From the NCBI GenBank assembly GCA_020049775.1, contig JAGVLO010000013.1, positions 37,256 to 101,255 on the forward strand: a stretch of 64,000 nt of DNA, read 5' to 3'. The DNA is from Alphaproteobacteria bacterium (GTDB taxonomy: Bacteria; Pseudomonadota; Alphaproteobacteria; Rickettsiales; SXRF01). Under the pieces are notes generated by a model, which made no database searches, was not told the origin of the DNA, and saw only the letters and a program-made list of their open reading frames with translations. This document shows, piece after piece, positions 1 to 64,000 of the stretch (its first letter is position 1; every line of letters begins with the position of its first letter). The translations under genes were made by a program, and so were the position numbers.

Positions 1-311
1 TCTGTTGATGTGTCCCACAGCGTATGCACTCGCTCAATCAGCGCCTGTGCCGTATCAGGCGGCATCAGCGACGGTGTGCCACCGCCAAAAAAAATACTGG
101 TCACGCGCCGCCCCTGCACATGGCGGGCCATGGTCTCCAGTTCAGCCAGAAGCGCTGCTTTCCAATCATGCTGGCTTATGTTTTCACGCACATGGCTGTT
201 GAAATCGCAATACGGGCATTTCGACTTGCAGAACGGCCAGTGGATATAGACCGCTAAATTCTTGGCCGCCAGATTTTGGGCTAAATTATGAGCTGTATCA
301 TGTTTGGGCAT
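1..311 (-). CDS. hemW: Radical-SAM heme chaperone HemW/HemN-like, N-terminal part (gene runs off left edge)
   Basis: Absent from the ORF track because it is truncated. Reverse translation from ATG (complement of 309-311) reads MPKHDTAHNLAQNLAAKNLAVYIHWPFCKSKCPYCDFNSH...SIFFGGGTPS. This shows the CxxxCxxC radical-SAM motif and the GGGTPS motif. Confidence 0.75.
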   Translation of the reverse strand, partial: MPKHDTAHNLAQNLAAKNLAVYIHWPFCKSKCPYCDFNSHVRENISQHDWKAALLAELETMARHVQGRRVTSIFFGGGTPSLMPPDTAQALIERVHTLWDTST

Positions 312-366
312 AGATTTTTTCAATAGCAGCTTTTATATTCAGCCAACATCACTAAAAGCGTAACAT

Positions 367-1215
367 ATGAAACTATCCGCCAAAGATCAGGAAGCCATCG
401 TCAGCCTGCTGACCCGCATCTATATGGATATCCTCGCAATTGAAGAGGAATATCAGTTATTTGTGGGCGACGGCGACTTCCGGCCGCGCATCGAATATTT
501 CCACGACGCCGTGCGTGCCTTTACCTCCGGCGATGATAGCGCCGAGGGCAATGCAAGGCTGGCTGTGGAATTGCTGGCCTATGACCTGAGCTGCCTGCGC
601 TATATTCAGGAAATGCCACTTTCGCCCTTCAAGCCGCATGGCGGCATCATGTCACCACGCACCGACATCATGACAGCAGGGCCGGGCGTTCTTGCGCCAC
701 CCAAGCGCCCGGGCCGCGACACGCGCCAGCGCTTATGCGATCTGTACGAGCATTATGCCGTACTCTATGCCGCCCTGCTCAAACCCTTTGCCGACAAGGA
801 CTTCCACGCCCGCCTCGAGGATTTGAATCAGGACGTGCAGGATTTAAGCGCGCTTGCGCACCAGATGGAAGCGCTCGCCGACGGCAAAGGCTCGATTGAA
901 GCCATTACCGCCGCCATCCAGCATCTCGAGGACGGAGACCTACGGCAAGCGTTGCTCGCATTCCTGCAGCAGCAGAAACACAAGCATAAAGACAATGTCA
1001 AAAAACTGGTGACCTTCCTCAAGCAGCAGGTTAAAGGCAAGGATGGCCAGATTGCCAGTATCGAGTCCGCCCATATGAATTACTCGCTTAACCAATTGGG
1101 AATATTCGAAAATTCAAAGGATATGCTCAAGAAAATGGCTATGCAGGGTACCAATCTGGTGGGCAAATTCGTAGAAGCCTCGCTGGCCGAAACCCGCCGC
1201 GAAATCGGCCGTTAG
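367..1215 (+). CDS. Hypothetical protein (282 aa)
   Basis: Complete ORF with host-like composition and no competing ORF. No motif I recognise. Confidence 0.5.
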   Translation: MKLSAKDQEAIVSLLTRIYMDILAIEEEYQLFVGDGDFRPRIEYFHDAVRAFTSGDDSAEGNARLAVELLAYDLSCLRYIQEMPLSPFKPHGGIMSPRTDIMTAGPGVLAPPKRPGRDTRQRLCDLYEHYAVLYAALLKPFADKDFHARLEDLNQDVQDLSALAHQMEALADGKGSIEAITAAIQHLEDGDLRQALLAFLQQQKHKHKDNVKKLVTFLKQQVKGKDGQIASIESAHMNYSLNQLGIFENSKDMLKKMAMQGTNLVGKFVEASLAETRREIGR

Positions 1216-1289
1216 AAGCTAAACTTGCGGTAAACCCTGTATTTTGCTAGATTCCCGCGCAGATAAGCATCCTTAGCCAGTTTTTCACT

Positions 1290-1961
1290 ATGAAAATATT
1301 GCTGATAGAAGACGACAAGGAATCCGCCAAATACCTGAGCAAGGGCCTGCGCGAGCAAGGCTATGTGGTGGACCATTGCGATAACGGCAAGGACGGCTTG
1401 TTCATGGCCGCTTCCGAGAAATATGACGCCATGATTATCGACCGCATGGTGCCGGAAATTGACGGTGTCACCATCATCCAGACGCTGCGCGCATCGGGCA
1501 ACGAAACGCCGATGATTATCCTCACCGCCCTCGACAAGGTGGAAGAGCGCGTCAAGGGCCTGAAAGCCGGCGCTGACGATTATCTCGCCAAACCCTATTC
1601 CTTCACCGAGCTGCTGGCGCGCCTTGAAGCCATCACCCGCCGCAAATCCGGCGAAAAAGCGGTGACCAAACTTTCCTGCGGCGATCTGGAAATGGATTTA
1701 CTCACCCGCATGGTCAAGCGCTCGGGCAAGGAAATTGAATTGCAGGCGCGCGAATTCGCCCTGCTGGAATATCTGATGCGCAATTGCGGCACGGTCGTTA
1801 CCCGCACCATGCTGCTCGAACATGTATGGGATTATAATTTCGACCCGCAGACCAACGTGATTGACGTGCATATCTCACGCCTGCGCAACAAAATCGACAA
1901 AGGCTTCGAAAAAACCCTGATACAGACATTGCGCGGTGCCGGTTACAAGCTGGCGGCTTAA
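1290..1961 (+). CDS. OmpR/PhoB-family response regulator
   Basis: Receiver domain (LLIEDD, MIIDRMVP, KPY) plus winged-helix C-terminus (VIDVHISRLRNKID...RGAGYKL). Confidence 0.85.
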   Translation: MKILLIEDDKESAKYLSKGLREQGYVVDHCDNGKDGLFMAASEKYDAMIIDRMVPEIDGVTIIQTLRASGNETPMIILTALDKVEERVKGLKAGADDYLAKPYSFTELLARLEAITRRKSGEKAVTKLSCGDLEMDLLTRMVKRSGKEIELQAREFALLEYLMRNCGTVVTRTMLLEHVWDYNFDPQTNVIDVHISRLRNKIDKGFEKTLIQTLRGAGYKLAA

Positions 1962-1971
1962 AAGTCGGAAA

Positions 1972-3420
1972 ATGATAAACCTCACCGAATACCTGTCCAC
2001 AGCCAGTTCCAAGCTGGCGCTGATTATCAAGACCTTCACTTTCCGCCTCGCGCTGGTGTATGTGGGTCTGTTCAGCCTATCGGTTATCTTGCTGTTTGCC
2101 TTCATCTACACCTTTGCCATGAATTATTTGCAGCAGCAGATAACCGATTCCGTGCGCAAGCAATATACCTACATCCTCGGTGACTACCGCGACGGCGGCA
2201 CCGACGCTGTGGAAGAACGCATCAAGGAGCTGGTGGCCGAAGATGACGGCACCGCCGTGTACCTGCTGGTGAACCGCGAATATGAGAAGCTTGCAGGCAA
2301 CCTGAATGAGTGGCCCGCCGGCGCCAGCAAGGAAGGGGCATTTGACAAGGAAGGCTCGTGGGTGCGCTTCCATATCGAAGGCACACGCGCCAACCCCCAA
2401 GGCATCGCAGTACGCGCCATTATGGTACCGCTATCGAAATGGCGCTTCCTGTTGATCGGGCGAAGCCTGCAAAATAACGAGCGCATCGAACAAACGGTAA
2501 TCCAGACCTTCTGGGCCAGCCTTATCCTGACTTTGTTCATGGCCTTTATCGGCGCCATCGTCATGACACGAAGCGTAATGAAGCGTATCAACGTCATTAA
2601 CCGCTCGGCAGGAACGATTATGCATGGCAACCTTTCCGTGCGTATTCCCTTTACCAAGGGCGGCGACGAGTTCGACGAACTTTCCTCCAACCTGAATCAA
2701 ATGCTGGACAAAATCGAAAGCCTGCTGGCGTCGCTTTCGCACTTCGCCAACAATATCGCACACGACTTACGAAGCCCGCTCAACCGCATCATCAACCGCC
2801 TGGATGCCGGCATGCGCACCATCGAAAACAGCAACCCCGCGCGCAAGCTACTCGATAAAAACATCGAAGACATGCAGGAGCTGATAGGCACGTTTAATTC
2901 CATCCTCAAAATTTCCGAACTCGAGGCCAACACCGATTTCCGCCAGTTCGAAACCTGTGACGCCCGCAAGCTGATTGACAAACTGGTGGATTTTTATGAA
3001 CCCTATGCTGCGGAAAAAAATATCACGCTAACAAACACAATTATCGATCCGGTAATTGTGAAGGGCGAGAAAAACCTGTTGACGCAAGCCTTCGCCAATT
3101 TGATTGATAACGCCATAAAATTCACCACCAGCGGCGGCGCTATTGCCGTTTCCAGCGAAACAGACGGCGGCAGGCGCAGTATCGTAATTTCCGACAACGG
3201 CCCGGGTATCGCCAGAGAATACCACGACAAGGTATTTGAGAAATTCTTCCGCTTAGAGGGTAGCCGCAATACACGTGGCAACGGGCTTGGCCTCAGTCTG
3301 GTTGCCGCCGTCATTGATATCCACAACGCCATCATCACGCTGGAAGACAACCAGCCTGGCCTGAAGGTGCGCATCAGCTTTCCTGCCGCCGAAACCATCG
3401 CCTATAGCACTGCCGCTTGA
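1972..3420 (+). CDS. Sensor histidine kinase (TM-periplasmic-TM, HAMP, HisKA, HATPase)
   Basis: H-box FANNIAHDLRSPLN, N box IDNAIKFT, G boxes DNGPGI and GNGLGLSL. Start moved from ORF-track 1936 to ATG 1972, which lies just after the regulator stop. Confidence 0.8.
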   Translation: MINLTEYLSTASSKLALIIKTFTFRLALVYVGLFSLSVILLFAFIYTFAMNYLQQQITDSVRKQYTYILGDYRDGGTDAVEERIKELVAEDDGTAVYLLVNREYEKLAGNLNEWPAGASKEGAFDKEGSWVRFHIEGTRANPQGIAVRAIMVPLSKWRFLLIGRSLQNNERIEQTVIQTFWASLILTLFMAFIGAIVMTRSVMKRINVINRSAGTIMHGNLSVRIPFTKGGDEFDELSSNLNQMLDKIESLLASLSHFANNIAHDLRSPLNRIINRLDAGMRTIENSNPARKLLDKNIEDMQELIGTFNSILKISELEANTDFRQFETCDARKLIDKLVDFYEPYAAEKNITLTNTIIDPVIVKGEKNLLTQAFANLIDNAIKFTTSGGAIAVSSETDGGRRSIVISDNGPGIAREYHDKVFEKFFRLEGSRNTRGNGLGLSLVAAVIDIHNAIITLEDNQPGLKVRISFPAAETIAYSTAA

Positions 3421-3433
3421 TATTGGCGCAGCA

Positions 3434-3485
3434 GGGGTCTAATGATGAAGGCATCATATTGATACAATAATACCAAGGAGACCCC
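3434..3485 (+). promoter_or_regulatory. Nested inverted repeats in the bdhA 5' leader that occlude the SD-to-AUG spacer
   Basis: GGGGTCT (3434-3440) is complementary to AGACCCC (3479-3485, ending at the ATG at 3486). The inner hairpin is ATGATG (3442-3447) with CATCAT (3452-3457). The SD AAGGAG is at 3475-3480. Confidence 0.3.
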
Positions 3486-4268
3486 ATGATCAGAGGAAAA
3501 AACGCCATCGTCACCGGCTCCACCAGCGGTATCGGGCTTGCCATTGCACATTGCCTGGCCGCAGAAGGCTGCAATATCCTGCTCAACGGTTTTGCCGATA
3601 AAGCAGCCATTGGCGCACTGGTCAATGAGTTCCAGCAAAAATACAAGGTACGCGCCGACTATTCCCCCGCCGACATGACCAAGCCCGCCGAGATTGCCGA
3701 AATGGTAGCCATGGGCGAGCGCGTACTGGGCAGCGTGGACATACTGGTCAATAATGCCGGTATCCAGTTCACCTCGCCACTAGACGAATTCCCCAACGAT
3801 AAATGGGACGCTATCATCGCCATCAATCTTTCGGCCTGCTTTCATTCTACCAAAGCGGTGCTTTCCGGCATGAAGAAGCGCGGCTTCGGACGCATTGTCA
3901 ATATCGCGTCGGTGCATGGGCTGGTCGGCTCCGCCAACAAGGGCGCCTATGTCGCCGCCAAGCACGGGCTGGTCGGCCTGACCAAAGTCACGGCACTGGA
4001 AAACGCCACCGCCGACATCACTTGCAACGCCATCTGCCCAGGCTGGGTGCATACACCGCTGGTGCAAAAGCAGATTGATGACAAGGCCGCTGCTGAAAAT
4101 ATTTCGCCCGAGGAGGCGACTAACCGCTTGCTCGGTGAAAAACAACCTAACCGCAAATTCATCCATGCCGAACAAATAGGCGCATTGATTGTGTTTTTGT
4201 GCGGCGATAACGGCAGCGCCATGACCGGCGAAATCATGACGGTCGATGGCGGCTGGACAGCACAATGA
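3486..4268 (+). CDS. bdhA: Short-chain dehydrogenase, probable D-3-hydroxybutyrate dehydrogenase
   Basis: TGSTSGIG cofactor motif, NNAG, and catalytic YVAAKHG (YxxxK). Length and overall pattern are typical of BdhA. Confidence 0.7.
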   Translation: MIRGKNAIVTGSTSGIGLAIAHCLAAEGCNILLNGFADKAAIGALVNEFQQKYKVRADYSPADMTKPAEIAEMVAMGERVLGSVDILVNNAGIQFTSPLDEFPNDKWDAIIAINLSACFHSTKAVLSGMKKRGFGRIVNIASVHGLVGSANKGAYVAAKHGLVGLTKVTALENATADITCNAICPGWVHTPLVQKQIDDKAAAENISPEEATNRLLGEKQPNRKFIHAEQIGALIVFLCGDNGSAMTGEIMTVDGGWTAQ

Positions 4269-5371
4269 CCCGCCCAAAAATGACACGGGCTAAAACCACG
4301 GCAAAAACAAAAGTTATCAACCTCGCACTGCAAGGTGGCGGCGCACATGGTGCTTACACATGGGGTGTACTCGACCGCCTTCTGGAAGAAGAAAATCTCG
4401 TTATCGAGGGTATCAGCGGCACTAGCGCCGGTGCCATGAATGCCGCCATGCTGATTAACGGCTACATGAAAAACGGCCGCGACGGTGCGCGCGACGAGTT
4501 GGCCCATTTCTGGAAGCGCATCAGCGAAACCGCTGCTTACAGCCCTCTGCATAAAAACGTGTTGGAGCGCATGCTCACCGGCTGGAACATGGACCATTCC
4601 CCCGCCTACCACATGTTCGACATGCTGAGCCGCATCTTCTCGCCGTACGAGTTCAACCCGCTGAATATCAATCCCATGAAATATATCCTCGAGGATATGA
4701 TTGACCATGATGCCATGCAGTCATGCAGCGTCATCAAGCTGTTTATTGCCGCCACCCATGTCGCTAGCGGACAGGCACGCATTTTCAAATGCGATGAAAT
4801 CACCACCGACGTATTGCTGGCCTCGGCCTGCATTCCTTTCATGTTTCAGGCGGTGCAAATAGAAGGCGATCATTACTGGGACGGGGGCTATATGGGCAAT
4901 CCCGCCATCTGGCCACTTATTTATAACTGCAACTCAAAAGACATCGTGCTGGTGCAGATCAACCCCATCCATGATGATCGCCTGCCAAAAACCGCAGGAG
5001 AAATCATCAACCGCTTAAACGAGATCTCGTTCAACTCCAGCCTGATTGCCGAAATGCGCGCCATCCATTTTGTCACGCGCCTGATTGAAGACGGCAACCT
5101 CGATGAAAAGAAATATAAAAAGCTCAATATGCACCTGATTTATTCCGCCAGTGAGATGCACCACCTCAACGCATCAAGCAAAATGAATGCTGACTGGGAT
5201 TTTTTCCAGCACCTGAAGGAAATCGGCCGCAGGGATGCAGAAAACTGGTTAAAGGCGCACTGGAATGACATTGGCAACAAATCCAGCCTTGATATACGGG
5301 ATAAATTCTTCGGTGGCCCTGCACGCGCCAAAGCAGATGGCAAAAACGCCAAGGCTAAAAAAGCAAAATAA
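4265..5371 (+). CDS. Patatin-like phospholipase
   Basis: GGGAHG glycine-rich motif, GTSAG nucleophile elbow, and DGGY catalytic Asp motif. Start overlaps the bdhA stop (ATGA). Confidence 0.8.
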   Translation: MTRPKMTRAKTTAKTKVINLALQGGGAHGAYTWGVLDRLLEEENLVIEGISGTSAGAMNAAMLINGYMKNGRDGARDELAHFWKRISETAAYSPLHKNVLERMLTGWNMDHSPAYHMFDMLSRIFSPYEFNPLNINPMKYILEDMIDHDAMQSCSVIKLFIAATHVASGQARIFKCDEITTDVLLASACIPFMFQAVQIEGDHYWDGGYMGNPAIWPLIYNCNSKDIVLVQINPIHDDRLPKTAGEIINRLNEISFNSSLIAEMRAIHFVTRLIEDGNLDEKKYKKLNMHLIYSASEMHHLNASSKMNADWDFFQHLKEIGRRDAENWLKAHWNDIGNKSSLDIRDKFFGGPARAKADGKNAKAKKAK

Positions 5372-5391
5372 AATTCTTATAGAGTGCTGGG

Positions 5392-5435
5392 AGAGAAAAG
5401 CGCAGCCGCCTGTCCCGGTTGGGACAGACGACTGC
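5392..5435 (-). terminator. Rho-independent terminator of cassette A1
   Basis: Minus-sense RNA is GCAGUCGUCUGUCCC-AACC-GGGACAGGCGGCUGC followed by GCUUUUCUCUCCC. The stem is 15 bp with two G-U wobbles that would be C-A mismatches on the plus strand. Confidence 0.8.
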
Positions 5436-5453
5436 TAGGTTGGTGTTGACTGA

Positions 5454-5822
5454 TCAATCGAGGTACGAGCCCGGGGCCTTCTTGAGGGGCACCGGGTTCG
5501 GCTTGTCCTCGACCTTCGTCGGGGCCGACTTGTTGGTCGGGGTCTTCTTACCCTTGCTGCTCATGGCGGCGAAGGTGAAGGTGACCACGATCACGATCAG
5601 CACCCACACCCAGAAGCGCTTCAGCAGCGGCTTCTTGGTGGTGGTGGGCTTGTCGGCCGGCTTGTTGTCGCCGCCGATGATCGTGATGATCGTGCCCTTG
5701 ACGAAGCTGGTCCCGTCGGGAACCATGACCTCGTCGCCGACCGCCTTGCTGCTCTCGACCTCCATCTCGATGATGGACTTGTCGGTCAGCTTGCGGACGA
5801 TCGCGTTCTTCTTGCTCGACAT
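5454..5822 (-). CDS. Orphan single-pass membrane protein A1 (122 aa), GC3-saturated
   Basis: ATG at 5822 lies 8 nt after SD GGAGG (5831-5835). 119 of 122 sense codons end in G/C by direct reading. Sequence: MSSKKNAIVRKLTDKSIIEMEVESS...FWVWVLIVIVVTFTFAAM, then a Lys/Pro-rich tail. N-terminus is homologous to A2. Confidence 0.8.
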   Translation of the reverse strand: MSSKKNAIVRKLTDKSIIEMEVESSKAVGDEVMVPDGTSFVKGTIITIIGGDNKPADKPTTTKKPLLKRFWVWVLIVIVVTFTFAAMSSKGKKTPTNKSAPTKVEDKPNPVPLKKAPGSYLD

Positions 5823-5980
5823 CGGAAACACCTCCGAAAAAGGCAGGTAAACCTTGCCTACTGGATACAGATCGGGCGAAATTGCCAGACCTGTGTAGGA
5901 AAGGCACTGCCTTCGTCTGATAGTCTCGCCGCACCTAGTGTATAGGGGGGAGAACAAATCACCCTTATTTTAGCACGGAA
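5823..5980 (-). promoter_or_regulatory. Conserved structured 5' leader, family A copy 1 (possible riboregulator plus promoter -10 TAAAAT)
   Basis: Aligns with 6472-6632 over about 150 nt. The long-range helix CGAAGGCAG (5907-5915) / CTGCCTTTTTCG (5835-5846) covaries with copy 2. An alternative hairpin GGCAAGGTTTACCTGCC followed by TTTTT lies just before the SD. Confidence 0.65.
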
Positions 5981-6078
5981 ATCTTTAGAAATTGTGACTG
6001 ATTTGTTAACTTTTATACGGTCATATGACAGCTATATGAATATAATGCGCTGTTTTTTATGATTTTATATGGGAAACG

Positions 6079-6123
6079 GAAAAAAGCGCAGCCATCTGTC
6101 CCGGTTAGGGGACAGACGGCCGC
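6079..6123 (-). terminator. Rho-independent terminator of cassette A2
   Basis: Minus-sense RNA is GCGGCCGUCUGUCCC-CUAACC-GGGACAGAUGGCUGC followed by GCUUUUUUCC. Differences from the A1 stem keep pairing through G-U or Watson-Crick exchange. Confidence 0.8.
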
Positions 6124-6150
6124 TAGGTTAGCGGTGTTGTTGTTCGGCGA

Positions 6151-6471
6151 TCACTTGAGGATCACGCCGAGCAGCATGAACACCCACGTCACGAGGATGA
6201 ACCCCGCGATGTAGTGGTACCAGCGCCACTTGGAGAAGTAGCCCTTGACGGACGCCCACTTCTCGCTGAGCTTGCTGGTGATGTTGCTGCCGTTGTCCGT
6301 CGTGCCGTCGTTGACGATCGCGAAGACCTTGACCTTCGTGAAGCGCCCCTCCTCGCCGTTGACGGGGAGGAAGTGGTCGTCGCCCGCCTTCAGGTTGGAG
6401 GGGACCTCCATCTCCTTCAGCGTGCCGTCGTCCATCTTCACGACCGCGGACACCATCTTGTTGCTCGACAT
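6151..6471 (-). CDS. Orphan tail-anchored membrane protein A2 (106 aa), GC3-saturated
   Basis: ATG at 6471 lies 8 nt after SD GGGAGG (6480-6485). Every one of the 106 sense codons ends in G/C. Sequence: MSSNKMVSAVVKMDDGTLKEMEVPSN...YIAGFILVTWVFMLLGVILK. Confidence 0.8.
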   Translation of the reverse strand: MSSNKMVSAVVKMDDGTLKEMEVPSNLKAGDDHFLPVNGEEGRFTKVKVFAIVNDGTTDNGSNITSKLSEKWASVKGYFSKWRWYHYIAGFILVTWVFMLLGVILK

Positions 6472-6632
6472 CGGAAACACCTCCCGATTAAGGCCTGGAT
6501 ACACCTTGCCTACAGAAACAGATCGGGCGAAATTGCCTGACCTGTGTAGGAAAGGCACCTGCCTTAATCTGATAGTCTCGCCGCACCTAGTGTATAGGGG
6601 GGAGAACAAATCACCCTAATTTTATCACGGGA
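6472..6632 (-). promoter_or_regulatory. Conserved structured 5' leader, family A copy 2
   Basis: Near-identical to 5823-5980 in its 5' two thirds. Perfect 9-bp long-range complement GATTAAGGC (6561-6569) / GCCTTAATC (6486-6494) abuts the SD. Confidence 0.65.
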
Positions 6633-6713
6633 AGCGTAAGCGTATTGTTAAGTATCTGTTAAAATTTATCTATTTTAGAGGGCAGCTGGCCAAACCAACC
6701 AATTGTTATTGCT

Positions 6714-7652
6714 TTATAAAAATATTCCAAAGAAGCAAAACAACAAGACATGCAGCACAAAAAACGCCCGCAATGCGCGGCCAACATGGGCATGCGTTAT
6801 CTTGGCTGTACCTGCGCCAATCCAGCCTTCATGTACGTAAGCCGACGACTGTCCACCGAGGCATAGACTCAATACGGACGCAGCGGCAAGGATAGATAAA
6901 TCTTGCGGGGATTCGCCAAATACACCGTTTTTTACCTGCTCTGCCGCGCTGTAAACATTGGCGGAAGGAAGCACGATTGCCACCACCAGCCACAGCCCCG
7001 CCGCAATACGCGAGGGAATATAATGCAATATATGGTGCAACTTGCGGCTGGCGCGTCCGAACGCCTCTTCGCTTTCCGTAGGCCGCACGAGTGTTTCCTG
7101 CAGCAGGTAAACGGTTTTGCTCAAACACAGGCCCGGCAAGCCAAACAGCACATAAAATAAAACCGGCGCTACAATTTTTTCTGAAAAATGCACCGCCAGC
7201 ATTTCCACGCCCGCACGCCCAAGCCCAAATTCATCAAGCAGCGGATGATGCTTCCACACTGTATATTCCAACGACTGGCGTGCAGCAGAGATATTGCCGT
7301 CCTTCAATCCACGGCGCAAGCCATTCACCGTATCCCATGTCGAACGGAAAGGCAGCAGGCAAGCCAGCAAACTCAGCTCGAGTATGGGCAGCGCCCCCGA
7401 CAATGCAAGCGTCAACAGCGAACCGACAATCAGCGCCGCCAATAATGCAAAAAGGGCGAATAGCCAGCCACGCGTTTCACGCTCCTGAACACTGCGGTTT
7501 TCACGGTTAAGTTTGCGCTCAAAAAGCCGCACCCACTGTGTAGGTATGCGGCCAATGCGCACTAGCCCCAGCGCCGCATAAAAGCGCCGTGGTCCGCCTA
7601 AGAAAGCGTTGAGCGCCAGTGCGCCCAGTATCAGCAGTATCCGATCACCCAT
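6714..7652 (-). CDS. cobD: CobD/CbiB-family membrane protein (adenosylcobinamide-phosphate synthase-like)
   Basis: Polytopic membrane protein with CobD/CbiB-like layout (N-terminal LNAFLGGP region, conserved charged loops). Start set to MGDRILL (7652) rather than ORF-track 7778. No other cob genes are nearby. Confidence 0.55.
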   Translation of the reverse strand: MGDRILLILGALALNAFLGGPRRFYAALGLVRIGRIPTQWVRLFERKLNRENRSVQERETRGWLFALFALLAALIVGSLLTLALSGALPILELSLLACLLPFRSTWDTVNGLRRGLKDGNISAARQSLEYTVWKHHPLLDEFGLGRAGVEMLAVHFSEKIVAPVLFYVLFGLPGLCLSKTVYLLQETLVRPTESEEAFGRASRKLHHILHYIPSRIAAGLWLVVAIVLPSANVYSAAEQVKNGVFGESPQDLSILAAASVLSLCLGGQSSAYVHEGWIGAGTAKITHAHVGRALRAFFVLHVLLFCFFGIFL

Positions 7653-7753
7653 GTCTTTGTACCGCTTTTGCCATATACCATTTTTCCTAAATTTCAGATG
7701 GCCCTTATTTCCGGATGATGCCACTATAACAGCCCGTAACCAATTGTCACATA

Positions 7754-8635
7754 GTGATGAACAACCCCTCACAGACACTCAGTGATCGCCTGTTGGCGCT
7801 TCCCTCCCTAAAGACCGTCATCAATGCGTTCGGGCTGGATGCGCGTAAATCGCTGGGGCAGCATTTCCTGCTCGATACACGCATCACCGACAAAATCGCC
7901 CGCTATGCCGGAGATCTGAGGGATTTCAACGTTATCGAAATCGGCCCTGGCCCGGGCGGATTGACACGCTCGCTGCTCGCTGCCGGATGCAGGCATCTGG
8001 TGGTGGTGGAAAAAGACGACCGCTGCCTCGCGGCACTAGCGCAAATAAAAGAAATCGCCGGCGACAGGATGGAAATAATCCACGGCGATGCCATGGAGTT
8101 TGACCCTGTAGCATCGGTCCCCGCGCCGCGCAAAATTATAGCCAACCTGCCCTATAATGTCGGCACACCACTTCTGGTGCGGTGGCTGGGCATGGTCGCA
8201 GAGCAGGGCAATAGCGCGTTCGATTCACTAACGCTGATGTTCCAGAAAGAAGTGGCCGAGCGCATTGTCGCCGAGCCAGGCAACAAGGATTTCGGCAGGC
8301 TGGCGGTTCTCTGCCAGTGGCTGTGCGAATGCCGCTATGATTTTGAGCTGCCGCCCGGCGCTTTCTCGCCGCCACCCAAGGTCAGCTCGGCGGTGGTGAC
8401 ACTAAGCCCAAGAAAAGAAAAACTGGTGGATGTATCGCAGGACGCGCTGGAGATGGTCATGGCCAAGGCCTTCGGCCAGCGGCGCAAAATGCTGCGCTCG
8501 GCACTTAAAGGGCTGGCTGTACCAGCTGACGTACTTCTGGAAAAATCGGGCATCGACGGCAGCAAGCGTGCCGAACAGCTGGACGTTATGACGCTGTGCA
8601 AGCTAGCGCAGGTGTATGAAAAAATAAGGCGCTAA
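7754..8635 (+). CDS. rsmA: 16S rRNA (adenine1518/1519-N6)-dimethyltransferase
   Basis: KSLGQHFL motif, SAM-binding VIEIGPGPGGLT, and NLPYNV motif. Confidence 0.9.
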   Translation: MMNNPSQTLSDRLLALPSLKTVINAFGLDARKSLGQHFLLDTRITDKIARYAGDLRDFNVIEIGPGPGGLTRSLLAAGCRHLVVVEKDDRCLAALAQIKEIAGDRMEIIHGDAMEFDPVASVPAPRKIIANLPYNVGTPLLVRWLGMVAEQGNSAFDSLTLMFQKEVAERIVAEPGNKDFGRLAVLCQWLCECRYDFELPPGAFSPPPKVSSAVVTLSPRKEKLVDVSQDALEMVMAKAFGQRRKMLRSALKGLAVPADVLLEKSGIDGSKRAEQLDVMTLCKLAQVYEKIRR

Positions 8636-9285
8636 AGGCTATCCACAAACTCGGCCATGCCTGATTGACGCACGCGCTTTAATCGCTCGGCCTTGAGGAT
8701 GGTATCGATTTTTTCCAGCGTTTCGTCGAGGTTCTGGTTAATCAGCACATAGTCATATTCCTGCCAGTGGCTGATTTCATTGAACGCCTTGCTCATGCGT
8801 TTTTTGACCACTTCGTCGCTGTCCTGCGCACGCGCTTTCAGGCGGCGCTCCAGCTCTGTCATGGACGGCGGCAGAATAAACACACTGACTAAATCATCGC
8901 GGCTTTTGGAGGCCAGCTGGCGCGTTCCCTGCCAATCAATGTCAAACAGCACATCCACCCCGCGCTCGATATGCTCACGCACAAAACCAGCGGGAGTGCC
9001 GTAATTATATTCAAACACCTGCGCATATTCGAGCATCTCGCCTTTTTTCACCATGTCCTTATATTGCGCATCATTGACGAAAAAATAATCGCGGCCATGC
9101 TCTTCACCCGGGCGGGGAGGGCGCGTGGTCACCGATACAGACATCACAAGCGTTTCGTGCGCTTCGGCATTATTGTATTGCTCGCGCAGCTGGCGCGACA
9201 ATGTCGTCTTGCCTGCGCCCGAAGGCGAGGAAAGAATAAACATCAACCCGCGGCGCTTAAGCTCTACTTTCTGCTGAAGCGACAT
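8632..9285 (-). CDS. gmk: Guanylate kinase
   Basis: P-loop SSPSGAGKTT and the TTRPPRPGE motif. Convergent 4-nt overlap with rsmA. Confidence 0.9.
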   Translation of the reverse strand: MSLQQKVELKRRGLMFILSSPSGAGKTTLSRQLREQYNNAEAHETLVMSVSVTTRPPRPGEEHGRDYFFVNDAQYKDMVKKGEMLEYAQVFEYNYGTPAGFVREHIERGVDVLFDIDWQGTRQLASKSRDDLVSVFILPPSMTELERRLKARAQDSDEVVKKRMSKAFNEISHWQEYDYVLINQNLDETLEKIDTILKAERLKRVRQSGMAEFVDSL

Positions 9286-9298
9286 GTGTTTCTCTTCC

Positions 9299-9916
9299 TT
9301 ATTTCAGCGCTTCCGTGAGCTGGCGCAGCAATTCTTTTTCGCCCGCGTCATAAGCCACGGCATTGATGAATACGCCGTCCTTGCCCATCAGATACACATA
9401 GCCGGAGTGATCCACCATGTAATCATTGGCAGTAGTAGCGCCGGTCGCCTTGGCGTAATAGGCGCGGTACACGCCCGCAGCCTGCTTTACCTGCTCCAGC
9501 GTTCCAGTCAGGCCGATAATGCGCTTGTCAAAATTGGCGAGGTATTTGGCGATCACCTCCGGCGTGTCGCGCTCGGGGTCCACCGAAATGAATATAGGGG
9601 CGACCTGTGCGGCCTTTGCCTCATCGATCTGCGACAGCAGTTTGGTATATGCCGCCATGGTGGTCGGACACATGTCGGGGCAATGGGTGAAGCCAAAAAA
9701 CACCATCATGACGCGCCCACGGAAATCCGTATCGCTCACGGCTTTGCCTGTAGCATCGGTCAGCGCAAAACTGCCACCAATCTGTGCCGTAGGCTCTTCT
9801 TTACCGAGAAAAGCAGCCAGCTGTGCGCGCTGACTGGTGCGATCGCCGGTCAGTAAAATCATAATGCTGGTAAATACCAGCAGAAGGATAGTCAGTAATA
9901 TAAAAAATTTCTTCAT
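9299..9916 (-). CDS. SCO1/SenC copper chaperone (thioredoxin fold)
   Basis: N-terminal TM anchor. Motifs FGFTHCPDMCPTT and DHSGYVYL. Confidence 0.85.
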   Translation of the reverse strand: MKKFFILLTILLLVFTSIMILLTGDRTSQRAQLAAFLGKEEPTAQIGGSFALTDATGKAVSDTDFRGRVMMVFFGFTHCPDMCPTTMAAYTKLLSQIDEAKAAQVAPIFISVDPERDTPEVIAKYLANFDKRIIGLTGTLEQVKQAAGVYRAYYAKATGATTANDYMVDHSGYVYLMGKDGVFINAVAYDAGEKELLRQLTEALK

Positions 9917-10088
9917 ATATCAGTATCTTGTTTTCTTTTTTACTTGAATATTAGTGGCTGAATAAAGGTTAAATTACAGAGGAAATAATGGTTAATTTTA
10001 GAAGAGTCTCGGCTTAGTTATTGTATTTATTTGAATTTTAACGTCATTTGGGTTAACATATTACTGTAAGCAGGTAAGGGTTTTAGCG

Positions 10089-10805
10089 ATGTTACCACCA
10101 GCTGTTTCCAGCACTGTTAGCTATATCCCCCCCCAGGTAGCGCTTGTCAACACAGCCATGCCGGGGAGCGATGCCGCGCGCGTCCCGTATGACAATGTTG
10201 CACCCACTGTTTCTAACGTGCAAATCGACAATAATGCAAGAGGCAATAATACTTACGCCTCGGCTATAGCAGCAAATGCACTGGCAGAAACCGGTAGTAA
10301 TTTTGAACTCGGCAGCCCGTCAATGCGCTCCGGCTCGCCGCTTGGCATGCCCACGGCCTTTCTTGCGCAGCTGTTGGGCCAGAGCCTGTCAGCGGAAATG
10401 GACAGCATTACCCAGAGCCTGCTGGTCGAATACGAAAAACTCGTGTTCCTGAGCAATGTGAAATACAAGCCAAGCAACGCGTTTAAGCCGCCACCGGCAC
10501 CATTGAGTATTTTTGACGGAGTATTGCGCGAAACGCGCGCTCAGAACCGAGAATCCGTGGCCAGCGAACCCGTACCTGATGAAACACAACCCATAGCCAT
10601 AACACCCGCCTTGCAGCGCAGCGGCAGGCTGACGCAAGCCAGCGCGCCTGCTGATATTCCTGTGGACGCTCCCGCTGATATTCCGGTGCGACCCTTGTCT
10701 GACAATAGCCGGCCGCCTGCCAATATCGGCCTTTCTGCTTACGGCGCTACCAGCAGCCGTAATGACGCCATCGGCAGTGAAGATACGGTAATTGATCTAG
10801 CGTGA
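10089..10805 (+). CDS. Hypothetical low-complexity protein (238 aa)
   Basis: Only sizeable ORF in this gap. Ser/Ala/Pro-rich with an internal APADIPV-DAPADIPV repeat. Coding status is uncertain. Confidence 0.35.
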   Translation: MLPPAVSSTVSYIPPQVALVNTAMPGSDAARVPYDNVAPTVSNVQIDNNARGNNTYASAIAANALAETGSNFELGSPSMRSGSPLGMPTAFLAQLLGQSLSAEMDSITQSLLVEYEKLVFLSNVKYKPSNAFKPPPAPLSIFDGVLRETRAQNRESVASEPVPDETQPIAITPALQRSGRLTQASAPADIPVDAPADIPVRPLSDNSRPPANIGLSAYGATSSRNDAIGSEDTVIDLA

Positions 10806-11330
10806 AAAAAGAATACGGCCCTGCATCAGCTGTTCGGCTGATTGGCCTGCTAGCGCTTCCGACACGGATTGCGCATAACCCTGCCATGCTGACAGGATAG
10901 ACGTTTCCGGCGCCTTATCACGGTATATATTGCGGCTGATGGCCTCGGTAATATCTCCCGCTGCCAATGCCTCGTTGTAAGCCTTCAGGCGGCCGTAGAA
11001 GGCCTGTGCCATCTTGTTTATGCGCTTGCCAACGCCGGTGTCGCTGGCGCCCAGCTCGCGCAGACTACGGTCCATATCGGAAAAGAATACTTCCGATAAT
11101 ACACGGATAAATTCTTTAACCCGTGGAGCCTGCGGCTCCTTTTCCAGCCGTGCAATTACCATGCATACATGTAGCACGATGACATCAAAGCGCCCGTCGA
11201 GCGTGTCTTCTACTTTCCAGTCACGAAAAAAGCGCACATCACGCGCCTGCGAAACAACAGCTACATAGGCCTCGTGTGCCTGCTGTTGCACCGGATCGGG
11301 CGTAAAAAGTTTTTTGATGGCAGAAAGCAT
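10797..11330 (-). CDS. Ubiquinol-cytochrome c chaperone (Cbp3-like) family protein
   Basis: 177-aa protein with the family pattern DTLDGRFDVIVLHVCMV...FFSDMDRSLRELG. Confidence 0.6.
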   Translation of the reverse strand: MLSAIKKLFTPDPVQQQAHEAYVAVVSQARDVRFFRDWKVEDTLDGRFDVIVLHVCMVIARLEKEPQAPRVKEFIRVLSEVFFSDMDRSLRELGASDTGVGKRINKMAQAFYGRLKAYNEALAAGDITEAISRNIYRDKAPETSILSAWQGYAQSVSEALAGQSAEQLMQGRILFSR

Positions 11331-12259
11331 TAGTGGGTTCCGGATGCTTCCGGCTCGGTCATTGCCTTTTGCAGTTTCTCGAACGCACGCACTTCAATCT
11401 GGCGCACACGCTCGCGGGATATGCCGTAATCCTGGCTTAAGTCTTCCAGCGTATCGGGATCGTCTTTCAGGCGGCGGCGCTCGATAATGGCGCGTTCGCG
11501 GTCAGACAATGTCATCAGCGCGCGGCCAAGCGATGCCTGACGTGTACTCATTTCCTGACGGTTGGCCAACACCACTTCCTGATTGTCATCAAGAGAGGGC
11601 AGGAAATCGATTTTCTCGTTTTCGCTATCACCTGATACGGCAGAATTCAGGTACACGTCCTTGCCGGACATGCGTTGGTCCATATCCAGCACGTCTTCGC
11701 GGCTGACATCGAGTATGCGGGCGATATCGCCGACCTGTTCATGGCTCAGGCCATGTTCGGCCATGCCGCTATGCGCGCCAATCTTTTGTTTGATCTTGCG
11801 CAGGTTGAAGAACAGGCGCTTCTGCGCGGCGCTAGAACCAATCTTCACCAGCGACCATGAGCGCAATACATATTCCTGAATGGAGGCGCGTATCCACCAG
11901 ATGGCATAGGTAGAAAGGCGGAAGCCCTTGCTCGGGTCAAAACGCTTCACCGCTTGCATCATGCCGATATTGCCTTCGGAAATCAGCTCACCTATCGGCA
12001 AGCCGTAACCGCGATACTTAAACGCAATCTTGGCAACAAGGCGCAAATGGCTGGTAACCAGACGGTGTGCAGCCTCAAGATCACCATGCTCATGCCAGCG
12101 GCGCGACAAAGCCTGCTCTTCTTTAAGTTCGAGCATAGGGAACTGCGCAATTTCCTGAAGGTAACGGCGCAGATTATCTTCAGGCGAAACCGCCACTGGC
12201 AATGCCAGCGCTTGTGCCTGAGGTTTTTTGCGTGCGTTATAGGTCATGTCCTCGTCCAT
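11330..12259 (-). CDS. rpoH: RNA polymerase sigma-32 factor
   Basis: Regions 2-4 of sigma-70 family, including LVTSHLRLVAKIAFKYRGYGLP, STYAIWWIRASIQEY and the RpoH-box-like QRKLFFNLRK. The true start may be the ATG 12 nt downstream. Confidence 0.9.
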   Translation of the reverse strand: MDEDMTYNARKKPQAQALALPVAVSPEDNLRRYLQEIAQFPMLELKEEQALSRRWHEHGDLEAAHRLVTSHLRLVAKIAFKYRGYGLPIGELISEGNIGMMQAVKRFDPSKGFRLSTYAIWWIRASIQEYVLRSWSLVKIGSSAAQKRLFFNLRKIKQKIGAHSGMAEHGLSHEQVGDIARILDVSREDVLDMDQRMSGKDVYLNSAVSGDSENEKIDFLPSLDDNQEVVLANRQEMSTRQASLGRALMTLSDRERAIIERRRLKDDPDTLEDLSQDYGISRERVRQIEVRAFEKLQKAMTEPEASGTH

Positions 12260-12432
12260 AGCTTATGTTTTTTTCATGTACTAATATTATAGTGCAGGTG
12301 CGGCCATTTTCAATGGGTGTACACTATATTATATATCAATGGGTTATGCAAGCGCCAACGGCGACTTAACAGTGTAATGCTAGCATGGCTGTCCGGCCAG
12401 TGCCTTGATGCTGGTCAAAGTCATTGTTTTTA

Positions 12433-13821
12433 TTAAATATGAATGGCGCGGCCTAATACCGCCAACGCCGCTTCTTTCACCGATTCATTGAGTGTCGGGT
12501 GGGCATGGCAGGTGCGCGCAATGTCTTCCGACGATGCGCCGTATTCCATGGCCAGCACAGCTTCGGCAATCAGCGTGCCCGCATCGGGACCGATGATATG
12601 CACGCCAAGCACGCGGTCGGATTTAGCGTCTGCGATGATTTTTACAAAGCCGTCTGTCTGCCCGACGGCGCGGCCACGGCTGTTGGCCATGAAGGGGAAC
12701 TTGCCGATTTTATACTGCACGCCTGCGGCTTTCACTTCTTCTTCCGTTTTGCCGACGCTGGCAATTTCCGGCCATGTATAGACCACGCTCGGAATGGCAT
12801 CGTAATAGACGTGACCCTTCTGGCCGGCCATGCATTCGGCGGCGGCCATGCCTTCGTCTTCCGCCTTGTGCGCGAGCATCGGGCCTGCGATTACATCGCC
12901 GATAGCATAAATACCGGGAAACGACGTTTCGAAATGATTATTGACCGGAATGCGGCCGCGCTCATCAAGTGCAATGCCGACCTTCTCCAGACCCAGCCCC
13001 TGCGTGTACGGCCTGCGGCCAATCGCCACCAGCACCACATCGCCAGAAAGGGTTTCCTTGTCGCCGCCTTTGGCTGGCTCGAGTGTAAGTGATACTTGTT
13101 TGCCCTTGGTATCAGCCGCCACCACCTTGGTGGAAAGCTTGAATACGAAGCCCTGCTTTTCGAGAATGCGCTGGAACTGCTTAGACACTTCACCGTCCAT
13201 GACGCCGCCGACGCGGTCTAGGAATTCTACCACGGTGATTTTTGCGCCAAGCCTGCGCCAGACCGAGCCAAGCTCAAGACCGATAACGCCGCCGCCCACC
13301 ACCACCAGATGCTCCGGCACTTTGTCCAGTTCCAGCGCGCCCGTGGACGACACGATTTTCTTTTCATCAATGGCAACGCCGGGTAATGGCGTTACGTCCG
13401 AGCCGGTGGCTATCAGGATTTTCTTGGTCTTCAGCACATCCTTGCCATCGACCAGCACTTCCGTAGCTGATTTCAGGCTGCCCTTGCCCTTTACGTACGT
13501 CACCTTGTTTTTCTTGAACAATCCTTCGATGCCTTTGGTCAAATCCAGCACCACCTTGTCCTTGCGGCCCATCATGGTTTTTAGGTCGAGCTCTACTTTT
13601 GCCTTGATGCCGTGCTCGGCAAAATGTTGGCTGGCTTCCTCGAATTTTTCCGAAGAATCGAGCAGCGCCTTGGAAGGAATGCAGCCAACATTCAGGCACG
13701 TGCCGCCGAGTGTGCCACGCATTTCCACGCAGGCAACGTTCATGCCCAGCTGTGCGGCGCGTATCGCGGCCACATAACCACCAGGCCCGCCACCAATAAC
13801 TACCAGATCATATTCAGACAT
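12433..13821 (-). CDS. lpdA: Dihydrolipoyl dehydrogenase (E3)
   Basis: GGGPGGY FAD motif, redox-active CLNVGCIPSK, and C-terminal HAHPT. Confidence 0.95.
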   Translation of the reverse strand: MSEYDLVVIGGGPGGYVAAIRAAQLGMNVACVEMRGTLGGTCLNVGCIPSKALLDSSEKFEEASQHFAEHGIKAKVELDLKTMMGRKDKVVLDLTKGIEGLFKKNKVTYVKGKGSLKSATEVLVDGKDVLKTKKILIATGSDVTPLPGVAIDEKKIVSSTGALELDKVPEHLVVVGGGVIGLELGSVWRRLGAKITVVEFLDRVGGVMDGEVSKQFQRILEKQGFVFKLSTKVVAADTKGKQVSLTLEPAKGGDKETLSGDVVLVAIGRRPYTQGLGLEKVGIALDERGRIPVNNHFETSFPGIYAIGDVIAGPMLAHKAEDEGMAAAECMAGQKGHVYYDAIPSVVYTWPEIASVGKTEEEVKAAGVQYKIGKFPFMANSRGRAVGQTDGFVKIIADAKSDRVLGVHIIGPDAGTLIAEAVLAMEYGASSEDIARTCHAHPTLNESVKEAALAVLGRAIHI

Positions 13822-14044
13822 TTTTTATCTCTTTAAGCATTTCAATGATTTTTTGCTGATTCAAAATATGTTTTCGACAGAAATCAACCTTGAAGAAAAC
13901 ATATGGAATTACTGCCAGACCGATACCAATAGCCGCCGCCGCTACTCCGCCTCCAGTAACCACACCGAGAATTAAAATAACAAAACCAATAAAGGCGAGA
14001 GACTTCGTCCCCGTATAACCTTTGAGTTCAAATTCGTCTTTCAT
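13814..14044 (-). CDS. Small hydrophobic protein (76 aa) wedged between sucB and lpdA
   Basis: AT-rich ORF with two predicted TM stretches (LAFIGFVILILGVV, AAAIGIGLAVIPYVFF). Its stop overlaps the lpdA start by 8 nt. Confidence 0.45.
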   Translation of the reverse strand: MKDEFELKGYTGTKSLAFIGFVILILGVVTGGGVAAAAIGIGLAVIPYVFFKVDFCRKHILNQQKIIEMLKEIKNV

Positions 14045-14055
14045 AAAACAAGCTA

Positions 14056-15249
14056 CTAAAGCCCGAGCAGCAGGCGGCGCGGATCTTCGATGGCTTCCTT
14101 CACACGCACGAGGAAGGTTACCGATTCCTTGCCGTCGATGATGCGGTGGTCATAGGACAGCGCCACATACATCATCGGGCGGATGACGACCTGACCCTTA
14201 AGGGCAATCGGGCGTTCTTCCGTTTTATGCATGCCGAGAATGCCGGATTGCGGCGGGTTGATGATGGGGGTGGCCATCAGCGAGCCATAGACGCCGCCGT
14301 TGGACACAGTGAACGTGCCGCCGGTCATGTCGCCCATGGTCAAGCTGCCATCACGCGCTTTTTTGGCAAGGCGGGCGATTTCGGCCTCCACTTCCATGAT
14401 GCTCATCTGATCGGCATTGCGCACGACAGGAACAACAAGACCCTGATCCGTGCCCACGGCCACGCCGACATCGCAATAATTCTTATAGACGATTTCATCG
14501 CCTTCAATGGTGGCGTTAACTGCCGGAATTTCCTTCAGCGCCTGACACGCCGCCTTCACGAAGAAGCCCATGAAACCAAGGCGCATGTTGTATTTTTTCT
14601 CGAACGCATCTTTGAAATCATTGCGCATGGCAATCACGTTGCTCATGTCGATTTCGTTGAAGGTGGTGAGGATAGCGGCAGTGTTCTGCGAATCCTTGAG
14701 GCGCTTGGCAATCACCTGACGCATCTTGGACATTTTCACGCGCTCTTCCTTGCGGCCAGTTGCAGCGGATGCTGCCGGAGTGGAAACACCGGAGGATGCA
14801 GCGGAAAGCACATCACCCTTGGTGAGGCGGCCATCTTTGCCGGTGGCAGGAATGGTGGAGGGGTTCAGGCCCATTTCATCGAGCATCTTGCGCACGGCGG
14901 GCGGGTTCTGCATATCGGCTTTAGCGACCTGCGGAGCAGGAGCAGCGGGAGCGGCCGCTTTGGCAGCAGGAGCTGGTGTAGCCACTTTTCCAGAATTTTG
15001 GGCGCCAACAGCGCCTACTTCGATAAGGCCGAGCAATGCTCCGACCTCAACGGTTTTGCCTTCAGCGATTTTAATGTCTTTGAGCTTACCGGCAGCAGGC
15101 GCGTTGACCTCAAGCGTTACCTTGTCGGTTTCCAGCTCAATCAGCGGCTCGTCCTGTGCGACGGCATCACCGATTTTCTTGAACCATTTGGCAACGGTTG
15201 CTTCACTGACGGATTCGCCAAGGGAAGGAACAACAATTTCTCCGGCCAT
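14056..15249 (-). CDS. sucB: Dihydrolipoamide succinyltransferase (E2 of 2-oxoglutarate dehydrogenase)
   Basis: Lipoyl domain ([10 protein letters not shown]), Ala/Pro linker, and catalytic [10 protein letters not shown]. Confidence 0.95.
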
Positions 15250-15268
15250 TGTATTTAGCTCCTGTATC

Positions 15269-18169
15269 TTATGCTTTAGCGGCTTTTAAAGTGGTTTTGG
15301 ATGGTTGCAAAGCCGTATCAACCAGCTGTTTCTGTTCACGCTCATGGATCTTGAGGTAACCGGCAGCAGGCGAGGCGGCTTCAGGGCGGCCAGCATAGCG
15401 CAAGCGGTCGCTGCGGCCAAGGCTTTCCATTACATCCTCAATACGCGAGGCAACGAAATACCATGCGCCCATATTCTGCGGCTCTTCCTGACACCAGACG
15501 ATTTCGGCGTTCTTGTAACGCACCAGTTCGGCCTTCAGTTCACGCACGGGGAAGGGGTAATACTGCTCCATGCGGATGATGGCGATGTCGTCAATCTTGC
15601 GTTCCTGCCTTGCCTCGTACAGGTCGTAATACACCTTGCCGGAGGTAATGACCACGCGCTGGATTTTTTCGTCTTTCTGAAGTTTTTCCGACTCCGGAAT
15701 CACGCGCCAGAAGCTCGTACCCTTGGCCATGTCGTCAAGGCTGGAAATGGCCAGCTTGTGACGCAGCAGCGATTTGGGCGTCATAACAATAAGTGGCTTG
15801 CGGAACTTGCGCTTCAATTGGCGGCGCAGCACATGGAAATAGTTGGCGGGTGTGGTGCAGTTGACCACCTGCATATTGTCTTCGGCGCAGAGCTGCAAAT
15901 AGCGCTCTAAGCGCGCGCTGCTATGCTCCGGCCCTTGCCCCTCATAGCCGTGCGGCAGAAGCATGACAAGACCGGACATACGCAGCCACTTGGCTTCGCC
16001 CGATGAAATAAACTGGTCGATAATCACCTGCGCGCCGTTGGCGAAATCGCCGAACTGCGCTTCCCACAGCGTGAGGAAATTAGGACGGCCTAAGCTGTAG
16101 CCATATTCAAAACCGAGAATGGCGAATTCCGACAGCGAGCTGTCGATGACTTCATATTGCTGTTGTTCGCCGCCAAGGTTATTGAGCGGCAGGTAGCGTT
16201 CTTCCGTTTCCTGATCCACCAGCACGGAGTGACGGTGCGAGAACGTGCCGCGGCCGCAATCCTGACCCGACAGGCGCACGCCCATGCCTTCCTTGAGCAA
16301 TGTACCAAATGCCAGCGCTTCGCCCATGGCCCAGTCAATGCCTTGTCCCGTTTCCATCATCTTGCGCTTGGCTTCCAGCTGGCGCAGGATTTTGGAATTG
16401 ACCTTGATATGTTCCGGCGCTTTGCCCAGCGCCATGCCGATTTCTTTCAGTTTCTTGATATCCACGCCGGTATCGCCCGCAGGATGCTCGCCCTTAGGCT
16501 TTTCATAGCCCGCCCACTGGCCTTCCAGCCAGTCAGCCTTGTTGGGCTTGAAATTCTTGGCAAGGTCATATTGCTGTTCAAAGAAAGTCTTGAATTCACC
16601 GAAGCGCGCGTCCACTTCCGCTTGCGTCACCGTGCCTTCTGCAACAAGGCGCTTGGAATAAATGTCGGCAGGCAGCGGGCGCTTGGCGATTTCGCGGTAC
16701 ATGAGCGGCTGTGTGAACATCGGTTCGTCAGATTCGTTATGTCCGTATTTGCGGTAGCAGAAAATATCCACCACGGCGTCACGTTTGAAAGTCTGGCGAA
16801 ATTCTACGGCAAGGCCGCACACATAAGCCACGGCTTCCGGATCATCGCCATTCACGTGGAAAATAGGCGCTTGCACGGATTTGGCCACGTCGGTCGGATA
16901 GGGAGTGAAGCGCGAATATTTCGGGCTGGTGGTAAAACCAATCTGGTTATTGACAATGATATGCACCGTGCCGCCCGTGCGGTAACCGCGCAACTCGGAA
17001 AGCGCCAGCACTTCCGACACAAGGCCTTGACCAGCAAAGGCAGCATCGCCATGCAGCATTACACCCATGACACTGCTCTTTTCATCGTCATTATTGATGT
17101 CAAGTTTGGCGCGCACCTTGCCCACCACCACCGGATCAACCGCCTCTAAATGCGAGGGGTTGGACGGCAGCGACAGATGCACCTTGCCGTCCGGTGTTTC
17201 GCGGTCAGATGAAGTGCCAAGATGATATTTCACGTCACCCGATGACGCCACCCACTCCGGAAAATCAAGATTGCCGTGGAAAATAGAAAGCAGCTCTGCG
17301 TAAGGCTTGCCCATGGTGGAGGTCAGCATATTCATGCGGCCGCGATGCGGCATGCCAACGATGATTTCCTTCACGCCAAACTTGGCGGCACGGTTGATAA
17401 TGGACTCCATGCCCACCAGCATCGAGTCGCCGCCCTGAATGGAAAAGCGCTTGGTACCCGGATATTTCACCTGCAAAAATTGCTCGAACGATTCCACTTC
17501 CAGAAGCGTAGTAAGGATATCTTTCTTGTCCTTGGTGTTATAACCCATTTCGCCGCGGTCCTGCTCGAAGCGTTTCTGAATCCACGCCTTCTGCTCGGGA
17601 TACTGGATATGCATGAATTCCACGCCGATATTGCCGCAGTAGGTCTGGCGCAGAATAGAAACGATTTCACGCAGCGGCGCTTTTTTGATGCCGAGCGATC
17701 CATCGAGGAAAATCTCGCGGTCCATGTCTTGCTCGCTAAAGCCGTAGGACGCCGGATCAAGCTCAGAGTGATGCGCGTTGACCTCAAGCCCGAGCGGGTC
17801 GAGATTGGCAATTAAATGCCCGCGCACGCGGTAGGCGCGCACCATCACGATAGCGCGGATGGAATCATGCGCAAATTTCTCGATGTCTGTCTGCGATATG
17901 CCAGCTGCCGCTGCGCCTGCTTTTTTATCTTTGCCGGAGGCGGGTTTTTCTTCCTGCGTTTCGACTGCGCCAATTACCTTGCTGGTGACCTGCGCCCACG
18001 ACGCCTTGCGCTGCGCTACCGAAGCGGCGCCATTGGTTGCCTGCTTGAAAAATTCGCGCCAGCTTGCATCCACCGATGCCGGATTGGTCAGGTAGCGTTC
18101 GTAGAGTTCTTCAATGAAGGTAGAGTTACCTGCAAAGAAAGGGGTCGTTGGTTCAAAATCCTGCGCCAT
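15269..18169 (-). CDS. sucA: 2-oxoglutarate dehydrogenase E1 component
   Basis: 966 aa with typical E1o motifs (GMPHRGRLN-like [20 protein letters not shown]). Confidence 0.95.
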
Positions 18170-18193
18170 AAACTTTGGTTTCCCAAAATGTGT

Positions 18194-19075
18194 TTAAGCT
18201 GCCTTTTTCAGCAGCTGTGCCATGGTACGGCCAATGGCTGCCGGCGAGTCGGAAACGGTAATACCCGCGCTTTTCATTGCGTCAATCTTGTCTTCAGCAC
18301 CGCCGGAACCACCCGATACAATCGCGCCGGCATGGCCCATTCGGCGTCCGGGAGGAGCGGTACGGCCGGCGATAAAACCAACCACCGGTTTCTTGGCTTT
18401 GCTTTTCTTGATAAACTCGGCCGCCTGTTCTTCTGCATCACCGCCGATTTCGCCAATCATCACTATGGCTTGCGTTTCAGGATCACCAAGGAACATGTCA
18501 ATCACATCGATAAAGTTGGTGCCGTTGACCGGATCGCCGCCAAGGCCGACGCACGTGGACTGGCCAAGACCTTCGGCGGTCGTCTGTGCCACCGCTTCGT
18601 AGGTGAGTGTACCTGAGCGTGACACGATACCTATTTTGCCTTTTTTATGGATATGGCCGGGCATGATACCAATCTTGCATTCGCCAGGAGTGATAACGCC
18701 AGGGCAGTTAGGGCCAACCAGCCGCGTCTTGCTGCCGGATAAAGCGCGCTTTACCTTCACCATGTCAAGCACCGGAATGCCTTCTGTGATACAAATCACC
18801 AGCTCTATTTGCGCGTCAACTGCCTCTAAAATGGCATCAGCGGCAAATTTCGGCGGCACATAAATCACCGACGCATTGGCACCGGTCATGTGTTTTGCTT
18901 CTTCAACCGTGTTGAACACGGGTAGATCAATGTGCGACTGCCCGCCTTTGCCGGGGGTCACGCCACCAACCATCTTGGTGCCATACGCCACCGCCTGCTC
19001 GGAGTGATATGTACCTTCGCGGCCCGTGAAGCCCTGACAAATAACCTTGGTGTCTTTACCGATGAGAATGGACAT
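18194..19075 (-). CDS. sucD: Succinyl-CoA synthetase alpha subunit
   Basis: [17 protein letters not shown], and the phosphohistidine loop GHAGAI. Confidence 0.95.
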
Positions 19076-20247
19076 TATGCGGCCTTCCTTTTTACAGCCT
19101 GGACAATTTTTTCTGAAGCATCGGCAAGATTGTCCGCCGGAAGAATAGCAAGACCACTGGAAGCCAGCATCTTCTTGCCCAACTCAACATTGGTGCCTTC
19201 CAATCGCACAACCAGCGGAACATGCAGGTTGATTTCACGCGCGGCGGTGATGATGCCTTCTGCGATGATGTCGCAACGCATGATGCCACCGAAAATATTC
19301 ACCAGAATGCCTTCCACGTTCGGGTCAGACAAAATCAGCTTAAAGGCTTCCGTCACTTTTTCGCGGTTTGCGCCGCCGCCGACGTCAAGAAAGTTGGCAG
19401 GCGTACCGCCATACAGCTTGATGATGTCCATGGTCGCCATGGCAAGGCCGGCGCCGTTTACCATACAGCCGATATTGCCGTCCATCTTCACATAAGACAG
19501 GCCGAATTTGGCGGCCTTTTGTTCCAGTGGATCTTCTTCATCCGGATCGCGCAACTCGTAAATATCGAAATGGCGATAGAGTGCGTTTTCATCGAAATTA
19601 AACTTGGCATCAAGCGCCATCAGTTCGCCGGTGTCTGTAATCACCAGCGGGTTGATTTCCAGCTGCGAAGCATCGGTCTGTGTAAATGATTCATACAGGC
19701 GGTTGATGAAGAAATCGAACTTGTCGTGCAATTCTTTCGGCAATTCCAGCCCAAAGGCCAGCTTGCGCGAATGGTAGGGCTGCATGCCCGCCGCCGGATC
19801 GATAGAGAGCTTCAGGATTTTTTCCGGATGCTGGGCAGCGACTTCTTCAATATCCATGCCGCCTTCGCGTGATGCGATAAACGTGATACGCGAAGTGCCA
19901 CGGTCCACCACCAGACTTAAATATAACTCTTTGGCAATGCCTGTACCCTGCTCGATATAAACGCGCTTTACCAGCTTGCCTTCCGGACCGGTCTGGTGGG
20001 TAATCAGCGTCATGCCAATCATGCTTTTGGAGAGCGCTTCAACATCATCGAGCGACTTGGCAAGCTTCACACCGCCTGCCTTACCACGGCCACCGGCATG
20101 TATCTGGGCCTTAACCACCCAGAGTTTGCCGCCAAGACCCTGCGCCGCCAGCACCGCTTCACGCGGGGTGTAGGCTACCTGGCCCTTGGGCACCGGCACT
20201 TTGAATTTCGCCAATACCTGTTTGGCCTGGTACTCATGTATATTCAT
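19075..20247 (-). CDS. sucC: Succinyl-CoA synthetase beta subunit
   Basis: [11 protein letters not shown]-terminus and ATP-grasp motifs. The stop abuts the sucD start. Confidence 0.95.
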
Positions 20248-20266
20248 CTAGATTTCTCCATGATAT

Positions 20267-21217
<951 letters not shown>

Positions 21218-21308
21218 TCATAGATCCTGTTTTAAAATGTTAAAAAATAGACGCAAAGCCTAACGCCTAAGGATTTACTAAGGGTTAATATTTGTTTGGC
21301 AAAAACAA

Positions 21309-22700
21309 TTAAGGCTCTGTGGTTACCTCTTTCATACCGAAATAGCGCTTAAAAGGCCCATTTTCCCAACTATTGGGGCGTGGCCCCAGTGGAAAATGAT
21401 AAACCATTGTTTTGTATGCAGGTATTTTTGCAACAACCACTGTGTCTTTGCCTTCGGCTTTAGCTGCTATGGTTTGCTCCATCTGTACAACTGAAATTTT
21501 TCTTTGTTCCGGCGCATTTTGATAGCTGTACCACAAATCATTAATGCCGCGGGCTATGGCGGGCGTAAGGGATACATATGTCATAAAGGCAAAAAGCGTT
21601 AGCAGCAGTATATTTGAAAATTTGACGCCGATGAATCTGGACAACGGATATCGTGCTGCCAGCCAGCTCACAAAGAAAAGCATTGATATAAAACATAAAA
21701 TACTGGGAAGCAGGATAGTCCTTGGCGATATCGCCCATCGAGCCCTGTATCCGTAAATAACCAAGAAAAATAACATGAAGCTTATCGCCAGCACGGTCAG
21801 CACATACAGCATAAACCGTCCATTGGTTTTGCAATATTTTACCGTGGGTGTTGCAACAAAATACGCACGCATGAATGCATACACGGTAATTTCAGCAAGG
21901 AATGGCAAAAACATAGCTTTATATGTTTGCATAGTGACAAGAGTTATATGCAGCATATCTGTGTGGCCACCAAGTCTTGCATAGTTACCGGGAGCAGCAA
22001 TATTGATTAGTAAACCTATAATATTGCCAATTAAGACCGCGCACATACGCCCGTAAAATAATTCGCGCCGCATATCTGTATTGGTAGCAAGATAAATGCC
22101 TATGCCGCCTATCATAACGAGGGGTTGTAGCTCATTATAACCCGCCACAAACGTAAAATAGGCTATTAAGCCGGCCCACAGATATCGCTCTTTTTTTACA
22201 TCACGCCCCTGGGTGCCAAATATAAAATATAGTCCCAAAAAAGCTAATGATGCGGGGACAACATACAAAATATTAAACGTATCGACGTAAAAGGCTTCTT
22301 CTTTGATATCTATGGGCAAAACAAGCATAAAAAAAGCGATGTCCGCCAATACGAATATCTTTGCCGTGTTACCCAAAGCTTTGTGTAAAAACAAAGCGAA
22401 TGAGATAAAGAACAGCGCTATGCTGGCAACAATAAATAAATTGGCGTGAAACGGAAATAAGAAAGACCCGTTTACCAGACTAAGGGTTAGGAGGCATGAG
22501 AATCTTCCAGAAAATGTCTGGTATGCAAAAACTAAGGTTCCGATATAGCCTTTGGTGTTGGTCCAGAAAGCATTATCCCAGTCATCCACTTGCGGGAAGG
22601 AGTAATACCCCAGAAAGGCATGAAGCAATAATATGGCTAAGCCCAACGCACAAACGCAAACAGCTAGCCTATTAGGGAGCTGACTAAATTTTTGTTGCAT
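21309..22700 (-). CDS. AT-rich polytopic membrane protein (463 aa), possible GT-C-type glycosyltransferase
   Basis: About 12 hydrophobic segments plus a roughly 70-aa C-terminal soluble tail. Codon usage is much more AT-rich than the flanking mdh and rho. Function is inferred from architecture only. Confidence 0.6.
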   Translation of the reverse strand: MQQKFSQLPNRLAVCVCALGLAILLLHAFLGYYSFPQVDDWDNAFWTNTKGYIGTLVFAYQTFSGRFSCLLTLSLVNGSFLFPFHANLFIVASIALFFISFALFLHKALGNTAKIFVLADIAFFMLVLPIDIKEEAFYVDTFNILYVVPASLAFLGLYFIFGTQGRDVKKERYLWAGLIAYFTFVAGYNELQPLVMIGGIGIYLATNTDMRRELFYGRMCAVLIGNIIGLLINIAAPGNYARLGGHTDMLHITLVTMQTYKAMFLPFLAEITVYAFMRAYFVATPTVKYCKTNGRFMLYVLTVLAISFMLFFLVIYGYRARWAISPRTILLPSILCFISMLFFVSWLAARYPLSRFIGVKFSNILLLTLFAFMTYVSLTPAIARGINDLWYSYQNAPEQRKISVVQMEQTIAAKAEGKDTVVVAKIPAYKTMVYHFPLGPRPNSWENGPFKRYFGMKEVTTEP

Positions 22701-22784
22701 TGCATAGCTCTGGAAATTTGAGGTTCAAGAGATGAATTAATACGCGAAAAATTAAGATGCGATTAATACTGGAATAAAATTAGC

Positions 22785-24152
22785 TCAGGAATTCATCTTA
22801 TCAAAGAACTCATCATTGGTCTTGGTTTCACCTAATTTCTCGAGCAGGAACTCGATACCGTCCATCGGACCCATGGGCGCAAGGATTTTGCGCATAACCC
22901 ACATCTTGGTAAGGGTTGCCTTATCGACCAGCAAGTCTTCCTTGCGCGTGCCGGACTTGGTGATGTCCATAGCCGGGTAGGTGCGCTTGTCGGCAAGCTT
23001 GCGGTCAAGGATGATTTCAGAGTTACCCGTACCTTTGAATTCTTCAAAGATCACTTCGTCCATGCGCGAACCTGTTTCGATAAGCGCCGTTGAGATGATG
23101 GTCAGGCTACCGCCATTTTCGATATTACGCGCCGCACCGAAGAAACGCTTAGGGCGCTGCAGGGCATTGGCATCCACACCGCCGGTGAGTACCTTGCCGG
23201 AGCTTGGGACTACCGTGTTATACGCACGCGCTAAGCGTGTAATTGAATCAAGCAGGATGACCACGTCTTTTTTATGTTCCACCAGTTTTTTAGCTTTTTC
23301 AATTACCATTTCCGCCAGCTGCACGTGACGGGTAGCCGGTTCATCAAAGGTAGAGCTGACAACTTCGCCCTTCACGGTGCGTTGCATGTCGGTCACTTCT
23401 TCAGGGCGCTCGTCAATCAGCAGCACGATGAGGAATGCGCCCGGATGATTGGCGGTGATGGAATGGGCGATATTCTGCAAAAATACGGTTTTACCGGTGC
23501 GCGGCGGCGCAACGATGAGTGCGCGCTGGCCAAAACCAAGCGGGGTGACAATATCAGCCACACGCATGGATAAATCTTTGCTTTGCTGCTGTTGCTGCCG
23601 ACGCCTGTGGGCATCTCTTGCGTTAGGCATGGCCGCAGGATTGACGGGTTTCTCTTCTGGCGGCTCCACGGTTTCGCTCATCTTGGAGCCGGTACCGGTA
23701 GGTTCGATTTCGAGTTTGATACGGCGCTCTGGATAGAGCGGCACGAGGTTGTCGAAATTGATGCGGTGGCGCACAGCCTCCGGATCATCATAGTTAATGG
23801 TGTTTACTTTCAGCAGGGCAAAATAGCGCTCTCCCTCTTTGGGTGCGCGGATTTCACCGGCTACGGTGTCACCCGTGCGCAAGCCGAAACGACGTATCTG
23901 GCTGGGGGAAACATAAATATCGTCGGGTCCGGCTAGATAATTGGCCAGCGGAGAACGCATAAAACCAAACCCGTCCTGTAATACCTCAATCACCCCTTTG
24001 CCGGTAATGGCTTCACCTTTTTCCGCCTGTTTCTTGAGAATGGCGAAAATCATTTCCTGTTTGAGCATAGTGCTGGCATTTTCAATTTCAGCAGTTTCGG
24101 CTAGCGCCAGCAGATCATCAGGGGTTTTTAGCTTAAGGTCTTGTAATTTCAT
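22785..24152 (-). CDS. rho: Transcription termination factor Rho (with extended inter-domain linker)
   Basis: N-terminal RNA-binding domain ([17 protein letters not shown]), Walker A APPRTGKT, and the remaining Rho motifs. About 36 extra residues relative to E. coli Rho lie between the domains. Confidence 0.95.
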
Positions 24153-24343
24153 AAATAATAACGTGATTAGTTGGAGGGAATGAAAAAATGGATGGAAGGC
24201 GGATGGTTCAAGAACTGGATATTTGAGAAGGAAAGGCAGCTTTGCTGCGCAAGGACAAATCTAAGAGTAGAAGATGCAAGACATGTCCGATGCCCCAGAA
24301 TGTAAACAAAGCGCACACAAACGTCAATCTTTTTATTAACGAC

Positions 24344-24790
24344 TTAAAAGGGTTTGAACACCACTGTAAAGACAATAAGCACCATGAGAATGGCTGGTAC
24401 TTCATTGAAAATACGAAAGAAACGCTCGGATTGTGGTCGCTCGTCTCGCTCAAATTTGCGACGGTAACGCGCCATCAGCGCATGAGCAGTCTGCATCAGT
24501 ACCAAAAGCCCCAGCTTGCCGTGCAGCCATGCACCGTTCTGCTGTACATCGAAGGCGTTAATGGTAAAAGCCAGCCACAGGCCAAAAATCCACGACACTA
24601 TCATGGCCGGGTTGATGATGATACGAAGCAACCGCCGCTCCATGACTTTGAATAACTCTGATGCCTCACTGCCCACGGCCACCTGCGAGTGATAAACATA
24701 CAGGCGCGGTAAATATAGCATACCCGCCATCCATGACATAACGGCAATCAGATGCAGTGCTTTGAGCCAGTGATAAGTTTCATCAAACAT
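24344..24790 (-). CDS. hemJ: Protoporphyrinogen IX oxidase HemJ
   Basis: WLKALHLIAVMSWMAGMLYLPRLYVYH signature and 4-TM layout. Lies next to hemH and hemE. Confidence 0.8.
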   Translation of the reverse strand: MFDETYHWLKALHLIAVMSWMAGMLYLPRLYVYHSQVAVGSEASELFKVMERRLLRIIINPAMIVSWIFGLWLAFTINAFDVQQNGAWLHGKLGLLVLMQTAHALMARYRRKFERDERPQSERFFRIFNEVPAILMVLIVFTVVFKPF

Positions 24791-24809
24791 TGATTATCCT
24801 TTATACAGG

Positions 24810-25856
24810 TTATTCATTTACCACACAGGGGCATTCCGAAAAACTGCGCGGGCAGAAGCGTGTCTTGCCAGCAGGACAAATAGTGTCCGTGCGGTCAATG
24901 CCCCAGCATAAATTTGCCAGTGCATCGATAAAAAAACCTTCTGTGCATAGCGCTGGCACACGCCAGTAAGACGGTAGTTTTTTTTCCGCAGCCAGCTCAC
25001 GGTAATCAATATCAAGCTCCACCAGAGTTTCCGAATGCTCCGATACAAAAGCAATAGGCACAACAACAACAGGCACAGCATCTTTGCCCGCACGGTCAAT
25101 TTCATCCTCGGTGTAAGGGCCTATCCATTTCAGGCGGCCCACGCGGCTCTGGTAGCAGACCACATAATCAAGCTCGTCAATCGCCATCAAATCAACAATG
25201 GCTTTGGCCGTTTTTTCTATCTGCATCTGGTAAGGATCGCCTTTTTCAATTACTTTTTCCGGCAGACCGTGAGCAGAAAACAACACGCGCGGTTTTTGCG
25301 ATTCCGATGCTTTCCAATAGATTTCTTTAATCAGCTTTACATGCGATGCAATGAAGCTGTTATCCGTTGGATAACAGCAAATGGATGTTGTGGGGGTAGA
25401 CAGCCCTTCTTTGCGGCATGCTGCTTGCCAGTCATTGAATGAAGAGCCAGTCGTAGTAGTTGAAAACTGCGGATAAAGCGGAAGCAAAATAACATGGTCT
25501 GGTTCGTAGGCTTTTACTTTTTTTACTACAACACTGCTCATGGGATGCCAATATCGCATGGAAAAAAATACTTTGTATTCACCCTTGGATGAAATTTTGG
25601 CCGCAAGTAATTTTTGCAACGCTTCCGCCTGCGCATTGGTTTGTTCAAAAATAGGGGATTTGCCACCAAGCTTCTGATAAATGCCAATGGCTTTTTTTGC
25701 CCGTGTACTGGAAATTAATTTAGCCAGTAAATAGCGAAATGGGTTGGGAAGGCTGATAATTGCAGGGTCGTTGAATAAATTAAATAAAAACGGCTTTACT
25801 GCTTTTAGGCTATCCGGCCCGCCGAGATTGAATAATACAACCGCTGTCCTTGCCAT
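24810..25856 (-). CDS. hemH: Ferrochelatase (with C-terminal Cys cluster)
   Basis: VVLFNLGGP and SAHGLP motifs. The C-terminal CPAGKTRFCPRSFSECPC resembles the Cys-rich tail seen in [2Fe-2S] ferrochelatases. Start set at MARTAVV, 1 nt after the hemE stop. Confidence 0.9.
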   Translation of the reverse strand: MARTAVVLFNLGGPDSLKAVKPFLFNLFNDPAIISLPNPFRYLLAKLISSTRAKKAIGIYQKLGGKSPIFEQTNAQAEALQKLLAAKISSKGEYKVFFSMRYWHPMSSVVVKKVKAYEPDHVILLPLYPQFSTTTTGSSFNDWQAACRKEGLSTPTTSICCYPTDNSFIASHVKLIKEIYWKASESQKPRVLFSAHGLPEKVIEKGDPYQMQIEKTAKAIVDLMAIDELDYVVCYQSRVGRLKWIGPYTEDEIDRAGKDAVPVVVVPIAFVSEHSETLVELDIDYRELAAEKKLPSYWRVPALCTEGFFIDALANLCWGIDRTDTICPAGKTRFCPRSFSECPCVVNE

Positions 25857-25857
25857 A

Positions 25858-26895
25858 CTACGCGTAGCTCCTGATGAGTTCACTGAGCGCCAACACGTTA
25901 TCCGGCGGTGTTTCTGGTATCACGCCATGGCCTAGGTTGAAAATAAAACGCTTATCTCCAAATATGGATAATATACGCTTTGCCTCTTCCAGCATTGCAT
26001 TTTTGTCATAAGCCAGAAGCAGCTGGTCCAAATTTCCCTGCACTACTGTGTGTGGCTGCAAATGTTCCTTTGCCCATGACAGCGTAACAGAACCATCGAT
26101 ACTTACCGCGTCAACGCCTGTTTGTTTTACATAGTCAGTAATCTTACTTCCGCTCATGCGCGGAAATCCGATGACAGGAATAGATGGATACGCTTTTTTA
26201 ATGGCAGAAACTATTTTTTTTGTCGGTACAATAGACCAGTCGGAAAATTGTTTTTCTGATAATACACCGGCCCATGAGTCAAAAATCTGTATCACTTCTG
26301 CTCCCGCTTCTATCTGCGCGATAGCATGGCTAGATACCGCATCAGTCAGCATATCCACCAGCTTAATGAAAAATGCTGGATCTTTGTAAATCATAGTACG
26401 TGGTAATTGAAAATCCCTGCTACCCTTGCCTTCAATCATGTAGCAAGCCAGCGTCCACGGCGCACCGGCAAAACCTATCAGTGTTGTTTCAGCGGGTAAT
26501 GCTTTTCGTGTAAGACGTAACGCCTCATATACGGGAGAAAGATGCGAAGCAAAATTCTGGCGGCTTAGTAATTCCAGATCTTTGCTATTTTGTACCGGTT
26601 TTAGTATTGGCCCTTTTCCCTCCTCAAAACGAACATCCGCTCCTAGCGCATGCGGTATTACCAAAATGTCAGAAAATATAATCGCTGCGTCCATATTAAA
26701 ACGGCGTATAGGCTGCAACGTAACTTCACAAGCCTTATCCGGTGTATAACAAAAATCGAGAAAATTCTTCGCCTTTTTTCGTAATTCTTTATATTCCGGC
26801 AAATACCTTCCCGCCTGACGCATAAGCCAGAAGGGAGGTCTTCCTGAAAAGGAGGGAGTAAACGCAGACAGGAAATATTTTCCAGAATTATTCAT
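25858..26895 (-). CDS. hemE: Uroporphyrinogen decarboxylase
   Basis: PPFWLMRQAGRYLPEY signature and full-length similarity pattern. Confidence 0.95.
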   Translation of the reverse strand: MNNSGKYFLSAFTPSFSGRPPFWLMRQAGRYLPEYKELRKKAKNFLDFCYTPDKACEVTLQPIRRFNMDAAIIFSDILVIPHALGADVRFEEGKGPILKPVQNSKDLELLSRQNFASHLSPVYEALRLTRKALPAETTLIGFAGAPWTLACYMIEGKGSRDFQLPRTMIYKDPAFFIKLVDMLTDAVSSHAIAQIEAGAEVIQIFDSWAGVLSEKQFSDWSIVPTKKIVSAIKKAYPSIPVIGFPRMSGSKITDYVKQTGVDAVSIDGSVTLSWAKEHLQPHTVVQGNLDQLLLAYDKNAMLEEAKRILSIFGDKRFIFNLGHGVIPETPPDNVLALSELIRSYA

Positions 26896-27255
26896 ATCTA
26901 ATTAAATATAATTATAAGACTAATAGTAGTGGTAGTTGTAAGGTGAAGTTACGGGATTAAATAGTATCCCTTAGATATTGGCTATAGAAAACATACAGCC
27001 AGCAAAATGTGCATAAAAAGCGGATAACTATTCAAGATAATAAAATATATACATAAATACTACTGTTGCAAGAATTGCAAAGCGTGTATGAATGACGTTA
27101 TCCACATTTTTAACAGCGCGGCATTTAATCTGTACACCTGTGGATTCTTTGCACTGGAGAAAGCAAATAACTTTGCATAAAATAACCCCTGCTGGTTATG
27201 CCCATAACAGTTTACATGTTATGCACAGGTTTTTACAAAAGAGCGTTTTCTGGGT
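26896..27255. other. Probable chromosomal replication origin (oriC)
   Basis: 360-bp AT-rich gap between hemE and the RP001-like PDRP gene. DnaA-box matches: TTATCCACA 27098-27106 (9/9); TTATGCACA 27219-27227 and its complement at 27008-27016 (8/9); 27019-27027, 27139-27147 and 27196-27204 (7/9). AT-rich stretches lie at 26896-26935 and 27031-27065. Confidence 0.7.
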
Positions 27256-28086
27256 ATGAAAAATTTTAATCTCCATCTTATCTCCGATTCAACGGGCGAA
27301 ACAGTAAGCAGCGTTGCGCGTGCAGCCATTGCGCAATTTGATGATGTAGAGCCGGAAGAGTTCAGCTGGACACTGGTGCGCACCAAAACGCAGATGGAAA
27401 AAGTTATCGCCGAACTGCGGAAAAATCCTGGGCCGGTAATGTACACGTTGGTGGATAACGGCTTGCGCGACCTGCTGAAGATGGAATGCGCCCGCCTCGG
27501 TATTCCCTGCATACCCGTTATTTCCGGCATTGTCGCCGAGCTTTCCAGTTATCTCGGGCAGGAAACACACGCATCACCGGGTCGCCAGCATGAATTGAAC
27601 GAAGATTACTTCAGTCGTGTGGATGCCATTAATTATGCGCTGGCGCATGATGACGGGCAGGGGCATTGGGAACTTGAGCAGGCCGATATTGTATTGGTGG
27701 GCGTGTCGCGTACCTCGAAATCCCCGACCTGTATGTATCTTGCCTATAAAGGTTATAAGACTGCTAACATTCCCTTTGTTCTCGATATTCCGCTACCGCC
27801 TGCGCTGGAGCAGATTAAAAAGCCGCTTATCGTCGGGCTTACCATTAGTCCCGACCGCCTGCAGCAGATACGCAAAACGCGCCTGCAATCGCTCAAGCAG
27901 GAAGAAAACACCAACTATGTTGAAATGGAACATCTGCAGCGGGAGATTACCGAATCGCGCAAGCTTTACAGCAAGCACCGCTGGCCGGTGATTGACGTCA
28001 CCAAGCGTTCGGTGGAAGAAACAGCTGCTACCATTATCCAGTATGTAAAGAAGCATCAGGAAAAGCAGGAGGCAAAAAATGATTAG
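27256..28086 (+). CDS. Pyruvate,phosphate dikinase / PEP synthase regulatory protein (DUF299, RP001 homologue)
   Basis: LHLISDSTGET N-terminus and P-loop-like VGVSRTSKSPT. Confidence 0.85.
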   Translation: MKNFNLHLISDSTGETVSSVARAAIAQFDDVEPEEFSWTLVRTKTQMEKVIAELRKNPGPVMYTLVDNGLRDLLKMECARLGIPCIPVISGIVAELSSYLGQETHASPGRQHELNEDYFSRVDAINYALAHDDGQGHWELEQADIVLVGVSRTSKSPTCMYLAYKGYKTANIPFVLDIPLPPALEQIKKPLIVGLTISPDRLQQIRKTRLQSLKQEENTNYVEMEHLQREITESRKLYSKHRWPVIDVTKRSVEETAATIIQYVKKHQEKQEAKND

Positions 28087-28909
28087 CGGCAAAGCCAAGG
28101 TGGCGGGCGTCGTCGGCTGGCCGGTTTCGCACAGCCTGTCGCCTCGCCTGCATAATTACTGGTTGAGTCATTACAGTATTGACGGGCTTTATATTCCGCT
28201 GCCGGTTAAGCCAGAAGATTGTATCGAGGTAATCAAAATATTGCCCAAAATGGGCATACGCGGTGTAAACCTTACTTTGCCACATAAAGAACTGGTGATG
28301 CCGCTTTTGACGGATATGGACGATGATGCGCGCGCTATCGGTGCGGTCAATACGCTGATGATTTCTTACGATGGCACGATACAGGGTATGAATACCGATG
28401 CTTACGGCTTTATCAAAAATATCAGGCCGCATATCGGTACGCGTAAAAATAAAGCGGTGGTGCTGGGGGCTGGCGGCGCGGCAAGAGCAGTCTGCCATGC
28501 GTTGATTAAAGAGGGCTTTACCGAAATCATGCTGGCTAACCGCACGCAGGAAAAAGCCGACGCTCTGGCGGCGCATTTTGCCGGACGTATTCAGGTGCGC
28601 GCATGGGATCTCCGTAACAATATGCTGGAGGGTGCCGACCTTCTGGTCAATGCTACCAGCCTTGGCATGGAAGGACATGAGCCGCTTCCCATAAGCCTAG
28701 ATGCGCTACCCAAAACGGCGGTGGTGACGGATATTGTCTATATTCCGCTGGTGACACCGCTCATCAAGGCAGCCAAGGACCGTGGCAACCCTGTGGTGGA
28801 TGGGCTGGGTATGCTGATTCACCAGGCGGTGCCGGCATTCAAGGCATGGTTCGGTGTTAATCCTGAAATCACGCCGGAGCTTCGTAACATACTGCTAAAG
28901 GCAACCTAA
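28079..28909 (+). CDS. aroE: Shikimate dehydrogenase
   Basis: GWPVSHSLSP, NLTLPHK, and GAGGAARA NADP motif. Confidence 0.9.
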   Translation: MISGKAKVAGVVGWPVSHSLSPRLHNYWLSHYSIDGLYIPLPVKPEDCIEVIKILPKMGIRGVNLTLPHKELVMPLLTDMDDDARAIGAVNTLMISYDGTIQGMNTDAYGFIKNIRPHIGTRKNKAVVLGAGGAARAVCHALIKEGFTEIMLANRTQEKADALAAHFAGRIQVRAWDLRNNMLEGADLLVNATSLGMEGHEPLPISLDALPKTAVVTDIVYIPLVTPLIKAAKDRGNPVVDGLGMLIHQAVPAFKAWFGVNPEITPELRNILLKAT

Positions 28910-28911
28910 GC

Positions 28912-29508
28912 ATGGCGCGAAGGGTGCTTGTTCTTGGGCTGACCGGCAGTATCGGCATGGGAAAAACGACCGTCGGCCGCCAGCTGGAAAGCATGGGCGC
29001 GAAGCTTTGCAGTGCTGATGCTATTGTACACCGGCTCATGGGCGAAGGTGGAGGGGCGGTGGAAATTATCGCAAAGCAATTTCCCAAATCGCGCAAGGGT
29101 AATGCCATCGATCGCAAGGAATTGGGTGCAATTGTATTTAATGATAAGGAAAAGCTCAAACAGCTGGAAGCCATACTGCACCCGCTGGTGATAGCGGAAG
29201 AAAACCGCTTTATCGAGCAGCAGACCCGCATGGGCGCGCGTATGGTGGTGATGGATATTCCCCTGCTCTATGAAACGAACGGACAGAAACGCTGTGATTA
29301 TGTGCTGGTGGTAAGCGCCCCCGGCTTCCTGCAAAGGCAGCGTGTAATGAAGCGGCCGGGTATGACGGAAGAAAAATTCCGGCGCATATTGGCCTCGCAG
29401 ATGCCAGATCGTGCTAAGCGCAAACACGCCGATTTTGTTGTATCCACGGGCTTGGGGCGTGGTTATAGTTTCCGGCAGGCGGCTACATTTATCAAAGGTA
29501 TCAGATGA
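28912..29508 (+). CDS. coaE: Dephospho-CoA kinase
   Basis: [12 protein letters not shown]-loop and typical length. Confidence 0.9.
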
Positions 29509-30200
29509 AACGCGAGATAGTACTAGATACGGAAACCACGGGGCTGGACCCAGCCAGCGGCCACCGCATTGTGGAAATTGGTTGTGTTGAGGTGATAGGC
29601 GCGATACGCACCGGCAATTTTTTTCATACCTACCTTAATCCGGAACGCGACATGCCAGACGAAGCTTTCCGGGTGCATGGGCTTTCTAGCCAGTTCCTGA
29701 AAGACAAGCCGGTTTTTGCTGAAAAGGTGGATGAATTTCTGGAGTTCCTTGCCGATTCTCCACTGGTGATCCATAACGCCGGTTTTGATATGCGCTTTAT
29801 CAATGCCGAGTTAGGCAATCTGGGTTTCAAGCCCATATCTATGGAGCGCACGCTCGATACGGTAATCTTGGCCAAGAAAAAATTCCCGGGTTCACCCGCG
29901 AGCTTGGATGCGTTGTGCAAACGCTTTGAAATTGATTTGTCGGTACGCACCAAGCACGGTGCGCTGCTTGATGCCGAATTGCTGGCTGAAGTGTATCTTG
30001 AATTGCTGGGGGGCCGTCAGGTCATGCTGTTGCTTGATAGCGCCGCAGCTGCCGAACAGAAAATATCGGCTGGACAGGATACCCTAAGGCAGCAGCTGGA
30101 AGCCCGTGTTTTTGAAGTATCGGGCGAGGAGGCGGAGGCGCATGAAGCCATGCTGGTAAAGCTCAAAAATCCGCTTTGGAAAAACACCCAAGCTTCTTAA
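29505..30200 (+). CDS. dnaQ: DNA polymerase III epsilon subunit (3'-5' exonuclease)
   Basis: ExoI VLDTETTG, ExoII HNAGFD, and Exo[17 protein letters not shown]. Confidence 0.95.
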
Positions 30201-30231
30201 TTTCTGACTTCTTAAAAATTACGAAACGCAT

Positions 30232-30264
30232 AAAAAAGGGCCCCCGATTTTGGGGGCCCTTTCT
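30232..30264. terminator. Bidirectional hairpin terminator between dnaQ and the ompA-like gene
   Basis: AAAAAA-GGGCCCCC-GATTTT-GGGGGCCC-TTTCT. The perfect 8-bp GC stem is flanked by an A-run and a T-run. Confidence 0.85.
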
Positions 30265-30282
30265 ATTCGTAGCTGTTGAAGC

Positions 30283-30867
30283 TTAGCGTTTTACGTTGAG
30301 CTTAATTTCAACGCGGCGGTCAGCTGCCAGACAGGAAATCAGATCTTTCCTTTCGGTTACAGCATCGCACTTGGTGAGAGACTTGCTTTCACCCGCGCCT
30401 TCAACATAGATGCTCTTGGTCTTCAGGCCTTTTTTGGCGAGGTAAGACTTTACAGCCTCAGCACGGCGCTTGGAGAGTACCTTGTTGTAGCTCGGGTTGC
30501 CGATTTTGTCAGCGAAACCGATGATATCTACGTTTTCAACTTCTTGTGAATCCAGAATGATCTTTGCGATTTCATCCAGCTTTGCTTTTTCCTTGGTGTT
30601 CAAGGTCGAGCGATTGAAATCGAAGTAAACGGTGCGCTCTTCGCGGCTCAGCCTGGAGAGGATATCACGGCCACCGCATTCATCGGAGCCGCTGTCCCAC
30701 TTGGTTACCACGCAGTTGCCGTGTGTGTTCAGTACAACATCACCACGAGCGTCCCTTACAACGTCTTGAGTTCCGCTTGTTTCGACGGTCGCATATACGG
30801 CGGCCGGAATGAGCATCACGCCGAAAGCAGCCAGCAGCGAAGCTTTTTTAATATTGATCATGAGCAT
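30283..30867 (-). CDS. OmpA-family (peptidoglycan-binding) protein
   Basis: Signal peptide and OmpA C-like domain (VYFDFNRSTL, GFADKIGNPSYNKVLSKRRAEAV). Confidence 0.85.
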   Translation of the reverse strand: MLMINIKKASLLAAFGVMLIPAAVYATVETSGTQDVVRDARGDVVLNTHGNCVVTKWDSGSDECGGRDILSRLSREERTVYFDFNRSTLNTKEKAKLDEIAKIILDSQEVENVDIIGFADKIGNPSYNKVLSKRRAEAVKSYLAKKGLKTKSIYVEGAGESKSLTKCDAVTERKDLISCLAADRRVEIKLNVKR

Positions 30868-31111
30868 TATCCTTTTTCTTTAGTTAAAATAGGCGGTGTC
30901 GGAAGTAAGAATCTGAATTCGATAACTAATTCAAAGCCACCCCAAACGCAATGCATATTTTGTTATACCATGCACGGCAGGAGATTAGGGATACGGTCTT
31001 AAAAATCAATTAATTATGAGCATCCTTGAGACCGGATAGGGGTGGTTTGTGCATAAAAGTAGATGAGTGATGCCAGATTGCCACAGCTGGCGTCGCCAAT
31101 CTTTACTAAGG

Positions 31112-31579
31112 TTAAGAAGCGGCCGCTGCCTGTGCTTTGGCGCGATTCTGCAGGTAAAGTGCGTGAAAATCAATAGGATCAAGCATCAAAGGCGGGAATC
31201 CTCCATCGCGTGTGACGTCTGCAATTACGCGCCTAGCGAAGGGGAACAGCACGAACGGACAGTCGATAAGTATAATGGGTTCGATGCGGTCTTCCGGAAT
31301 ATTGCTGAGCTGGAAAATACCACAATAGGCAAGGTCCACCAGGAAGAGCGAATTGTTTTCTACTACGGCGCGTGTAGCGATATGCAGTGTCATTTCATAT
31401 ACGCCGTCCTGAAGTTTTTGTGCTTTTATATCCACATTTACATCAATGGTTGGCTTCAGGTTGAAGTTCATCAGGCTTTGCGGCGCATGCGGATTTTCAA
31501 AGGAGAGGTCTTTGATATATTGGCCTTTGACAATAAAGCTCTGGGCGTTGCCTGATCCTTGCTGCTCGTCTGCGCTCAT
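31112..31579 (-). CDS. secB: Protein-export chaperone SecB
   Basis: Matches the SecB pattern (YIKDLSFENP...LLFPFARRVIADVTRDGGFPPLML). Confidence 0.9.
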   Translation of the reverse strand: MSADEQQGSGNAQSFIVKGQYIKDLSFENPHAPQSLMNFNLKPTIDVNVDIKAQKLQDGVYEMTLHIATRAVVENNSLFLVDLAYCGIFQLSNIPEDRIEPIILIDCPFVLFPFARRVIADVTRDGGFPPLMLDPIDFHALYLQNRAKAQAAAAS

Positions 31580-31707
31580 GTATTCTGTCCTTCACGAAAA
31601 TTTTATTTGTGTTAAGTTGCCTGCAGACCTTATACATAAAAAACCTGCATGGTCACCAGTTAATTTTGTTATTCACCGCTCTATAGAAACAATAAGATTA
31701 TAATTAT

Positions 31708-32400
31708 ATGTCCGATGGTTCATCCTACGCCGATCTTGTAATTCTAGGCCTGCTTGCCGTTTTTATATTGCTGCGCCTGCGCAGTATTCTGGGCGACAAG
31801 GTAGGCAATGACGGCGCTGATTATTTCAAGAAAATGCTGCCGCCTGCCGTTAAACAACAGTCGCAAGCTCAGGAAGAGCCTATTGTCCAGTTGGAAGAGA
31901 AATCTTTCAAAATTAAATTCAAGGATGAAGACCCTTATCTCTCATCGCTTAAAGACAGGCAGGTTGCCGACGTTCTGGAGTCAATTAAAGAAAAGGACCT
32001 GCAATTCACCGCCACTTCATTCCTGCATGGCGCAAAGCTTGCGTATGAAATGGTGTTTGATGCCTTTGCCAAGGGCGACCGTAAAACATTGGGTATGCTG
32101 CTTTCGGAAACAACTTTCGCCGCTTTCAGTAACGAGCTGGATATCCGCGAATCATCAGAAAATAAAACAGAGACCACTCTCGTTTCTGTTGTGCCTAAGG
32201 ACATCGTTGCCGCAAGCATGAATGGAAGCATGGCGCGGCTTACCGTGAAATTTGACAGCGAACATATTACCGTGGTGCGCGATGCCAAGGGCGGAATTGT
32301 GGAAGGCGATCCTTCCGAATTACACATAGTGGATGACCAATGGATATTCGAGCGCGATATTACTAGCAAGAATCCAAACTGGAAGATTATCGAAACATGA
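31708..32400 (+). CDS. Tim44-like domain protein
   Basis: N-terminal TM anchor and C-terminal Tim44-like fold pattern (WIFERDITSKNPNWKI), common in alphaproteobacteria next to secB. Confidence 0.75.
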   Translation: MSDGSSYADLVILGLLAVFILLRLRSILGDKVGNDGADYFKKMLPPAVKQQSQAQEEPIVQLEEKSFKIKFKDEDPYLSSLKDRQVADVLESIKEKDLQFTATSFLHGAKLAYEMVFDAFAKGDRKTLGMLLSETTFAAFSNELDIRESSENKTETTLVSVVPKDIVAASMNGSMARLTVKFDSEHITVVRDAKGGIVEGDPSELHIVDDQWIFERDITSKNPNWKIIET

Positions 32401-33506
32401 TGCATTCGCTGAAACGGCTTTCTGCCGTACTGGTTCTTGTGGCGTGCAGCGGTTGCAGCCTTTTCGTTAAAGCAGATAAATTCGGGTCACGGCTCATTAC
32501 CTATTCCGAACTTCCGGGCTGGAATATCGATCATCACGGCGAAGCGCTCCAGACATTCAAGGAAAGCTGTCCGATACTGGCAAGGAAGGCGCGCGGTGCT
32601 TCCACAGGCAGCGGACTGGAAGTAAACGAAGAGGTCTGGCGGTCACTATGCAGTGAAGCTTCGCATATTTCATCCGACGACCACGAGGCTGCCCGCCTGT
32701 TTTTCGAGCGCCGCTTTGCCCCGTACCGCGTCAATAATAATGGCAAGGAGCTGGGCCTGTTCACCGGTTATTATGAACCCACCCTTTACGGTTCGCTCAA
32801 GCGTATCGGTAATTATAAATACCCGCTCTATGCGCCGCCTGCCGGCCTGAAAGAGAAAAAGCCCTATTACAGCCATGCTGAAATCAACCGCGGGGCATTG
32901 GCCAACCGTAGGCTAGAGCTGGTGTGGGTGGATGATCCGGTGATGATATTTTTCCTGCACATACAGGGCAGCGGCCGTATTATTCTGAGTAACGGCACGG
33001 AGCGGCTGATAGGCTATGCCGACCAGAACGGCCATGGCTATGTGTCGCTGGGCAAGGTTATGGGCGAGGAAGGCCTGCTGCCCAAAGACCAGATAAATTT
33101 CTTCACCCTGCGCCAGTGGCTATATGAAAATCCGGACCGCGCTTTTGCCATGATGGAAAAAAATCCCTCTTATGTATTTTTTAAATGGCTAGACAAAAAA
33201 AGGCCGGTTGGTGCAATCGGCGCAGAACTGACGGCCCAGCGTTCGCTGGCCGTAGAAAGCCGCCATATTCCTTACGGCTTGCCGCTTTACCTGCAGACCG
33301 AGCTTCCGGCCACCCCTGGCAACGCACCCACGCCGTTTAACCGTGTGATGATTGCGCAGGACACGGGCGGCGCTATACGCGGACCTGTGCGCGGCGACAT
33401 CTTTTTCGGCCCCGGCCAGCAAGCGGAATATCTTGCCGGCTACATGAAAAACAGGGGTTTCTACAACCTTCTGGTGCCGCGCGAGATTGCCTACCAGCTG
33501 CAATGA
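32397..33506 (+). CDS. mltA: Membrane-bound lytic murein transglycosylase A
   Basis: Lipoprotein-type signal (LVACSGC), MltA and 3D domain motifs (FTGYYEP, DTGGAIRG...DIFFG). Confidence 0.85.
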   Translation: MMHSLKRLSAVLVLVACSGCSLFVKADKFGSRLITYSELPGWNIDHHGEALQTFKESCPILARKARGASTGSGLEVNEEVWRSLCSEASHISSDDHEAARLFFERRFAPYRVNNNGKELGLFTGYYEPTLYGSLKRIGNYKYPLYAPPAGLKEKKPYYSHAEINRGALANRRLELVWVDDPVMIFFLHIQGSGRIILSNGTERLIGYADQNGHGYVSLGKVMGEEGLLPKDQINFFTLRQWLYENPDRAFAMMEKNPSYVFFKWLDKKRPVGAIGAELTAQRSLAVESRHIPYGLPLYLQTELPATPGNAPTPFNRVMIAQDTGGAIRGPVRGDIFFGPGQQAEYLAGYMKNRGFYNLLVPREIAYQLQ

Positions 33507-34081
33507 AGCGTACGCTGACACCTGAGGAAAAAGAACTATGGCGCTATGTCACGCGCCATGACAAGCCGCTCGATAGCGCTACATTAGAGGCAATGGAAGA
33601 GCCTGCTGAGAAAACGGTAAAAACAAAAGAAAAACCTGTGGTAAAAAAATGGCGGCCAGGGATGCACTCGGGCATGCATGCCGCGGCCGCACCTGCCGCT
33701 ACGACTAAAAAAGAAAATGCCCTTTCACAGGGGTTGTATGCAGGCATTGACCGCAACACGGCGGAGCGTTTCCGCAAGGGCGATTACCCGATAAACGCCA
33801 CACTTGATTTGCATGGCATGAACCGTGAAAAAGCACACGCCATGTTGATGGCGTTCCTGAATATATTTTATGCCCAAGACGCGCGCTGCCTGCTGGTCAT
33901 TACCGGCAAAGGCAAGAAGGACGTGCAGGGCGGGGATAAAATATCCGGCGTGTTGCGTGAATCGCTGCCGCAATGGCTGAGTGTGCCGGACGTAAAAAAA
34001 ATGATACTGGCCTTTGATGTGGCTAAGCCAAAGCATGGCGGCAGTGGCGCATTTTATATTTTACTACGGCGCAAACGCTAA
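33503..34081 (+). CDS. Smr-domain protein
   Basis: C-terminal Smr domain (LDLHGM...CLLVITGKG...GVLR). Confidence 0.8.
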   Translation: MKRTLTPEEKELWRYVTRHDKPLDSATLEAMEEPAEKTVKTKEKPVVKKWRPGMHSGMHAAAAPAATTKKENALSQGLYAGIDRNTAERFRKGDYPINATLDLHGMNREKAHAMLMAFLNIFYAQDARCLLVITGKGKKDVQGGDKISGVLRESLPQWLSVPDVKKMILAFDVAKPKHGGSGAFYILLRRKR

Positions 34082-34091
34082 AATATTTTCC

Positions 34092-34135
34092 CTAAAAACA
34101 CAAAACTCTCCGCCTCGGAGAGGGGAGAGTTTTGT
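34092..34135 (-). terminator. Rho-independent terminator of cassette B1
   Basis: Minus-sense RNA is CAAAACUCUCCCCUC-UCC-GAGG(C)GGAGAGUUUUG followed by UGUUUUUAGGG. It is preceded by the conserved box CAACCAGGCCTTAAATGGCCC (34135-34158). Confidence 0.8.
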
Positions 34136-34165
34136 GGGCCATTTAAGGCCTGGTTGCTTCTGGTT

Positions 34166-34519
34166 TTAGCCGGGGTACACCACGGTGGACGCGTTCTCCG
34201 TGACCAACATGAACTCCACGCCCGACAGCAGCTCGATCGTCTCGATCGTCTCGATCAGGTCGAGCGGCATGGCGGCCATCAGCATCTCGGTGATGAGGCT
34301 GCTGACGGTGAACGTGGTGATGCGGGTACCCTCGTTGAGCAGCTCGACCACGCGGGGGGTACCCGGGGTGAGCGCCAGCAGGGGCATCTCGCGCGGCAAC
34401 AGGTTGTTGCCGCCCACCTCCAACAGCACGGGGCTGTGGCCCTCGTTCGTGAGGGTGATGGTGTTGTTCTCGTCGTTCGCGGACACGTTGATGCAGCCGG
34501 CCAGAATGAAGCGCGCCAT
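34166..34519 (-). CDS. Orphan soluble protein B1 (117 aa), GC3-saturated
   Basis: ATG at 34519 lies 5 nt after SD AGGAGA (34525-34530). 114 of 117 sense codons end in G/C. Sequence: MARFILAGCINVSANDENNTITLTNEGHSPVLLEV...MPLDLIETIETIELL... Homologous to B2. Confidence 0.8.
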   Translation of the reverse strand: MARFILAGCINVSANDENNTITLTNEGHSPVLLEVGGNNLLPREMPLLALTPGTPRVVELLNEGTRITTFTVSSLITEMLMAAMPLDLIETIETIELLSGVEFMLVTENASTVVYPG

Positions 34520-34613
34520 GGATTTCTCCTAATATACGGCGCCAAACGGGACACTCGCAGGGAACTGTTCCCTGTGAGCCTGTACCTCTCTTGTGAGGGG
34601 TAAAGTGACAAGA
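34520..34613 (-). promoter_or_regulatory. Structured 5' leader, family B copy 1
   Basis: Scaffold shared with copy 2: TCTTG..CTTTACC..CAGGCT-[21-nt hairpin]-AGTG..AGGAGAAAtCC. The hairpin CACAGGGAACAGTTCCCTGCG lies at 34556-34576. TATAAT lies just upstream (34616-34621 on the minus sense). Confidence 0.6.
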
Positions 34614-34693
34614 CTTATTATAAATTAACCAAAGGCAGTAAAAAACAGGATTTTTATGACAATATGTTGAATATGACGTTTCAACTATATGAT

Positions 34694-34735
34694 ATAAAAC
34701 ACAAAACTCCCCGCCTCGGAGAGGGGAGAGTTTTG
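34694..34735 (-). terminator. Rho-independent terminator of cassette B2
   Basis: Same hairpin as B1 with one A-U to G-U change (GGGGAG arm), followed by UGUUUUAUAUC. The conserved 3' box is at 34736-34759. Confidence 0.8.
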
Positions 34736-34765
34736 CGGACCATTTAAGGCCTGGTTGTCACGGTG

Positions 34766-35122
34766 TTAGTTGTCGTCGGTCGGCACGAGCTTGAGCGTCT
34801 GGTCGCCTTCCATCACGAACGTGTCCGCGATGCCCACGCTCACCAGTTCGGCGATGAGGCCGAGGCTGTCGAGCGGGATCTCGTCCACGGTCACGACGGG
34901 GAGCGTCATGAACTGGCCGACGACGATCCGGCACTCGGTCATGCTGCCCTTCGGCAACGCGACCGCCTGCCCGGGGAACAGGGTGAAGCTGTCCGAGGCC
35001 ACCTCCTCGCGGGGGTTTCCCGCGATGACCAGCTTCGTCGCTTTGCCCTCGTTCTTGAACGCGACCAGCTCGCCGTTCTCCGACACACTGACCACCACAC
35101 CACTGACGTTGAGGTTCTGCAC
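34766..35122 (-). CDS. Orphan soluble protein B2 (118 aa), GC3-rich; GTG start
   Basis: GTG at 35122 lies 6 nt after SD AGGAGA (35129-35134), at the same place as the B1 start. The composition shift begins here. Sequence: VQNLNVSGVVVSVSENGELVAFKNEGKATKLVIAG...IPLDSLGLIAELVSV... The ORF-track ATG at 35224 lies inside the leader. Confidence 0.7.
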   Translation of the reverse strand: MQNLNVSGVVVSVSENGELVAFKNEGKATKLVIAGNPREEVASDSFTLFPGQAVALPKGSMTECRIVVGQFMTLPVVTVDEIPLDSLGLIAELVSVGIADTFVMEGDQTLKLVPTDDN

Positions 35123-35217
35123 TGGTTTTCTCCTATGTGCAGGCCACACGATGCACTCGACAAGGAACATCCCCATCGAGCCTGGCTTTACAATACCCTG
35201 AGGTAAAGAAAGCAAGA
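35123..35217 (-). promoter_or_regulatory. Structured 5' leader, family B copy 2
   Basis: The hairpin CGATGGGGATGTTCCTTGTCG at 35158-35178 sits between the conserved CAGGCT and AGTG. Two fully compensatory pair changes relative to copy 1. Confidence 0.6.
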
Positions 35218-35322
35218 TTAGCACCTATTAATATACATTAATTATTGGGGTTGAAAAACGGCGTTATTTGAAGAATTCGTTACGAAAAGGTAAATAAAAT
35301 TATCGTAATACACTGATTTTAT

Positions 35323-36078
35323 TTATGAATCATTATCCAGCTTTTGTTTCTTTGTGCCTAAAAGCGGTTTTTTACCCTTCTTTGTGCGCGCCAGTGCGAT
35401 TTTAGCGGTAAAACTTCCTTGAGGCGTGCTTGCCTCAGGGCTTGTCGGTGAAGCTGCTTCCTTGGGCTTTTGCTTGGGCTTGGCAGTGTTTTCTCGGCAG
35501 GAGATAAAATATTGGCCTTGCGGGTTGGTCTGGATTTCCAGCACATGCTTGACCATACGCTCTTTAGCTGGACGGTCGGAGCAGTAAATCATAATAAAAA
35601 GTTTTGCCGGATTGGGTATGGAGACTTTGGGAAATGTCTCGTGCAGGCTGGTAAGTTCGGCTTGCGCTGCTTCAATGGTTGCGTAGGTTTTCCCCTTGCG
35701 CACAGCGCGCAGGATAGGATTCCCCCAGTTGGGATTATTGCGCGAAACTTGGGAACGCTGCGGGTGTTCGCGGTAATCCACTGCCATTTTATTGGCAACC
35801 AGCGCATAGCGTCCGTCATTTTTCTGAAAAGTAACGACGGCAAAATGTCCTAGCACGCCGTGTTTTTCGTCACCTGCCTCAAGGCCAAATCCCTTTATCC
35901 ACAGGATGAGGGACGGGTGTTCGGGATTGTTGATTTGTTTCTTGGCGGCAATAAAGTGGCGCTTCAGCGCCTGTAATTGTTCGGCGGCTTCTTGCGGGGT
36001 GGCAAAGCGGTACATACCGCTGATAACGGCCTGTATGGTGGGGTTATTGATACTGGCGTAGCGCTTCGATTCACTCAT
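35323..36078 (-). CDS. Hypothetical protein (251 aa) with basic Lys/Pro-rich C-terminus
   Basis: Clean ORF of host-like composition, divergent from the ompR-like gene. No motif recognised. Confidence 0.55.
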   Translation of the reverse strand: MSESKRYASINNPTIQAVISGMYRFATPQEAAEQLQALKRHFIAAKKQINNPEHPSLILWIKGFGLEAGDEKHGVLGHFAVVTFQKNDGRYALVANKMAVDYREHPQRSQVSRNNPNWGNPILRAVRKGKTYATIEAAQAELTSLHETFPKVSIPNPAKLFIMIYCSDRPAKERMVKHVLEIQTNPQGQYFISCRENTAKPKQKPKEAASPTSPEASTPQGSFTAKIALARTKKGKKPLLGTKKQKLDNDS

Positions 36079-36205
36079 GGATCACTTATGGGCAGTCAAG
36101 TTAGTCTATGACAATACGATATAAATCATTATGATACACATGCACAGCAGTGTATTGTGCAGTCCGATATTCTACATTTTGCAGGTGAAGGAAGCGTTAA
36201 TAACC

Positions 36206-36913
36206 ATGGCAGGCGCAAAAGCACATATCCTTGTGGTCGATGATGATGACCGCCTGCGCGCGCTGCTCAAACGCTTTTTGCGCGAGCAGGGCTTTATGGT
36301 GACGGTGGCTGCCGATGCCGACGAAGCTTGCCGCAAATTATCACATTTTCTGTTCGACATGATGATACTTGATGTGATGATGCCGGGCCGCTCCGGTTTG
36401 GAGTTATTATCGGAGCTTAAGGAAAAATTGCGCATGCCGGTGCTGATGTTGTCTGCCATGGGCGAAAGTGAAGATCGCATACGCGGGCTGGAAGTCGGCG
36501 CCGAAGATTATGTCACCAAGCCTTTTGAACCTAAGGAGCTGGTGCTTCGTATCCGCGCGATATTGCGCCGGGCGCAATCGTCACCGCAGCTCAAAGTAAA
36601 AACTATTACCTTTGGCGAATATCATTTTGATCTGGCTAGCAGCCAGCTGAAACGCGGAAGCGAGAATATTGCGCTTACGTCCGGAGAACTGGCCATATTG
36701 AAATTATTGGCAGAAAACGCCGGAAAACCCGTCTCGCGTGATGAGCTGGCACGCGCTGGCGGTGGCGCCAATGAACGCACAGTGGATGTGCAAATTACTC
36801 GGCTGCGCAAAAAAATTGAAGATAGCGAAGGCAAGCCCGTGTACTTGCAAACGGTACGCGGTTCCGGCTATGTGCTTTATGCGGAAGGTGCGGGGCATCG
36901 TGAAAGTAATTAA
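36206..36913 (+). CDS. OmpR-like response regulator
   Basis: HILVVDDDDRLRALLKRFLREQGF, MILDVMMPG, KPFEPKEL, and winged helix VDVQITRLRKKIE. Start set at MAGAKAH (36206). Confidence 0.85.
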   Translation: MAGAKAHILVVDDDDRLRALLKRFLREQGFMVTVAADADEACRKLSHFLFDMMILDVMMPGRSGLELLSELKEKLRMPVLMLSAMGESEDRIRGLEVGAEDYVTKPFEPKELVLRIRAILRRAQSSPQLKVKTITFGEYHFDLASSQLKRGSENIALTSGELAILKLLAENAGKPVSRDELARAGGGANERTVDVQITRLRKKIEDSEGKPVYLQTVRGSGYVLYAEGAGHRESN

Positions 36914-38231
36914 AGATTTTCTGCCCAAAAGTTTGTTTGGGCGCGCGCTGTTGATTCTGGTGTTGCCTACCGTGCTGATACAGTTGGTGGTGACCTATGT
37001 ATTTTTTGACCGGCACTGGGACGATGTGACGCGCCGCATAGCGCTCAATACGGCAGGAGAGGTGCAGTTTTTTATCCAGCAGCTTAAGCAGGCAGATGCC
37101 AGCCATAAAGACGATGTGGTGGGCGAATTTGTCAAAGCAACAGGAATTAATGTGTTTTTTGAAGATGCTGATAGCTTTCGCAAAAATGCTATCAGCAAAG
37201 AGTTTCCAGAGTTTCAACGTTACCTCCGTGCCAAGATAGAAGAACCCTTTACCCTGCGGCAGATTGACAAGGGCGCCACGATAGAGATTCGCGTTTTGCT
37301 GCCACAGGAAGTGCTGAAGCTCGAGATGACCAGCAAGCGCCTTGCCAGCCGGACAACGATTATATTCGTGCTGTGGATGGTGGCGGCATCGGTGGTGTTT
37401 TTGCTGATTGCTGTCGTATTCCTGCGCAACCAGATACGCCCCATTTCGCAGCTGGCCGAAGCGGCTGATAATTTTGGGCGCGGCCTTGACATGCCTGGAT
37501 TCCGACCACATGGCGCTAGCGAAGTGCGCCGTGCGTCGCGTGCATTCATTGTAATGAGGGAGCGTATAAAGCGCCAGATACGTACCCGCACTGAAATGCT
37601 GGCGGGTATCTCGCATGATTTGCGCACGCCGTTGACCCGTATGAAACTGCAACTGGCTATGCTTGGTGATACGGAAGAGGCAAAAGAACTCAGCGATGAT
37701 GTGCAGCAGATGGAACATATGATTGAGGAATACCTGGATTTTGCACGCGGTGAAGGCGGAGAAGAGGCGGTGCGCACCGCGCTGCACGAATTGCTTTCGG
37801 ACATTGCCGCCGATTACCAGCGTGCTAATGCGAAGGTTGTTTTTGTAGCACAGGAGCAACTGTTCAAGGATATACGCGTAAGCGCGTTCAGGCGCATGCT
37901 GCATAACATTATCGACAATGCGTTGCGGTATGGAAAAAAATGCGAAATTGGATTGCGTAAAACGGCAAATTTCTGCGAGATTACCATTGATGACGACGGT
38001 CCGGGAATTCCCGAAGAAAAGCGTGAGGAGGTCTTTAAGCCGTTCATACGACTGGATCCGTCGCGCAATGCAAAAACCGGAGGTGTCGGGTTGGGGCTGA
38101 CCATTGCGCGTGACGTTGCGCTGGCGCATGGAGGCAGCATTGTGCTGGAAAGCGCGCCAGAAAGCAATTTGAAGCCAGAAAGCAATTTGAAGAATGGCGG
38201 CTTGCGCGTTATCATCAGATTGCCGCTGTAA
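36900..38231 (+). CDS. EnvZ-like sensor histidine kinase
   Basis: TM-periplasmic-TM-HAMP layout, H-box GISHDLRTPLTRM, IDNALRYG, DDDGPGIP, and GGVGLGLTIA. GTG start at 36900 overlaps the regulator end; ATG 36879 is an alternative. Confidence 0.8.
   Translation: MKVIKDFLPKSLFGRALLILVLPTVLIQLVVTYVFFDRHWDDVTRRIALNTAGEVQFFIQQLKQADASHKDDVVGEFVKATGINVFFEDADSFRKNAISKEFPEFQRYLRAKIEEPFTLRQIDKGATIEIRVLLPQEVLKLEMTSKRLASRTTIIFVLWMVAASVVFLLIAVVFLRNQIRPISQLAEAADNFGRGLDMPGFRPHGASEVRRASRAFIVMRERIKRQIRTRTEMLAGISHDLRTPLTRMKLQLAMLGDTEEAKELSDDVQQMEHMIEEYLDFARGEGGEEAVRTALHELLSDIAADYQRANAKVVFVAQEQLFKDIRVSAFRRMLHNIIDNALRYGKKCEIGLRKTANFCEITIDDDGPGIPEEKREEVFKPFIRLDPSRNAKTGGVGLGLTIARDVALAHGGSIVLESAPESNLKPESNLKNGGLRVIIRLPL
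38157..38192 (+). repeat. Perfect 2 x 18-bp in-frame tandem duplication inside the kinase C-terminus
   Basis: CCAGAAAGCAATTTGAAG occurs twice back to back (38157-38174, 38175-38192). It encodes PESNLK-PESNLK. Confidence 0.95.
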
Positions 38232-38245
38232 CAGGAGAGAATGAC

Positions 38246-38698
38246 ATGGGTTTATTTTTATTTCGTTTCTGGGTCGCGCTGGTGCCGATGGCAATTTATG
38301 TCGTTTGGTTTCTGCTTGTACGTCACCGTGCCATAAAAAATAACCAGCCGCTGCCGCAATTCCGTGATACGCCCCTTTATTGGGCTATATTGGCAAGTCT
38401 GCTGGTGGCAGGCATTTGTTTTGTGGTACTGGGCATGTCACAAAAGCGCAATGCAACGGATTATACGCCGCCGGCACGCATATCGCCGCAATTAGAAAAA
38501 CCTTCTGTTCCTCAGGATGGCAATAAACAGCTAAAGCAAAAAAAAGAACCAGTATCCCCGATTGATGATGTGGAAATTCCGGAAACAATCGATCCAGAAA
38601 CAGATGAGTGGGGTGGCCGTGGCAGTAGCCGTTATGTACCCACACGTTACGACGAAAACGGCAATATGATTCCTGCCCATGTCAGGGAAGATCCGTGA
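38246..38698 (+). CDS. Hypothetical membrane protein (150 aa)
   Basis: Two TM segments followed by an acidic C-terminal tail. Sits directly between the kinase and cca. Confidence 0.5.
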   Translation: MGLFLFRFWVALVPMAIYVVWFLLVRHRAIKNNQPLPQFRDTPLYWAILASLLVAGICFVVLGMSQKRNATDYTPPARISPQLEKPSVPQDGNKQLKQKKEPVSPIDDVEIPETIDPETDEWGGRGSSRYVPTRYDENGNMIPAHVREDP

Positions 38699-39942
38699 AC
38701 AACACCATGTCATCGCTTGATTCTTTGGCGCCGGACTGGTTGGCATGGCCGGAAACCAAGCAGCTTACGGCAGCTTTTTCCGCACATAAGAATGCACTGC
38801 GTTTTGTCGGTGGCGCCGTGCGCGATAGCCTGCTTAGCCGCACGGTACATGATGTGGATGCCGCTACCACCTGCCACCCCGAACAGACCATGGCCACATT
38901 GCATCGCGCGGATATAAAAGCCCTGCCGACAGGCATTGCCCATGGTACGGTAACGGCAGTGATTGGAAAAAAATCGTTTGAGATAACCACGCTGCGCAAA
39001 GACATGGCTTGCGACGGCAGGCATGCCGATGTGGCGTTTACCGATGACTGGAAGCAGGATGCTGCAAGGCGCGATTTCACCATGAATGCGCTATATCTTA
39101 CGCCTGAAGGCGTCTTGTTTGATTACTTTGGCGGTGTGGACGATGCCAGGTCGGGTTGTGTGCGCTTTATCGGTGATGCACAGGCGCGTATTTCCGAAGA
39201 TTATCTTCGCATACTGCGTTTTTTCCGTTTCCATGCACGCTATGGCAAGCTCCCTCCGGATGCGCAGGCGTTGGCAGCATGTAGGGCTGCGGCGGCGGAG
39301 ATCGGGCAGTTATCGGGTGAGCGTGTACAAAAGGAATTGCTGCAACTGCTGGCTATTCCGGATGCTTACAAGACGCTTTTGCTGATGCAGATGGAGAGTG
39401 TGCTGGAGCATGTATTTGGGTTTGCCATCGGTAACCTTGGAGCATTTAACCGGCTTGAAACCATTGCGCTGCTCACAGGGCAGAGAATGGATGCCCATGC
39501 TATGCTGGCCCTGTTTGCCATCGTATCGTCCCTGCCGCAGGAAGAGGCGTGCCGGCGTATGGTGGACCGTCTTCGGCTTTCCAATGCCCACGCCCATGAG
39601 CTATTTACCATCGTCCGGCGGTGTCCGGATATTATTTCTTCGTTGCCGGAAGACAGGCAGAAACAATTATTGCGCCAAATGGAGGCAAGGCTGTTTACGT
39701 ATGCCGTGATGGTCAATTGGGCAACAGGCGACGGCGAGCTGTCGCAGTCCTGTCCGTATGCGCGGATGGTACGGCTGGCGGCTACTTGGGATCCTCCATT
39801 ATTTCCTGTTACCGGACGCGATCTGCTGGCGGCAAACATCAAGCCCGGCAAGGATATGGGGCTGCTTCTGGCGCGGTTGGAAAAAGAGTGGGAGGCATCA
39901 GGTTACTCGCTAACCAGAAAGCAGTTACTGGCGCGGTTATGA
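38695..39942 (+). CDS. cca: CCA-adding tRNA nucleotidyltransferase (class II)
   Basis: GGAVRD...DVD motif A, RRDFTMNA motif B, and EDYLRILRFFRF motif D. Confidence 0.85.
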   Translation: MNNTMSSLDSLAPDWLAWPETKQLTAAFSAHKNALRFVGGAVRDSLLSRTVHDVDAATTCHPEQTMATLHRADIKALPTGIAHGTVTAVIGKKSFEITTLRKDMACDGRHADVAFTDDWKQDAARRDFTMNALYLTPEGVLFDYFGGVDDARSGCVRFIGDAQARISEDYLRILRFFRFHARYGKLPPDAQALAACRAAAAEIGQLSGERVQKELLQLLAIPDAYKTLLLMQMESVLEHVFGFAIGNLGAFNRLETIALLTGQRMDAHAMLALFAIVSSLPQEEACRRMVDRLRLSNAHAHELFTIVRRCPDIISSLPEDRQKQLLRQMEARLFTYAVMVNWATGDGELSQSCPYARMVRLAATWDPPLFPVTGRDLLAANIKPGKDMGLLLARLEKEWEASGYSLTRKQLLARL

Positions 39943-41021
39943 CAATACCAAAACCCTATCCGGCGCCTAAGTGGCTCGGTATGCCTGAACTCAAACGCAT
40001 CGAAGAACTCCTTAAGGCTAAGGGTGTCGATTACTTTTTTATTGGCGGCGCCCTGCGTGATGTATTCCTCAATAAAGACCCATCGGATATTGACATGATA
40101 AGCACGGCCACGCCTGGTGATATTATGTCGATTGCCAGGTCCGAAGGAATTGATGCCAGGTTTGTGAACCCTGAAACGGGTACCGTGCGGCTTCGATTTG
40201 GAAAGCCGGTCAGATTATTTGACATTGTCAGCTTTGATTCCATCAACCTCAGGCAAGGCAGTATCTCCGACCGTATCAATGCTTACCTTTGCATGCATGG
40301 AGACCTGACCATGAATGCGCTGGGGATGCATCCCGATGGCCGTTGGTTCGATCCGTTGGGCGGGATAGCGCACTTGCATGAAGGAGTTATCCGGCTTACC
40401 GATTCTGCTATCGAACTTCTGCCACTTAATGAAAACAGGTTGATACGGCTTCTCCGGTTCCATGCGCTGTATGGAAAGAAACCGCTCGACGATGATATAG
40501 TGCAGGTTTGCCGTAAACATGCAGGAGCGCTGGAATATGCCCATAAGGGGAAACTTATGGTGCAGTTCTTCAAATGGGTGGTGGTACCCAAATTTGCTGA
40601 CAGCTTGCAACTGTCACGGCAGCTTGGCCTTTTACCTTATATTTTCCCGTTTGCTCTTGATGAGCAGGAGATCATGCGTCGGTACGAGGTCATTCAAAGA
40701 ATGAGCAAATTGCCTCAGGATGTCGAGGTACGCATGGTGCTTCTAATGCAGAAATCCGGTATGACACCAGAAACGGCACTGGATATTTTTGCAAAACGGT
40801 GGGATATCCAGCCGGTAGCGCATCAAAGGATGCAAAACCTTATCCTTCGCTTCCCGCAGGTGCGTAACTCTGTAGCCATGCAACATGGCAAGGCACTGGC
40901 CGAAGCGCTAGGCAGGCACGTGGCTTGCCAGCTTGTCTTGTTGCACTGGGCGCATGAACCCGATGTTATGCAACCGGCAGCAAGTTACAGGAAATTATTG
41001 GAAGATATATATGCGGCTTAG
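39939..41021 (+). CDS. Divergent poly(A) polymerase / CCA-adding-family paralogue (360 aa)
   Basis: ATGA overlap with the cca stop. Motif A is retained (IGGALRD...DIDM), motif B is altered (HGDLTMNA instead of RRDFTMNA), and the motif D region is ENRLIRLLRFHALYG. Confidence 0.7.
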   Translation: MTIPKPYPAPKWLGMPELKRIEELLKAKGVDYFFIGGALRDVFLNKDPSDIDMISTATPGDIMSIARSEGIDARFVNPETGTVRLRFGKPVRLFDIVSFDSINLRQGSISDRINAYLCMHGDLTMNALGMHPDGRWFDPLGGIAHLHEGVIRLTDSAIELLPLNENRLIRLLRFHALYGKKPLDDDIVQVCRKHAGALEYAHKGKLMVQFFKWVVVPKFADSLQLSRQLGLLPYIFPFALDEQEIMRRYEVIQRMSKLPQDVEVRMVLLMQKSGMTPETALDIFAKRWDIQPVAHQRMQNLILRFPQVRNSVAMQHGKALAEALGRHVACQLVLLHWAHEPDVMQPAASYRKLLEDIYAA

Positions 41022-41740
41022 GCAGATTCGCTGCTGGCGGCTTCACCGGCGGGTGCTTCTTCCAGCGCATAGCCGGCAGAGCGCACGGTGCGGATGAGGT
41101 CTGGCTGTTTACTGTCATAGTCGAGGCCCTTGCGCAGGCGGCGTACATGCACGTCCACGGTGCGGAGTTCGACGTAAATATCATGACCCCATACGGCATC
41201 AAGCAGCTGCTCGCGCGAGAATACGCGGCCTGGATGTTCCATGAGATAACGCAGCAGGCTGAACTCGGTCGGGCTTAAGTGGATTTCCACGCTGTCGCGG
41301 GTGACTTTGTGGGCGGCCACATCCATTTTGATGCCGGCAAAAGCCAGCGTCTTTTCTGACAATGCCGGACGGAAACGGCGGAACACGGCGCGGATACGCG
41401 CAATCAGTTCGGCTGGCGAAAAAGGTTTTACGATATAGTCGTCAGCACCGGCATCAAGGCCGCGAATGCGGTCACCTTCTTCGCCACGCGCAGAGAGCAT
41501 GATAATCGGGATAGCTTTGGTTTCAGGATTCCAGCGCAATTGCTTGCAGATTTCTACGCCGGACATGGATGGCAGCATCCAGTCAAGCACGATGATATCC
41601 GGCTTGTAATCTTTGACCATGCCCACGGCTTCTTCACCGTCACCGGTGGAGTAAACGCGAAAACCTTCACGTTCAAGGTTGTAGCGCAACAGGGTGACGA
41701 TTGCCGCTTCGTCCTCAACGATAAGTACTGATGTTTCCAA
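41018..41740 (-). CDS. phoB: Phosphate regulon response regulator PhoB
   Basis: Very PhoB-like receiver (LIVEDEAAI..., LDWMLPSMSG, ARGEEGDRIRGLDAGADDYIVKPFSP) and winged helix. Confidence 0.8.
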   Translation of the reverse strand: METSVLIVEDEAAIVTLLRYNLEREGFRVYSTGDGEEAVGMVKDYKPDIIVLDWMLPSMSGVEICKQLRWNPETKAIPIIMLSARGEEGDRIRGLDAGADDYIVKPFSPAELIARIRAVFRRFRPALSEKTLAFAGIKMDVAAHKVTRDSVEIHLSPTEFSLLRYLMEHPGRVFSREQLLDAVWGHDIYVELRTVDVHVRRLRKGLDYDSKQPDLIRTVRSAGYALEEAPAGEAASSESA

Positions 41741-41846
41741 CGATGAAATTCCTTTTTTGCTTTTAAAGAGGCATTTATCACACTAGCATTGCAGATACCA
41801 GAGGGAAACCAATCTTGACAGAAAAGTCTTAATAAATAGTTGAAAT

Positions 41847-42416
41847 ATGAATAGTAAATTGCGTTTATGCCTTGATTTAGGACCGCTTGCCGTTTTTTTC
41901 ATCGCCTATCGTTTTTGGGGTCTCCTACCCGCGACCGGCTGTATCATCGTCACCACCCTGATTTCATTGGCCGTGACCTATTATTATGAAAAGCGCTTTG
42001 CTCCTATGCCTTTGATTTCAGGCATATTAATAACCATTATGGGCGGTTTTACCCTGTATTTGAACGACGAGACCTTCATCAAAATAAAACCTACGCTGGT
42101 CAACCTGATTTTTGCCGCGTTGCTGCTGGGCGGCCTGCTGTTCAAAAAATCGATGTTCAAGCTACTGCTCGACGGCGCGCTTACTCTTACAGAGGAAGGC
42201 TGGCGCAGCCTGACGCTGCGCTGGGGGCTGTTTTTTGTGTTTCTGGCGGTAGTCAACGAAGTGATCTGGCGCAGTTTTTCCACCGACTTCTGGGTCAACT
42301 TCAAGGTATTTGGTATGCTCAGTTTGACTATATTGTTTACGGCCGCGCAGATACCGCTTATCAAACGCACCATGATTGAAGACGGCGAAAACGCAAACGC
42401 GCCCGACAAGTCATAA
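41847..42416 (+). CDS. yciB: Intracellular septation protein A (YciB/IspZ)
   Basis: LDLGPLAVFFIAY start, five TM segments, and the conserved KIKPTLVNLIFA region. Confidence 0.8.
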   Translation: MNSKLRLCLDLGPLAVFFIAYRFWGLLPATGCIIVTTLISLAVTYYYEKRFAPMPLISGILITIMGGFTLYLNDETFIKIKPTLVNLIFAALLLGGLLFKKSMFKLLLDGALTLTEEGWRSLTLRWGLFFVFLAVVNEVIWRSFSTDFWVNFKVFGMLSLTILFTAAQIPLIKRTMIEDGENANAPDKS

Positions 42417-42427
42417 AAGAAGTGGCC

Positions 42428-43699
42428 TTAGCTGGCGGCCTTGAGTGCCTGCCATGCGATATCACGGCGGCAAAAACCTTCCGGCCAGTCGATGCAATCC
42501 ACCGCCTTGTAAGCGCGCGCCTTTGCTTCGGCAATGTTGCCGCCAAGCGCGGTGACGCCCAGCACACGCCCGCCGACAGCCACGATATCTGACCCACGTT
42601 TTTCAGTTCCGGCATGGAAGACTTTAGCGCCTTCCACCTGCGCTGCCTTTTCCAGTCCGCGTATTATCGTGTTTTTCTTGTAAGTGTCGGGGTAGCCGTT
42701 AGCTGCCATGACCACGCAAACGGCTGCGTCTTTGTGGAAGGTGATATCCTTGCTGTTTAGTGTTCCCTTGCTGCAATCGAGCAATACTTTGTAAAGGTCT
42801 CCTGAAAAGCGCGCCATCAGCACCTGTGTTTCCGGATCGCCGAAGCGCACATTATATTCCAGCAATTTCGGCCCTTGTTTGGTCAGCATTAGTCCGGCGA
42901 ACAGCACGCCTTTAAACGGTGTGCCTTCTTTTTTCATGCCATCCATTGTGGGCTGTACGATATCGCGCATCACCTGCATGGCGACCTCGTCGCTCATGAC
43001 CGGCGGCGGTGCGTAGGTACCCATACCGCCTGTATTGGGCCCTTTGTCGCCGTCGAAGGCGCGCTTATGGTCCTGTGCGTAGCCAAACAGGGTGGCGTTG
43101 TTGCCGTCACATAATGCAAACAGGCTGACCTCCGGCCCTTCCATGAATTCCTCAATCACTATCGATTTACCGCTATCGCCGAACTGGCCGGAGAACATGG
43201 CGTCGATGGTGTCTTCGGCTTCCTGCTTGCTTTGCGCGATAATCACGCCTTTGCCCGCGGCAAGCCCGTCCGCCTTGATGACAATGGGGTAGGACTTACC
43301 TTGTAAAAAGGTTTTTGCCTCACCCGCATGGGCGAAAAATCCGTAATCGGCGGTGACGATATTATATTTTTTGCAGATGGACTTCATGAAGCCCTTGGAG
43401 CCTTCCAGCTTCGCGGCAGCGGCACTGGTGCCAAACACAGGAATTTTTTCCTGTTCCAGCCGGTTAGCCAACCCATCCACCAGCGGCTGCTCAGGCCCGA
43501 TGACCACCAGCCCGATGGCGTTTTCCTTACAGAAATGCACAATATCGTCGGGTGATTTCAGGGTAATACAAGTCGCGTCCTGTGCAATGCCGCCATTACC
43601 GGGTGCGCAGAAAACCTCGGTTACTGAAGGGGATTGCTTAAGCCGCCAGACCAACGCATGTTCGCGGCCGCCGGAGCCGATTACCAGAACTTTTGCCAT
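42428..43699 (-). CDS. purD: Phosphoribosylamine-glycine ligase
   Basis: MAKVLVIGSGGREHAL start and ATP-grasp motifs. Confidence 0.95.
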   Translation of the reverse strand: MAKVLVIGSGGREHALVWRLKQSPSVTEVFCAPGNGGIAQDATCITLKSPDDIVHFCKENAIGLVVIGPEQPLVDGLANRLEQEKIPVFGTSAAAAKLEGSKGFMKSICKKYNIVTADYGFFAHAGEAKTFLQGKSYPIVIKADGLAAGKGVIIAQSKQEAEDTIDAMFSGQFGDSGKSIVIEEFMEGPEVSLFALCDGNNATLFGYAQDHKRAFDGDKGPNTGGMGTYAPPPVMSDEVAMQVMRDIVQPTMDGMKKEGTPFKGVLFAGLMLTKQGPKLLEYNVRFGDPETQVLMARFSGDLYKVLLDCSKGTLNSKDITFHKDAAVCVVMAANGYPDTYKKNTIIRGLEKAAQVEGAKVFHAGTEKRGSDIVAVGGRVLGVTALGGNIAEAKARAYKAVDCIDWPEGFCRRDIAWQALKAAS

Positions 43700-43748
43700 T
43701 TGCCGATAAGTCCTCTAATGTCTCGAATAGTTAACTAACAGGGACTCT

Positions 43749-45098
43749 ATGCCCGAATCTGCCCTTAATTTCAATCATAACCAGCCGGTCTATACCGTCA
43801 GCGAGGTGTCTTTTTCCATCAAACGCGTGGTGGAAGACCATTTTGGCGTGGTGCGCATACGCGGGGAAATCTCGGGATTCAAGCTGCATTCCTCGGGCCA
43901 TGCCTATTTTACGCTCAAGGATGACAATGCCTGCATCGACGCCGTGTGCTGGAAAGGCAATGTCGGCAAGCTGCGCTTCAAGCCGGAAGATGGGCTGGAG
44001 ATTTTAGGCAGCGGCAAAATCACTACCTATCCCGGCCGATCAAAGTATCAGATAGTCATCGACAGCATGGAACCGGCGGGTGCGGGCGCGTTGATGGCGC
44101 TGCTGGAAAAACGCCGCAAGCAGTTGGAAGAAGAGGGTCTGTTTGACCCCAAGCGCAAAAAGAAACTACCCTTCATGCCGCGTGTGGTGGGGGTGGTGAC
44201 GTCACCTACGGGCGCGGTGATACGCGATATATTGCACCGCTTGTCAGACCGTTTTCCCGTGCATGTGCTGGTGTGGCCGGTGGCGGTGCAGGGCGAGGGC
44301 GCGGCCGAGCAGGTCGCCGCTGCGATTAAAGGCTTTAATGAAATATCCGGTGCGCAGCGCCCAGACGTGTTGATTGTGGCGCGTGGCGGCGGGTCGCTCG
44401 AAGATTTATGGGCGTTCAACGAAGAGGTAGTGGTGCGGGCGGCCGCGGCATCCGATATTCCGCTGATTTCAGCTGTCGGCCATGAAACCGACACCACGCT
44501 GATTGATTATGCCTCTGACATGCGCGCGCCAACCCCGACGGCCGCTGCTGAAATGGCAGTGCCCGTGCGCGAGGAATTACGCACAGGCCTAAAGCAGCTC
44601 GATGCGCGCTTAGCAATGGCCATGCAGCGCATGATGGCGCAGCGGCAGGAAAAGCTGGAAGGCCTCGCGCGAGGCCTGCCCAAGCCGATGCAGCTGCTTC
44701 AGGTATCGCTGCAACGCCTCGATGACTGGGCCGACCGCCTGCAAGGTGCGCTGCCTGCGCTTCTTGCGCGTAAGCAACAGCAACTGGCAGTGGCATCAGC
44801 AGGGCTTCGCCCGCAGGCTATCCGCACGGACATGAACAAGGTGAACGAGCGGCTGAAAGAATTGCAGCAGCGCTTGCAGGCGGCAGGCACGCGCTATCTC
44901 GATACGCGTGAAGAGCGCTTGCGTTCCATGGCCAGCCAGCTGGAAAGCGTCAATTACCAGAAAGTGCTGGCGCGCGGATTTGCACTGGTAAAGGACGCGT
45001 CGGGAACGCTGGTCACCACGGCGGCAGGCGCAAAAGAAAAACCGGAAATGACCGTTACCTTCAAGGACGGTGACCTGAAAGTAAAGCCGCAAGCCTAA
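43749..45098 (+). CDS. xseA: Exodeoxyribonuclease VII large subunit
   Basis: OB-fold N-terminus (VRIRGEISGFKLHSSGHAYFTLKD), the GVVTSPTGA and ARGGGS motifs, and a coiled-coil C-terminus. Confidence 0.9.
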   Translation: MPESALNFNHNQPVYTVSEVSFSIKRVVEDHFGVVRIRGEISGFKLHSSGHAYFTLKDDNACIDAVCWKGNVGKLRFKPEDGLEILGSGKITTYPGRSKYQIVIDSMEPAGAGALMALLEKRRKQLEEEGLFDPKRKKKLPFMPRVVGVVTSPTGAVIRDILHRLSDRFPVHVLVWPVAVQGEGAAEQVAAAIKGFNEISGAQRPDVLIVARGGGSLEDLWAFNEEVVVRAAAASDIPLISAVGHETDTTLIDYASDMRAPTPTAAAEMAVPVREELRTGLKQLDARLAMAMQRMMAQRQEKLEGLARGLPKPMQLLQVSLQRLDDWADRLQGALPALLARKQQQLAVASAGLRPQAIRTDMNKVNERLKELQQRLQAAGTRYLDTREERLRSMASQLESVNYQKVLARGFALVKDASGTLVTTAAGAKEKPEMTVTFKDGDLKVKPQA

Positions 45099-45964
45099 GC
45101 GGCGATGACGTCTTTCGGCCAGCGCTTATGCACCCAGAACCATTGCTCGGGATGTTCGGATATCCATGATTCCAGCGTCTGGTTGATTTGCGTCATGATG
45201 GCCAGCACGTCTTTTTGCTGGTCACCGGTTTTTTCAAATACCAGCGGTGGATAAATGGTCGCGGCAAAATGGCTACCCTGCGTGCGGATAACGCGAGCGG
45301 GAACAATTGGCATATTGTAGCGCAGCGCGAATTCAGCAATGGCGGGTGCGGTCATGGCGGGTTTTTTAAAAAACGGCACAGAAATACCGTCATTCATTTT
45401 CTGGTCAATCAGCATGGCAATGGAATGTCCGGCCTTGATGGAACGCACAAATTTGACAGCGCCGCTTGGCCCTTTGGGGAAGAGGTCAGTTGCCTGCGTG
45501 GCGCGGATACGCGTTATCATGGCGTCCACCAGCGGGTTATTGGCCTTGCGGTAAATTCCGGAAAGAACAGTGCCATTGCGGAAAGCGGTGGGCGAGAGTA
45601 ACTCCCAATTGCCGATATGGCCGGAGAAAAATAAAACTTGCTCGCCTTGTTTGGGCAGGTTTTCCAGCCCGTGAATGGTTATACGCTCAAAAAGTGTTTT
45701 TCCAGGAAGGTGCGGCAATTCTGCTGCCACGCGTCCAAGATTGTCCCACATGCTCATGAGCAGCTTGCGTTTTTTTTCCTTGTCCATGTTTGGGTAAATA
45801 GCCGAAAGGTTTGCTATGGCGGTTTTGTGCGCGCGCAGGAAAGGGCCAACGGAGCGGGCCATAAAGCCGCCAATGCCAGACGCCATATCCAGCGGTAGCG
45901 ACCGGAACGCGATAAAGAGCAGGCAAAGCGCAATAAATTCAAGACGGTTTTTTAGCGGGCGCAT
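45095..45964 (-). CDS. lpxL: Lipid A biosynthesis (lauroyl/late) acyltransferase, LpxL/HtrB family
   Basis: HIGNWE acyltransferase motif and typical length. Located in the lpxK-waaA cluster. Confidence 0.7.
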   Translation of the reverse strand: MRPLKNRLEFIALCLLFIAFRSLPLDMASGIGGFMARSVGPFLRAHKTAIANLSAIYPNMDKEKKRKLLMSMWDNLGRVAAELPHLPGKTLFERITIHGLENLPKQGEQVLFFSGHIGNWELLSPTAFRNGTVLSGIYRKANNPLVDAMITRIRATQATDLFPKGPSGAVKFVRSIKAGHSIAMLIDQKMNDGISVPFFKKPAMTAPAIAEFALRYNMPIVPARVIRTQGSHFAATIYPPLVFEKTGDQQKDVLAIMTQINQTLESWISEHPEQWFWVHKRWPKDVIAA

Positions 45965-46916
45965 AGGCAGAAAAGGCTTTGCTTAAGAGCGTGTCGAGCA
46001 ACGCCTCGTTTTCAAATTCAAGCGAGATGTCGATTACAGTTACTTCAGGTCGGAAGTCCGGCGGCAGGCGCACAGCGTCCTTGGCGGTGGTAACCAGTGG
46101 CGCACCCTTGGCACGCAGCATGCGTATTTCATCATGCGCGTAAGGGTGGTGGTCATCAAATGCAATGCGGTCGGAAAGCGTCATGCCGCTTTCTTCCAGC
46201 ATGCTAAAAAACTTTTCAGGCTTGGCAATACCGCAAAACGCTACCATGGGTTTGCCCCGGAATTCCAGCAGGTTTTGCTCCGGTTTTACCTTGGCAAAAA
46301 TCACGGGAATGCGCGGTAATATAGGCATATTGTTTTTCACGCTACCTACCACAACAATGCCGTTGGCGCGGGCAAAGCCTTTACTTACCGGCTCACGCAA
46401 TGGCCCTGCGGGCATTACACGCCCGTTACCCAAACCGCTCCCGCCATCAATTACCAGTAATGAGAGGTCTTTCAGTAGCGAAGGATTTTGCAGCCCATCA
46501 TCCATGATAAGCACGGCCGCACCTTTTTCGATGGCAAAACGCGCGCCTGCCGCGCGGTCGCGCGCGACAACGGTGGGTAATATCCGCGCCAGCATGAGTG
46601 GCTCATCCCCGACATCGGACGCACGGTGGGTTCTGGGATCTACCAGCACAGGGCCTTCAAGCTTGCCGCCATAACCGCGGCTGAGAAAATAGGCGGGTAT
46701 GCCGTGTTTTTTGCATTTATCCCCAATCGCCATAGCCACTGGTGTTTTGCCTGCGCCGCCTGCAGTCAGGTTGCCGATGCAGATAACGGGTACGGAGGCC
46801 TTGAAGGCAGGCGCATTGCTTTCCCTGATGCTTGCTGCAGCTGAATATACCCATGACAGCGGCAAAAGCAGTGTGGAGATAAGTCCTTTATGATTCCAGA
46901 AGCTAGGTGCTTTCAT
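45939..46916 (-). CDS. lpxK: Tetraacyldisaccharide 4'-kinase
   Basis: P-loop GNLTAGGAGKTP and SRGYGG. Confidence 0.9.
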   Translation of the reverse strand: MKAPSFWNHKGLISTLLLPLSWVYSAAASIRESNAPAFKASVPVICIGNLTAGGAGKTPVAMAIGDKCKKHGIPAYFLSRGYGGKLEGPVLVDPRTHRASDVGDEPLMLARILPTVVARDRAAGARFAIEKGAAVLIMDDGLQNPSLLKDLSLLVIDGGSGLGNGRVMPAGPLREPVSKGFARANGIVVVGSVKNNMPILPRIPVIFAKVKPEQNLLEFRGKPMVAFCGIAKPEKFFSMLEESGMTLSDRIAFDDHHPYAHDEIRMLRAKGAPLVTTAKDAVRLPPDFRPEVTVIDISLEFENEALLDTLLSKAFSAYAPAKKPS

Positions 46917-48214
46917 GCGCTTTTAGCCTCTTTTTTAGGGGAGATAAATATAGGGTCTAGCACTTCCATGATTTTGGTGATGGCGCCACTGTTGAGTTCT
47001 ACCCACCGCTTCGACAAGTCCTGCAGGTCGGTGCGCGTGCTGGAGTTATTGAGCATATTGTCGACATGGGCGGTGAGGTTGTCGGCGCTGGTGGCGCGTA
47101 GCGCGGCGCCGACGGCAATCATGTCTTCGTATATTTGTTTGAAATTATCTGTATGCGGTCCGGTGACGACAGCGCAGGAAAGGCGTGCCGGTTCTAGCGG
47201 GTTCTGGCCGCCATGTTCTACCAGCGAACCGCCCATGAACACGACTTCGCATAAACGGTAAAACAGCCCCAGCTCGCCGATAGTATCGGCCACATAAAAC
47301 TGTATGTAAGGCGCAACAGGTTGTTTTTTGGAACGCAGCGCCACCTGATATTTCTTGCGCAGCATGGTGGCGATTTGTTCGCCGCGTTCGGTGTGGCGCG
47401 GCACAATGACCGTCAGAAGGTTGGGGCGGCGCAACATAAGGATACTATGTACCTTCGCCACCATTTCCTCTTCGCCGGGATGAGTGCAGGAGGCCAGCCA
47501 TACCGGCCTTTCGCCAATAGCGCTTTTGAGCGTCACCAGTTCATTTTCGTTGCAGGTCAGAAGCGCCGCATCATATTTCAGGTTGCCGTTGCACAGCACT
47601 TCGCGTTTACCCAGCCCCTGCAAGCGCACAGCGTCCACTTCGCTTTGTGCAAACATGTAATCAAAGCAGCTGATAAGTTCCTTTATCAGCACGTCGCGGC
47701 GCTTCCACGAGTGATAAGATTTCCTCGACATGCGGGCGTTTATAAGCACCATGAAACAACCTGTGTCGCGCGTCATATATACCATATTCGGCCACAGCTC
47801 GGACTCGACCCAGAAAGCGATATCGGGCTTCCAGTGGCGCAGGAATTTATCTACCGCCTCCGGCGTATCCACAGGCGCGTACTGGTGAATGACTTCCTTG
47901 GGCAGTCGCGCCTGCATCAGTTTGGCTGAGGTCACGGTACCGGTGGTTAGCAGTACATTGTAATCGGGAAACGAACTGCGGATTCTATTGATGAGCAGCA
48001 GGACCGAATTGGCTTCACCGACGCTGGAGGCATGAAACCAGATGAGCTGGCCGGGCTTGCGTTTTTTGGAAGCGGCGCCGAAACGCTCGCCAATGCGTTC
48101 CTTGTCTTCCTTGCCTTTTAACATACGCAGGTAAAGCCACCATTTAACAGGTGTGGCCAGCACTGATGTCAGCGCGTAATATTTGTTCCTCGGCGTTAGC
48201 AACTTTTCAAGCAT
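46913..48214 (-). CDS. waaA: 3-deoxy-D-manno-octulosonic acid (Kdo) transferase
   Basis: WFHASSVGE motif and GT-B C-terminal pattern (GGSL...GGQNPLEP). Confidence 0.9.
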   Translation of the reverse strand: MLEKLLTPRNKYYALTSVLATPVKWWLYLRMLKGKEDKERIGERFGAASKKRKPGQLIWFHASSVGEANSVLLLINRIRSSFPDYNVLLTTGTVTSAKLMQARLPKEVIHQYAPVDTPEAVDKFLRHWKPDIAFWVESELWPNMVYMTRDTGCFMVLINARMSRKSYHSWKRRDVLIKELISCFDYMFAQSEVDAVRLQGLGKREVLCNGNLKYDAALLTCNENELVTLKSAIGERPVWLASCTHPGEEEMVAKVHSILMLRRPNLLTVIVPRHTERGEQIATMLRKKYQVALRSKKQPVAPYIQFYVADTIGELGLFYRLCEVVFMGGSLVEHGGQNPLEPARLSCAVVTGPHTDNFKQIYEDMIAVGAALRATSADNLTAHVDNMLNNSSTRTDLQDLSKRWVELNSGAITKIMEVLDPIFISPKKEAKSA

Positions 48215-48929
48215 GGGTTATCTCGTCCGCTTTTTCTACCAACCTGTTCATAGCCTGTTCAATAGCCAGCCTGCATTCTTCTTCTTGGTCTTCACTGGCG
48301 TCACGAGACAATACGATAGGAGCGCCGACAAGAAAAGCAATATGTCCAAAGGGTAATGCCAGCATGAAGCGGTCCCAGCTTTTAAAACGCAGGCATCGCG
48401 TAGAAGAAAACGTTACTGGCAGCACTGGTTTTCCTGTCAATTTGGCGATGGCGGCGGTGCCTTGCGCCACCACCTGCACTGGCCCGCGCGGGCCGTCGGG
48501 CGTGACGCTGATATTGTCTCCGGCCTTGAGGAAGCGCACGATTTCAATCAACGCTCCCATGCCGCGCTTGCTGGTGGAACCGCTGATGGTGGCCTGCCCG
48601 AAATGGCTGATGACTTTTGAAATCAGAACGCCGTCGCGGTGCAGCGAAATCAGCACGCGCATCTTACGTTTGGGCGGGCAGAAGGCGGGAAGCAGCATCA
48701 TGCGTCCGTGCCAGAAGGCGAACACAGCGTTTTCTTCGCCGCTTGTGTAACGTACCGAGGCTTCGTCGATATAACGCGTCTTACGGCTGGTGATAAAAAC
48801 AAGGCGTATGTAAAGCGAAAACAGCACCGCCAAAAACGCTTGCGTGCGCGGATGCTTGAGCAGGCGTTTCTGCCATTTCATGCGCGGTGGCGCAGCAACT
48901 GTCTGGGGTGCTGGTTGCGTGCTTTCCAT
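48207..48929 (-). CDS. DUF374 / lysophospholipid acyltransferase-like protein
   Basis: FWHGRMMLLP and the VTPDGPRGP motif. Conserved position upstream of waaA. Confidence 0.7.
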   Translation of the reverse strand: MESTQPAPQTVAAPPRMKWQKRLLKHPRTQAFLAVLFSLYIRLVFITSRKTRYIDEASVRYTSGEENAVFAFWHGRMMLLPAFCPPKRKMRVLISLHRDGVLISKVISHFGQATISGSTSKRGMGALIEIVRFLKAGDNISVTPDGPRGPVQVVAQGTAAIAKLTGKPVLPVTFSSTRCLRFKSWDRFMLALPFGHIAFLVGAPIVLSRDASEDQEEECRLAIEQAMNRLVEKADEITHA

Positions 48930-48934
48930 GATTC

Positions 48935-50281
48935 TTACGCGCCTGCGATGGTCATACCATCCACGCGCAGGGTGGGCGCGTTGGTGGCGTAGCGGAACTC
49001 CAGGTCATTGGCGGGTGTTACGTTGGCGAACATATCTTTCAAATGGCCTGCGATGGTTATTTCCGATACCGGATAGGTCAACTCGCCGTTTTCAATCCAT
49101 AGGCCAGCCGCGCCCTGACTGTAGTCGCCGGTCACGGTATTGATACCCATGCCAAACGTGTCGGTGACATAGAGGCCGCTTTTGATATCGCCGATAAGTG
49201 CCGATGGCGAGAGTATTCCCTTTTCCATGTACAGATTGGTGGAAGATGGGCTGGGCGGGGAAGACGTGCCGCGCGACGCATGGCCGGTGGTGGCCAGCTT
49301 TAGCTTGTTGGCGGTGCGCACGTCGAGCAGCCATGTTTTCAACTCGCCTTTTTCCACAATGGTACGTTTGCGGTTTTCCACGCCTTCGGCATCGAAGGGG
49401 CGTGAACCTAGCCCTGCGATGATGTGCGGGTCGTCGATAATGGTGATATGTTCAGGGAATATATCTGTGTTCATGGCATTTTTCAGGAAGCTCGAGCCAC
49501 GTGCAATGGCGCTGCCGGAAATAGCGCCTGCCAGCACACCGACCAGCCCGCGGCTGATGCGCGGATCGAACACGACAGGCACTTTGCAGGTAGGTACTTT
49601 GCGCGGATTCAGCCTACGCAGTGTCAACTTTGCCGCTTCCTCGCCGATGGAGTGCGCGGCGCGTAAATCTTTGCGGTGGCGTGTGCTGGTGTAATCATAA
49701 TCACGTTCCATGCCGGTACCCTCTCCTGCCACTACCGATACGGAAAGTGAGAAATGGCTGGTGCGGTAGCTATGGGCAAAGCGATTGCCCGTGCCATCGG
49801 CGATGGCAAGGGAGATACTGCTCTGGCCGTATCCGGCGTCAGCGCCTTCGGAATTAGTGATGCCTTTGGTGGCCAGTGCGGCTTCTTCTGCATTACGGCA
49901 CTGCTCTGCCAGCCATTCACCGGAAGGCTCGGCGTCGTCGATCAGCTTAAGGTCGGGAATAGACTTTGCGCGAATATCGGCGGGTGCGAGTGTGCTGTCG
50001 GCATCGGGCGGTGCAGCCTTGGCCATGGCCACCACACGTTGCGCCAACTCGGCCAGCGTATCCGGATGGGTGTCGGTGGTGGAAACAATCGCTTGTCTCT
50101 GGCCAACGAAAACGCGCAGCCCCAGTCCCTTGCTTTCCGAACGTTCAAGGGCTTCGGGTTTGCGCAAGCGGTAGCTGGTGCTGACATTGACGGTTTCAAA
50201 CATTACGGCGTCGGCGGCGTCGGCGCCACAGGCGCGCGCTTTGTCAAGCAGCATGGACAAAGTATCAAGGTTTTTGGTCAT
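48935..50281 (-). CDS. pmbA: PmbA/TldE metalloprotease family protein
   Basis: 448 aa. The C-terminal pattern GDYSQGAAGLWIENGEL is typical of PmbA/TldD. Confidence 0.85.
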   Translation of the reverse strand: MTKNLDTLSMLLDKARACGADAADAVMFETVNVSTSYRLRKPEALERSESKGLGLRVFVGQRQAIVSTTDTHPDTLAELAQRVVAMAKAAPPDADSTLAPADIRAKSIPDLKLIDDAEPSGEWLAEQCRNAEEAALATKGITNSEGADAGYGQSSISLAIADGTGNRFAHSYRTSHFSLSVSVVAGEGTGMERDYDYTSTRHRKDLRAAHSIGEEAAKLTLRRLNPRKVPTCKVPVVFDPRISRGLVGVLAGAISGSAIARGSSFLKNAMNTDIFPEHITIIDDPHIIAGLGSRPFDAEGVENRKRTIVEKGELKTWLLDVRTANKLKLATTGHASRGTSSPPSPSSTNLYMEKGILSPSALIGDIKSGLYVTDTFGMGINTVTGDYSQGAAGLWIENGELTYPVSEITIAGHLKDMFANVTPANDLEFRYATNAPTLRVDGMTIAGA

Positions 50282-50430
50282 GGGCGGCTGGTCTTATCCC
50301 GGGTATTGGTTATAAGTGGTTGGCCTTTATTAGAATATTGTGGGCATATTAGCAACGTGCCATAAAGAAACAGCATAATTCTTTCTTGTATAGCAACAGG
50401 GGATTGAGTATCTATGCACATCGTATTAGA

Positions 50431-50886
50431 ATGCATGCCATGGGTAGTAATGACACTGTGACACTTTCGGTATCAAGGCCTAAAATACATCGGCCCCCAT
50501 CTTTCCTGTCTGAAAAGAAAAGCCGCAACAGCTACCAGCTGCCTTCGCTGGTTCGTGGGGTGCGCCTTGGTTTGCTGCTGGCGGTGGCGTCGCTGGCGCT
50601 GTTTATCTTTTCGCGCATGATAACCACCCCAAATGCTACGGTGACAGTAGCCGCAACACGGCTGGAACCTTCGGCAGGTGATGCCATGGCCATGCTGCCG
50701 CAGGCGCAGGTCGAGCAGGGGCGGCGCAAAGGCAAAACCATTATGATTGAAGGGAAAAACGGCACAATTGTCGGGCAGTTGGCCAAAATTCCTTCTGAAA
50801 ATGGCGGTATCAGCGAAATCAGCACTGTATCTGATGTTGACAATCGCGCGGGACGCGAACTACTTTCCATTATTAGCAAATATTAA
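50431..50886 (+). CDS. Hypothetical protein with one TM segment
   Basis: The ORF-track start is a TTG at 50386. The first ATG is at 50431 (MHAMGSND). TM segment: LGLLLAVASLALFIF. Weak support. Confidence 0.35.
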   Translation: MHAMGSNDTVTLSVSRPKIHRPPSFLSEKKSRNSYQLPSLVRGVRLGLLLAVASLALFIFSRMITTPNATVTVAATRLEPSAGDAMAMLPQAQVEQGRRKGKTIMIEGKNGTIVGQLAKIPSENGGISEISTVSDVDNRAGRELLSIISKY

Positions 50887-50916
50887 CCTTTAAATCCAAA
50901 ATATCAGGAAGGCTTC

Positions 50917-51957
50917 ATGAATAGAAAAGCCCTGCGCGCATTGTTCCTTTGCAGCCTGCTTGTGCTGGCACCGATGAGTGCGGCCCAAGCCAATGAGGTG
51001 CTGGGCATTGTCACCGGTCCCAAGACCGGCACATACTATACGTTCGGTAAGGATATTTCGCAGGTGGCTGGAAAAGCCAAGGTCGATGTGGATATTAAAG
51101 TCTCGGAAGGCTCTATCGACAATATCAAGCGCATCAACAGCACAGAAAATGCAGCACTGGGCATTGTACAGTCGGATGTGCTTGGATTCTTAAGCCGTTC
51201 CAAAAGCCCGGATTCGATGCGCATGGCCAGTAATTTGCGTATGATTTTCCCTTTTTATAATGAAGAAGTGCATGTGCTGGCCCGCAAGGAAATACAAAGC
51301 TTCAGCGATTTGCAGGGCAAAAAAGTAGCAGTGGGCGAAGAGGGCAGCGGCAATATGCTGACCTCCATCAACCTGTTTTCCATGATGAATATTACGCCTT
51401 CGCAGATGGAGAAAATGTCTCCTGCGCAGGGTGTGGTGTCGGTGCTTAAGGGTGAAATGGACGCGGCCATATTTGTTGGCGGCAAACCGGTGCGCCTGTT
51501 CAAGAATCTCGAGGACCTGACGTTGCCGGAAAACCAGAAATATTCGTTGATGTTGCAGCAGGTGCATTTCCTGCCGCTTGACGACCCCAAAATGCTGGAA
51601 GAATACAAACCGGCTGAAATCACCAAGAGCGACTATAATTTTGTACAAAGCAATGTGCCTACTGTCGCGGTGCAGGCGGTGATGATTTCCTATGACTTCT
51701 CGCAGAACAACAACAAAAAACGTTGTGAAAAGCTGGGTCAACTGGCCAAGGCGATACGCACGGAGATGCCTACACTGGTGACCCGTGGCCATGCCAAATG
51801 GAAAGAAGTCAATCTTGATGCTGATACCGGCGTGTGGACCAAGGATGCCTGCGCATGGCCTGAGCTGGCTGCGGCTAGCGCTGGGGAAAACAAGCAGTCG
51901 GAAAAAACCGCTGCTTCAAGCAAAGACCTGCTGAAAATCGTTGATAAAAAGAACTAA
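50917..51957 (+). CDS. TAXI-family TRAP transporter solute-binding protein
   Basis: Signal peptide and the GTYYTFGKDI motif characteristic of TAXI receptors. No membrane component is adjacent. Confidence 0.7.
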   Translation: MNRKALRALFLCSLLVLAPMSAAQANEVLGIVTGPKTGTYYTFGKDISQVAGKAKVDVDIKVSEGSIDNIKRINSTENAALGIVQSDVLGFLSRSKSPDSMRMASNLRMIFPFYNEEVHVLARKEIQSFSDLQGKKVAVGEEGSGNMLTSINLFSMMNITPSQMEKMSPAQGVVSVLKGEMDAAIFVGGKPVRLFKNLEDLTLPENQKYSLMLQQVHFLPLDDPKMLEEYKPAEITKSDYNFVQSNVPTVAVQAVMISYDFSQNNNKKRCEKLGQLAKAIRTEMPTLVTRGHAKWKEVNLDADTGVWTKDACAWPELAAASAGENKQSEKTAASSKDLLKIVDKKN

Positions 51958-51964
51958 GCTTTTC

Positions 51965-53056
51965 CTAAAAAAGATGTCCTGACTTTTTTGCCTTGGCGTC
52001 GAGATAGGCAAGATTGTGCTTGCTGCCGGCAGCCACAAGAGGCGCGCGCTCGGACACTTTGATACCGTGTTTTTCCACAGCCTCGATTTTGTGCGGGTTG
52101 TTGGTAAGCAGGCGGATGCGCGGCGCACCAAGTTTTTTCAGGATGCTGCAGGCAATAGCAAAGTCGCGCTCGTCTTCATCAAAACCCAGCATTAGGTTTG
52201 CATCAAACGTATCTATACCTTTTTCCTGAAGCTGGTAGGCGCGCAGCTTATTCGTGATGCCGATGCCGCGCCCTTCCTGATACAGGTACAGCAATATGCC
52301 GCAGCCTTCCTCGGCGATGCGCTCCAGCGCAAGCCTGAGCTGGTTGCCGCAATCGCAGCGCAGGCTGCCCAGAATATCGCCCGTCACGCAGGAGGAATGC
52401 ACGCGCACCAGCGGCGCGTTGCTTTTTGTAATATCACCTACCACCAGCGCCAGATGCACTGCTGTGCTGTGGCGTGCGCGAAATCCGACAAGCCGCGCGT
52501 TTTCTATTGCGTCGGTGGGCAGTTTCGCATGTGCGGTTTCAATAACGTCGAGCAGCGGCGCTGCAATGTAAGAACGGATATCCTGTGCTGTCAGCCTGCA
52601 CCAGTCCGCTATTGCTGGCAGCAATGTATTCGCCTGAATTTCCACCGCCAACATGGATGGCAGCAACCCTGCATATTTGGCGAGCTTCAATGCCAGTGCG
52701 CAGGCTTCACTAGCATTGGCGTTCCTTGTTGCAGCGGGTGTCTTTTCCAGCAGCGGGTCGGCATAAGCGAGAATATCGGCAAGCACTAATTTAGCGGCAG
52801 AAATGGCAATGCAATCACCGGATTGATCGGCCAGTTTTGCGCTTCGCGCGCGCGCGCCGGTCAGTAGCAATAGCGGGTTCTTTCCGTCCTTGCGCAAAAC
52901 CTCGAGCAGGTCTTCTGACAGGAACTCGACAGGATAACAGGCCAGCACAGTAGTGTTATCTGTTTGAATAATAATACCCATCTGGCGGCGCAATTCATCG
53001 ATGGCGCGCTCGGTATTAATGTGAGCATTTATTCTAGTATCCTGTTTTTTAAGCAT
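51965..53056 (-). CDS. ribA: GTP cyclohydrolase II (long form with N-terminal extension)
   Basis: VRVHSSCVTGDILGSLRCDCG zinc motif and EGRGIG. Confidence 0.85.
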   Translation of the reverse strand: MLKKQDTRINAHINTERAIDELRRQMGIIIQTDNTTVLACYPVEFLSEDLLEVLRKDGKNPLLLLTGARARSAKLADQSGDCIAISAAKLVLADILAYADPLLEKTPAATRNANASEACALALKLAKYAGLLPSMLAVEIQANTLLPAIADWCRLTAQDIRSYIAAPLLDVIETAHAKLPTDAIENARLVGFRARHSTAVHLALVVGDITKSNAPLVRVHSSCVTGDILGSLRCDCGNQLRLALERIAEEGCGILLYLYQEGRGIGITNKLRAYQLQEKGIDTFDANLMLGFDEDERDFAIACSILKKLGAPRIRLLTNNPHKIEAVEKHGIKVSERAPLVAAGSKHNLAYLDAKAKKSGHLF

Positions 53057-53145
53057 TAATTTACTTTCTCAAGCCCTTGCGGGAGGGCATCATTCATATT
53101 ACAACTGTCGCCTTACTACAAATATTACTAGAAATTAAGAGAAAT

Positions 53146-53715
53146 ATGGCCTCTGCCCCTATAATTATTGTCAGTGATGATAAGGATTTTACCAGCGTTA
53201 TCGCCGAACAGGTGAGCGCGGAGCTGGGCGTGCCATGCCATGAAGCGACGCTGCAAGAGCTGAATGACAAAACTATATCGGATTATACGCTGGTAGTCAG
53301 CGACCGGCCGGTGAGCGCACAGGCACTGGTGGTAAGCGCAAAGCCGCTGCGCGTGCAGGACATGCTGGCGCAGATAGAGGAATTGCTGCACAAGGCATCG
53401 GTTCCGGAATCGCGAAGCTTAAGCGCCTCGTACTGCTTGCGCGGCAGGCAGAAACAACTGATGCACGAAACTACAGGTAAGAGCGTGGATATCACCGACA
53501 AGGAAATGCAATTGCTTCTGGCGCTGGCCGATGCGGGGACAAGCGGTATGCGCAGAGAATTGCTGCTCAAGCGCGTATGGGGATTTGAATCGCCGGAAGA
53601 CACGCATACGCTGGAAACGCATGTTTATCGCCTGCGCAGTAAAATCAAGGAGCTGTCGGGCGATGACAGCCTGATTGTCGCCACTGACGGCGGTTACAAA
53701 ATGGCGGCGCTATGA
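53146..53715 (+). CDS. Atypical response-regulator-like protein (shortened receiver plus OmpR-type winged helix)
   Basis: C-terminal [13 protein letters not shown]...[15 protein letters not shown] winged helix. The N-terminal domain has [15 protein letters not shown] and SAKPL, but the segment between the putative phospho-Asp and the conserved Lys is very short. Confidence 0.6.
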
Positions 53716-54821
53716 GCGAAAACACACAAACTAAAACACAAATCATCGGGCTTACGCGTGCAGAGCTGACGGAAAAGCTCAAAGAGTTTGGCTTCGAGCC
53801 GTTCCGCACCAAGCAGCTATGGCACTGGGTGTATGTCAAAGGCGCGACCAGTTTCGACCAGATGACCACCATCGCCAAAGACAGCCGGAGCGTGCTGGAA
53901 CAGCATTTTACCCTCGATCGCCCGAAAGCGGTGCGTGACCTTGTCAGCTTTGACCACACACGCAAATGGCTGCTGGAATTTCCAGACGGCAACAAAATTG
54001 AAACCGTATTCATTCCCGAAGAAGACCGTGGGGCGCTGTGTGTGTCATCGCAGGTGGGCTGTACCTTGACTTGCTCTTTCTGCCATACCGGCACCATGCC
54101 GCTGGTGAGGAATCTCAGCGCGCAGGAAATTATCGCTCAGGTGCTGGTGGCGCGTGACGGGTTGAACGAATGGGGCAAGCGCCGCGAGGACTGTCTGTTC
54201 ACCAATATCGTGATGATGGGCATGGGTGAGCCGCTTTTTAATTACGAGAATGTCGCCAAGGCGTTGACCATTGTTATGGACGGCGAGGGTATCGCCATTT
54301 CCAAGCGCAAGATTACACTTTCCACCTCCGGTGTGGTGCCGATGATTGAACGCTGCGGACACGAGCTGGGAGTCAACCTCGCCATCAGCCTGCACGCCGT
54401 GCGCGACGATCTGCGCGACGAGCTGGTGCCGCTGAATAAAAAATACCCCATCAAGGAACTGCTTATCGCCTGCCGCAATTATCCGGCGGCGAATAATGCG
54501 CGGCGCATTACGTTTGAATATGTGATGCTCAAGGGGATCAACGACAGCGACGCCGATGCGCGCGAGCTGGTGCGGCTGCTTAATGGCATTCACGCCAAGG
54601 TGAATCTGATCCCGTGGAATCCATGGCCGGGGGCGCAATATGAAACCTCCACGCGCGAGCGTATTCAGGCTTTCTCGCGCATTGTCAACGACGCAGGCTT
54701 TTCCGCGCCGGTGCGCGCTACGCGCGGGCAGGATATTTTTGCCGCTTGCGGCCAGCTCAAATCCGACTCTGAGCGTAAAAAAGGCGAAAAAGTATGGCTG
54801 GGTGATAAGCCGCAGGCGTAA
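53712..54821 (+). CDS. rlmN: 23S rRNA / tRNA m2A methyltransferase (radical SAM)
   Basis: [18 protein letters not shown] radical-SAM cluster and the C-terminal [11 protein letters not shown]. Confidence 0.95.
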
Positions 54822-54903
54822 CCAATTAAATGAATCGCTAGACCCTGCCGTAAACAATCCCTAATATCGCCCGAGTTATAAAAACTCACAGGACAAAGCT
54901 GCG

Positions 54904-56160
54904 ATGAAAAAAGTCCTTGTCTCCGGCATGATCGGCAACGGCCTTGAATGGTATGACTACGCGCTCTATGGGCAGGTGGCGTGGCTCTTGGGCCAGAAAT
55001 TTTTCCCTGCCGGAGACCCCGCTGCACAGTTGCTTGCCACCTTCGGATTATTTGCCGCCGGTTTTTTAGTGCGTCCGCTGGGTGCGATTTTTTTCGGCTG
55101 GCTGGGTGACACGTACGGGCGGCGGGCGGCGATGGTGGTGGCGGTGCTGATGATGGCGATTCCCACCGGCTGTATCGGGTTGCTTCCGACATACGAACAG
55201 ATTGGGGTTTTAGCGCCTGTACTGCTGACGCTGATACGGCTGATGCAGGGGATTTCGCTGGGCGGTGAGTTCTCCGGCTCGATTACCTATATCGTAGAAC
55301 ATGCGCCGCAAAACAGGCGGGCGCTGGCGGGTTCGGCCTCGCTGGTCAGCCTGATGATCGGGTTTTTGATGGGCTTGTTTGTGGTGCGCGGCTGCATCGC
55401 CTATTTCGGGCAGGAAGCGTTTGAGGACTGGGCGTGGCGGCTGCCATTCCTTTCCGGCATCGTCATCGGTCTTGTCGGGTTTTATATCCGCAGCCATTGT
55501 TCGGAAAGCCCGACATTTGAAAATGCCAAGGCGCAGGGCGCGATTTCGCAAACGCCGGTACGCGAGGCCTTCCGCCGCCATCCATGGGAAATGCTGCAGG
55601 GCTTTGGCATGTATATGACTGTGACCATGCCTTTTTATCTGGCGGCGATTTATTTTATCAGCTTTTCGCAGACGCATCTGGGCATGAGCAGCGCCGATGC
55701 CATGACGGCGAGCGTAGGCAACATGCTGGGCATGTTGATCATGATTCCTGGCTCGGCGTGGCTTTCCGACCGCATTGGCCGAAAGCCGGTGATGATGGGG
55801 GCGGCTGCGCTTATCTTCGTCAGCGTAATTCCCCTGTTTGGCCATTTTGAAGCGGGCATGGATGCACGCAGCGCTATGCTGGTGCAATTCGCATTCTCGC
55901 TAATGCTGGGTGTGTATATGGGGCCGGTGGCCGCCGTGCTGGTGGAGCTTTTTCCCACGTCGGTGCGTTTTTCGGGTATGGCTATCGCCTACAATGTTGC
56001 CGCCGCATTGTTTGGCGGCACGGCGCCGCTAGTGTGTGAATGGCTGATAAATGCGACGGGAAATATTCATGTCATCGCCTATTATGTCATGCTGTGTAAC
56101 GTGTGCGCGCTGATAGCGCTGTATCACTACAAGGACCGCTTCCGCGAAGCGCTACGGTAA
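54904..56160 (+). CDS. MFS transporter (metabolite:H+ symporter, ProP-like)
   Basis: 12 TM segments. Motifs GNGLEWYDY and GWLGDTYGRR. Confidence 0.8.
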   Translation: MKKVLVSGMIGNGLEWYDYALYGQVAWLLGQKFFPAGDPAAQLLATFGLFAAGFLVRPLGAIFFGWLGDTYGRRAAMVVAVLMMAIPTGCIGLLPTYEQIGVLAPVLLTLIRLMQGISLGGEFSGSITYIVEHAPQNRRALAGSASLVSLMIGFLMGLFVVRGCIAYFGQEAFEDWAWRLPFLSGIVIGLVGFYIRSHCSESPTFENAKAQGAISQTPVREAFRRHPWEMLQGFGMYMTVTMPFYLAAIYFISFSQTHLGMSSADAMTASVGNMLGMLIMIPGSAWLSDRIGRKPVMMGAAALIFVSVIPLFGHFEAGMDARSAMLVQFAFSLMLGVYMGPVAAVLVELFPTSVRFSGMAIAYNVAAALFGGTAPLVCEWLINATGNIHVIAYYVMLCNVCALIALYHYKDRFREALR

Positions 56161-56163
56161 CCG

Positions 56164-56478
56164 TTAGTTGAGGTAATAGCCGGTAAGGGCAAGGTAGCCG
56201 CCTTCCATGAGTATGGCCAAATTGCGCCGCAAGTTGTTGTCATCCACCAGTTGCGCTTTGAAAAACACATAATATTTAAATACATGGTAAATAAAAGCCG
56301 CCATGTAGATGGGTGTTTCAATTAACATGGAAGCAGAGCTGATAAGCGTCATCAGCAGGTAAAATGGTGAGCCGTAAACCACTATGTTCAGGAAAATGGC
56401 ATGCGATCCCATAAAATAGCTGCCAGCTACAATCAGTGTCTGGACCAGGGCAAGGATTAAAACAACGGATGAATACAT
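56164..56478 (-). CDS. Small hydrophobic protein (104 aa)
   Basis: Three hydrophobic segments and AT-rich. Only the ORF supports it. Confidence 0.35.
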   Translation of the reverse strand: MYSSVVLILALVQTLIVAGSYFMGSHAIFLNIVVYGSPFYLLMTLISSASMLIETPIYMAAFIYHVFKYYVFFKAQLVDDNNLRRNLAILMEGGYLALTGYYLN

Positions 56479-56692
56479 GGCAGATACCGATCTTGTTTAG
56501 CTTAGCTTACCCGATAATTTGCCATTAGCAAGAAATTTTACTTCTAACATAAGGGGTTAAGTAAAATTGACCGCCAAAGCCCCTATAAAATAGGGATAGA
56601 GCCGACGATGAACCTTGACTTATGGCCGCCAGTCTTTTACCTCAGACTTCCGCTGAATTGGTCGATGTTTCCGGCTCTCAGCAGGTTCGTGT

Positions 56693-56778
56693 GGAGGAGT
56701 GGCCGAGTGGTCAATGGCAGCAGACTGTAAATCTGCCCGCGCAAGCGTTCGCAGGTTCAAATCCTGCCTCCTCCACCA
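56693..56778 (+). tRNA. tRNA-Tyr (anticodon GTA) with long variable arm and encoded CCA
   Basis: Acceptor stem GGAGGAG/CTCCTCC, D-arm GTGGCCGAGTGGTCAATGGC, anticodon loop CTGTAAA, long variable arm, T-arm GCAGGTTCAAATCCTGC, and ACCA end. Confidence 0.9.
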
Positions 56779-56893
56779 TTTTACGATTCATGGACATTCA
56801 CCGATGTTCACAGAAGTGCTAAAAAAGTCATGTAGACAAGGCACTTATTATTCACTAGTATTCAAGCAGGTTTAAGGCAAGCCAAACCCAGAT

Positions 56894-56919
56894 AGGGGTA
56901 TTTTAAGGCAAATACCCCT
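56894..56919. promoter_or_regulatory. Inverted repeat AGGGGTATTT-N6-AAATACCCCT upstream of int (possible integrase or regulator site)
   Basis: Perfect 10-bp arms. The same heptamer recurs at 56946-56953 (ATACCCCT, abutting the int ATG) and as direct copies at 60506-60512 and 60518-60524. Confidence 0.45.
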
Positions 56920-56953
56920 ACTTTTTTAGACCCTCTAAAAACTGGATACCCCT

Positions 56954-58171
56954 ATGTTGCTTACTGTAAAGGCGATTCAGAACGCCAAAGCCAAAGACAA
57001 GCAATATAAGCTCAATGATGGCGCTGGGCTTTACTTACTGGTCACTCCCACTGGCAGTAAATGTTGGCGCTACAAGTATTATTGGGCAGGCAAAGAGAAG
57101 GTGTTGTCTCTGGGCATGTTCCAAGATGTAAGCCTTTCAGAAGCCCGTGAGCGCCGTGATGAGGCACGTAAGGTCAAAAATAGGGGTATTGACCCTTCTG
57201 ATATTAAACGTGAGCAAAAGCAGCAGATACTTGAAAGCCATGAGCATAATTTTGCCAGCATAGCCCGTGAATGGCATGAGCAGAAAAGCAGTAGATGGTC
57301 ACCTTATTACTCTAGGCAGGTCATGCAGCGGCTTGAAAATGACATTTTGCCTAAGATTGGCAATCTTCCTATTGCTAAAATTACAGCACCCGACATTTTG
57401 AGAATTGCCAGGGCTATTGAGGCACGCGATGCCATAGAGATTGCTCACCGTGCTGTCACCGTATGTAGCCAGATTTTCCAATATGCAATGATTTTGGGTA
57501 GAACAAAAGATAACCCTGCCCTAGCTTTACGCGGCGCACTAAAAACTGCAGAACGGAAGCATCGGCCACATCTGAGCCATAGCGAACTGCCAGATTTTTT
57601 TAGAACACTGGATGCTTATGACGGTGGTGTGCAGACTAAGCTCGCCATCCGCTTGCTGATACTAACCTTTGTTCGCCCCTCTGAATTGCGGTGCGCCAGA
57701 TGGTCAGAGATTGATTTTAAACGCAAGGAATGGCGTATTCCCCTAGAGCGCATGAAAATGCGTATCCCTCACATTGTACCCCTTTCCTGTCAGGCTATTG
57801 AGATATTGAAAACCCTGAAAAACTTAAATGGTGGCTGGGAATATGTCTTTCCTAGTATACAAGCGCCACGTAAATGTATGAGTAGTAATGCTATGCTCTT
57901 TGCCCTTTGGACTATGGGTTATAAAGGAAAAGCGACTGTACATGGCTTCCGTGGCACCGCTTCTACTATTCTTAATGAAAGTGGATTATTCGGCAGAGAC
58001 GTTATTGAGCGCCAACTTTCCCACCAAGAACGCAGCCGAGTCCGTGCTGCCTATGACCATGCTGAACATTTACCCGCCAGGCAGAAGATGATGCAGTGGT
58101 GGGCAGATTGTTTAGATGAGGCCGCAAAGTCGTCTAAAAAGAAAACAGTGCGCTTGGTCGCTCAGAAATAA
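56954..58171 (+). CDS. int: Tyrosine recombinase, P4-like integrase (DUF4102 N-terminal domain)
   Basis: N-terminal LTVKAIQNAKAKDKQYKLNDGAGLYLLVTPTGSKCWRYKY. Catalytic region contains ..RPSELRCARWSEI.., HGFRGTAST and the C-terminal AYDH. Confidence 0.9.
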   Translation: MLLTVKAIQNAKAKDKQYKLNDGAGLYLLVTPTGSKCWRYKYYWAGKEKVLSLGMFQDVSLSEARERRDEARKVKNRGIDPSDIKREQKQQILESHEHNFASIAREWHEQKSSRWSPYYSRQVMQRLENDILPKIGNLPIAKITAPDILRIARAIEARDAIEIAHRAVTVCSQIFQYAMILGRTKDNPALALRGALKTAERKHRPHLSHSELPDFFRTLDAYDGGVQTKLAIRLLILTFVRPSELRCARWSEIDFKRKEWRIPLERMKMRIPHIVPLSCQAIEILKTLKNLNGGWEYVFPSIQAPRKCMSSNAMLFALWTMGYKGKATVHGFRGTASTILNESGLFGRDVIERQLSHQERSRVRAAYDHAEHLPARQKMMQWWADCLDEAAKSSKKKTVRLVAQK

Positions 58172-58173
58172 AT

Positions 58174-58890
58174 ATGTCCAAACAAAACAACTATTCTGAC
58201 CAAGAATACATCGGCAAATTTCTGTCTATTGCAGGTAAAGATAATTGCAGTAAAACTGAGGCTGGCATTAAAAGAGCTTTTGGCTTTGGCCTTAAATATA
58301 AGCACTCTGGTGCCAGCCGCATACAGCGCAAAGCTTTTGAAGCGATTGGCTATTTGAAATACCAAGAGATAAAAAAGCAGATTTCAGTCAAATCGGATTA
58401 TGCAAATTTCATTAAAAGAGTGAAGTCACTAAAGACCGAGCTTGATAAGACATTGGAATACTCTGCTGACCAAGAAATTATCAAACTTGTGCAGCACCGC
58501 TCTCTGCCATTAAGCGAATTATCGTTATCTGATGATTCACGGCTCTTTGAGAGCATTTCAAAGGATATGCAGAAACTGTCATTGAGGTTGGCGATATTAT
58601 TAGATGACAGAAGGAGTGCCAAGGGAAAGCCCTCTATTGAAGAATTTTACGCATATATCTATGAAGTGGCCTGCTTATTCCAAGAATTATCACAAAATGA
58701 ATTTCGGGTTTATCGCCATGAAAGCCATGAACCTATAACGTCTGGCCATGCATTTGCCAATTTAGCCACTCATTATTTGAATAGCCTTGCAAGAGAAAGA
58801 AATTGTTCTGCAGGTTACTCTGATAAAAATATATTGAACGCATGTGAAGCTGCAAAAAAACGATTAAATACAAACGCTGGTAAATTGTAA
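58174..58890 (+). CDS. Island hypothetical protein (238 aa)
   Basis: Starts 2 nt after the int stop. AT-rich with no motif recognised. Confidence 0.5.
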   Translation: MSKQNNYSDQEYIGKFLSIAGKDNCSKTEAGIKRAFGFGLKYKHSGASRIQRKAFEAIGYLKYQEIKKQISVKSDYANFIKRVKSLKTELDKTLEYSADQEIIKLVQHRSLPLSELSLSDDSRLFESISKDMQKLSLRLAILLDDRRSAKGKPSIEEFYAYIYEVACLFQELSQNEFRVYRHESHEPITSGHAFANLATHYLNSLARERNCSAGYSDKNILNACEAAKKRLNTNAGKL

Positions 58891-58982
58891 GAAATTATCT
58901 TCATTTTATCTAGGTGGTTTCAATTTAGTTTGTCCCTGAATGTCCATAGGATGCCAGTGTAACCATTACACAAGGATGGACT

Positions 58983-59189
58983 ATGATACAGGGCATTTCA
59001 CAGGACAGTATTCTTCGCCTACCAAGAGTAAAAGAAATTACTGGTTTAAGCCGTTCCAGCATTTATATGGCCATAAAACAAGGCCGCTTCCCAAAACATA
59101 TTGCGCTTGATGGACGTAGTGTGGGGTGGCTGGAGTCTGAGGTCAGGCAGTGGCTTACTGACCGTATTAATGCAAGTCGTACAGCATAG
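58983..59189 (+). CDS. alpA: AlpA-family transcriptional regulator / excisionase-like HTH protein
   Basis: 68 aa. ILRLPRVKEITGLSRSSIYMAIKQGRFPKHIALDGRSVGWLESEVRQWL is the typical AlpA/MerR-like HTH. Confidence 0.8.
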   Translation: MIQGISQDSILRLPRVKEITGLSRSSIYMAIKQGRFPKHIALDGRSVGWLESEVRQWLTDRINASRTA

Positions 59190-59336
59190 ATAAAATTCTG
59201 AGCAAAGAAGTATTTCCCACTTCTTATTGCCAGCGCACCGTGGTGAGCTATAGAAGCAGTCCTTACGGGCTATCATTGATAGTTGATGTGGTTCTAGTAG
59301 CCTTGGCAAACGCTACATAAAAAAATTGCCTAGGGG

Positions 59337-60467
59337 TTGTGGGTGTCTTTACTTCACGTAGAAGCCTTCCGCACCGCTAATAGGCTGCATGTGGCTAATA
59401 GCATAGCTGATGCTCCCAGTGTTCTAAACACTAAATCAGAGAGAGATTGGAGTATAGCAGAATCAGGCTTTGCTCTAAGATTGATAAGCATTTTAGATTT
59501 TGATTATTTTGTAAAAGCACGTGTTGATTTTGGTAAGATTTCTCACGGGTTACCATTATTGATAGATACTTCTAAATCCCCTATCCACATAGTTTTAGAT
59601 AGTGATGGTTCTACGGTTGCAACAATTCTAAAACTATTTGAGACTGATTATTCTAGTATTACCAGTTTGATTAAGGATTTTGTTAGAACTAGTATTTTTA
59701 CACAAATAGCAAATTTGGTTCCAAGCAGTACTAGACAAGGTGCAGAAGCTTTTTTGAAGGCCATCCGCCGTCCGAGAGAGATTTTTGAAATAGATACATC
59801 TGACCTTGGAACGCTACAAGATATTTGGTCAAGTTATTTAGAAGGCACAATTACACTGAGCGAAGCAGCAAGCCAATCTGCACAGGCGGCGCAACAAAAT
59901 TTTCAAGTTGTGGATACAGCCTCGGCTAATACTATGGCTAATGTTTTGCCAGATATTCTAGAGAATGATAAAGTAATTCAAAATGGCTCACTTGAACAAT
60001 CATTGGAAGCCTTACCTGCCATCACAAGAATGGATAAAGAAAGCAACGCAAAGCTTTTGACTATTCCCGATACAGAGCCTGCCTTAAAAGGCTATAGATG
60101 CTTTATTGCAATGATTGACCGCATCAGAACTACAGAAGGGGAGTTCTTTCTTCAACCACATAAGACTGAAATTGTATGGGGTGGACAAAAGGCACTTTAT
60201 ATTTTTCAGCATCATTCACAAACATTCGGTCTTTATTATGAATTACAAGCAAATGAAGTGTTAGCTAATGAATCAGGAGGTGGAGCATTTCCAACTTGTA
60301 CTATTGTAATTAAAGATAAGATATACATCCCAGTACCTGACATTATTAGAAAAAGCTTCATTCCTGAAGCTAACAATAAGAAGCGCTTTGAAGTCAGGTC
60401 GCAGCTTTTATATCCTGATACCGAAGTAAATCAGGAAGACGAAAGTATAGCCAAGAAAGTAGGTTGA
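59337..60467 (+). CDS. Island hypothetical protein (about 375 aa)
   Basis: Long AT-rich ORF with no in-frame ATG near the 5' end. The start is TTG 59337 or GTG 59343, after AGGGG. No motif recognised. Confidence 0.5.
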   Translation: MWVSLLHVEAFRTANRLHVANSIADAPSVLNTKSERDWSIAESGFALRLISILDFDYFVKARVDFGKISHGLPLLIDTSKSPIHIVLDSDGSTVATILKLFETDYSSITSLIKDFVRTSIFTQIANLVPSSTRQGAEAFLKAIRRPREIFEIDTSDLGTLQDIWSSYLEGTITLSEAASQSAQAAQQNFQVVDTASANTMANVLPDILENDKVIQNGSLEQSLEALPAITRMDKESNAKLLTIPDTEPALKGYRCFIAMIDRIRTTEGEFFLQPHKTEIVWGGQKALYIFQHHSQTFGLYYELQANEVLANESGGGAFPTCTIVIKDKIYIPVPDIIRKSFIPEANNKKRFEVRSQLLYPDTEVNQEDESIAKKVG

Positions 60468-60587
60468 AAGTGGCCTATTAGCTAGCAGTGACAAAGTGCG
60501 GTAACGGGGTATTTTTCGGGGTATGCGGTTTTTCCACTTTTGGATTGTTTAGTCTATTCAATATGCTATTGAATCATTGTGGATTCA

Positions 60588-60599
60588 GCCTCCCCACCA
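60588..60599 (+). repeat. Candidate attR core (degenerate copy of the tRNA-Tyr 3' end)
   Basis: GCCTCCCCACCA compared with tRNA GCCTCCTCCACCA, a difference of one missing T. It lies at the point where AT-rich DNA ends. Confidence 0.4.
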
Positions 60600-60640
60600 A
60601 ATTTTCCTGTGTCAGGGATATTTTCTGTAAAAGCTACGCT

Positions 60641-61033
60641 TCAGAGTTGCGGGCATTGTTTCAGCGCGGCGAGTTGTGTCAACTCATCCTGCCTCTGATA
60701 TCCTTGGGTAATGGCTTCGCGCTCTCTTTTATTTCCCTCTGCCGCGGCCAGCGGGACCACAAAAAAGGCGCCAAAATAACCCGCCACCTGATTTTGCGTG
60801 CGGTTGGATTCAATTTCACTATGCGCACTTTCACGGGTTTTGGATATTTGCTGCTGTTGTGCTGTAATGTCGGTACAACTCAGGCTCAGGTCAGCGCCCG
60901 AGAAAGCCTTATCCGATAATGATTGGCTTGAGCCGACTGATGTCGTGTCAGGAGGCAATGGCGGCGCTGATGTAGCGCAGCCAGCAAGCATTATTGCTGC
61001 CGTAACATTTATAAGCCTGTTATTTGAAAACAA
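60641..61033 (-). CDS. Putative lipoprotein (131 aa, TTG start)
   Basis: From the TTG, the N-terminus MFSNNRLINVTAAIMLAGC gives a proper signal peptide plus lipobox. The longer ORF-track start (61120) lies inside the upstream gene. Confidence 0.5.
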   Translation of the reverse strand: MFSNNRLINVTAAIMLAGCATSAPPLPPDTTSVGSSQSLSDKAFSGADLSLSCTDITAQQQQISKTRESAHSEIESNRTQNQVAGYFGAFFVVPLAAAEGNKREREAITQGYQRQDELTQLAALKQCPQL

Positions 61034-61403
61034 CAGCCCGGCCTTTCCCGTCCATGCTGCCCCAGCTAAGGGCGCTGACTCCCACGGTGCCATAACGCAC
61101 AAGCACCACGGCATCGGCACCCATGCTTGCGGCCTTTTCTTTCAGCGCTGCCGCAACTTTTTCTTTTGTCGGATCGCTGTCAAAAATGGTCCATTTACTG
61201 ACGGTCACTTCAATATCACCCAATGATTCATAGCGCTTATTGGTAATGTCTTTTTCGCTTATAATAACAGAGTCGGGTGATTTTTCAGCCAGCTTGGCGG
61301 GGGTACGATTGGCCGTTGGTTCTACTGATGCAGATGTTCTTGTGCCGCAATTGCTAAGCATCAAAGCTGCCATAATCAAAAAAATAATTTTTTGAGTTTT
61401 CAT
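61020..61403 (-). CDS. Putative lipoprotein (127 aa)
   Basis: MKTQKIIFLIMAALMLSNC is a signal peptide plus lipobox. ATG at 61403. Confidence 0.6.
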   Translation of the reverse strand: MKTQKIIFLIMAALMLSNCGTRTSASVEPTANRTPAKLAEKSPDSVIISEKDITNKRYESLGDIEVTVSKWTIFDSDPTKEKVAAALKEKAASMGADAVVLVRYGTVGVSALSWGSMDGKGRAVVFK

Positions 61404-61662
61404 ATCATCTCCAAAAATCAATAACCCGTGACTGCTTGTTTCTAAATAAGCAGCGCGCAATAAGCAAGAGTAATTGACGGTTCAATACATGCCTATGGGG
61501 GTAGCGGGAGTTAATTCGCTGTTTATGCAGTTGTGCCAGAAAATGACTTATAGAAATGATTTATACATAAATTATTACGTTAACGAAAATTTATGTAAAA
61601 TAGATTCTAATGACGGCGCCGAATTTCTAATAAAAACAAGGTATAACTCAGGAAGGTTTTAC

Positions 61663-62949
61663 ATGGCTGCATATTCAAAATTACTATTATTACTTGTGCT
61701 GCTGCTGCCATTCCCTGCATTCGCAGCGGATATTAACAGCGGTGATACAGCATGGATGCTGATATCGACAGCATTGGTCTTACTCATGATTCCCGGTCTG
61801 GCTTTCTTCTATGCTGGCATGGTCCGCAGGAAGAATGCGGTATCAACACTCTACCAGAACGTCATCGCTATGGGCGTGATCGGCATGGTGTGGGCTGTTG
61901 CCGGATACAGTCTGGCCTTTTCAGCAGGCTCTGAATGGATTGGCGACATGACATATGCGATGCTTGTGGGAGTTGAGCAGGCCCCCGTAGATGCGAACGC
62001 CACGATTCCGCATCTTGTATTCATGATGTTCCAGATGATGTTCGCAATCATCACACCTGCGCTGATTGTCGGTGCGTTTGCTGAACGAGTCCGCTTCACC
62101 TCATGGCTGCTGATATTGGTACTCTGGAGTGTGGTTGTCTATTCGCCAGTCGCGCATTGGGTGTGGACGCCGGGTGGTTGGCTTGCCAAGAGCGGCGCGC
62201 TGGATTTTGCCGGCGGCTTTGTCGTGCATATGACCGCAGGCTATTCTGCGCTTGTTGCTGCTATCATGTTTGGTAAACGCCGTGATTTTGGTCAGGCGCA
62301 CAAGCCGTATGACGTAGGTATGATCGTACTCGGCACGGCGCTTCTGTGGTTCGGCTGGTTCGGCTTCAATGCCGGTTCGGCGCTTAGCTCCGGCGGTCTT
62401 GCTTCACAGGCTTTTGCCAACACCTTCCTTTCTGCAGCCGCCGCGCTGCTGATGTGGACGCTGGTTGACAAAATCAAGGACGGCAAGCCAACAACGATGG
62501 GTGGCTGTATTGGTATTGTTGCAGGTCTGGTAGCCATAACTCCGGCTGCTGGCTATGTCAGCACCAGCATAGCCATTGCAATCGGCGTTCTCGCCGGTAG
62601 CGTGTGCAATATCGTTGCACGTATGGTTAAGGGACAATTCAAGATTGATGATACGCTTGATGTATTTGCTTGCCACGGTATTGGCGGCACCATCGGTATT
62701 ATCATGACGGGATTGTTCGCCAGCAAGGCAATCAATGCTGCTGGTGCAGATGGTATGTTCAATGGCGGTGATACGCTATTTACTGCGAATCTCACCGGTG
62801 CGTTTGCTGTTGCCATTTACAGCATGGTGGCCACATTTATCATCATCAAAGTGGTGAATGTGATTTCACCGGTACGTGTATCAGATAAGGACGAAGTTGC
62901 CGGCCTTGACGATACCCAGCATGGTGAAGTTATCAATAGCAATGCTTAA
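61663..62949 (+). CDS. amtB: Ammonium transporter
   Basis: Signal peptide, then DTAWMLISTALVLLMIPGLAFFYAG, AGGFVVH and VFACHGIGG motifs. ATG 61663 is preceded by AGGAAGG. The ORF-track start 61474 is too far upstream. Confidence 0.9.
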   Translation: MAAYSKLLLLLVLLLPFPAFAADINSGDTAWMLISTALVLLMIPGLAFFYAGMVRRKNAVSTLYQNVIAMGVIGMVWAVAGYSLAFSAGSEWIGDMTYAMLVGVEQAPVDANATIPHLVFMMFQMMFAIITPALIVGAFAERVRFTSWLLILVLWSVVVYSPVAHWVWTPGGWLAKSGALDFAGGFVVHMTAGYSALVAAIMFGKRRDFGQAHKPYDVGMIVLGTALLWFGWFGFNAGSALSSGGLASQAFANTFLSAAAALLMWTLVDKIKDGKPTTMGGCIGIVAGLVAITPAAGYVSTSIAIAIGVLAGSVCNIVARMVKGQFKIDDTLDVFACHGIGGTIGIIMTGLFASKAINAAGADGMFNGGDTLFTANLTGAFAVAIYSMVATFIIIKVVNVISPVRVSDKDEVAGLDDTQHGEVINSNA

Positions 62950-62973
62950 TCATTGTAAATACTAACTAAAGCA

Positions 62974-63006
62974 GGGGCGCCACTTTTGTGGCGCCCTTTC
63001 TTTTTT
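62974..63006 (+). terminator. Rho-independent terminator after amtB
   Basis: GGGGCGCCAC-TTTT-GTGGCGCCC followed by TTTCTTTTTT. Confidence 0.9.
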
Positions 63007-63071
63007 ACGTCCATTACTAATCATTTTGAGATATAATATGCTTGTGATAACCCGTAGCCGGCAGCTGTGTA

Positions 63072-63986
63072 ATGCAGTCAAAACCTAAACCTAAAATCAG
63101 TTTCTGCACCACTTGTATGGGAAGGCTTCCGCACCTCAAGGAAACCTTGACCCAAAATATCAAAGATAACGCAGATAACCCGGACGTTCAGTTCGTGGTG
63201 GTCAATTACGGCGCAGAGGCAGAGACGGAAAACTGGATAAGGGATACGTTTCAGGCAGAGATAAAATCCGGCCTACTAAAATATATTTCCTTTCCTGGCC
63301 CGAAGCATTTTCAAGTGTCACATGCGAAAAATGTCGCCCATATGATGGGTGATGGTGAAATCGTGTGCAATGTTGATGCCGACCAATTTATCGGAAAAGA
63401 TTTCGCCCGTTTTGCTATCGAAAAATTTGATGAGGCGCGAAAAGACGGCCAACATATTTACCTGCGCCTGAGTACGCAAGGCACGCACGACCCCGAAAAA
63501 GCGCAAGGGGCGGGACGTATTGCCGTACTCAAAAAAGACTTCATCCGTATGCGTGGATATGACGAACACCGGCGCGGCTGGACGGCGGAAGATTCCAACC
63601 TTGTCATGCGCATGATGCTAAAATCCATGCGACATGAGGTTATCCCAAGGGATATGATTCACGGCATTGTGCATGACGATGATATGAGGGTTGCCAATTT
63701 TGATGACGAAGCCAAGGCAAGCTCGCGCAAGAAACTGGCCATGTATGTGAAGCAGGATGATGCGGTGGCCGGCATGTCGCGCTGGGGTGCGTTTGCTTAC
63801 AAGGCTTTTACGCGTTCGGGCGAGATTATTGATACGTTGATGAACACGGTGGTCAACAAGCGCGGTTTTGCGGTCGCCGATGTGTATGTGAATTTCTCGG
63901 AAACGCCTGAGAAATCCGGCATTGGCAAGGGTTCAATGGCAAATGATATCCTATCGCGTGATGACGACGCAAAGCGCAACCGCTAG
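63072..63986 (+). CDS. Putative GT-A-fold glycosyltransferase
   Basis: The N-terminal ISFCTTCMGRLPHLKETL...VVVNYG pattern and the DxD-like VDADQF motif suggest a family-2-like glycosyltransferase. Confidence 0.5.
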   Translation: MQSKPKPKISFCTTCMGRLPHLKETLTQNIKDNADNPDVQFVVVNYGAEAETENWIRDTFQAEIKSGLLKYISFPGPKHFQVSHAKNVAHMMGDGEIVCNVDADQFIGKDFARFAIEKFDEARKDGQHIYLRLSTQGTHDPEKAQGAGRIAVLKKDFIRMRGYDEHRRGWTAEDSNLVMRMMLKSMRHEVIPRDMIHGIVHDDDMRVANFDDEAKASSRKKLAMYVKQDDAVAGMSRWGAFAYKAFTRSGEIIDTLMNTVVNKRGFAVADVYVNFSETPEKSGIGKGSMANDILSRDDDAKRNR

Positions 63987-64000
63987 CGCTCATAAATCAT

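Follow-up and report, generated by a model that had tools for sequence, protein, structure and literature searches.

Tandem small-protein cassettes with G/C-ending codons at two intergenic sites of alphaproteobacterium-like genomes

RESULTS

Four self-contained units occupy two convergent intergenic gaps

The 64-kb stretch of DNA analyzed here (the window) comes from an alphaproteobacterium-like genome and contains four minus-strand cassette units, A1 and A2 (5392-6713) and B1 and B2 (34093-35322). The cassettes are tandem, self-contained mini-genes for small orphan proteins, located at two intergenic sites. All four follow the same order: an AT-rich spacer with the predicted promoter comes first, then a structured 5′ leader and a strong SD set in a small hairpin, and the ORF of 106 to 122 amino acids (aa) is closed off by a long intrinsic terminator. 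The parts are listed below; L numbers refer to related loci described in a later section.

5392-5453, minus strand: A1 3′ box; CA-rich linker after the stop, 15-bp terminator hairpin (5402-5435), and T-run (dG, −31.3; z, −4.8)
5454-5822, minus strand: A1 ORF; 122 aa, GC3 of 0.97
5823-5966, minus strand: A1 leader; structured 5′ UTR (z, −4.6; 183 bits with model R2)
5967-6079, minus strand: A1 AT-rich promoter spacer; candidate extended −10 element (TGCTAAAAT) spotted by eye
6080-6150, minus strand: A2 3′ box; linker, terminator hairpin (6088-6123), and T-run (z, −4.6)
6151-6471, minus strand: A2 ORF; 106 aa, GC3 of 0.99
6472-6618, minus strand: A2 leader; near-identical to the A1 leader (z, −4.2; 165 bits with model R2)
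6619-6713, minus strand: A2 promoter spacer, lying between the leader and the cobD stop; 78% identical to its L005 counterpart
34093-34165, minus strand: B1 3′ box; small conserved hairpin (34137-34150), then 16-bp terminator hairpin (34100-34135) and T-run (z, −6.2)
34166-34519, minus strand: B1 ORF; 117 aa, GC3 of 0.97, soluble, N-terminal half β-rich
34520-34619, minus strand: B1 leader; two hairpins, the second covarying (90 bits with model R1)
34620-34692, minus strand: B1 AT-rich promoter spacer; −10 element TATAAT; 81% identical to L002
34693-34765, minus strand: B2 3′ box; small hairpin (34738-34751) and terminator (34700-34737) (z, −4.5)
34766-35122, minus strand: B2 ORF; GTG start, 118 aa, GC3 of 0.93
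35123-35222, minus strand: B2 leader; same family as the B1 leader (103 bits with model R1)
35223-35322, minus strand: B2 promoter spacer; promoter-like TTTTCA-16-TATATT at 35257-35230; GC of 0.375

The original prediction placed both loci in convergent gaps, and this was right in each case. At the A locus, the plus-strand patatin gene (4265-5371) faces the minus-strand genes A1, A2, and cobD (Pfam assignments); at the B locus, plus-strand smr (33503-34081; Smr was identified in syntenic loci) faces B1, B2, and a 251-aa ORF, all on the minus strand. Pfam matches on the A-locus flanks are histidine kinase, SDR, patatin, CobD, KsgA, and Gmk, and the genes flanking the B locus encode Smr, MltA, and a response regulator. 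The two loci are 28 kb apart, with housekeeping genes between them. The single unit pattern claimed for both loci was recovered in all four units, the claimed ORF size of 105 to 122 aa was essentially correct (computed lengths, 122, 106, 117, and 118 aa), and, as claimed, neither an integrase nor a transposase is found among the genes flanking either locus. The sole integrase in the window (56954-58171) lies beside tRNA-Tyr, 21 kb from the B locus, and the one classical island in the window, which is AT-rich, adjoins this tRNA-Tyr and integrase. The only repeats found are the leaders and 3′ boxes of the units themselves.

A hairpin of 15 to 16 bp followed by a T-run closes each of the four units (folding z scores of −4.5 to −6.2), and a strong SD together with a long ORF, both signs of coding, is likewise present in 4 of 4. 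Where orthologues were seen to differ in length, they did so by whole codons (118 versus 119 aa; 106 versus 105 aa). Spacer GC ranges from 0.375 to 0.457 across both loci. The four units are real and are predicted to be transcribed autonomously, each as a single gene; the starts of transcription, mRNA half-lives, and protein products mentioned below are likewise the predicted ones.

The A leaders, of ~145 nt each, are strongly structured (z scores of −4.6 and −4.2), and the SD of A1 (GGAGG) lies within a small hairpin immediately 5′ of the ATG. The A1 3′ box is 87% identical to the A2 copy. A strict sigma-70 scan of both strands of the A locus gave no −35/−10 pair, and the A1 promoter is therefore put forward as a candidate; the A1-A2 spacer (5823-6150), which includes the A1 promoter stretch, has a GC content of 0.46. 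The B leaders (~100 nt) fold less exceptionally than the A leaders (z scores of −1.9 and −1.4). The hairpin common to them shows compensatory changes in 4 of 11 pairs (7 sequences), and the B1 SD (GGAG) is inside the GGAGAAAUCC hairpin. Pairing in the B1 3′ box is conserved (98.6% of cells paired, versus 41 to 59% in slid controls), and the B2 box matches the B1 copy at 95% identity. The plus strand of the B locus yielded no sigma-70-like promoter.

The A proteins had been predicted to be membrane anchored and the B proteins to be soluble, and both assignments were borne out. An AF2 model of A1 has an N-terminal, four-stranded β domain (pLDDT of ~85, from two sequences only), a C-terminal TM helix at residues 66 to 90, and a Lys/Pro-rich tail; A2 has an N-terminal β domain and a TM segment at its extreme C terminus, as in a tail-anchored protein. 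The B proteins have no TM helix; B2 is distantly paralogous to B1, with 29% identity.

G or C at the wobble position is the rule for every cassette ORF

The description of the ORFs as GC3 saturated was confirmed: their GC3 values of 0.93 to 0.99 compare with 0.52 to 0.67 in non-island housekeeping genes and 0.27 to 0.67 across 19 host genes. A sliding scan of the 64 kb for 150-nt stretches with a GC3 of ≥0.88 returned the four cassette ORFs plus one 183-nt stretch inside xseA and nothing else. The GC3 excess of the cassette ORFs is far beyond chance, and all 11 cassette ORFs from five assemblies have GC3 values of 0.91 to 0.99. GC1 (0.46 to 0.68) and GC2 (0.30 to 0.41) are host-like, as is the amino acid content, in which Lys far exceeds Arg (19:2 in A1).

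The cassettes draw on C- and G-ending synonyms to about the same extent (Ala, 10/17; Pro, 12/13; Thr, 23/17; Val, 25/28), and C-G exchanges account for 8 of 11 and 10 of 13 third-position differences among B1 orthologues. Every Ala, Pro, and Thr codon ends in G or C (92 of 92). Glu is encoded by GAG 29 times and by GAA twice, opposite to the host TCA-cycle, ompA-like, and secB genes, which favor GAA 2- to 5-fold. AT-only trinucleotides number 0 to 3 per cassette ORF, compared to 11.9 per 100 nt in host genes. The rule of G or C at the wobble position is actively kept: it is stable across alleles that are 43 to 49% identical and is therefore maintained, not the decaying relic of an earlier composition.

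Both sites are occupied in related genomes, with variable content

Diverged cassette versions were recovered at the same chromosomal sites in five independent assemblies (metagenomes and SRA runs). In every related assembly recovered, cassettes fill both the cobD/patatin gap and the gap between the 251-aa gene and smr, a pattern that does not support recent insertion. Both loci are present in JGI 3300072121 (L001 and L006), in JGI 3300072958 (L002 and L005), and in OPKC_6Np, where they come from the same sample and apparently from one 81.9-kb contig. Relatives have one to two or more units at A and two to three at B, the numbers at the two loci vary independently, and cassette ORF lengths across assemblies range from 92 to 127 aa. 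At the B locus, relatives have an additional, unrelated 92-aa ORF (C) behind a B-type leader, such that a single leader family precedes B1, B2, and C. The cassettes form a lineage-restricted class that belongs to a small clade of alphaproteobacterium-like genomes, where it occupies two fixed intergenic sites. Leader and terminator families are conserved and specific to the site (A-type or B-type), and the ORFs behind them are unrelated or very divergent.

The B1 orthologues of L002 and L004 share 83 to 85% identity with B1, and that of OPKC_6Np shares 43%; B2-position alleles show pairwise identities of 67%, 43%, and 49%. Between L002 and L009, host proteins are 96% identical (dS, 0.08 to 0.20) and the B2-position alleles 49% identical (dN, 0.48). 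Between the window and L002, host dS is 0.8 to 2.3, and B1 is 90.6% identical at the nucleotide level. By these comparisons, divergence of the cassette proteins is uncoupled from that of the host. L005 and L006 form a mosaic, with identical N-terminal halves and different C-terminal halves. The three host and cassette genes compared between L001 and L002 are identical, and one L001 unit, from one natural population, carries a 13-bp frameshift in its B2-type gene. Leaders are 86 to 93% conserved between species, versus 88 to 94% for ordinary intergenic regions of the same genome pair; they are thus conserved like normal regulatory DNA and not exceptionally so.

The cassette proteins had no match in Pfam, NCBIfam, PADLOC, or PDB. 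A protein search with A1 matched only itself (P0001), and the sole PHROGs match was to the TM segment of A1. Protein and DNA searches of IMG/VR, INPHARED, and PLSDB found no phage, plasmid, or viral-contig relatives. An Rfam 15 scan of the window at the gathering threshold returned tRNA only and no cis-regulatory RNA, and E-value scans of both loci gave chance-level matches (E ≥ 1.7). The leader models R1 (B) and R2 (A) matched solely cassette-associated copies within the 136 kb searched; the class may be larger than these two sites or distributed differently.

DISCUSSION

A proposed explanation: recombination-swappable cassettes with hardened mRNAs

We tentatively favor the explanation that these loci are autonomous, recombination-swappable small-protein cassettes with hardened mRNAs. 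Ordinary homologous recombination, through the repeated leaders and terminators around the ORFs and through the host genes on either side, would bring about gain, loss, and exchange of units, with no dedicated recombinase involved. The wobble rule would be held by selection on the nucleic acid itself, as opposed to host codon preference or a high-GC donor, and its favored purpose would be mRNA hardening: a G or C at every third base bars three consecutive A/U residues from the ORF, which would remove AU-rich single-stranded RNase E targets. RNase E has a preference for AU-rich sites that are single stranded and for unpaired 5′ ends, also in the alphaproteobacterium R. sphaeroides (PMC6238624). 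The structured 5′ and 3′ ends would add protection, giving robust expression of the cargo. Against hardening, a G/C wobble base is not strictly needed where G or C already flanks it, and, as the Ala, Pro, and Thr codons end in G or C without exception, the rule is stricter than avoidance of A/U runs. The cargo proteins would be dispensable, of which the frameshift in L001 is a sign, and fast diversifying. This evolutionary pattern, on which the suggestion is based, fits proteins that act in conflict, for instance in exclusion, in immunity, or by binding phage or competitor factors.

In a bacterial gene, constraint is usually weakest at synonymous sites; in these otherwise fast-evolving orphan genes, it is strongest there, and it runs counter to the codon preference of the host itself. 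If selection acts on the mRNA or DNA, the loci would be a natural experiment in how far synonymous recoding tunes stability or expression insulation and would show how new small proteins can be fitted, in modular fashion and free of any recombinase, into a ready regulatory shell. Native and AT3-recoded alleles, two leader families, and several unrelated cargos make a ready test set.

Alternative explanations

GC-biased gene conversion at two recombination hot spots is unlikely to account for the wobble rule. Under this explanation, mismatches would arise only in the polymorphic ORFs, and their GC-biased repair would, as a neutral side effect, shift wobble sites under weak selection to G/C. Alleles have clearly been exchanged or replaced independently of host divergence, the L005/L006 mosaic points the same way, and recombining bacterial genes tend toward higher GC3 (PMC4450053). 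However, a process blind to codon position should push replacement sites to GC as well, and so the unraised GC1 and GC2, with the Lys excess persisting despite fast protein evolution (dN, 0.1 to 0.8), count against it. The AT-rich spacers in the same loci are still 37 to 46% GC. Reported effect sizes of gene conversion in bacteria are far below a GC3 of 0.97 to 0.99 over a background of 0.6.

A rather doubtful extension would have the wobble-GC lock act as natural expression insulation. The ORFs would be written in an NNS-only codon dialect, and their mRNAs, with structured ends and free of A/U-ending codons and A/U stretches, would stay stable and translatable while bulk mRNAs, or tRNAs reading A/U-ending codons, are attacked. 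The leader/terminator shell would be a dedicated chassis for swappable emergency or conflict proteins, with the A- and B-type shells as two versions. Attacks of this kind include phage takeover, ribosome-dependent mRNA interferases, and anticodon nucleases.

The original prediction joined the two loci into one system, of which the common design and the co-occurrence were supported and the functional unit of a membrane anchor and a soluble partner was not. A and B share one architecture and a wobble-GC regime unlike that of any other gene in the window, and the proposed co-occurrence check found both loci in each related lineage where both gaps are visible; among such close relatives, this amounts to plain synteny and counts for little. 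That B docks on A at the membrane, the two being halves of one system with two diverged alleles each, is improbable. A has a cytoplasm-facing β domain and a TM helix, and B resembles a small β-sandwich binding module, which would suit such docking. On the other side, the A and B proteins are unrelated (hhalign probability of 0.4%), their leaders showed no similarity when compared, and no complementarity between A and B transcripts exceeded that of shuffles. Unit numbers are unequal between the loci, an unrelated third ORF occurs at B, no A-locus change matching the B2-type frameshift is evident, and 28 kb of housekeeping genes separates the two. A and B would instead be two independent families within one unusual cassette class, a partnership being unsupported.

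Type I toxin-antitoxin loci (ldr, hok/sok, and ibs/sib) are often tandem intergenic repeats, and their toxins are typically hydrophobic and under 60 aa. The cassettes resemble them in intergenic tandem spacing of ~0.5 to 0.6 kb, near-identical, conserved, long structured 5′ UTRs, an SD within a hairpin, and A proteins that end in a hydrophobic helix, as some membrane-inserting small proteins of these loci do. Still, it is quite improbable that the cassettes are modules in which a long structured 5′ UTR controls the translation of a membrane toxin (A): at 92 to 127 aa, the proteins are 2 to 3 times larger than the typical toxin, most are soluble, B and C are not hydrophobic, and only the A type has a TM helix. 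No antisense RNA is evident, and neither strand of the A locus yielded a promoter-like site for one; Rfam gave no match to an antitoxin or toxin-leader family; and the cassette ORFs diverge strongly while their UTRs stay conserved. Wobble-GC locking is not known to occur in the ldr, hok/sok, or ibs/sib loci.

Recent acquisition of moron-like genes, or of genes from a high-GC donor whose codon usage they retained, is very unlikely. A moron is an autonomous promoter-ORF-terminator unit with a composition unlike its surroundings, dispensable and often with cargo that is unknown or conflict related (PMC3594210); the predicted elements of the cassettes form such units, and their proteins are orphans. 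However, the amino acid content is not that of a high-GC genome (GC1 of 0.46 to 0.64 and GC2 of 0.36 to 0.41; 19 Lys versus 2 Arg in A1), the flanks are housekeeping genes, both sites are occupied clade-wide, the wobble rule persists across alleles just 43 to 49% identical, no phage, plasmid, or viral-contig relatives were found, and the window's single classical island, which is AT-rich, is elsewhere, beside tRNA-Tyr and the integrase. Unlike morons, the cassettes form tandem arrays with family-specific conserved leaders, and their shift in composition is limited to wobble positions and actively maintained. A phage moron location was rejected, the flanks being cobD, patatin, smr, and other housekeeping genes and phage homologues being absent from IMG/VR, INPHARED, and PLSDB.

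Comparison with other systems

Integron cassettes are usually promoterless, and their attC sites are imperfect inverted repeats with a GTTRRRY core. The arrays described here are like integron arrays in their short, unrelated, same-strand ORFs, strain-variable in number and many of them orphans, with a structured repeat after each; they differ in that every unit comes with a leader and a predicted −10 element of its own, the arrays comprise only 1 to 3 units at fixed chromosomal gaps, and the 3′ boxes, compared by form, are perfect hairpins with T-runs, as in terminators. An integron array is not supported, there being no IntI or attI near the cassettes and the sole integrase lying 21 kb from B by tRNA-Tyr. 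Also rejected were a diversity-generating retroelement (no ORF sequence is repeated anywhere in the window, and the flanks lack an RT) and an orphan immunity or polymorphic-toxin array (the flanks lack a toxin-type gene, and Pfam, NCBIfam, and PADLOC gave no match).

A structured 5′ UTR (such as the ompA-type stem-loop), a strong 3′ hairpin, and a lack of AU-rich single-stranded stretches make for long mRNA life. The cassettes share the structured 5′ UTR and the strong 3′ hairpin and have few A/U stretches, whereas the known cases are single housekeeping mRNAs with ordinary codon usage. We know of no natural case in which a whole ORF has been synonymously purged of A/U-ending codons. Synthetic codon-optimized cassettes are similar in being modular, with an identical regulatory shell, a swappable CDS, and uniform recoding that ignores host usage; unlike these, the units are natural, and diverged versions occupy the same sites in five assemblies.

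Cassette units and their signals

As the original prediction held, each locus is a convergent gap holding a tandem pair of minus-strand units. At the A locus, patatin (plus strand) faces A1, A2, and cobD (minus strand); at the B locus, smr (plus strand) faces B1, B2, and a 251-amino-acid (aa) gene (minus strand). The common layout ascribed to these units was also borne out, with every A and B unit consisting of an AT-rich spacer, a long leader, a strong SD sequence, an ORF, and a 3′ hairpin with a T-run. The GC content of the spacers was 0.375 to 0.457, and each contained a −10-like element (TGCTAAAAT or TGATAAAAT in the A units, TATAAT in B1, and TTTTCA-16-TATATT in B2). Behind an SD sequence of GGAGG or GGAG, the ORFs of the window units encode 106 to 122 aa, and each unit ends with a short CA-rich linker followed by a perfect 15- to 16-bp hairpin and a T-run.

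The SD sequence of every unit is enclosed in a small hairpin, and the distance from the 3′ arm of this hairpin (UCC or CC) to the start codon is 0 to 2 nucleotides (nt) (e.g., CGGAGGUGUUUCCG-AUG and GGAGAAAUCC-AUG). This feature is common to the A and B shells, i.e., the leader and terminator that surround the ORF, or cargo. CA-rich stretches follow the stop codon in A and B units of the window and of its relatives.

Coding sequences, SD hairpins, and CA-rich post-stop stretches of the window units
A1, minus strand: coding sequence, 5454 to 5822; SD hairpin, 5823 to 5840; CA-rich stretch, 5436 to 5453
A2, minus strand: coding sequence, 6151 to 6471; SD hairpin, 6472 to 6489; CA-rich stretch, 6124 to 6150
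B1, minus strand: coding sequence, 34166 to 34519; SD hairpin, 34520 to 34535; CA-rich stretch, 34151 to 34165
B2, minus strand: coding sequence (GTG start), 34766 to 35122; SD hairpin, 35123 to 35140; CA-rich stretch, 34752 to 34765

Cassette ORFs are restricted to G or C at the wobble position

GC3 was 0.97 in A1, 0.99 in A2, 0.97 in B1, and 0.93 in B2 and ranged from 0.91 to 0.99 across all 11 recovered cassette ORFs, compared to 0.52 to 0.67 in host housekeeping genes of the window and 0.27 to 0.44 in genes of an integrative island. When the 64 kb were scanned in all phases, 150-nt windows with a GC3 of ≥0.88 were found only in the four cassette ORFs and in a short coiled-coil stretch of xseA. 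C- and G-ending synonyms were about equally frequent in the cassettes, so the bias does not reflect a single optimal codon per amino acid, and 92 of 92 Ala, Pro, and Thr codons ended in G or C. The cassette codon rule is simply "S (G or C) at the wobble position." As a consequence, A/U-only trinucleotides are nearly absent from the cassette ORFs (0 to 3 per ORF, where host genes have 11.9 per 100 nt). We know of no description of a wobble-position constraint of this kind.

Plain biased gene conversion (PMC4450053) is disfavored as the cause of the rule. The process is blind to codon position; in proteins evolving as fast as these it should have raised GC1 and GC2 too, and it should have affected the AT-rich spacers as well. 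In the four window ORFs, neither GC1 (0.46 to 0.64) nor GC2 (0.36 to 0.41) was raised. Optimization for host translation is unlikely, since the codon preferences of the host are opposite to those of the cassettes: the GAG:GAA ratio was 29:2 in the cassettes, while host TCA-cycle, ompA-like, secB, and rho-like genes favored GAA 2- to 5-fold. A high-GC donor is likewise an unlikely source, because the GC1, GC2, and amino acid content of the cassettes are host-like, and their Lys-rich, Arg-poor proteins (19 Lys and 2 Arg residues in A1) are the reverse of high-GC proteomes.

We infer instead that the units are autonomous, recombination-swappable small-protein cassettes in which the wobble-GC rule is held by selection at the nucleic acid level. 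Such selection could act through hardening of the mRNA. In the units, an ORF body free of A/U stretches is joined to structured 5′ and 3′ ends; the rule is, however, stricter than breaking A/U runs requires. Other possible readings include overall duplex or RNA stability and a dependence on G34/C34 tRNAs.

The cassettes belong to a small clade

Among 5.8 billion proteins, the A proteins matched only themselves in a word-indexed profile search that did not retrieve the A-type proteins of L005 and L006, two contigs of related genomes. The B profile matched five clusters in the same collection, and when it was run with full HMMER against 1.84 billion representatives, there were six matches, four from the same clade and two weak ones to Ig-like domain repeats. 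Contigs bearing B-type proteins were syntenic with the window. With cobD as an anchor, the A locus of relatives was also recovered, and their cobD/patatin gap was occupied by A-type units. The B locus of some relatives carries a third, unrelated 92-aa ORF, designated C.

Cassette units on contigs of related genomes
L001 and L002 (JGI 3300072121 and 3300072958), 252-aa gene/smr gap: three units, B2-type (119 aa), C (92 aa), and B1-type (117 aa)
L004 (Logan contig), B locus: C, then B1
L009 (Logan contig), B locus: B2-position allele of 110 aa
OPKC_6Np, B locus: units of 114, 92, and 109 aa
L005, A locus, 4490 to 4873: one unit, 127 aa
L006, A locus, 6230 to 6806: 105-aa unit, then the start of a second leader at the contig break
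OPKC_6Np, A locus: 105-aa ORF

Judging from these relatives, both cassette sites are long-standing in a clade that is small and has been little sampled. The next-best CobD homologue was only 57 to 58% identical. The 251-aa flank protein had one homologue (39% identical), on a 2.6-kb metagenome contig (L008; 41% GC) where the 170 nt available downstream (2473 to 2643) held AT-rich sequence and a terminator-like hairpin and no cassette or GC3-locked ORF. Viral, phage, and plasmid searches at the protein and DNA levels returned no relatives of the cassettes.

Leaders and 3′ boxes are shared among units with divergent proteins

The A1 and A2 leaders (~145 nt) are near-identical, versus 33% identity between the A1 and A2 proteins, and fold with z scores of −4.6 and −4.2 relative to shuffled sequences; they are too alike for covariation to be visible. 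Seven B-locus leaders, covering the B1, B2, and C types, could be aligned and have a common hairpin of 11 pairs, 4 of which were kept via double changes. The 3′ boxes of B1 and B2 are 95% identical, versus 29% for the proteins. This box comprises a small hairpin and the terminator, with 98.6% of cells paired (41 to 59% in slid controls) and little covariation.

Covariance models of the two leader families, run over 136 kb comprising the window and every retrieved locus, matched solely cassette-associated sequences. Neither family matched Rfam at gathering or E-value thresholds, and the B 3′-box pattern had 0 matches in the JGI metagenome collection. Exceptional conservation of the leaders was considered and rejected: identity between species was 86 to 93%, against 88 to 94% for ordinary intergenic regions of the same genome pair, a level that signals normal regulatory constraint. 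A 20-mer of the A leader had one match among GTDB species genomes, in the actinobacterium Longispora (L007), which was treated as chance because we estimate that ~1 random match is expected at that collection size.

Probable exchange of the cargo irrespective of the host background

Between the window and L002, host genes had dS values of 0.8 to 2.3 and dN values of 0.04 to 0.12, while B1 had a dS of 0.10 and a dN of 0.10 and B2 a dS of 0.37 and a dN of 0.25. The low dS of B1 and B2 results from the wobble rule, and a dN/dS near or above 1 is consequently not readable as positive selection. In two comparisons of B1 orthologues, C↔G transversions made up 8 of 11 and 10 of 13 third-position differences. 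The nucleotide identity of B1 between the window and L002 was 90.6%, with lower values (77 to 85%) in the flanking host genes.

Host proteins of L002 and L009 are 96% identical (dS, 0.08 to 0.20), and their B2-position alleles are 49% identical (dN, 0.48). This divergence is far more than the time available could produce, indicating that recombination with a divergent pool substituted one allele for another. OPKC_6Np and L005 each have a CobD that is 88% identical to that of the window, yet for the B1-position protein of OPKC_6Np the identity is only 43%. L005 and L006 share one host background, with 100% identical cobD genes, and have A units that are alike in the N-terminal half and unlike in the C-terminal half. 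This mosaic reflects either true recombination or the merging of two units across repeated leaders during assembly. The first B unit of L001 (8400 to 8800, compared with 8836 to 9240 in L002) has a 13-bp deletion (TCCAAGCTGGTCA) that shifts the frame of the 119-aa ORF. Comparison of the two contigs at three genes (the 252-aa gene, B1, and PolyA polymerase) showed 100% identity for each. We regard the frameshifted unit as a putative natural loss-of-function variant. On these sequence comparisons, the cargo would be dispensable, hypervariable, and swapped independently of the host background, with the leader/terminator shell kept. The evolutionary pattern of the cargo could point to conflict-type functions.

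In the way they work, the cassettes are like morons (PMC3594210), with the difference that they are not in phages. They look similar to integron cassettes, but the units here have predicted promoters of their own, no integrase lies beside them, and their 3′ boxes are terminator-like and do not resemble attC sites. Their UTR architecture resembles that of tandem type I toxin repeats, but the proteins differ in size and no antisense RNA is evident. We assigned the cassettes to none of these classes and rated them as a variant of autonomous accessory gene cassettes.

Predicted structures of the cassette proteins

A-type proteins are predicted to comprise a four-strand beta domain of ~50 residues (pLDDT of about 85 in the AF2 model of A1), a linker, and a single transmembrane (TM) helix, which lies at the extreme C terminus in A2 and in the L006 protein. 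A Foldseek search of the A1 model against PDB and BFVD gave no structural neighbor at an E value of ≤0.001. B-type proteins are beta-rich in the N-terminal half; the AF2 model of B1 (pLDDT, 49.7) was unreliable and too poor for a structure search. The B profile (residues about 8 to 62) weakly matched de novo designed immunoglobulin-like domains (PDB 8bl3, 8bl6, and 7skp), with an E value of 2.6e-5 summed over two repeats of ~13 bits each, and the pattern "v.l.N.g..pv.v.vG....l.l.PGe.v.v" is common to both. It also weakly matched bacterial repeat proteins that we read from sequence as Ig- or cadherin-like. The B-type fold is likely a small beta-sandwich, and the matches to designed domains suggest an idealized one.

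C-type proteins gave no match. Searches of Pfam, NCBIfam, PADLOC, and PHROGs with all cassette proteins yielded nothing significant besides one match of A1 to a "Sie-like" PHROG, which covered only the TM and Lys-rich segment, was absent in A2, and was rejected as compositional.

A and B form one class of cassette

The A and B loci had further been proposed to be parts of one system. They clearly form a single class, in that their layout is shared and so is a wobble rule unique to them, but no direct connection between them was found. The suggested functional link gained no support from profile-profile comparison, which detected no homology between A and B proteins, and complementarity between A and B transcripts gave no signal. 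Local alignment of A and B leaders, promoters, and 3′ regions against shuffled sequences likewise gave no signal, save for a marginal AACACCAAC motif and the terminator apex. This motif follows the stop codon in A1, L005, and L002 unit 1, and the A and B apices are alike (TCCCCTCaCCGGGaCGG versus TCCCCTCTCCGAGGCGG); together with the CA-rich stretch, significance was marginal (P of 0.01 to 0.05, uncorrected). The motif and the similar apex may be a sign that the A and B 3′ modules share an origin.

A and B units co-occurred wherever both gaps were visible, a co-occurrence that amounts to synteny within a tight clade, and copy number varied independently at the two loci. An OmpR-type response regulator and HAMP histidine kinase pair lies within 2 to 3 kb of each locus (1290 to 3420 and 36131 to 38231). 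The two kinases are 25% identical, as generic paralogues, and the presence of a pair beside both loci is probably a coincidence.

Other features of the window

A classical AT-rich integrative island (56693 to 61460), the compositional opposite of the cassettes, ends short of amtB (61474).

Features of the integrative island
56693 to 56778: tRNA-Tyr
56954 to 58171: phage-type integrase, after tRNA-Tyr and followed by three no-Pfam ORFs (GC3, 0.27 to 0.44)

A low-GC stretch (21309 to 26895) is syntenic in relatives and includes a DUF6056 membrane protein gene (GC3, 0.43) and the core heme genes hemH and hemE (GC3, 0.44 and 0.40; neighbors, ~0.6), which were assigned by synteny with L001. The intergenic region between secB and the ompA-like gene (30868 to 31111) is 94% identical to L002, flanking synonymous sites being saturated, and may contain a conserved 5′ UTR or sRNA. 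The host resembles an alphaproteobacterium in having adjacent Tim44-like and SecB genes and RpoH, and the best PDB matches of its Mdh are presumably alphaproteobacterial entries.

Follow-up and report, generated by a model that had tools for sequence, protein, structure and literature searches.

A structured 5′ leader RNA conserved ahead of fast-diverging membrane-protein genes in a member of the Rickettsiales

Two tandem cassettes on the minus strand of the 64,000-nt stretch of alphaproteobacterial DNA analysed here (the window), A1 (5393–5975) and A2 (6079–6627), each carry an unclassified structured leader RNA of ~140 nt, a new motif of a known kind. The element is non-coding, lies in the same orientation as the gene that follows, is conserved above the neutral level and has a predicted structure supported by covariation, and by these sequence-based features it qualifies as a structured cis-regulatory 5′ leader. 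The cassette pair, a tandem duplication that lies between a patatin-like gene and cobD/cbiB, has in common the promoter TGnTAAAAT, the leader, the SD and the terminator; the alignment of A1 and A2 runs from the promoter to position ATG+11 and resumes at the terminator, with diverged ORFs in between (Table 1). The leader would add an unclassified structured RNA to the catalogue, one of clean architecture whose natural variants already act like a compensatory-mutation experiment, and it would do so in an unusual context in which UTRs far more conserved than the neutral sites of neighbouring housekeeping genes control an ORF that evolves very fast.

Table 1. Features of the A2 and A1 cassettes, in window coordinates.
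Feature	Position	Strand	Remarks
A2 upstream element	6644..6675	-	AAATAGATAAATTTTAACAGATACTTAACAAT; 32 nt identical in window, L006 and L007; adjoining intergenic DNA diverged
A2 extended -10 promoter	6619..6627	-	TGATAAAAT; TGnTA(A/G)AAT kept in all full-length copies
A2 hairpin P0	6570..6613	-	UGAU..UCUCCCCCC / GGUGCGGCGAGA..AUCA; RNAalifold; at or near predicted RNA 5′ end; 2 compensatory pairs in L010; 3-nt indel in loop
A2 P1/P2	6486..6569	-	P1, GAUUAAGGC (6561-6569) paired with GCCUUAAUC (6486-6494), closes long irregular hairpin P2; -37.1 kcal/mol
A2 hairpin P3	6471..6487	-	UCGGGAG GUG UUUCCGA; encloses SD GGAGG (6480-6484) and A of AUG (6469-6471)
ORF A2	6151..6471	-	106 aa; N-terminal beta domain and C-terminal TM helix; third codon positions all G or C
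A2 3′ UTR	6079..6138	-	AACACC (6133-6138); intrinsic terminator (stem 6088-6123, T-run)
A1 upstream conserved region	6000..6029	-	palindrome GTCATATGAC (6020-6029), AAAGTTAACAAATC (6000-6013); kept in second, partial cassettes of L006 and L007; putative function
A1 extended -10 promoter	5967..5975	-	TGCTAAAAT
A1 hairpin P0	5918..5961	-
A1 P1/P2	5839..5914	-	P1, GAAGGCAG (5907-5914) paired with CUGCCUUU (5839-5846); -36.8 kcal/mol
A1 P2	within 5839..5914	-	UGCCUUUCCUACACAGGUC..GGC, loop, GCC..GAUCUG..GUAGGCAAGG
A1 alternative hairpin (original prediction)	5842-5858	-	-5.9 kcal/mol; U5 tract at 5837-5841
A1 hairpin P3	5822..5837	-	UCGGAG GUGU UUCCGA; encloses SD GGAGG (5831-5835) and A of AUG (5820-5822)
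ORF A1	5454..5822	-	122 aa; four-strand beta domain, TM helix residues 66-88, disordered tail; A/T-ending codons 3/122
A1 3′ UTR	5393..5447	-	AACACC (5442-5447); intrinsic terminator (stem 5402-5435, T-run)

Conservation and non-coding character of the leader

The leader precedes every A-family member with readable upstream DNA, namely the window copies and those of L001, L006, L007, L008/L009 and L010. Between the window and the L001/L006 genome it is 77–86% identical, compared with 53–54% at four-fold degenerate sites in cobD and the patatin gene on either side (window against the L006 genome); because of this excess the leader is, as judged from the alignments, under purifying selection and kept in related bacteria, a conservation that recombination between species could inflate. 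The original prediction, made from the window alone, had described a leader shared by A1 and A2, and its account of the two copies holds: a 51-nt core occurs twice at no more than one mismatch, as against 0/100 shuffles, and the single-G indel in GGCA(G)GTGCC and the one-base substitution in GGTC(T/A)GGC are both present. Its view that the element is non-coding is borne out by indels of 1 and 2 nt that break the frames between copies, and by the TGA that the window's open frame meets in L006. That the leader encodes an N-terminal extension or an upstream ORF is ruled out by these frame-shifting indels and this stop codon. An in-frame upstream ATG is read from the sequence in L006/L001 only. 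With the frames broken, the copies offer no conserved short ORF ahead of the gene with start signals of its own, which would be the mark of a leader-peptide attenuator.

The string CCGTG(C/A)TAAAAT, where the alignable leader had been taken to begin, is conserved but is better read as an extended −10 promoter (TGnTAAAAT, kept as TGnTAGAAT in relatives); a promoter scan found no −35/−10 consensus pair. On that reading the RNA probably starts near GUGAUUUG, at ~5958–5961 in A1 and ~6610–6613 in A2, a start site placed solely by the match to TGnTAnAAT. Further upstream, the conserved element of A2 is possibly a transcription-factor site or UP element.

As had been anticipated, no Rfam family matches the leader, the sole match over the whole window being a tRNA. 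In a permissive Rfam 15 scan of 5350–6750 the best E-value, 2.6, fell on the terminator, and the only match touching a leader (6466–6508) scored 12.7 bits (E = 5.4), where the gathering score is 45. A covariance model (R1) run over the window returned only the two known leader copies, and the whole locus had no blastn match among phage genomes. Exact-pattern scans of the leader cores yielded one chance match in genome contigs (Longispora, L004) and one in metagenome contigs (L003), both without flanking similarity, and none in viral contigs, and a literature search returned nothing relevant. A search for frequent k-mers of the uptake-signal type found none.

The predicted fold and the readings it bears on

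The fold analysis covered six distinct sequences (W_A1, W_A2, L006, L007, L009 and L010) from about five lineages, two of them 5′-truncated, in a structural alignment that was curated by hand and then checked against the source sequences. Folded independently, the six copies give the same P1/P2/P3 architecture, with which the RNAalifold consensus agrees; the four full-length copies have minimum free energies of −53 to −59 kcal/mol and z-scores of −3.0 to −4.1. The 5′-proximal hairpin P0 starts 0–3 nt from the transcription start predicted by the extended −10. The long-range helix P1 closes P2, a hairpin of ~25 bp, and together they form an irregular hairpin with a near-continuous helix of ~30 bp and small internal loops at fixed positions. 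P3 is a hairpin of 5–7 bp: its 5′ arm includes the GGA of the SD, the remaining SD bases lie with the spacer in the loop, and its 3′ arm ends with the A of AUG.

Over 50 pairs, 260 of 274 pair cells (95%) are canonical, and two-sided compensatory change is seen in five pairs, located in P0, P1 and P3. Slide controls gave 36–47% canonical cells and 0–1 compensatory pairs, and among 2000 within-pair shuffles the canonical count was never reached and five compensatory pairs were reached in 28. Variable columns number 17 of 99 where paired against 28 of 51 where unpaired (Fisher p = 4e-6), the loops, bulges and P0/P1 junction varying in sequence and length around invariant stems. P1 had been proposed as a covarying long-range helix from the two window copies, and its strands CGAAGGCAG (5907–5915) and CTGCCTTTTTCG (5835–5846) in A1 and GATTAAGGC (6561–6569) and GCCTTAATC (6486–6494) in A2 were recovered on the minus strand; the new homologues strengthen the proposal, adding U-A, A-U and G-C at the −2:+2 pair, a change of G.U to U-A at −1:+1 and, in L010, a one-base deletion matched on both strands. 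The small hairpin predicted at the SD–AUG region, P3, is likewise upheld by a flip of C-G to G-C in L009/L010. P3 is weak. The predicted probability that the SD is unpaired is 0.12–0.36 across copies (about 65–88% paired; 0.13 in W_A2), with no predicted change in SD accessibility from 25 to 45 °C. For P2 the six copies contain no two-sided covariation, and its pairing rests on energy and mismatch repairs.

Each arm of the P2 stem keeps ~30 nt of invariant sequence, the stem is palindrome-like, and the conserved upstream elements suggest protein–DNA regulation at the locus, which together would suit conservation at the DNA level, through operator sites for a repressor or activator inside the transcribed region. 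We find this hardly credible, given that the G.U pairs and the strand-specific compensation from G.U to U-A fit RNA and that ~140 conserved nt are far longer than an operator.

A second DNA-level reading starts from the history of the copies. Identity between A1 and A2 had been presented as conservation, but within one genome the identity of the copies is partly the work of gene conversion. Paralogous leaders are identical within L006 (92/92 nt) and within L007 (67/67 nt), the genes P0010 (L001 contig) and P0011 (L006 contig), from two samples with near-identical genomes, are identical over 150 nt counted from the ATG, the first ~60 residues are common to P0012 and P0013, and contigs break at the A-cassette locus in several assemblies. 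Such signs would be expected if the conserved flanks were mainly recombination substrates, acting as homology arms in gene conversion or in the exchange of cassettes and having no RNA function beyond promoter and SD. That this is the whole account is nevertheless highly improbable: substitutions are non-random, either avoiding the stems or being compensatory; the two P1 allele types differ in a coordinated way on strands ~70 nt apart; and the leader is conserved across species far above neutral while the ORF that the flanks enclose diverges.

The riboswitch or terminator-attenuator mechanism of the original prediction fared less well than its description of a non-coding, conserved and structured element with P1 and P3 and no Rfam family. 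According to this mechanism a ligand or factor shifts the RNA between P1/P2 and a GGCAAGG..CCUGCC hairpin followed by a U-tract, controlling readthrough or SD access. P1 is indeed long-range, covarying and ends beside the SD, no known family matches, and the terminator-like strings of A1 (GGCAAGGTTTACCTGCC and TTTTT) lie where they had been placed; the alternative hairpin can be drawn in 6/6 copies, and in L009 its 5′ arm carries C-to-A and its 3′ arm the matching G-to-U (read from the sequence). However, the tract is UUUUU only in W_A1 and L006, being degraded to UUUCU in L007 and missing in W_A2 and L009 (UUAAU) and in L010 (UUAUU), and a terminator scan flags nothing inside the leader, so that a conserved hairpin with U-tract was not found. 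The alternative hairpin, at −5 to −6 kcal/mol, is ~30 kcal/mol weaker than P1/P2 (−36 to −42 kcal/mol), and P2, being transcribed before it, has already taken up its 5′ arm. Variable loops, bulges and junction with invariant stems are the opposite of the conservation pattern of an aptamer: the aligned copies have no multi-helix junction, and no ligand-binding core or pocket of invariant unpaired or junction nucleotides with covarying stems was found in them. Finally, the downstream gene encodes an orphan membrane protein and is neither a metabolic nor a transport gene. A riboswitch or attenuator is thus very unlikely.

The encoded proteins and the 3′ UTRs

The A proteins are of 105–152 aa, with a four-strand beta domain and one TM helix, and are only ~27–41% identical to one another; their ORFs use nearly only G/C-ending codons, in a genome with a GC3 of ~60%. 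Searches of Pfam with the A and B proteins gave nothing above threshold, PHROG matches were confined to a TM/linker stretch, and an AlphaFold2 model of A1, a small beta domain with a TM helix, had no match in the PDB at E below 0.3 by Foldseek.

Every available 3′ UTR contains AACACC, complementary to GGUGUU in the loop and spacer of P3, and in L008/L009 a leader with GAUGUU is accompanied by a 3′ UTR with AACAUC, a compensatory pair. RNAduplex comparison of leader and 3′ UTR gave long spurious duplexes with the terminator stem, which were set aside, the observation being kept at the level of the motif. Fold-back of 5′ and 3′ ends is known from type I toxin mRNAs (hok fbi/tac, AapA1), and the A mRNA might similarly be a type I toxin-like or exclusion-protein mRNA silenced by its UTRs, the leader sequestering the SD and AACACC, or a trans-encoded small RNA, pairing with GGUGUU. 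A single-pass membrane product, tandem cassettes, a long structured leader with a paired SD and the conservation of both UTRs around a fast-evolving ORF would all agree with this. Type I toxins are usually under 60 aa, however, and the A proteins, longer and with a folded N-terminal domain, do not have the form of such small hydrophobic toxins; the SD (GGAGG) is strong; neither a promoter nor a terminator for a conserved antisense transcript turned up in or near the leader; and the 5′–3′ complementarity is just 6 nt long, was noticed post hoc and includes one covariation event. We consider this reading quite unlikely. A cis-antisense small RNA was rejected as a candidate, its sole possible −10 sitting in the variable P2 loop and its T-run not being conserved.

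Unrelated B-family cassettes in the window (34095–35230) also have a three-hairpin leader. Its start codon pairs with an arm further upstream, and this arm changes from copy to copy together with the first codons, a parallel that counts in favour of the role proposed below. It is conceivable, though unlikely, that leader and 3′ UTR frame an undescribed kind of cassette, a toxin or exclusion module in which ultra-conserved UTRs, forming a fold-back or trans-RNA lock, surround a hypervariable membrane ORF with G/C in third positions; gene conversion would homogenise the UTRs and saturate GC3, and the B family would be a second instance.

Proposed role and comparable leaders

The reading that we prefer, and to which we give about an even chance, is that the leader acts in cis, as RNA, on the stability of the mRNA and gates its translation, perhaps with a trans factor recognising it, and that it is built of the three modules P0, P1/P2 and P3. 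P0 and P1/P2 would protect or organise the mRNA 5′ end in the manner of ompA, or act as a processing or binding site, while P3 would throttle translation initiation until opened. An unchanging P2 stem sequence amid loops that all vary suggests a sequence-specific partner acting in trans, whether a protein, an RNA or a double-strand-specific nuclease, more than it suggests a small-molecule ligand. The leader offers the most direct route to when the orphan A proteins are made, and its study may show why two unrelated families, A and B, share a cassette design in one genome.

Several known systems resemble parts of this arrangement. Riboswitches with a P1 and an expression platform likewise have a closing long-range helix beside the SD and, as in some copies here, a local alternative hairpin followed by a U-run, but the present leader has no Rfam match, no conserved junction or loop nucleotides, a terminator that is not conserved and an atypical gene context. 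As in hok/sok and AapA1/IsoA1, the membrane protein is small, the copies stand in tandem, the leader is long and structured with the SD occluded, and the 3′ UTR may pair with the translation initiation region; here, however, the protein is two to three times larger with a folded soluble domain, an antisense RNA gene was not found and the complementarity is 6 nt. RNA thermometers (ROSE, fourU) also pair the SD with a U/C-rich arm just 5′ of the AUG in a short imperfect hairpin, although the leader matches neither ROSE nor FourU in Rfam, its predicted SD accessibility stays flat where the labile hairpin of a thermometer melts in the physiological temperature range, and a thermometer would leave the large upstream hairpins unexplained. 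The near-continuous helix formed by P1 and P2, with its small internal loops and conserved stem, here a predicted fold only, recalls RNase III-processed leaders such as those of rnc, pnp, phage T7 R1.1 and lambda N. Stabilisers of the ompA type prolong the half-life of an mRNA by a stem-loop that lies no more than a few nucleotides from its 5′ end, and the E. coli ompA 5′ UTR is also a leader of ~130–140 nt that precedes a membrane-protein gene, in which a hairpin at the very 5′ end is followed by a second, large one and then by a single-stranded or weakly paired SD region; by analogy, the cis action on stability and translation proposed here may be of the same kind. The two have no sequence similarity, the SD here lies in a hairpin of its own, P3, and the invariance of P2 suggests specific recognition.

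Tandem cassettes and their non-coding leaders

Two tandem minus-strand cassettes lie between the patatin-like phospholipase gene and cobD/cbiB (5393-6675), each comprising five parts: an upstream segment, a leader of ~140 nt of conserved non-coding sequence, a Shine-Dalgarno (SD)-ATG start (GGAGG, 8-nt spacer, ATG), an ORF for a small membrane protein (A1 or A2) and a conserved 3' UTR, in which a G+C-rich hairpin of 15 bp is followed by a T-run. Every string and coordinate quoted in the original prediction, which saw here a riboswitch- or attenuator-like leader, was recovered. A 51-nt leader core occurs twice in the window at ≤1 mismatch and never in shuffles, and the two ORFs diverge right after ATGTCGAGCAA. 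That the leader is non-coding, as had been proposed, is borne out by 1- and 2-nt indels between copies within nucleotide-conserved stretches, by the TTG-to-ATG frame, which is open in both window copies (W_A1, W_A2) and meets a TGA at the related locus L006, and by the lack of an upstream ORF conserved among leader copies; an upstream in-frame ATG is private to L006 and its near-identical counterpart L001.

Since the box TGnTA(A/G)AAT is conserved across leader copies and a promoter scan found no -35 element upstream of it, the RNA 5' end is predicted to lie 0-3 nt ahead of the 5'-proximal hairpin, P0. Upstream of A2-type cassettes a 32-nt block (6644-6675) is identical in three genomes, and upstream of A1-type cassettes the palindrome GTCATATGAC and AAAGTTAACAAATC are conserved (6000-6029); both are likely candidate transcription-factor binding sites.

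Features of the cassettes (window positions) and helices of the leader (consensus strands)
Feature	Position or strands	Strand	Source
Patatin-like phospholipase gene	4265-5371	+	
ORF A1, 122 aa	5454-5822	-	
ORF A2, 106 aa	6151-6471	-	
TGnTAAAAT, closing the conserved upstream segment	5967-5975 (A1), 6619-6627 (A2)	-	
3' UTR hexamer AACACC	5442-5447 (A1), 6133-6138 (A2); counterpart in L008 about 540-545	-	
cobD/cbiB gene	6714-7778	-	
ORF B1	34166-34519	-	
ORF B2, GTG start	34766-35119	-	
P0	UGAU..GU.CUCCCCCC / GG.G.GG.GAGAC.AUCA		RNAalifold
P1	AAGGCAG / CUGCCUU		RNAalifold
P2, inside P1	GCCUU.CCUAC.ACAGGUC.GGC, loop, GCC.GAUCUGU, bulge, GUAGG.AAGG		RNAalifold
P3, around SD	UCGGA / UCCGA		RNAalifold

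Distribution, conservation and codon usage

A1, A2 and B1 (one of a second cassette pair) are singleton clusters in a 15-billion-protein collection; a profile built from A1, A2 and the L001 homologue retrieved just six members of the family. All six occupy the same syntenic position in relatives assembled from metagenomes, and an exhaustive HMMER search yielded two further, more distant members, P0015 and P0019. The same leader stands in every relative with upstream DNA available (L001, L006, L007, L008/L009 and L010; covariance-model scores of 78-171 bits), and the second copies of L006 and L007, truncated at the 3' end, score 49-75 bits. The model found no further copy in the window, and exact-pattern scans of genome, metagenome and viral collections returned only two matches, both chance. 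The motif thus has a narrow distribution.

Four-fold degenerate sites of the flanking CobD and patatin genes, compared between the window genome and that of L001/L006, served as neutral yardstick. They retain only 53-54% identity (the proteins, 88-90%) against 77-86%, gaps counted, for the leader, which indicates conservation above the neutral level. The A proteins of these two genomes share about 27-41% of their residues; those of L009 and L010 are only about 30-40% identical to A1, and their leaders keep GCGGCGAGACUAUCAGA..AAGGCAGGUGCCUUUCCUACACAGGUCUGGCA intact. Within one genome, cassette paralogues have identical leaders and N-terminal coding halves: leaders match at 92/92 nt in L006 and 67/67 nt in L007, the genes for P0010 (L001 contig) and P0011 (L006 contig) are identical over 150 nt from the ATG, and P0012 and P0013 have ~60 N-terminal residues in common. 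This pattern points to ongoing gene conversion at the A locus, so that the likeness of A1 to A2 is by itself no proof of selection on the leader; it is the between-genome comparison that provides such proof. Contigs end inside or beside cassettes, and assemblies break or collapse, in L001 (where the assembly may have collapsed two cassettes into one), L002, L005, L006, L007 and the two contigs of JGI sample 3300059473.

The A and B ORFs have a GC3 near 97-100% (0.87-0.97 for B1 and B2) with ordinary GC1 and GC2 (0.47/0.43). Only 13 of 462 codons in these four ORFs end in A or T, and GAG:GAA is 29:2 as against 154:335 in host genes, where GC3 is about 0.6 and GAA is preferred (69%). Extreme GC3 with ordinary GC1 and GC2 is the wrong signature for import from a high-GC donor; the cause could lie in selection at the mRNA level, in translational selection or in GC-biased gene conversion. 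Long antisense ORFs (e.g. 5419-5850, plus strand) arise as a by-product. Elsewhere, a tRNA-Tyr gene (56693-56778) is followed, over 56954-60500, by an ORF of 405 aa and by low-GC DNA (GC 0.38-0.45, GC3 down to 0.27), a region resembling an island integrated at the tRNA, and segments 21200-22800 and 25200-27200 (GC 0.36-0.44, background roughly 53%) may be horizontally acquired genes.

The structure predicted for A1 has a beta domain of four strands, one TM helix and a disordered tail; it gave no informative structural match. Profile searches weakly match the N-terminal beta domain of the A family to domains repeated in very large surface proteins of cadherin-like/Big_9 type (P0014, P0016, P0017, P0020), hinting at an Ig-like or adhesin-type half-domain. 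The B family (34095-35230, minus strand; no Pfam matches for B1 or B2) is unrelated to A yet forms a tandem pair of the same design, with terminator regions 95% identical over 62 nt (34095-34156 vs 34696-34757) and partly conserved leaders with three hairpins. The last of these pairs the start codon with a strand upstream of it, and from one copy to the other that strand changes together with the first codons.

Compensatory changes in the leader fold

RNAalifold on four full-length leader copies gave a consensus of four helices: P0, the long-range helix P1 closing hairpin P2, and the short hairpin P3. Single-sequence folds reach -53 to -59 kcal/mol (z-scores -3.0 to -4.1), and all six distinct copies, each folded alone, recover the P1/P2/P3 arrangement. 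In a hand-curated structural alignment, each row verified against its source, 260 of 274 cells at 50 pairs are canonical and five pairs (two in P0, two in P1, one in P3) show two-sided compensatory changes. The two in the P0 inner stem of L010 replace 5' CC by UG, matched by 3' GG to CA; of the two outer P1 pairs, one changes from G.U to U-A and the other occurs as G-C, U-A and A-U; and P3 has a C-G to G-C flip in L009 and L010. P1 of L010 also has one base fewer per strand than W_A2 (AUUAAGGC/GCCUUAAU vs AUAAGGC/GCCUUAU), and in P2 the substitutions either repair a mismatch (U x C to U-A in L009, L007 and L010) or turn G-C into G.U. When the 3' partners were shifted by 1-3 columns, canonical cells made up 36-47% and compensatory pairs numbered 0-1; among 2000 within-pair shuffles none matched the observed canonical count and 28 attained five compensatory pairs. 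Of the paired columns 17 of 99 vary, of the unpaired ones 28 of 51 (p = 4e-6). The shared fold and its compensatory pairs support the structural part of the original prediction, for the long-range helix and the small SD hairpin alike.

P1 occurs as type I (W_A1, L006, L007) and type II (W_A2, L009, L010). The two types differ in a coordinated way on both of its strands, which lie about 70 nt from each other; an extra G in GGCAGG accompanies an extra C in UAUCC. This coordination marks the A2-specific changes as an old, structure-preserving allele rather than recent noise. Gene conversion at the locus is real, and the conserved flanks might serve solely as homology arms for recombination, but that would leave the compensatory pattern unexplained; G.U pairing and a length of 140 nt speak against conservation as a DNA operator.

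A proposed cis-acting leader and its possible mode of action

That the leader RNA is structured and functional appears likely. All six copies allow the mutually exclusive, terminator-like fold proposed earlier, yet at -4.7 to -5.9 kcal/mol the alternative hairpin is far weaker than P1/P2 (-36 to -42), and the U-tract behind it is intact in W_A1 and L006 only. The proposed check against Rfam matched the leader to no family. The P0 loop, P0/P1 junction, P2 internal bulge and P2 apical loop (AAUUUC, AACUAC, GCGU, ACAUC, AUGUC) vary while the P2 5' arm, roughly 30 nt, is unchanged in all copies, the reverse of an aptamer's pattern. For these reasons a small-molecule riboswitch is unlikely, and the riboswitch/attenuator mechanism finds no support. 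The invariant P2 stem sequence instead suggests recognition by a sequence-specific partner, be it a protein, a double-strand-specific nuclease or an RNA.

We give an even chance to the reading that the leader acts in cis, needs no small-molecule ligand, and both sets the stability of its mRNA and gates the start of translation. In P3 the GGA of the SD lies in the stem and the A of AUG in the closing pair (predicted unpaired probability of the SD 0.12-0.36 in all copies, insensitive to temperature at 25-45 C), a pairing that would gate initiation. Type I toxin-like locking may also be considered, in which the 3' UTR AACACC pairs with the complementary GGUGUU of the P3 loop and SD-AUG spacer; the two sites read AACAUC and GAUGUU in L008/L009. 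This is, however, one instance of covariation, within 6 nt and spotted post hoc; a search for an antisense RNA at the leader found none, and the A proteins exceed classical type I toxins in size. The hexamers may form a 5'-3' UTR contact.

The cis-acting leader proposed here is a new structured 5' leader motif, in an intriguing genetic context, of a kind already known. A hairpin close to the 5' end shields an mRNA from 5'-end-dependent decay, the ompA leader being one example; P0, 0-3 nt from the predicted 5' end, resembles that arrangement and would act likewise on the A mRNAs.
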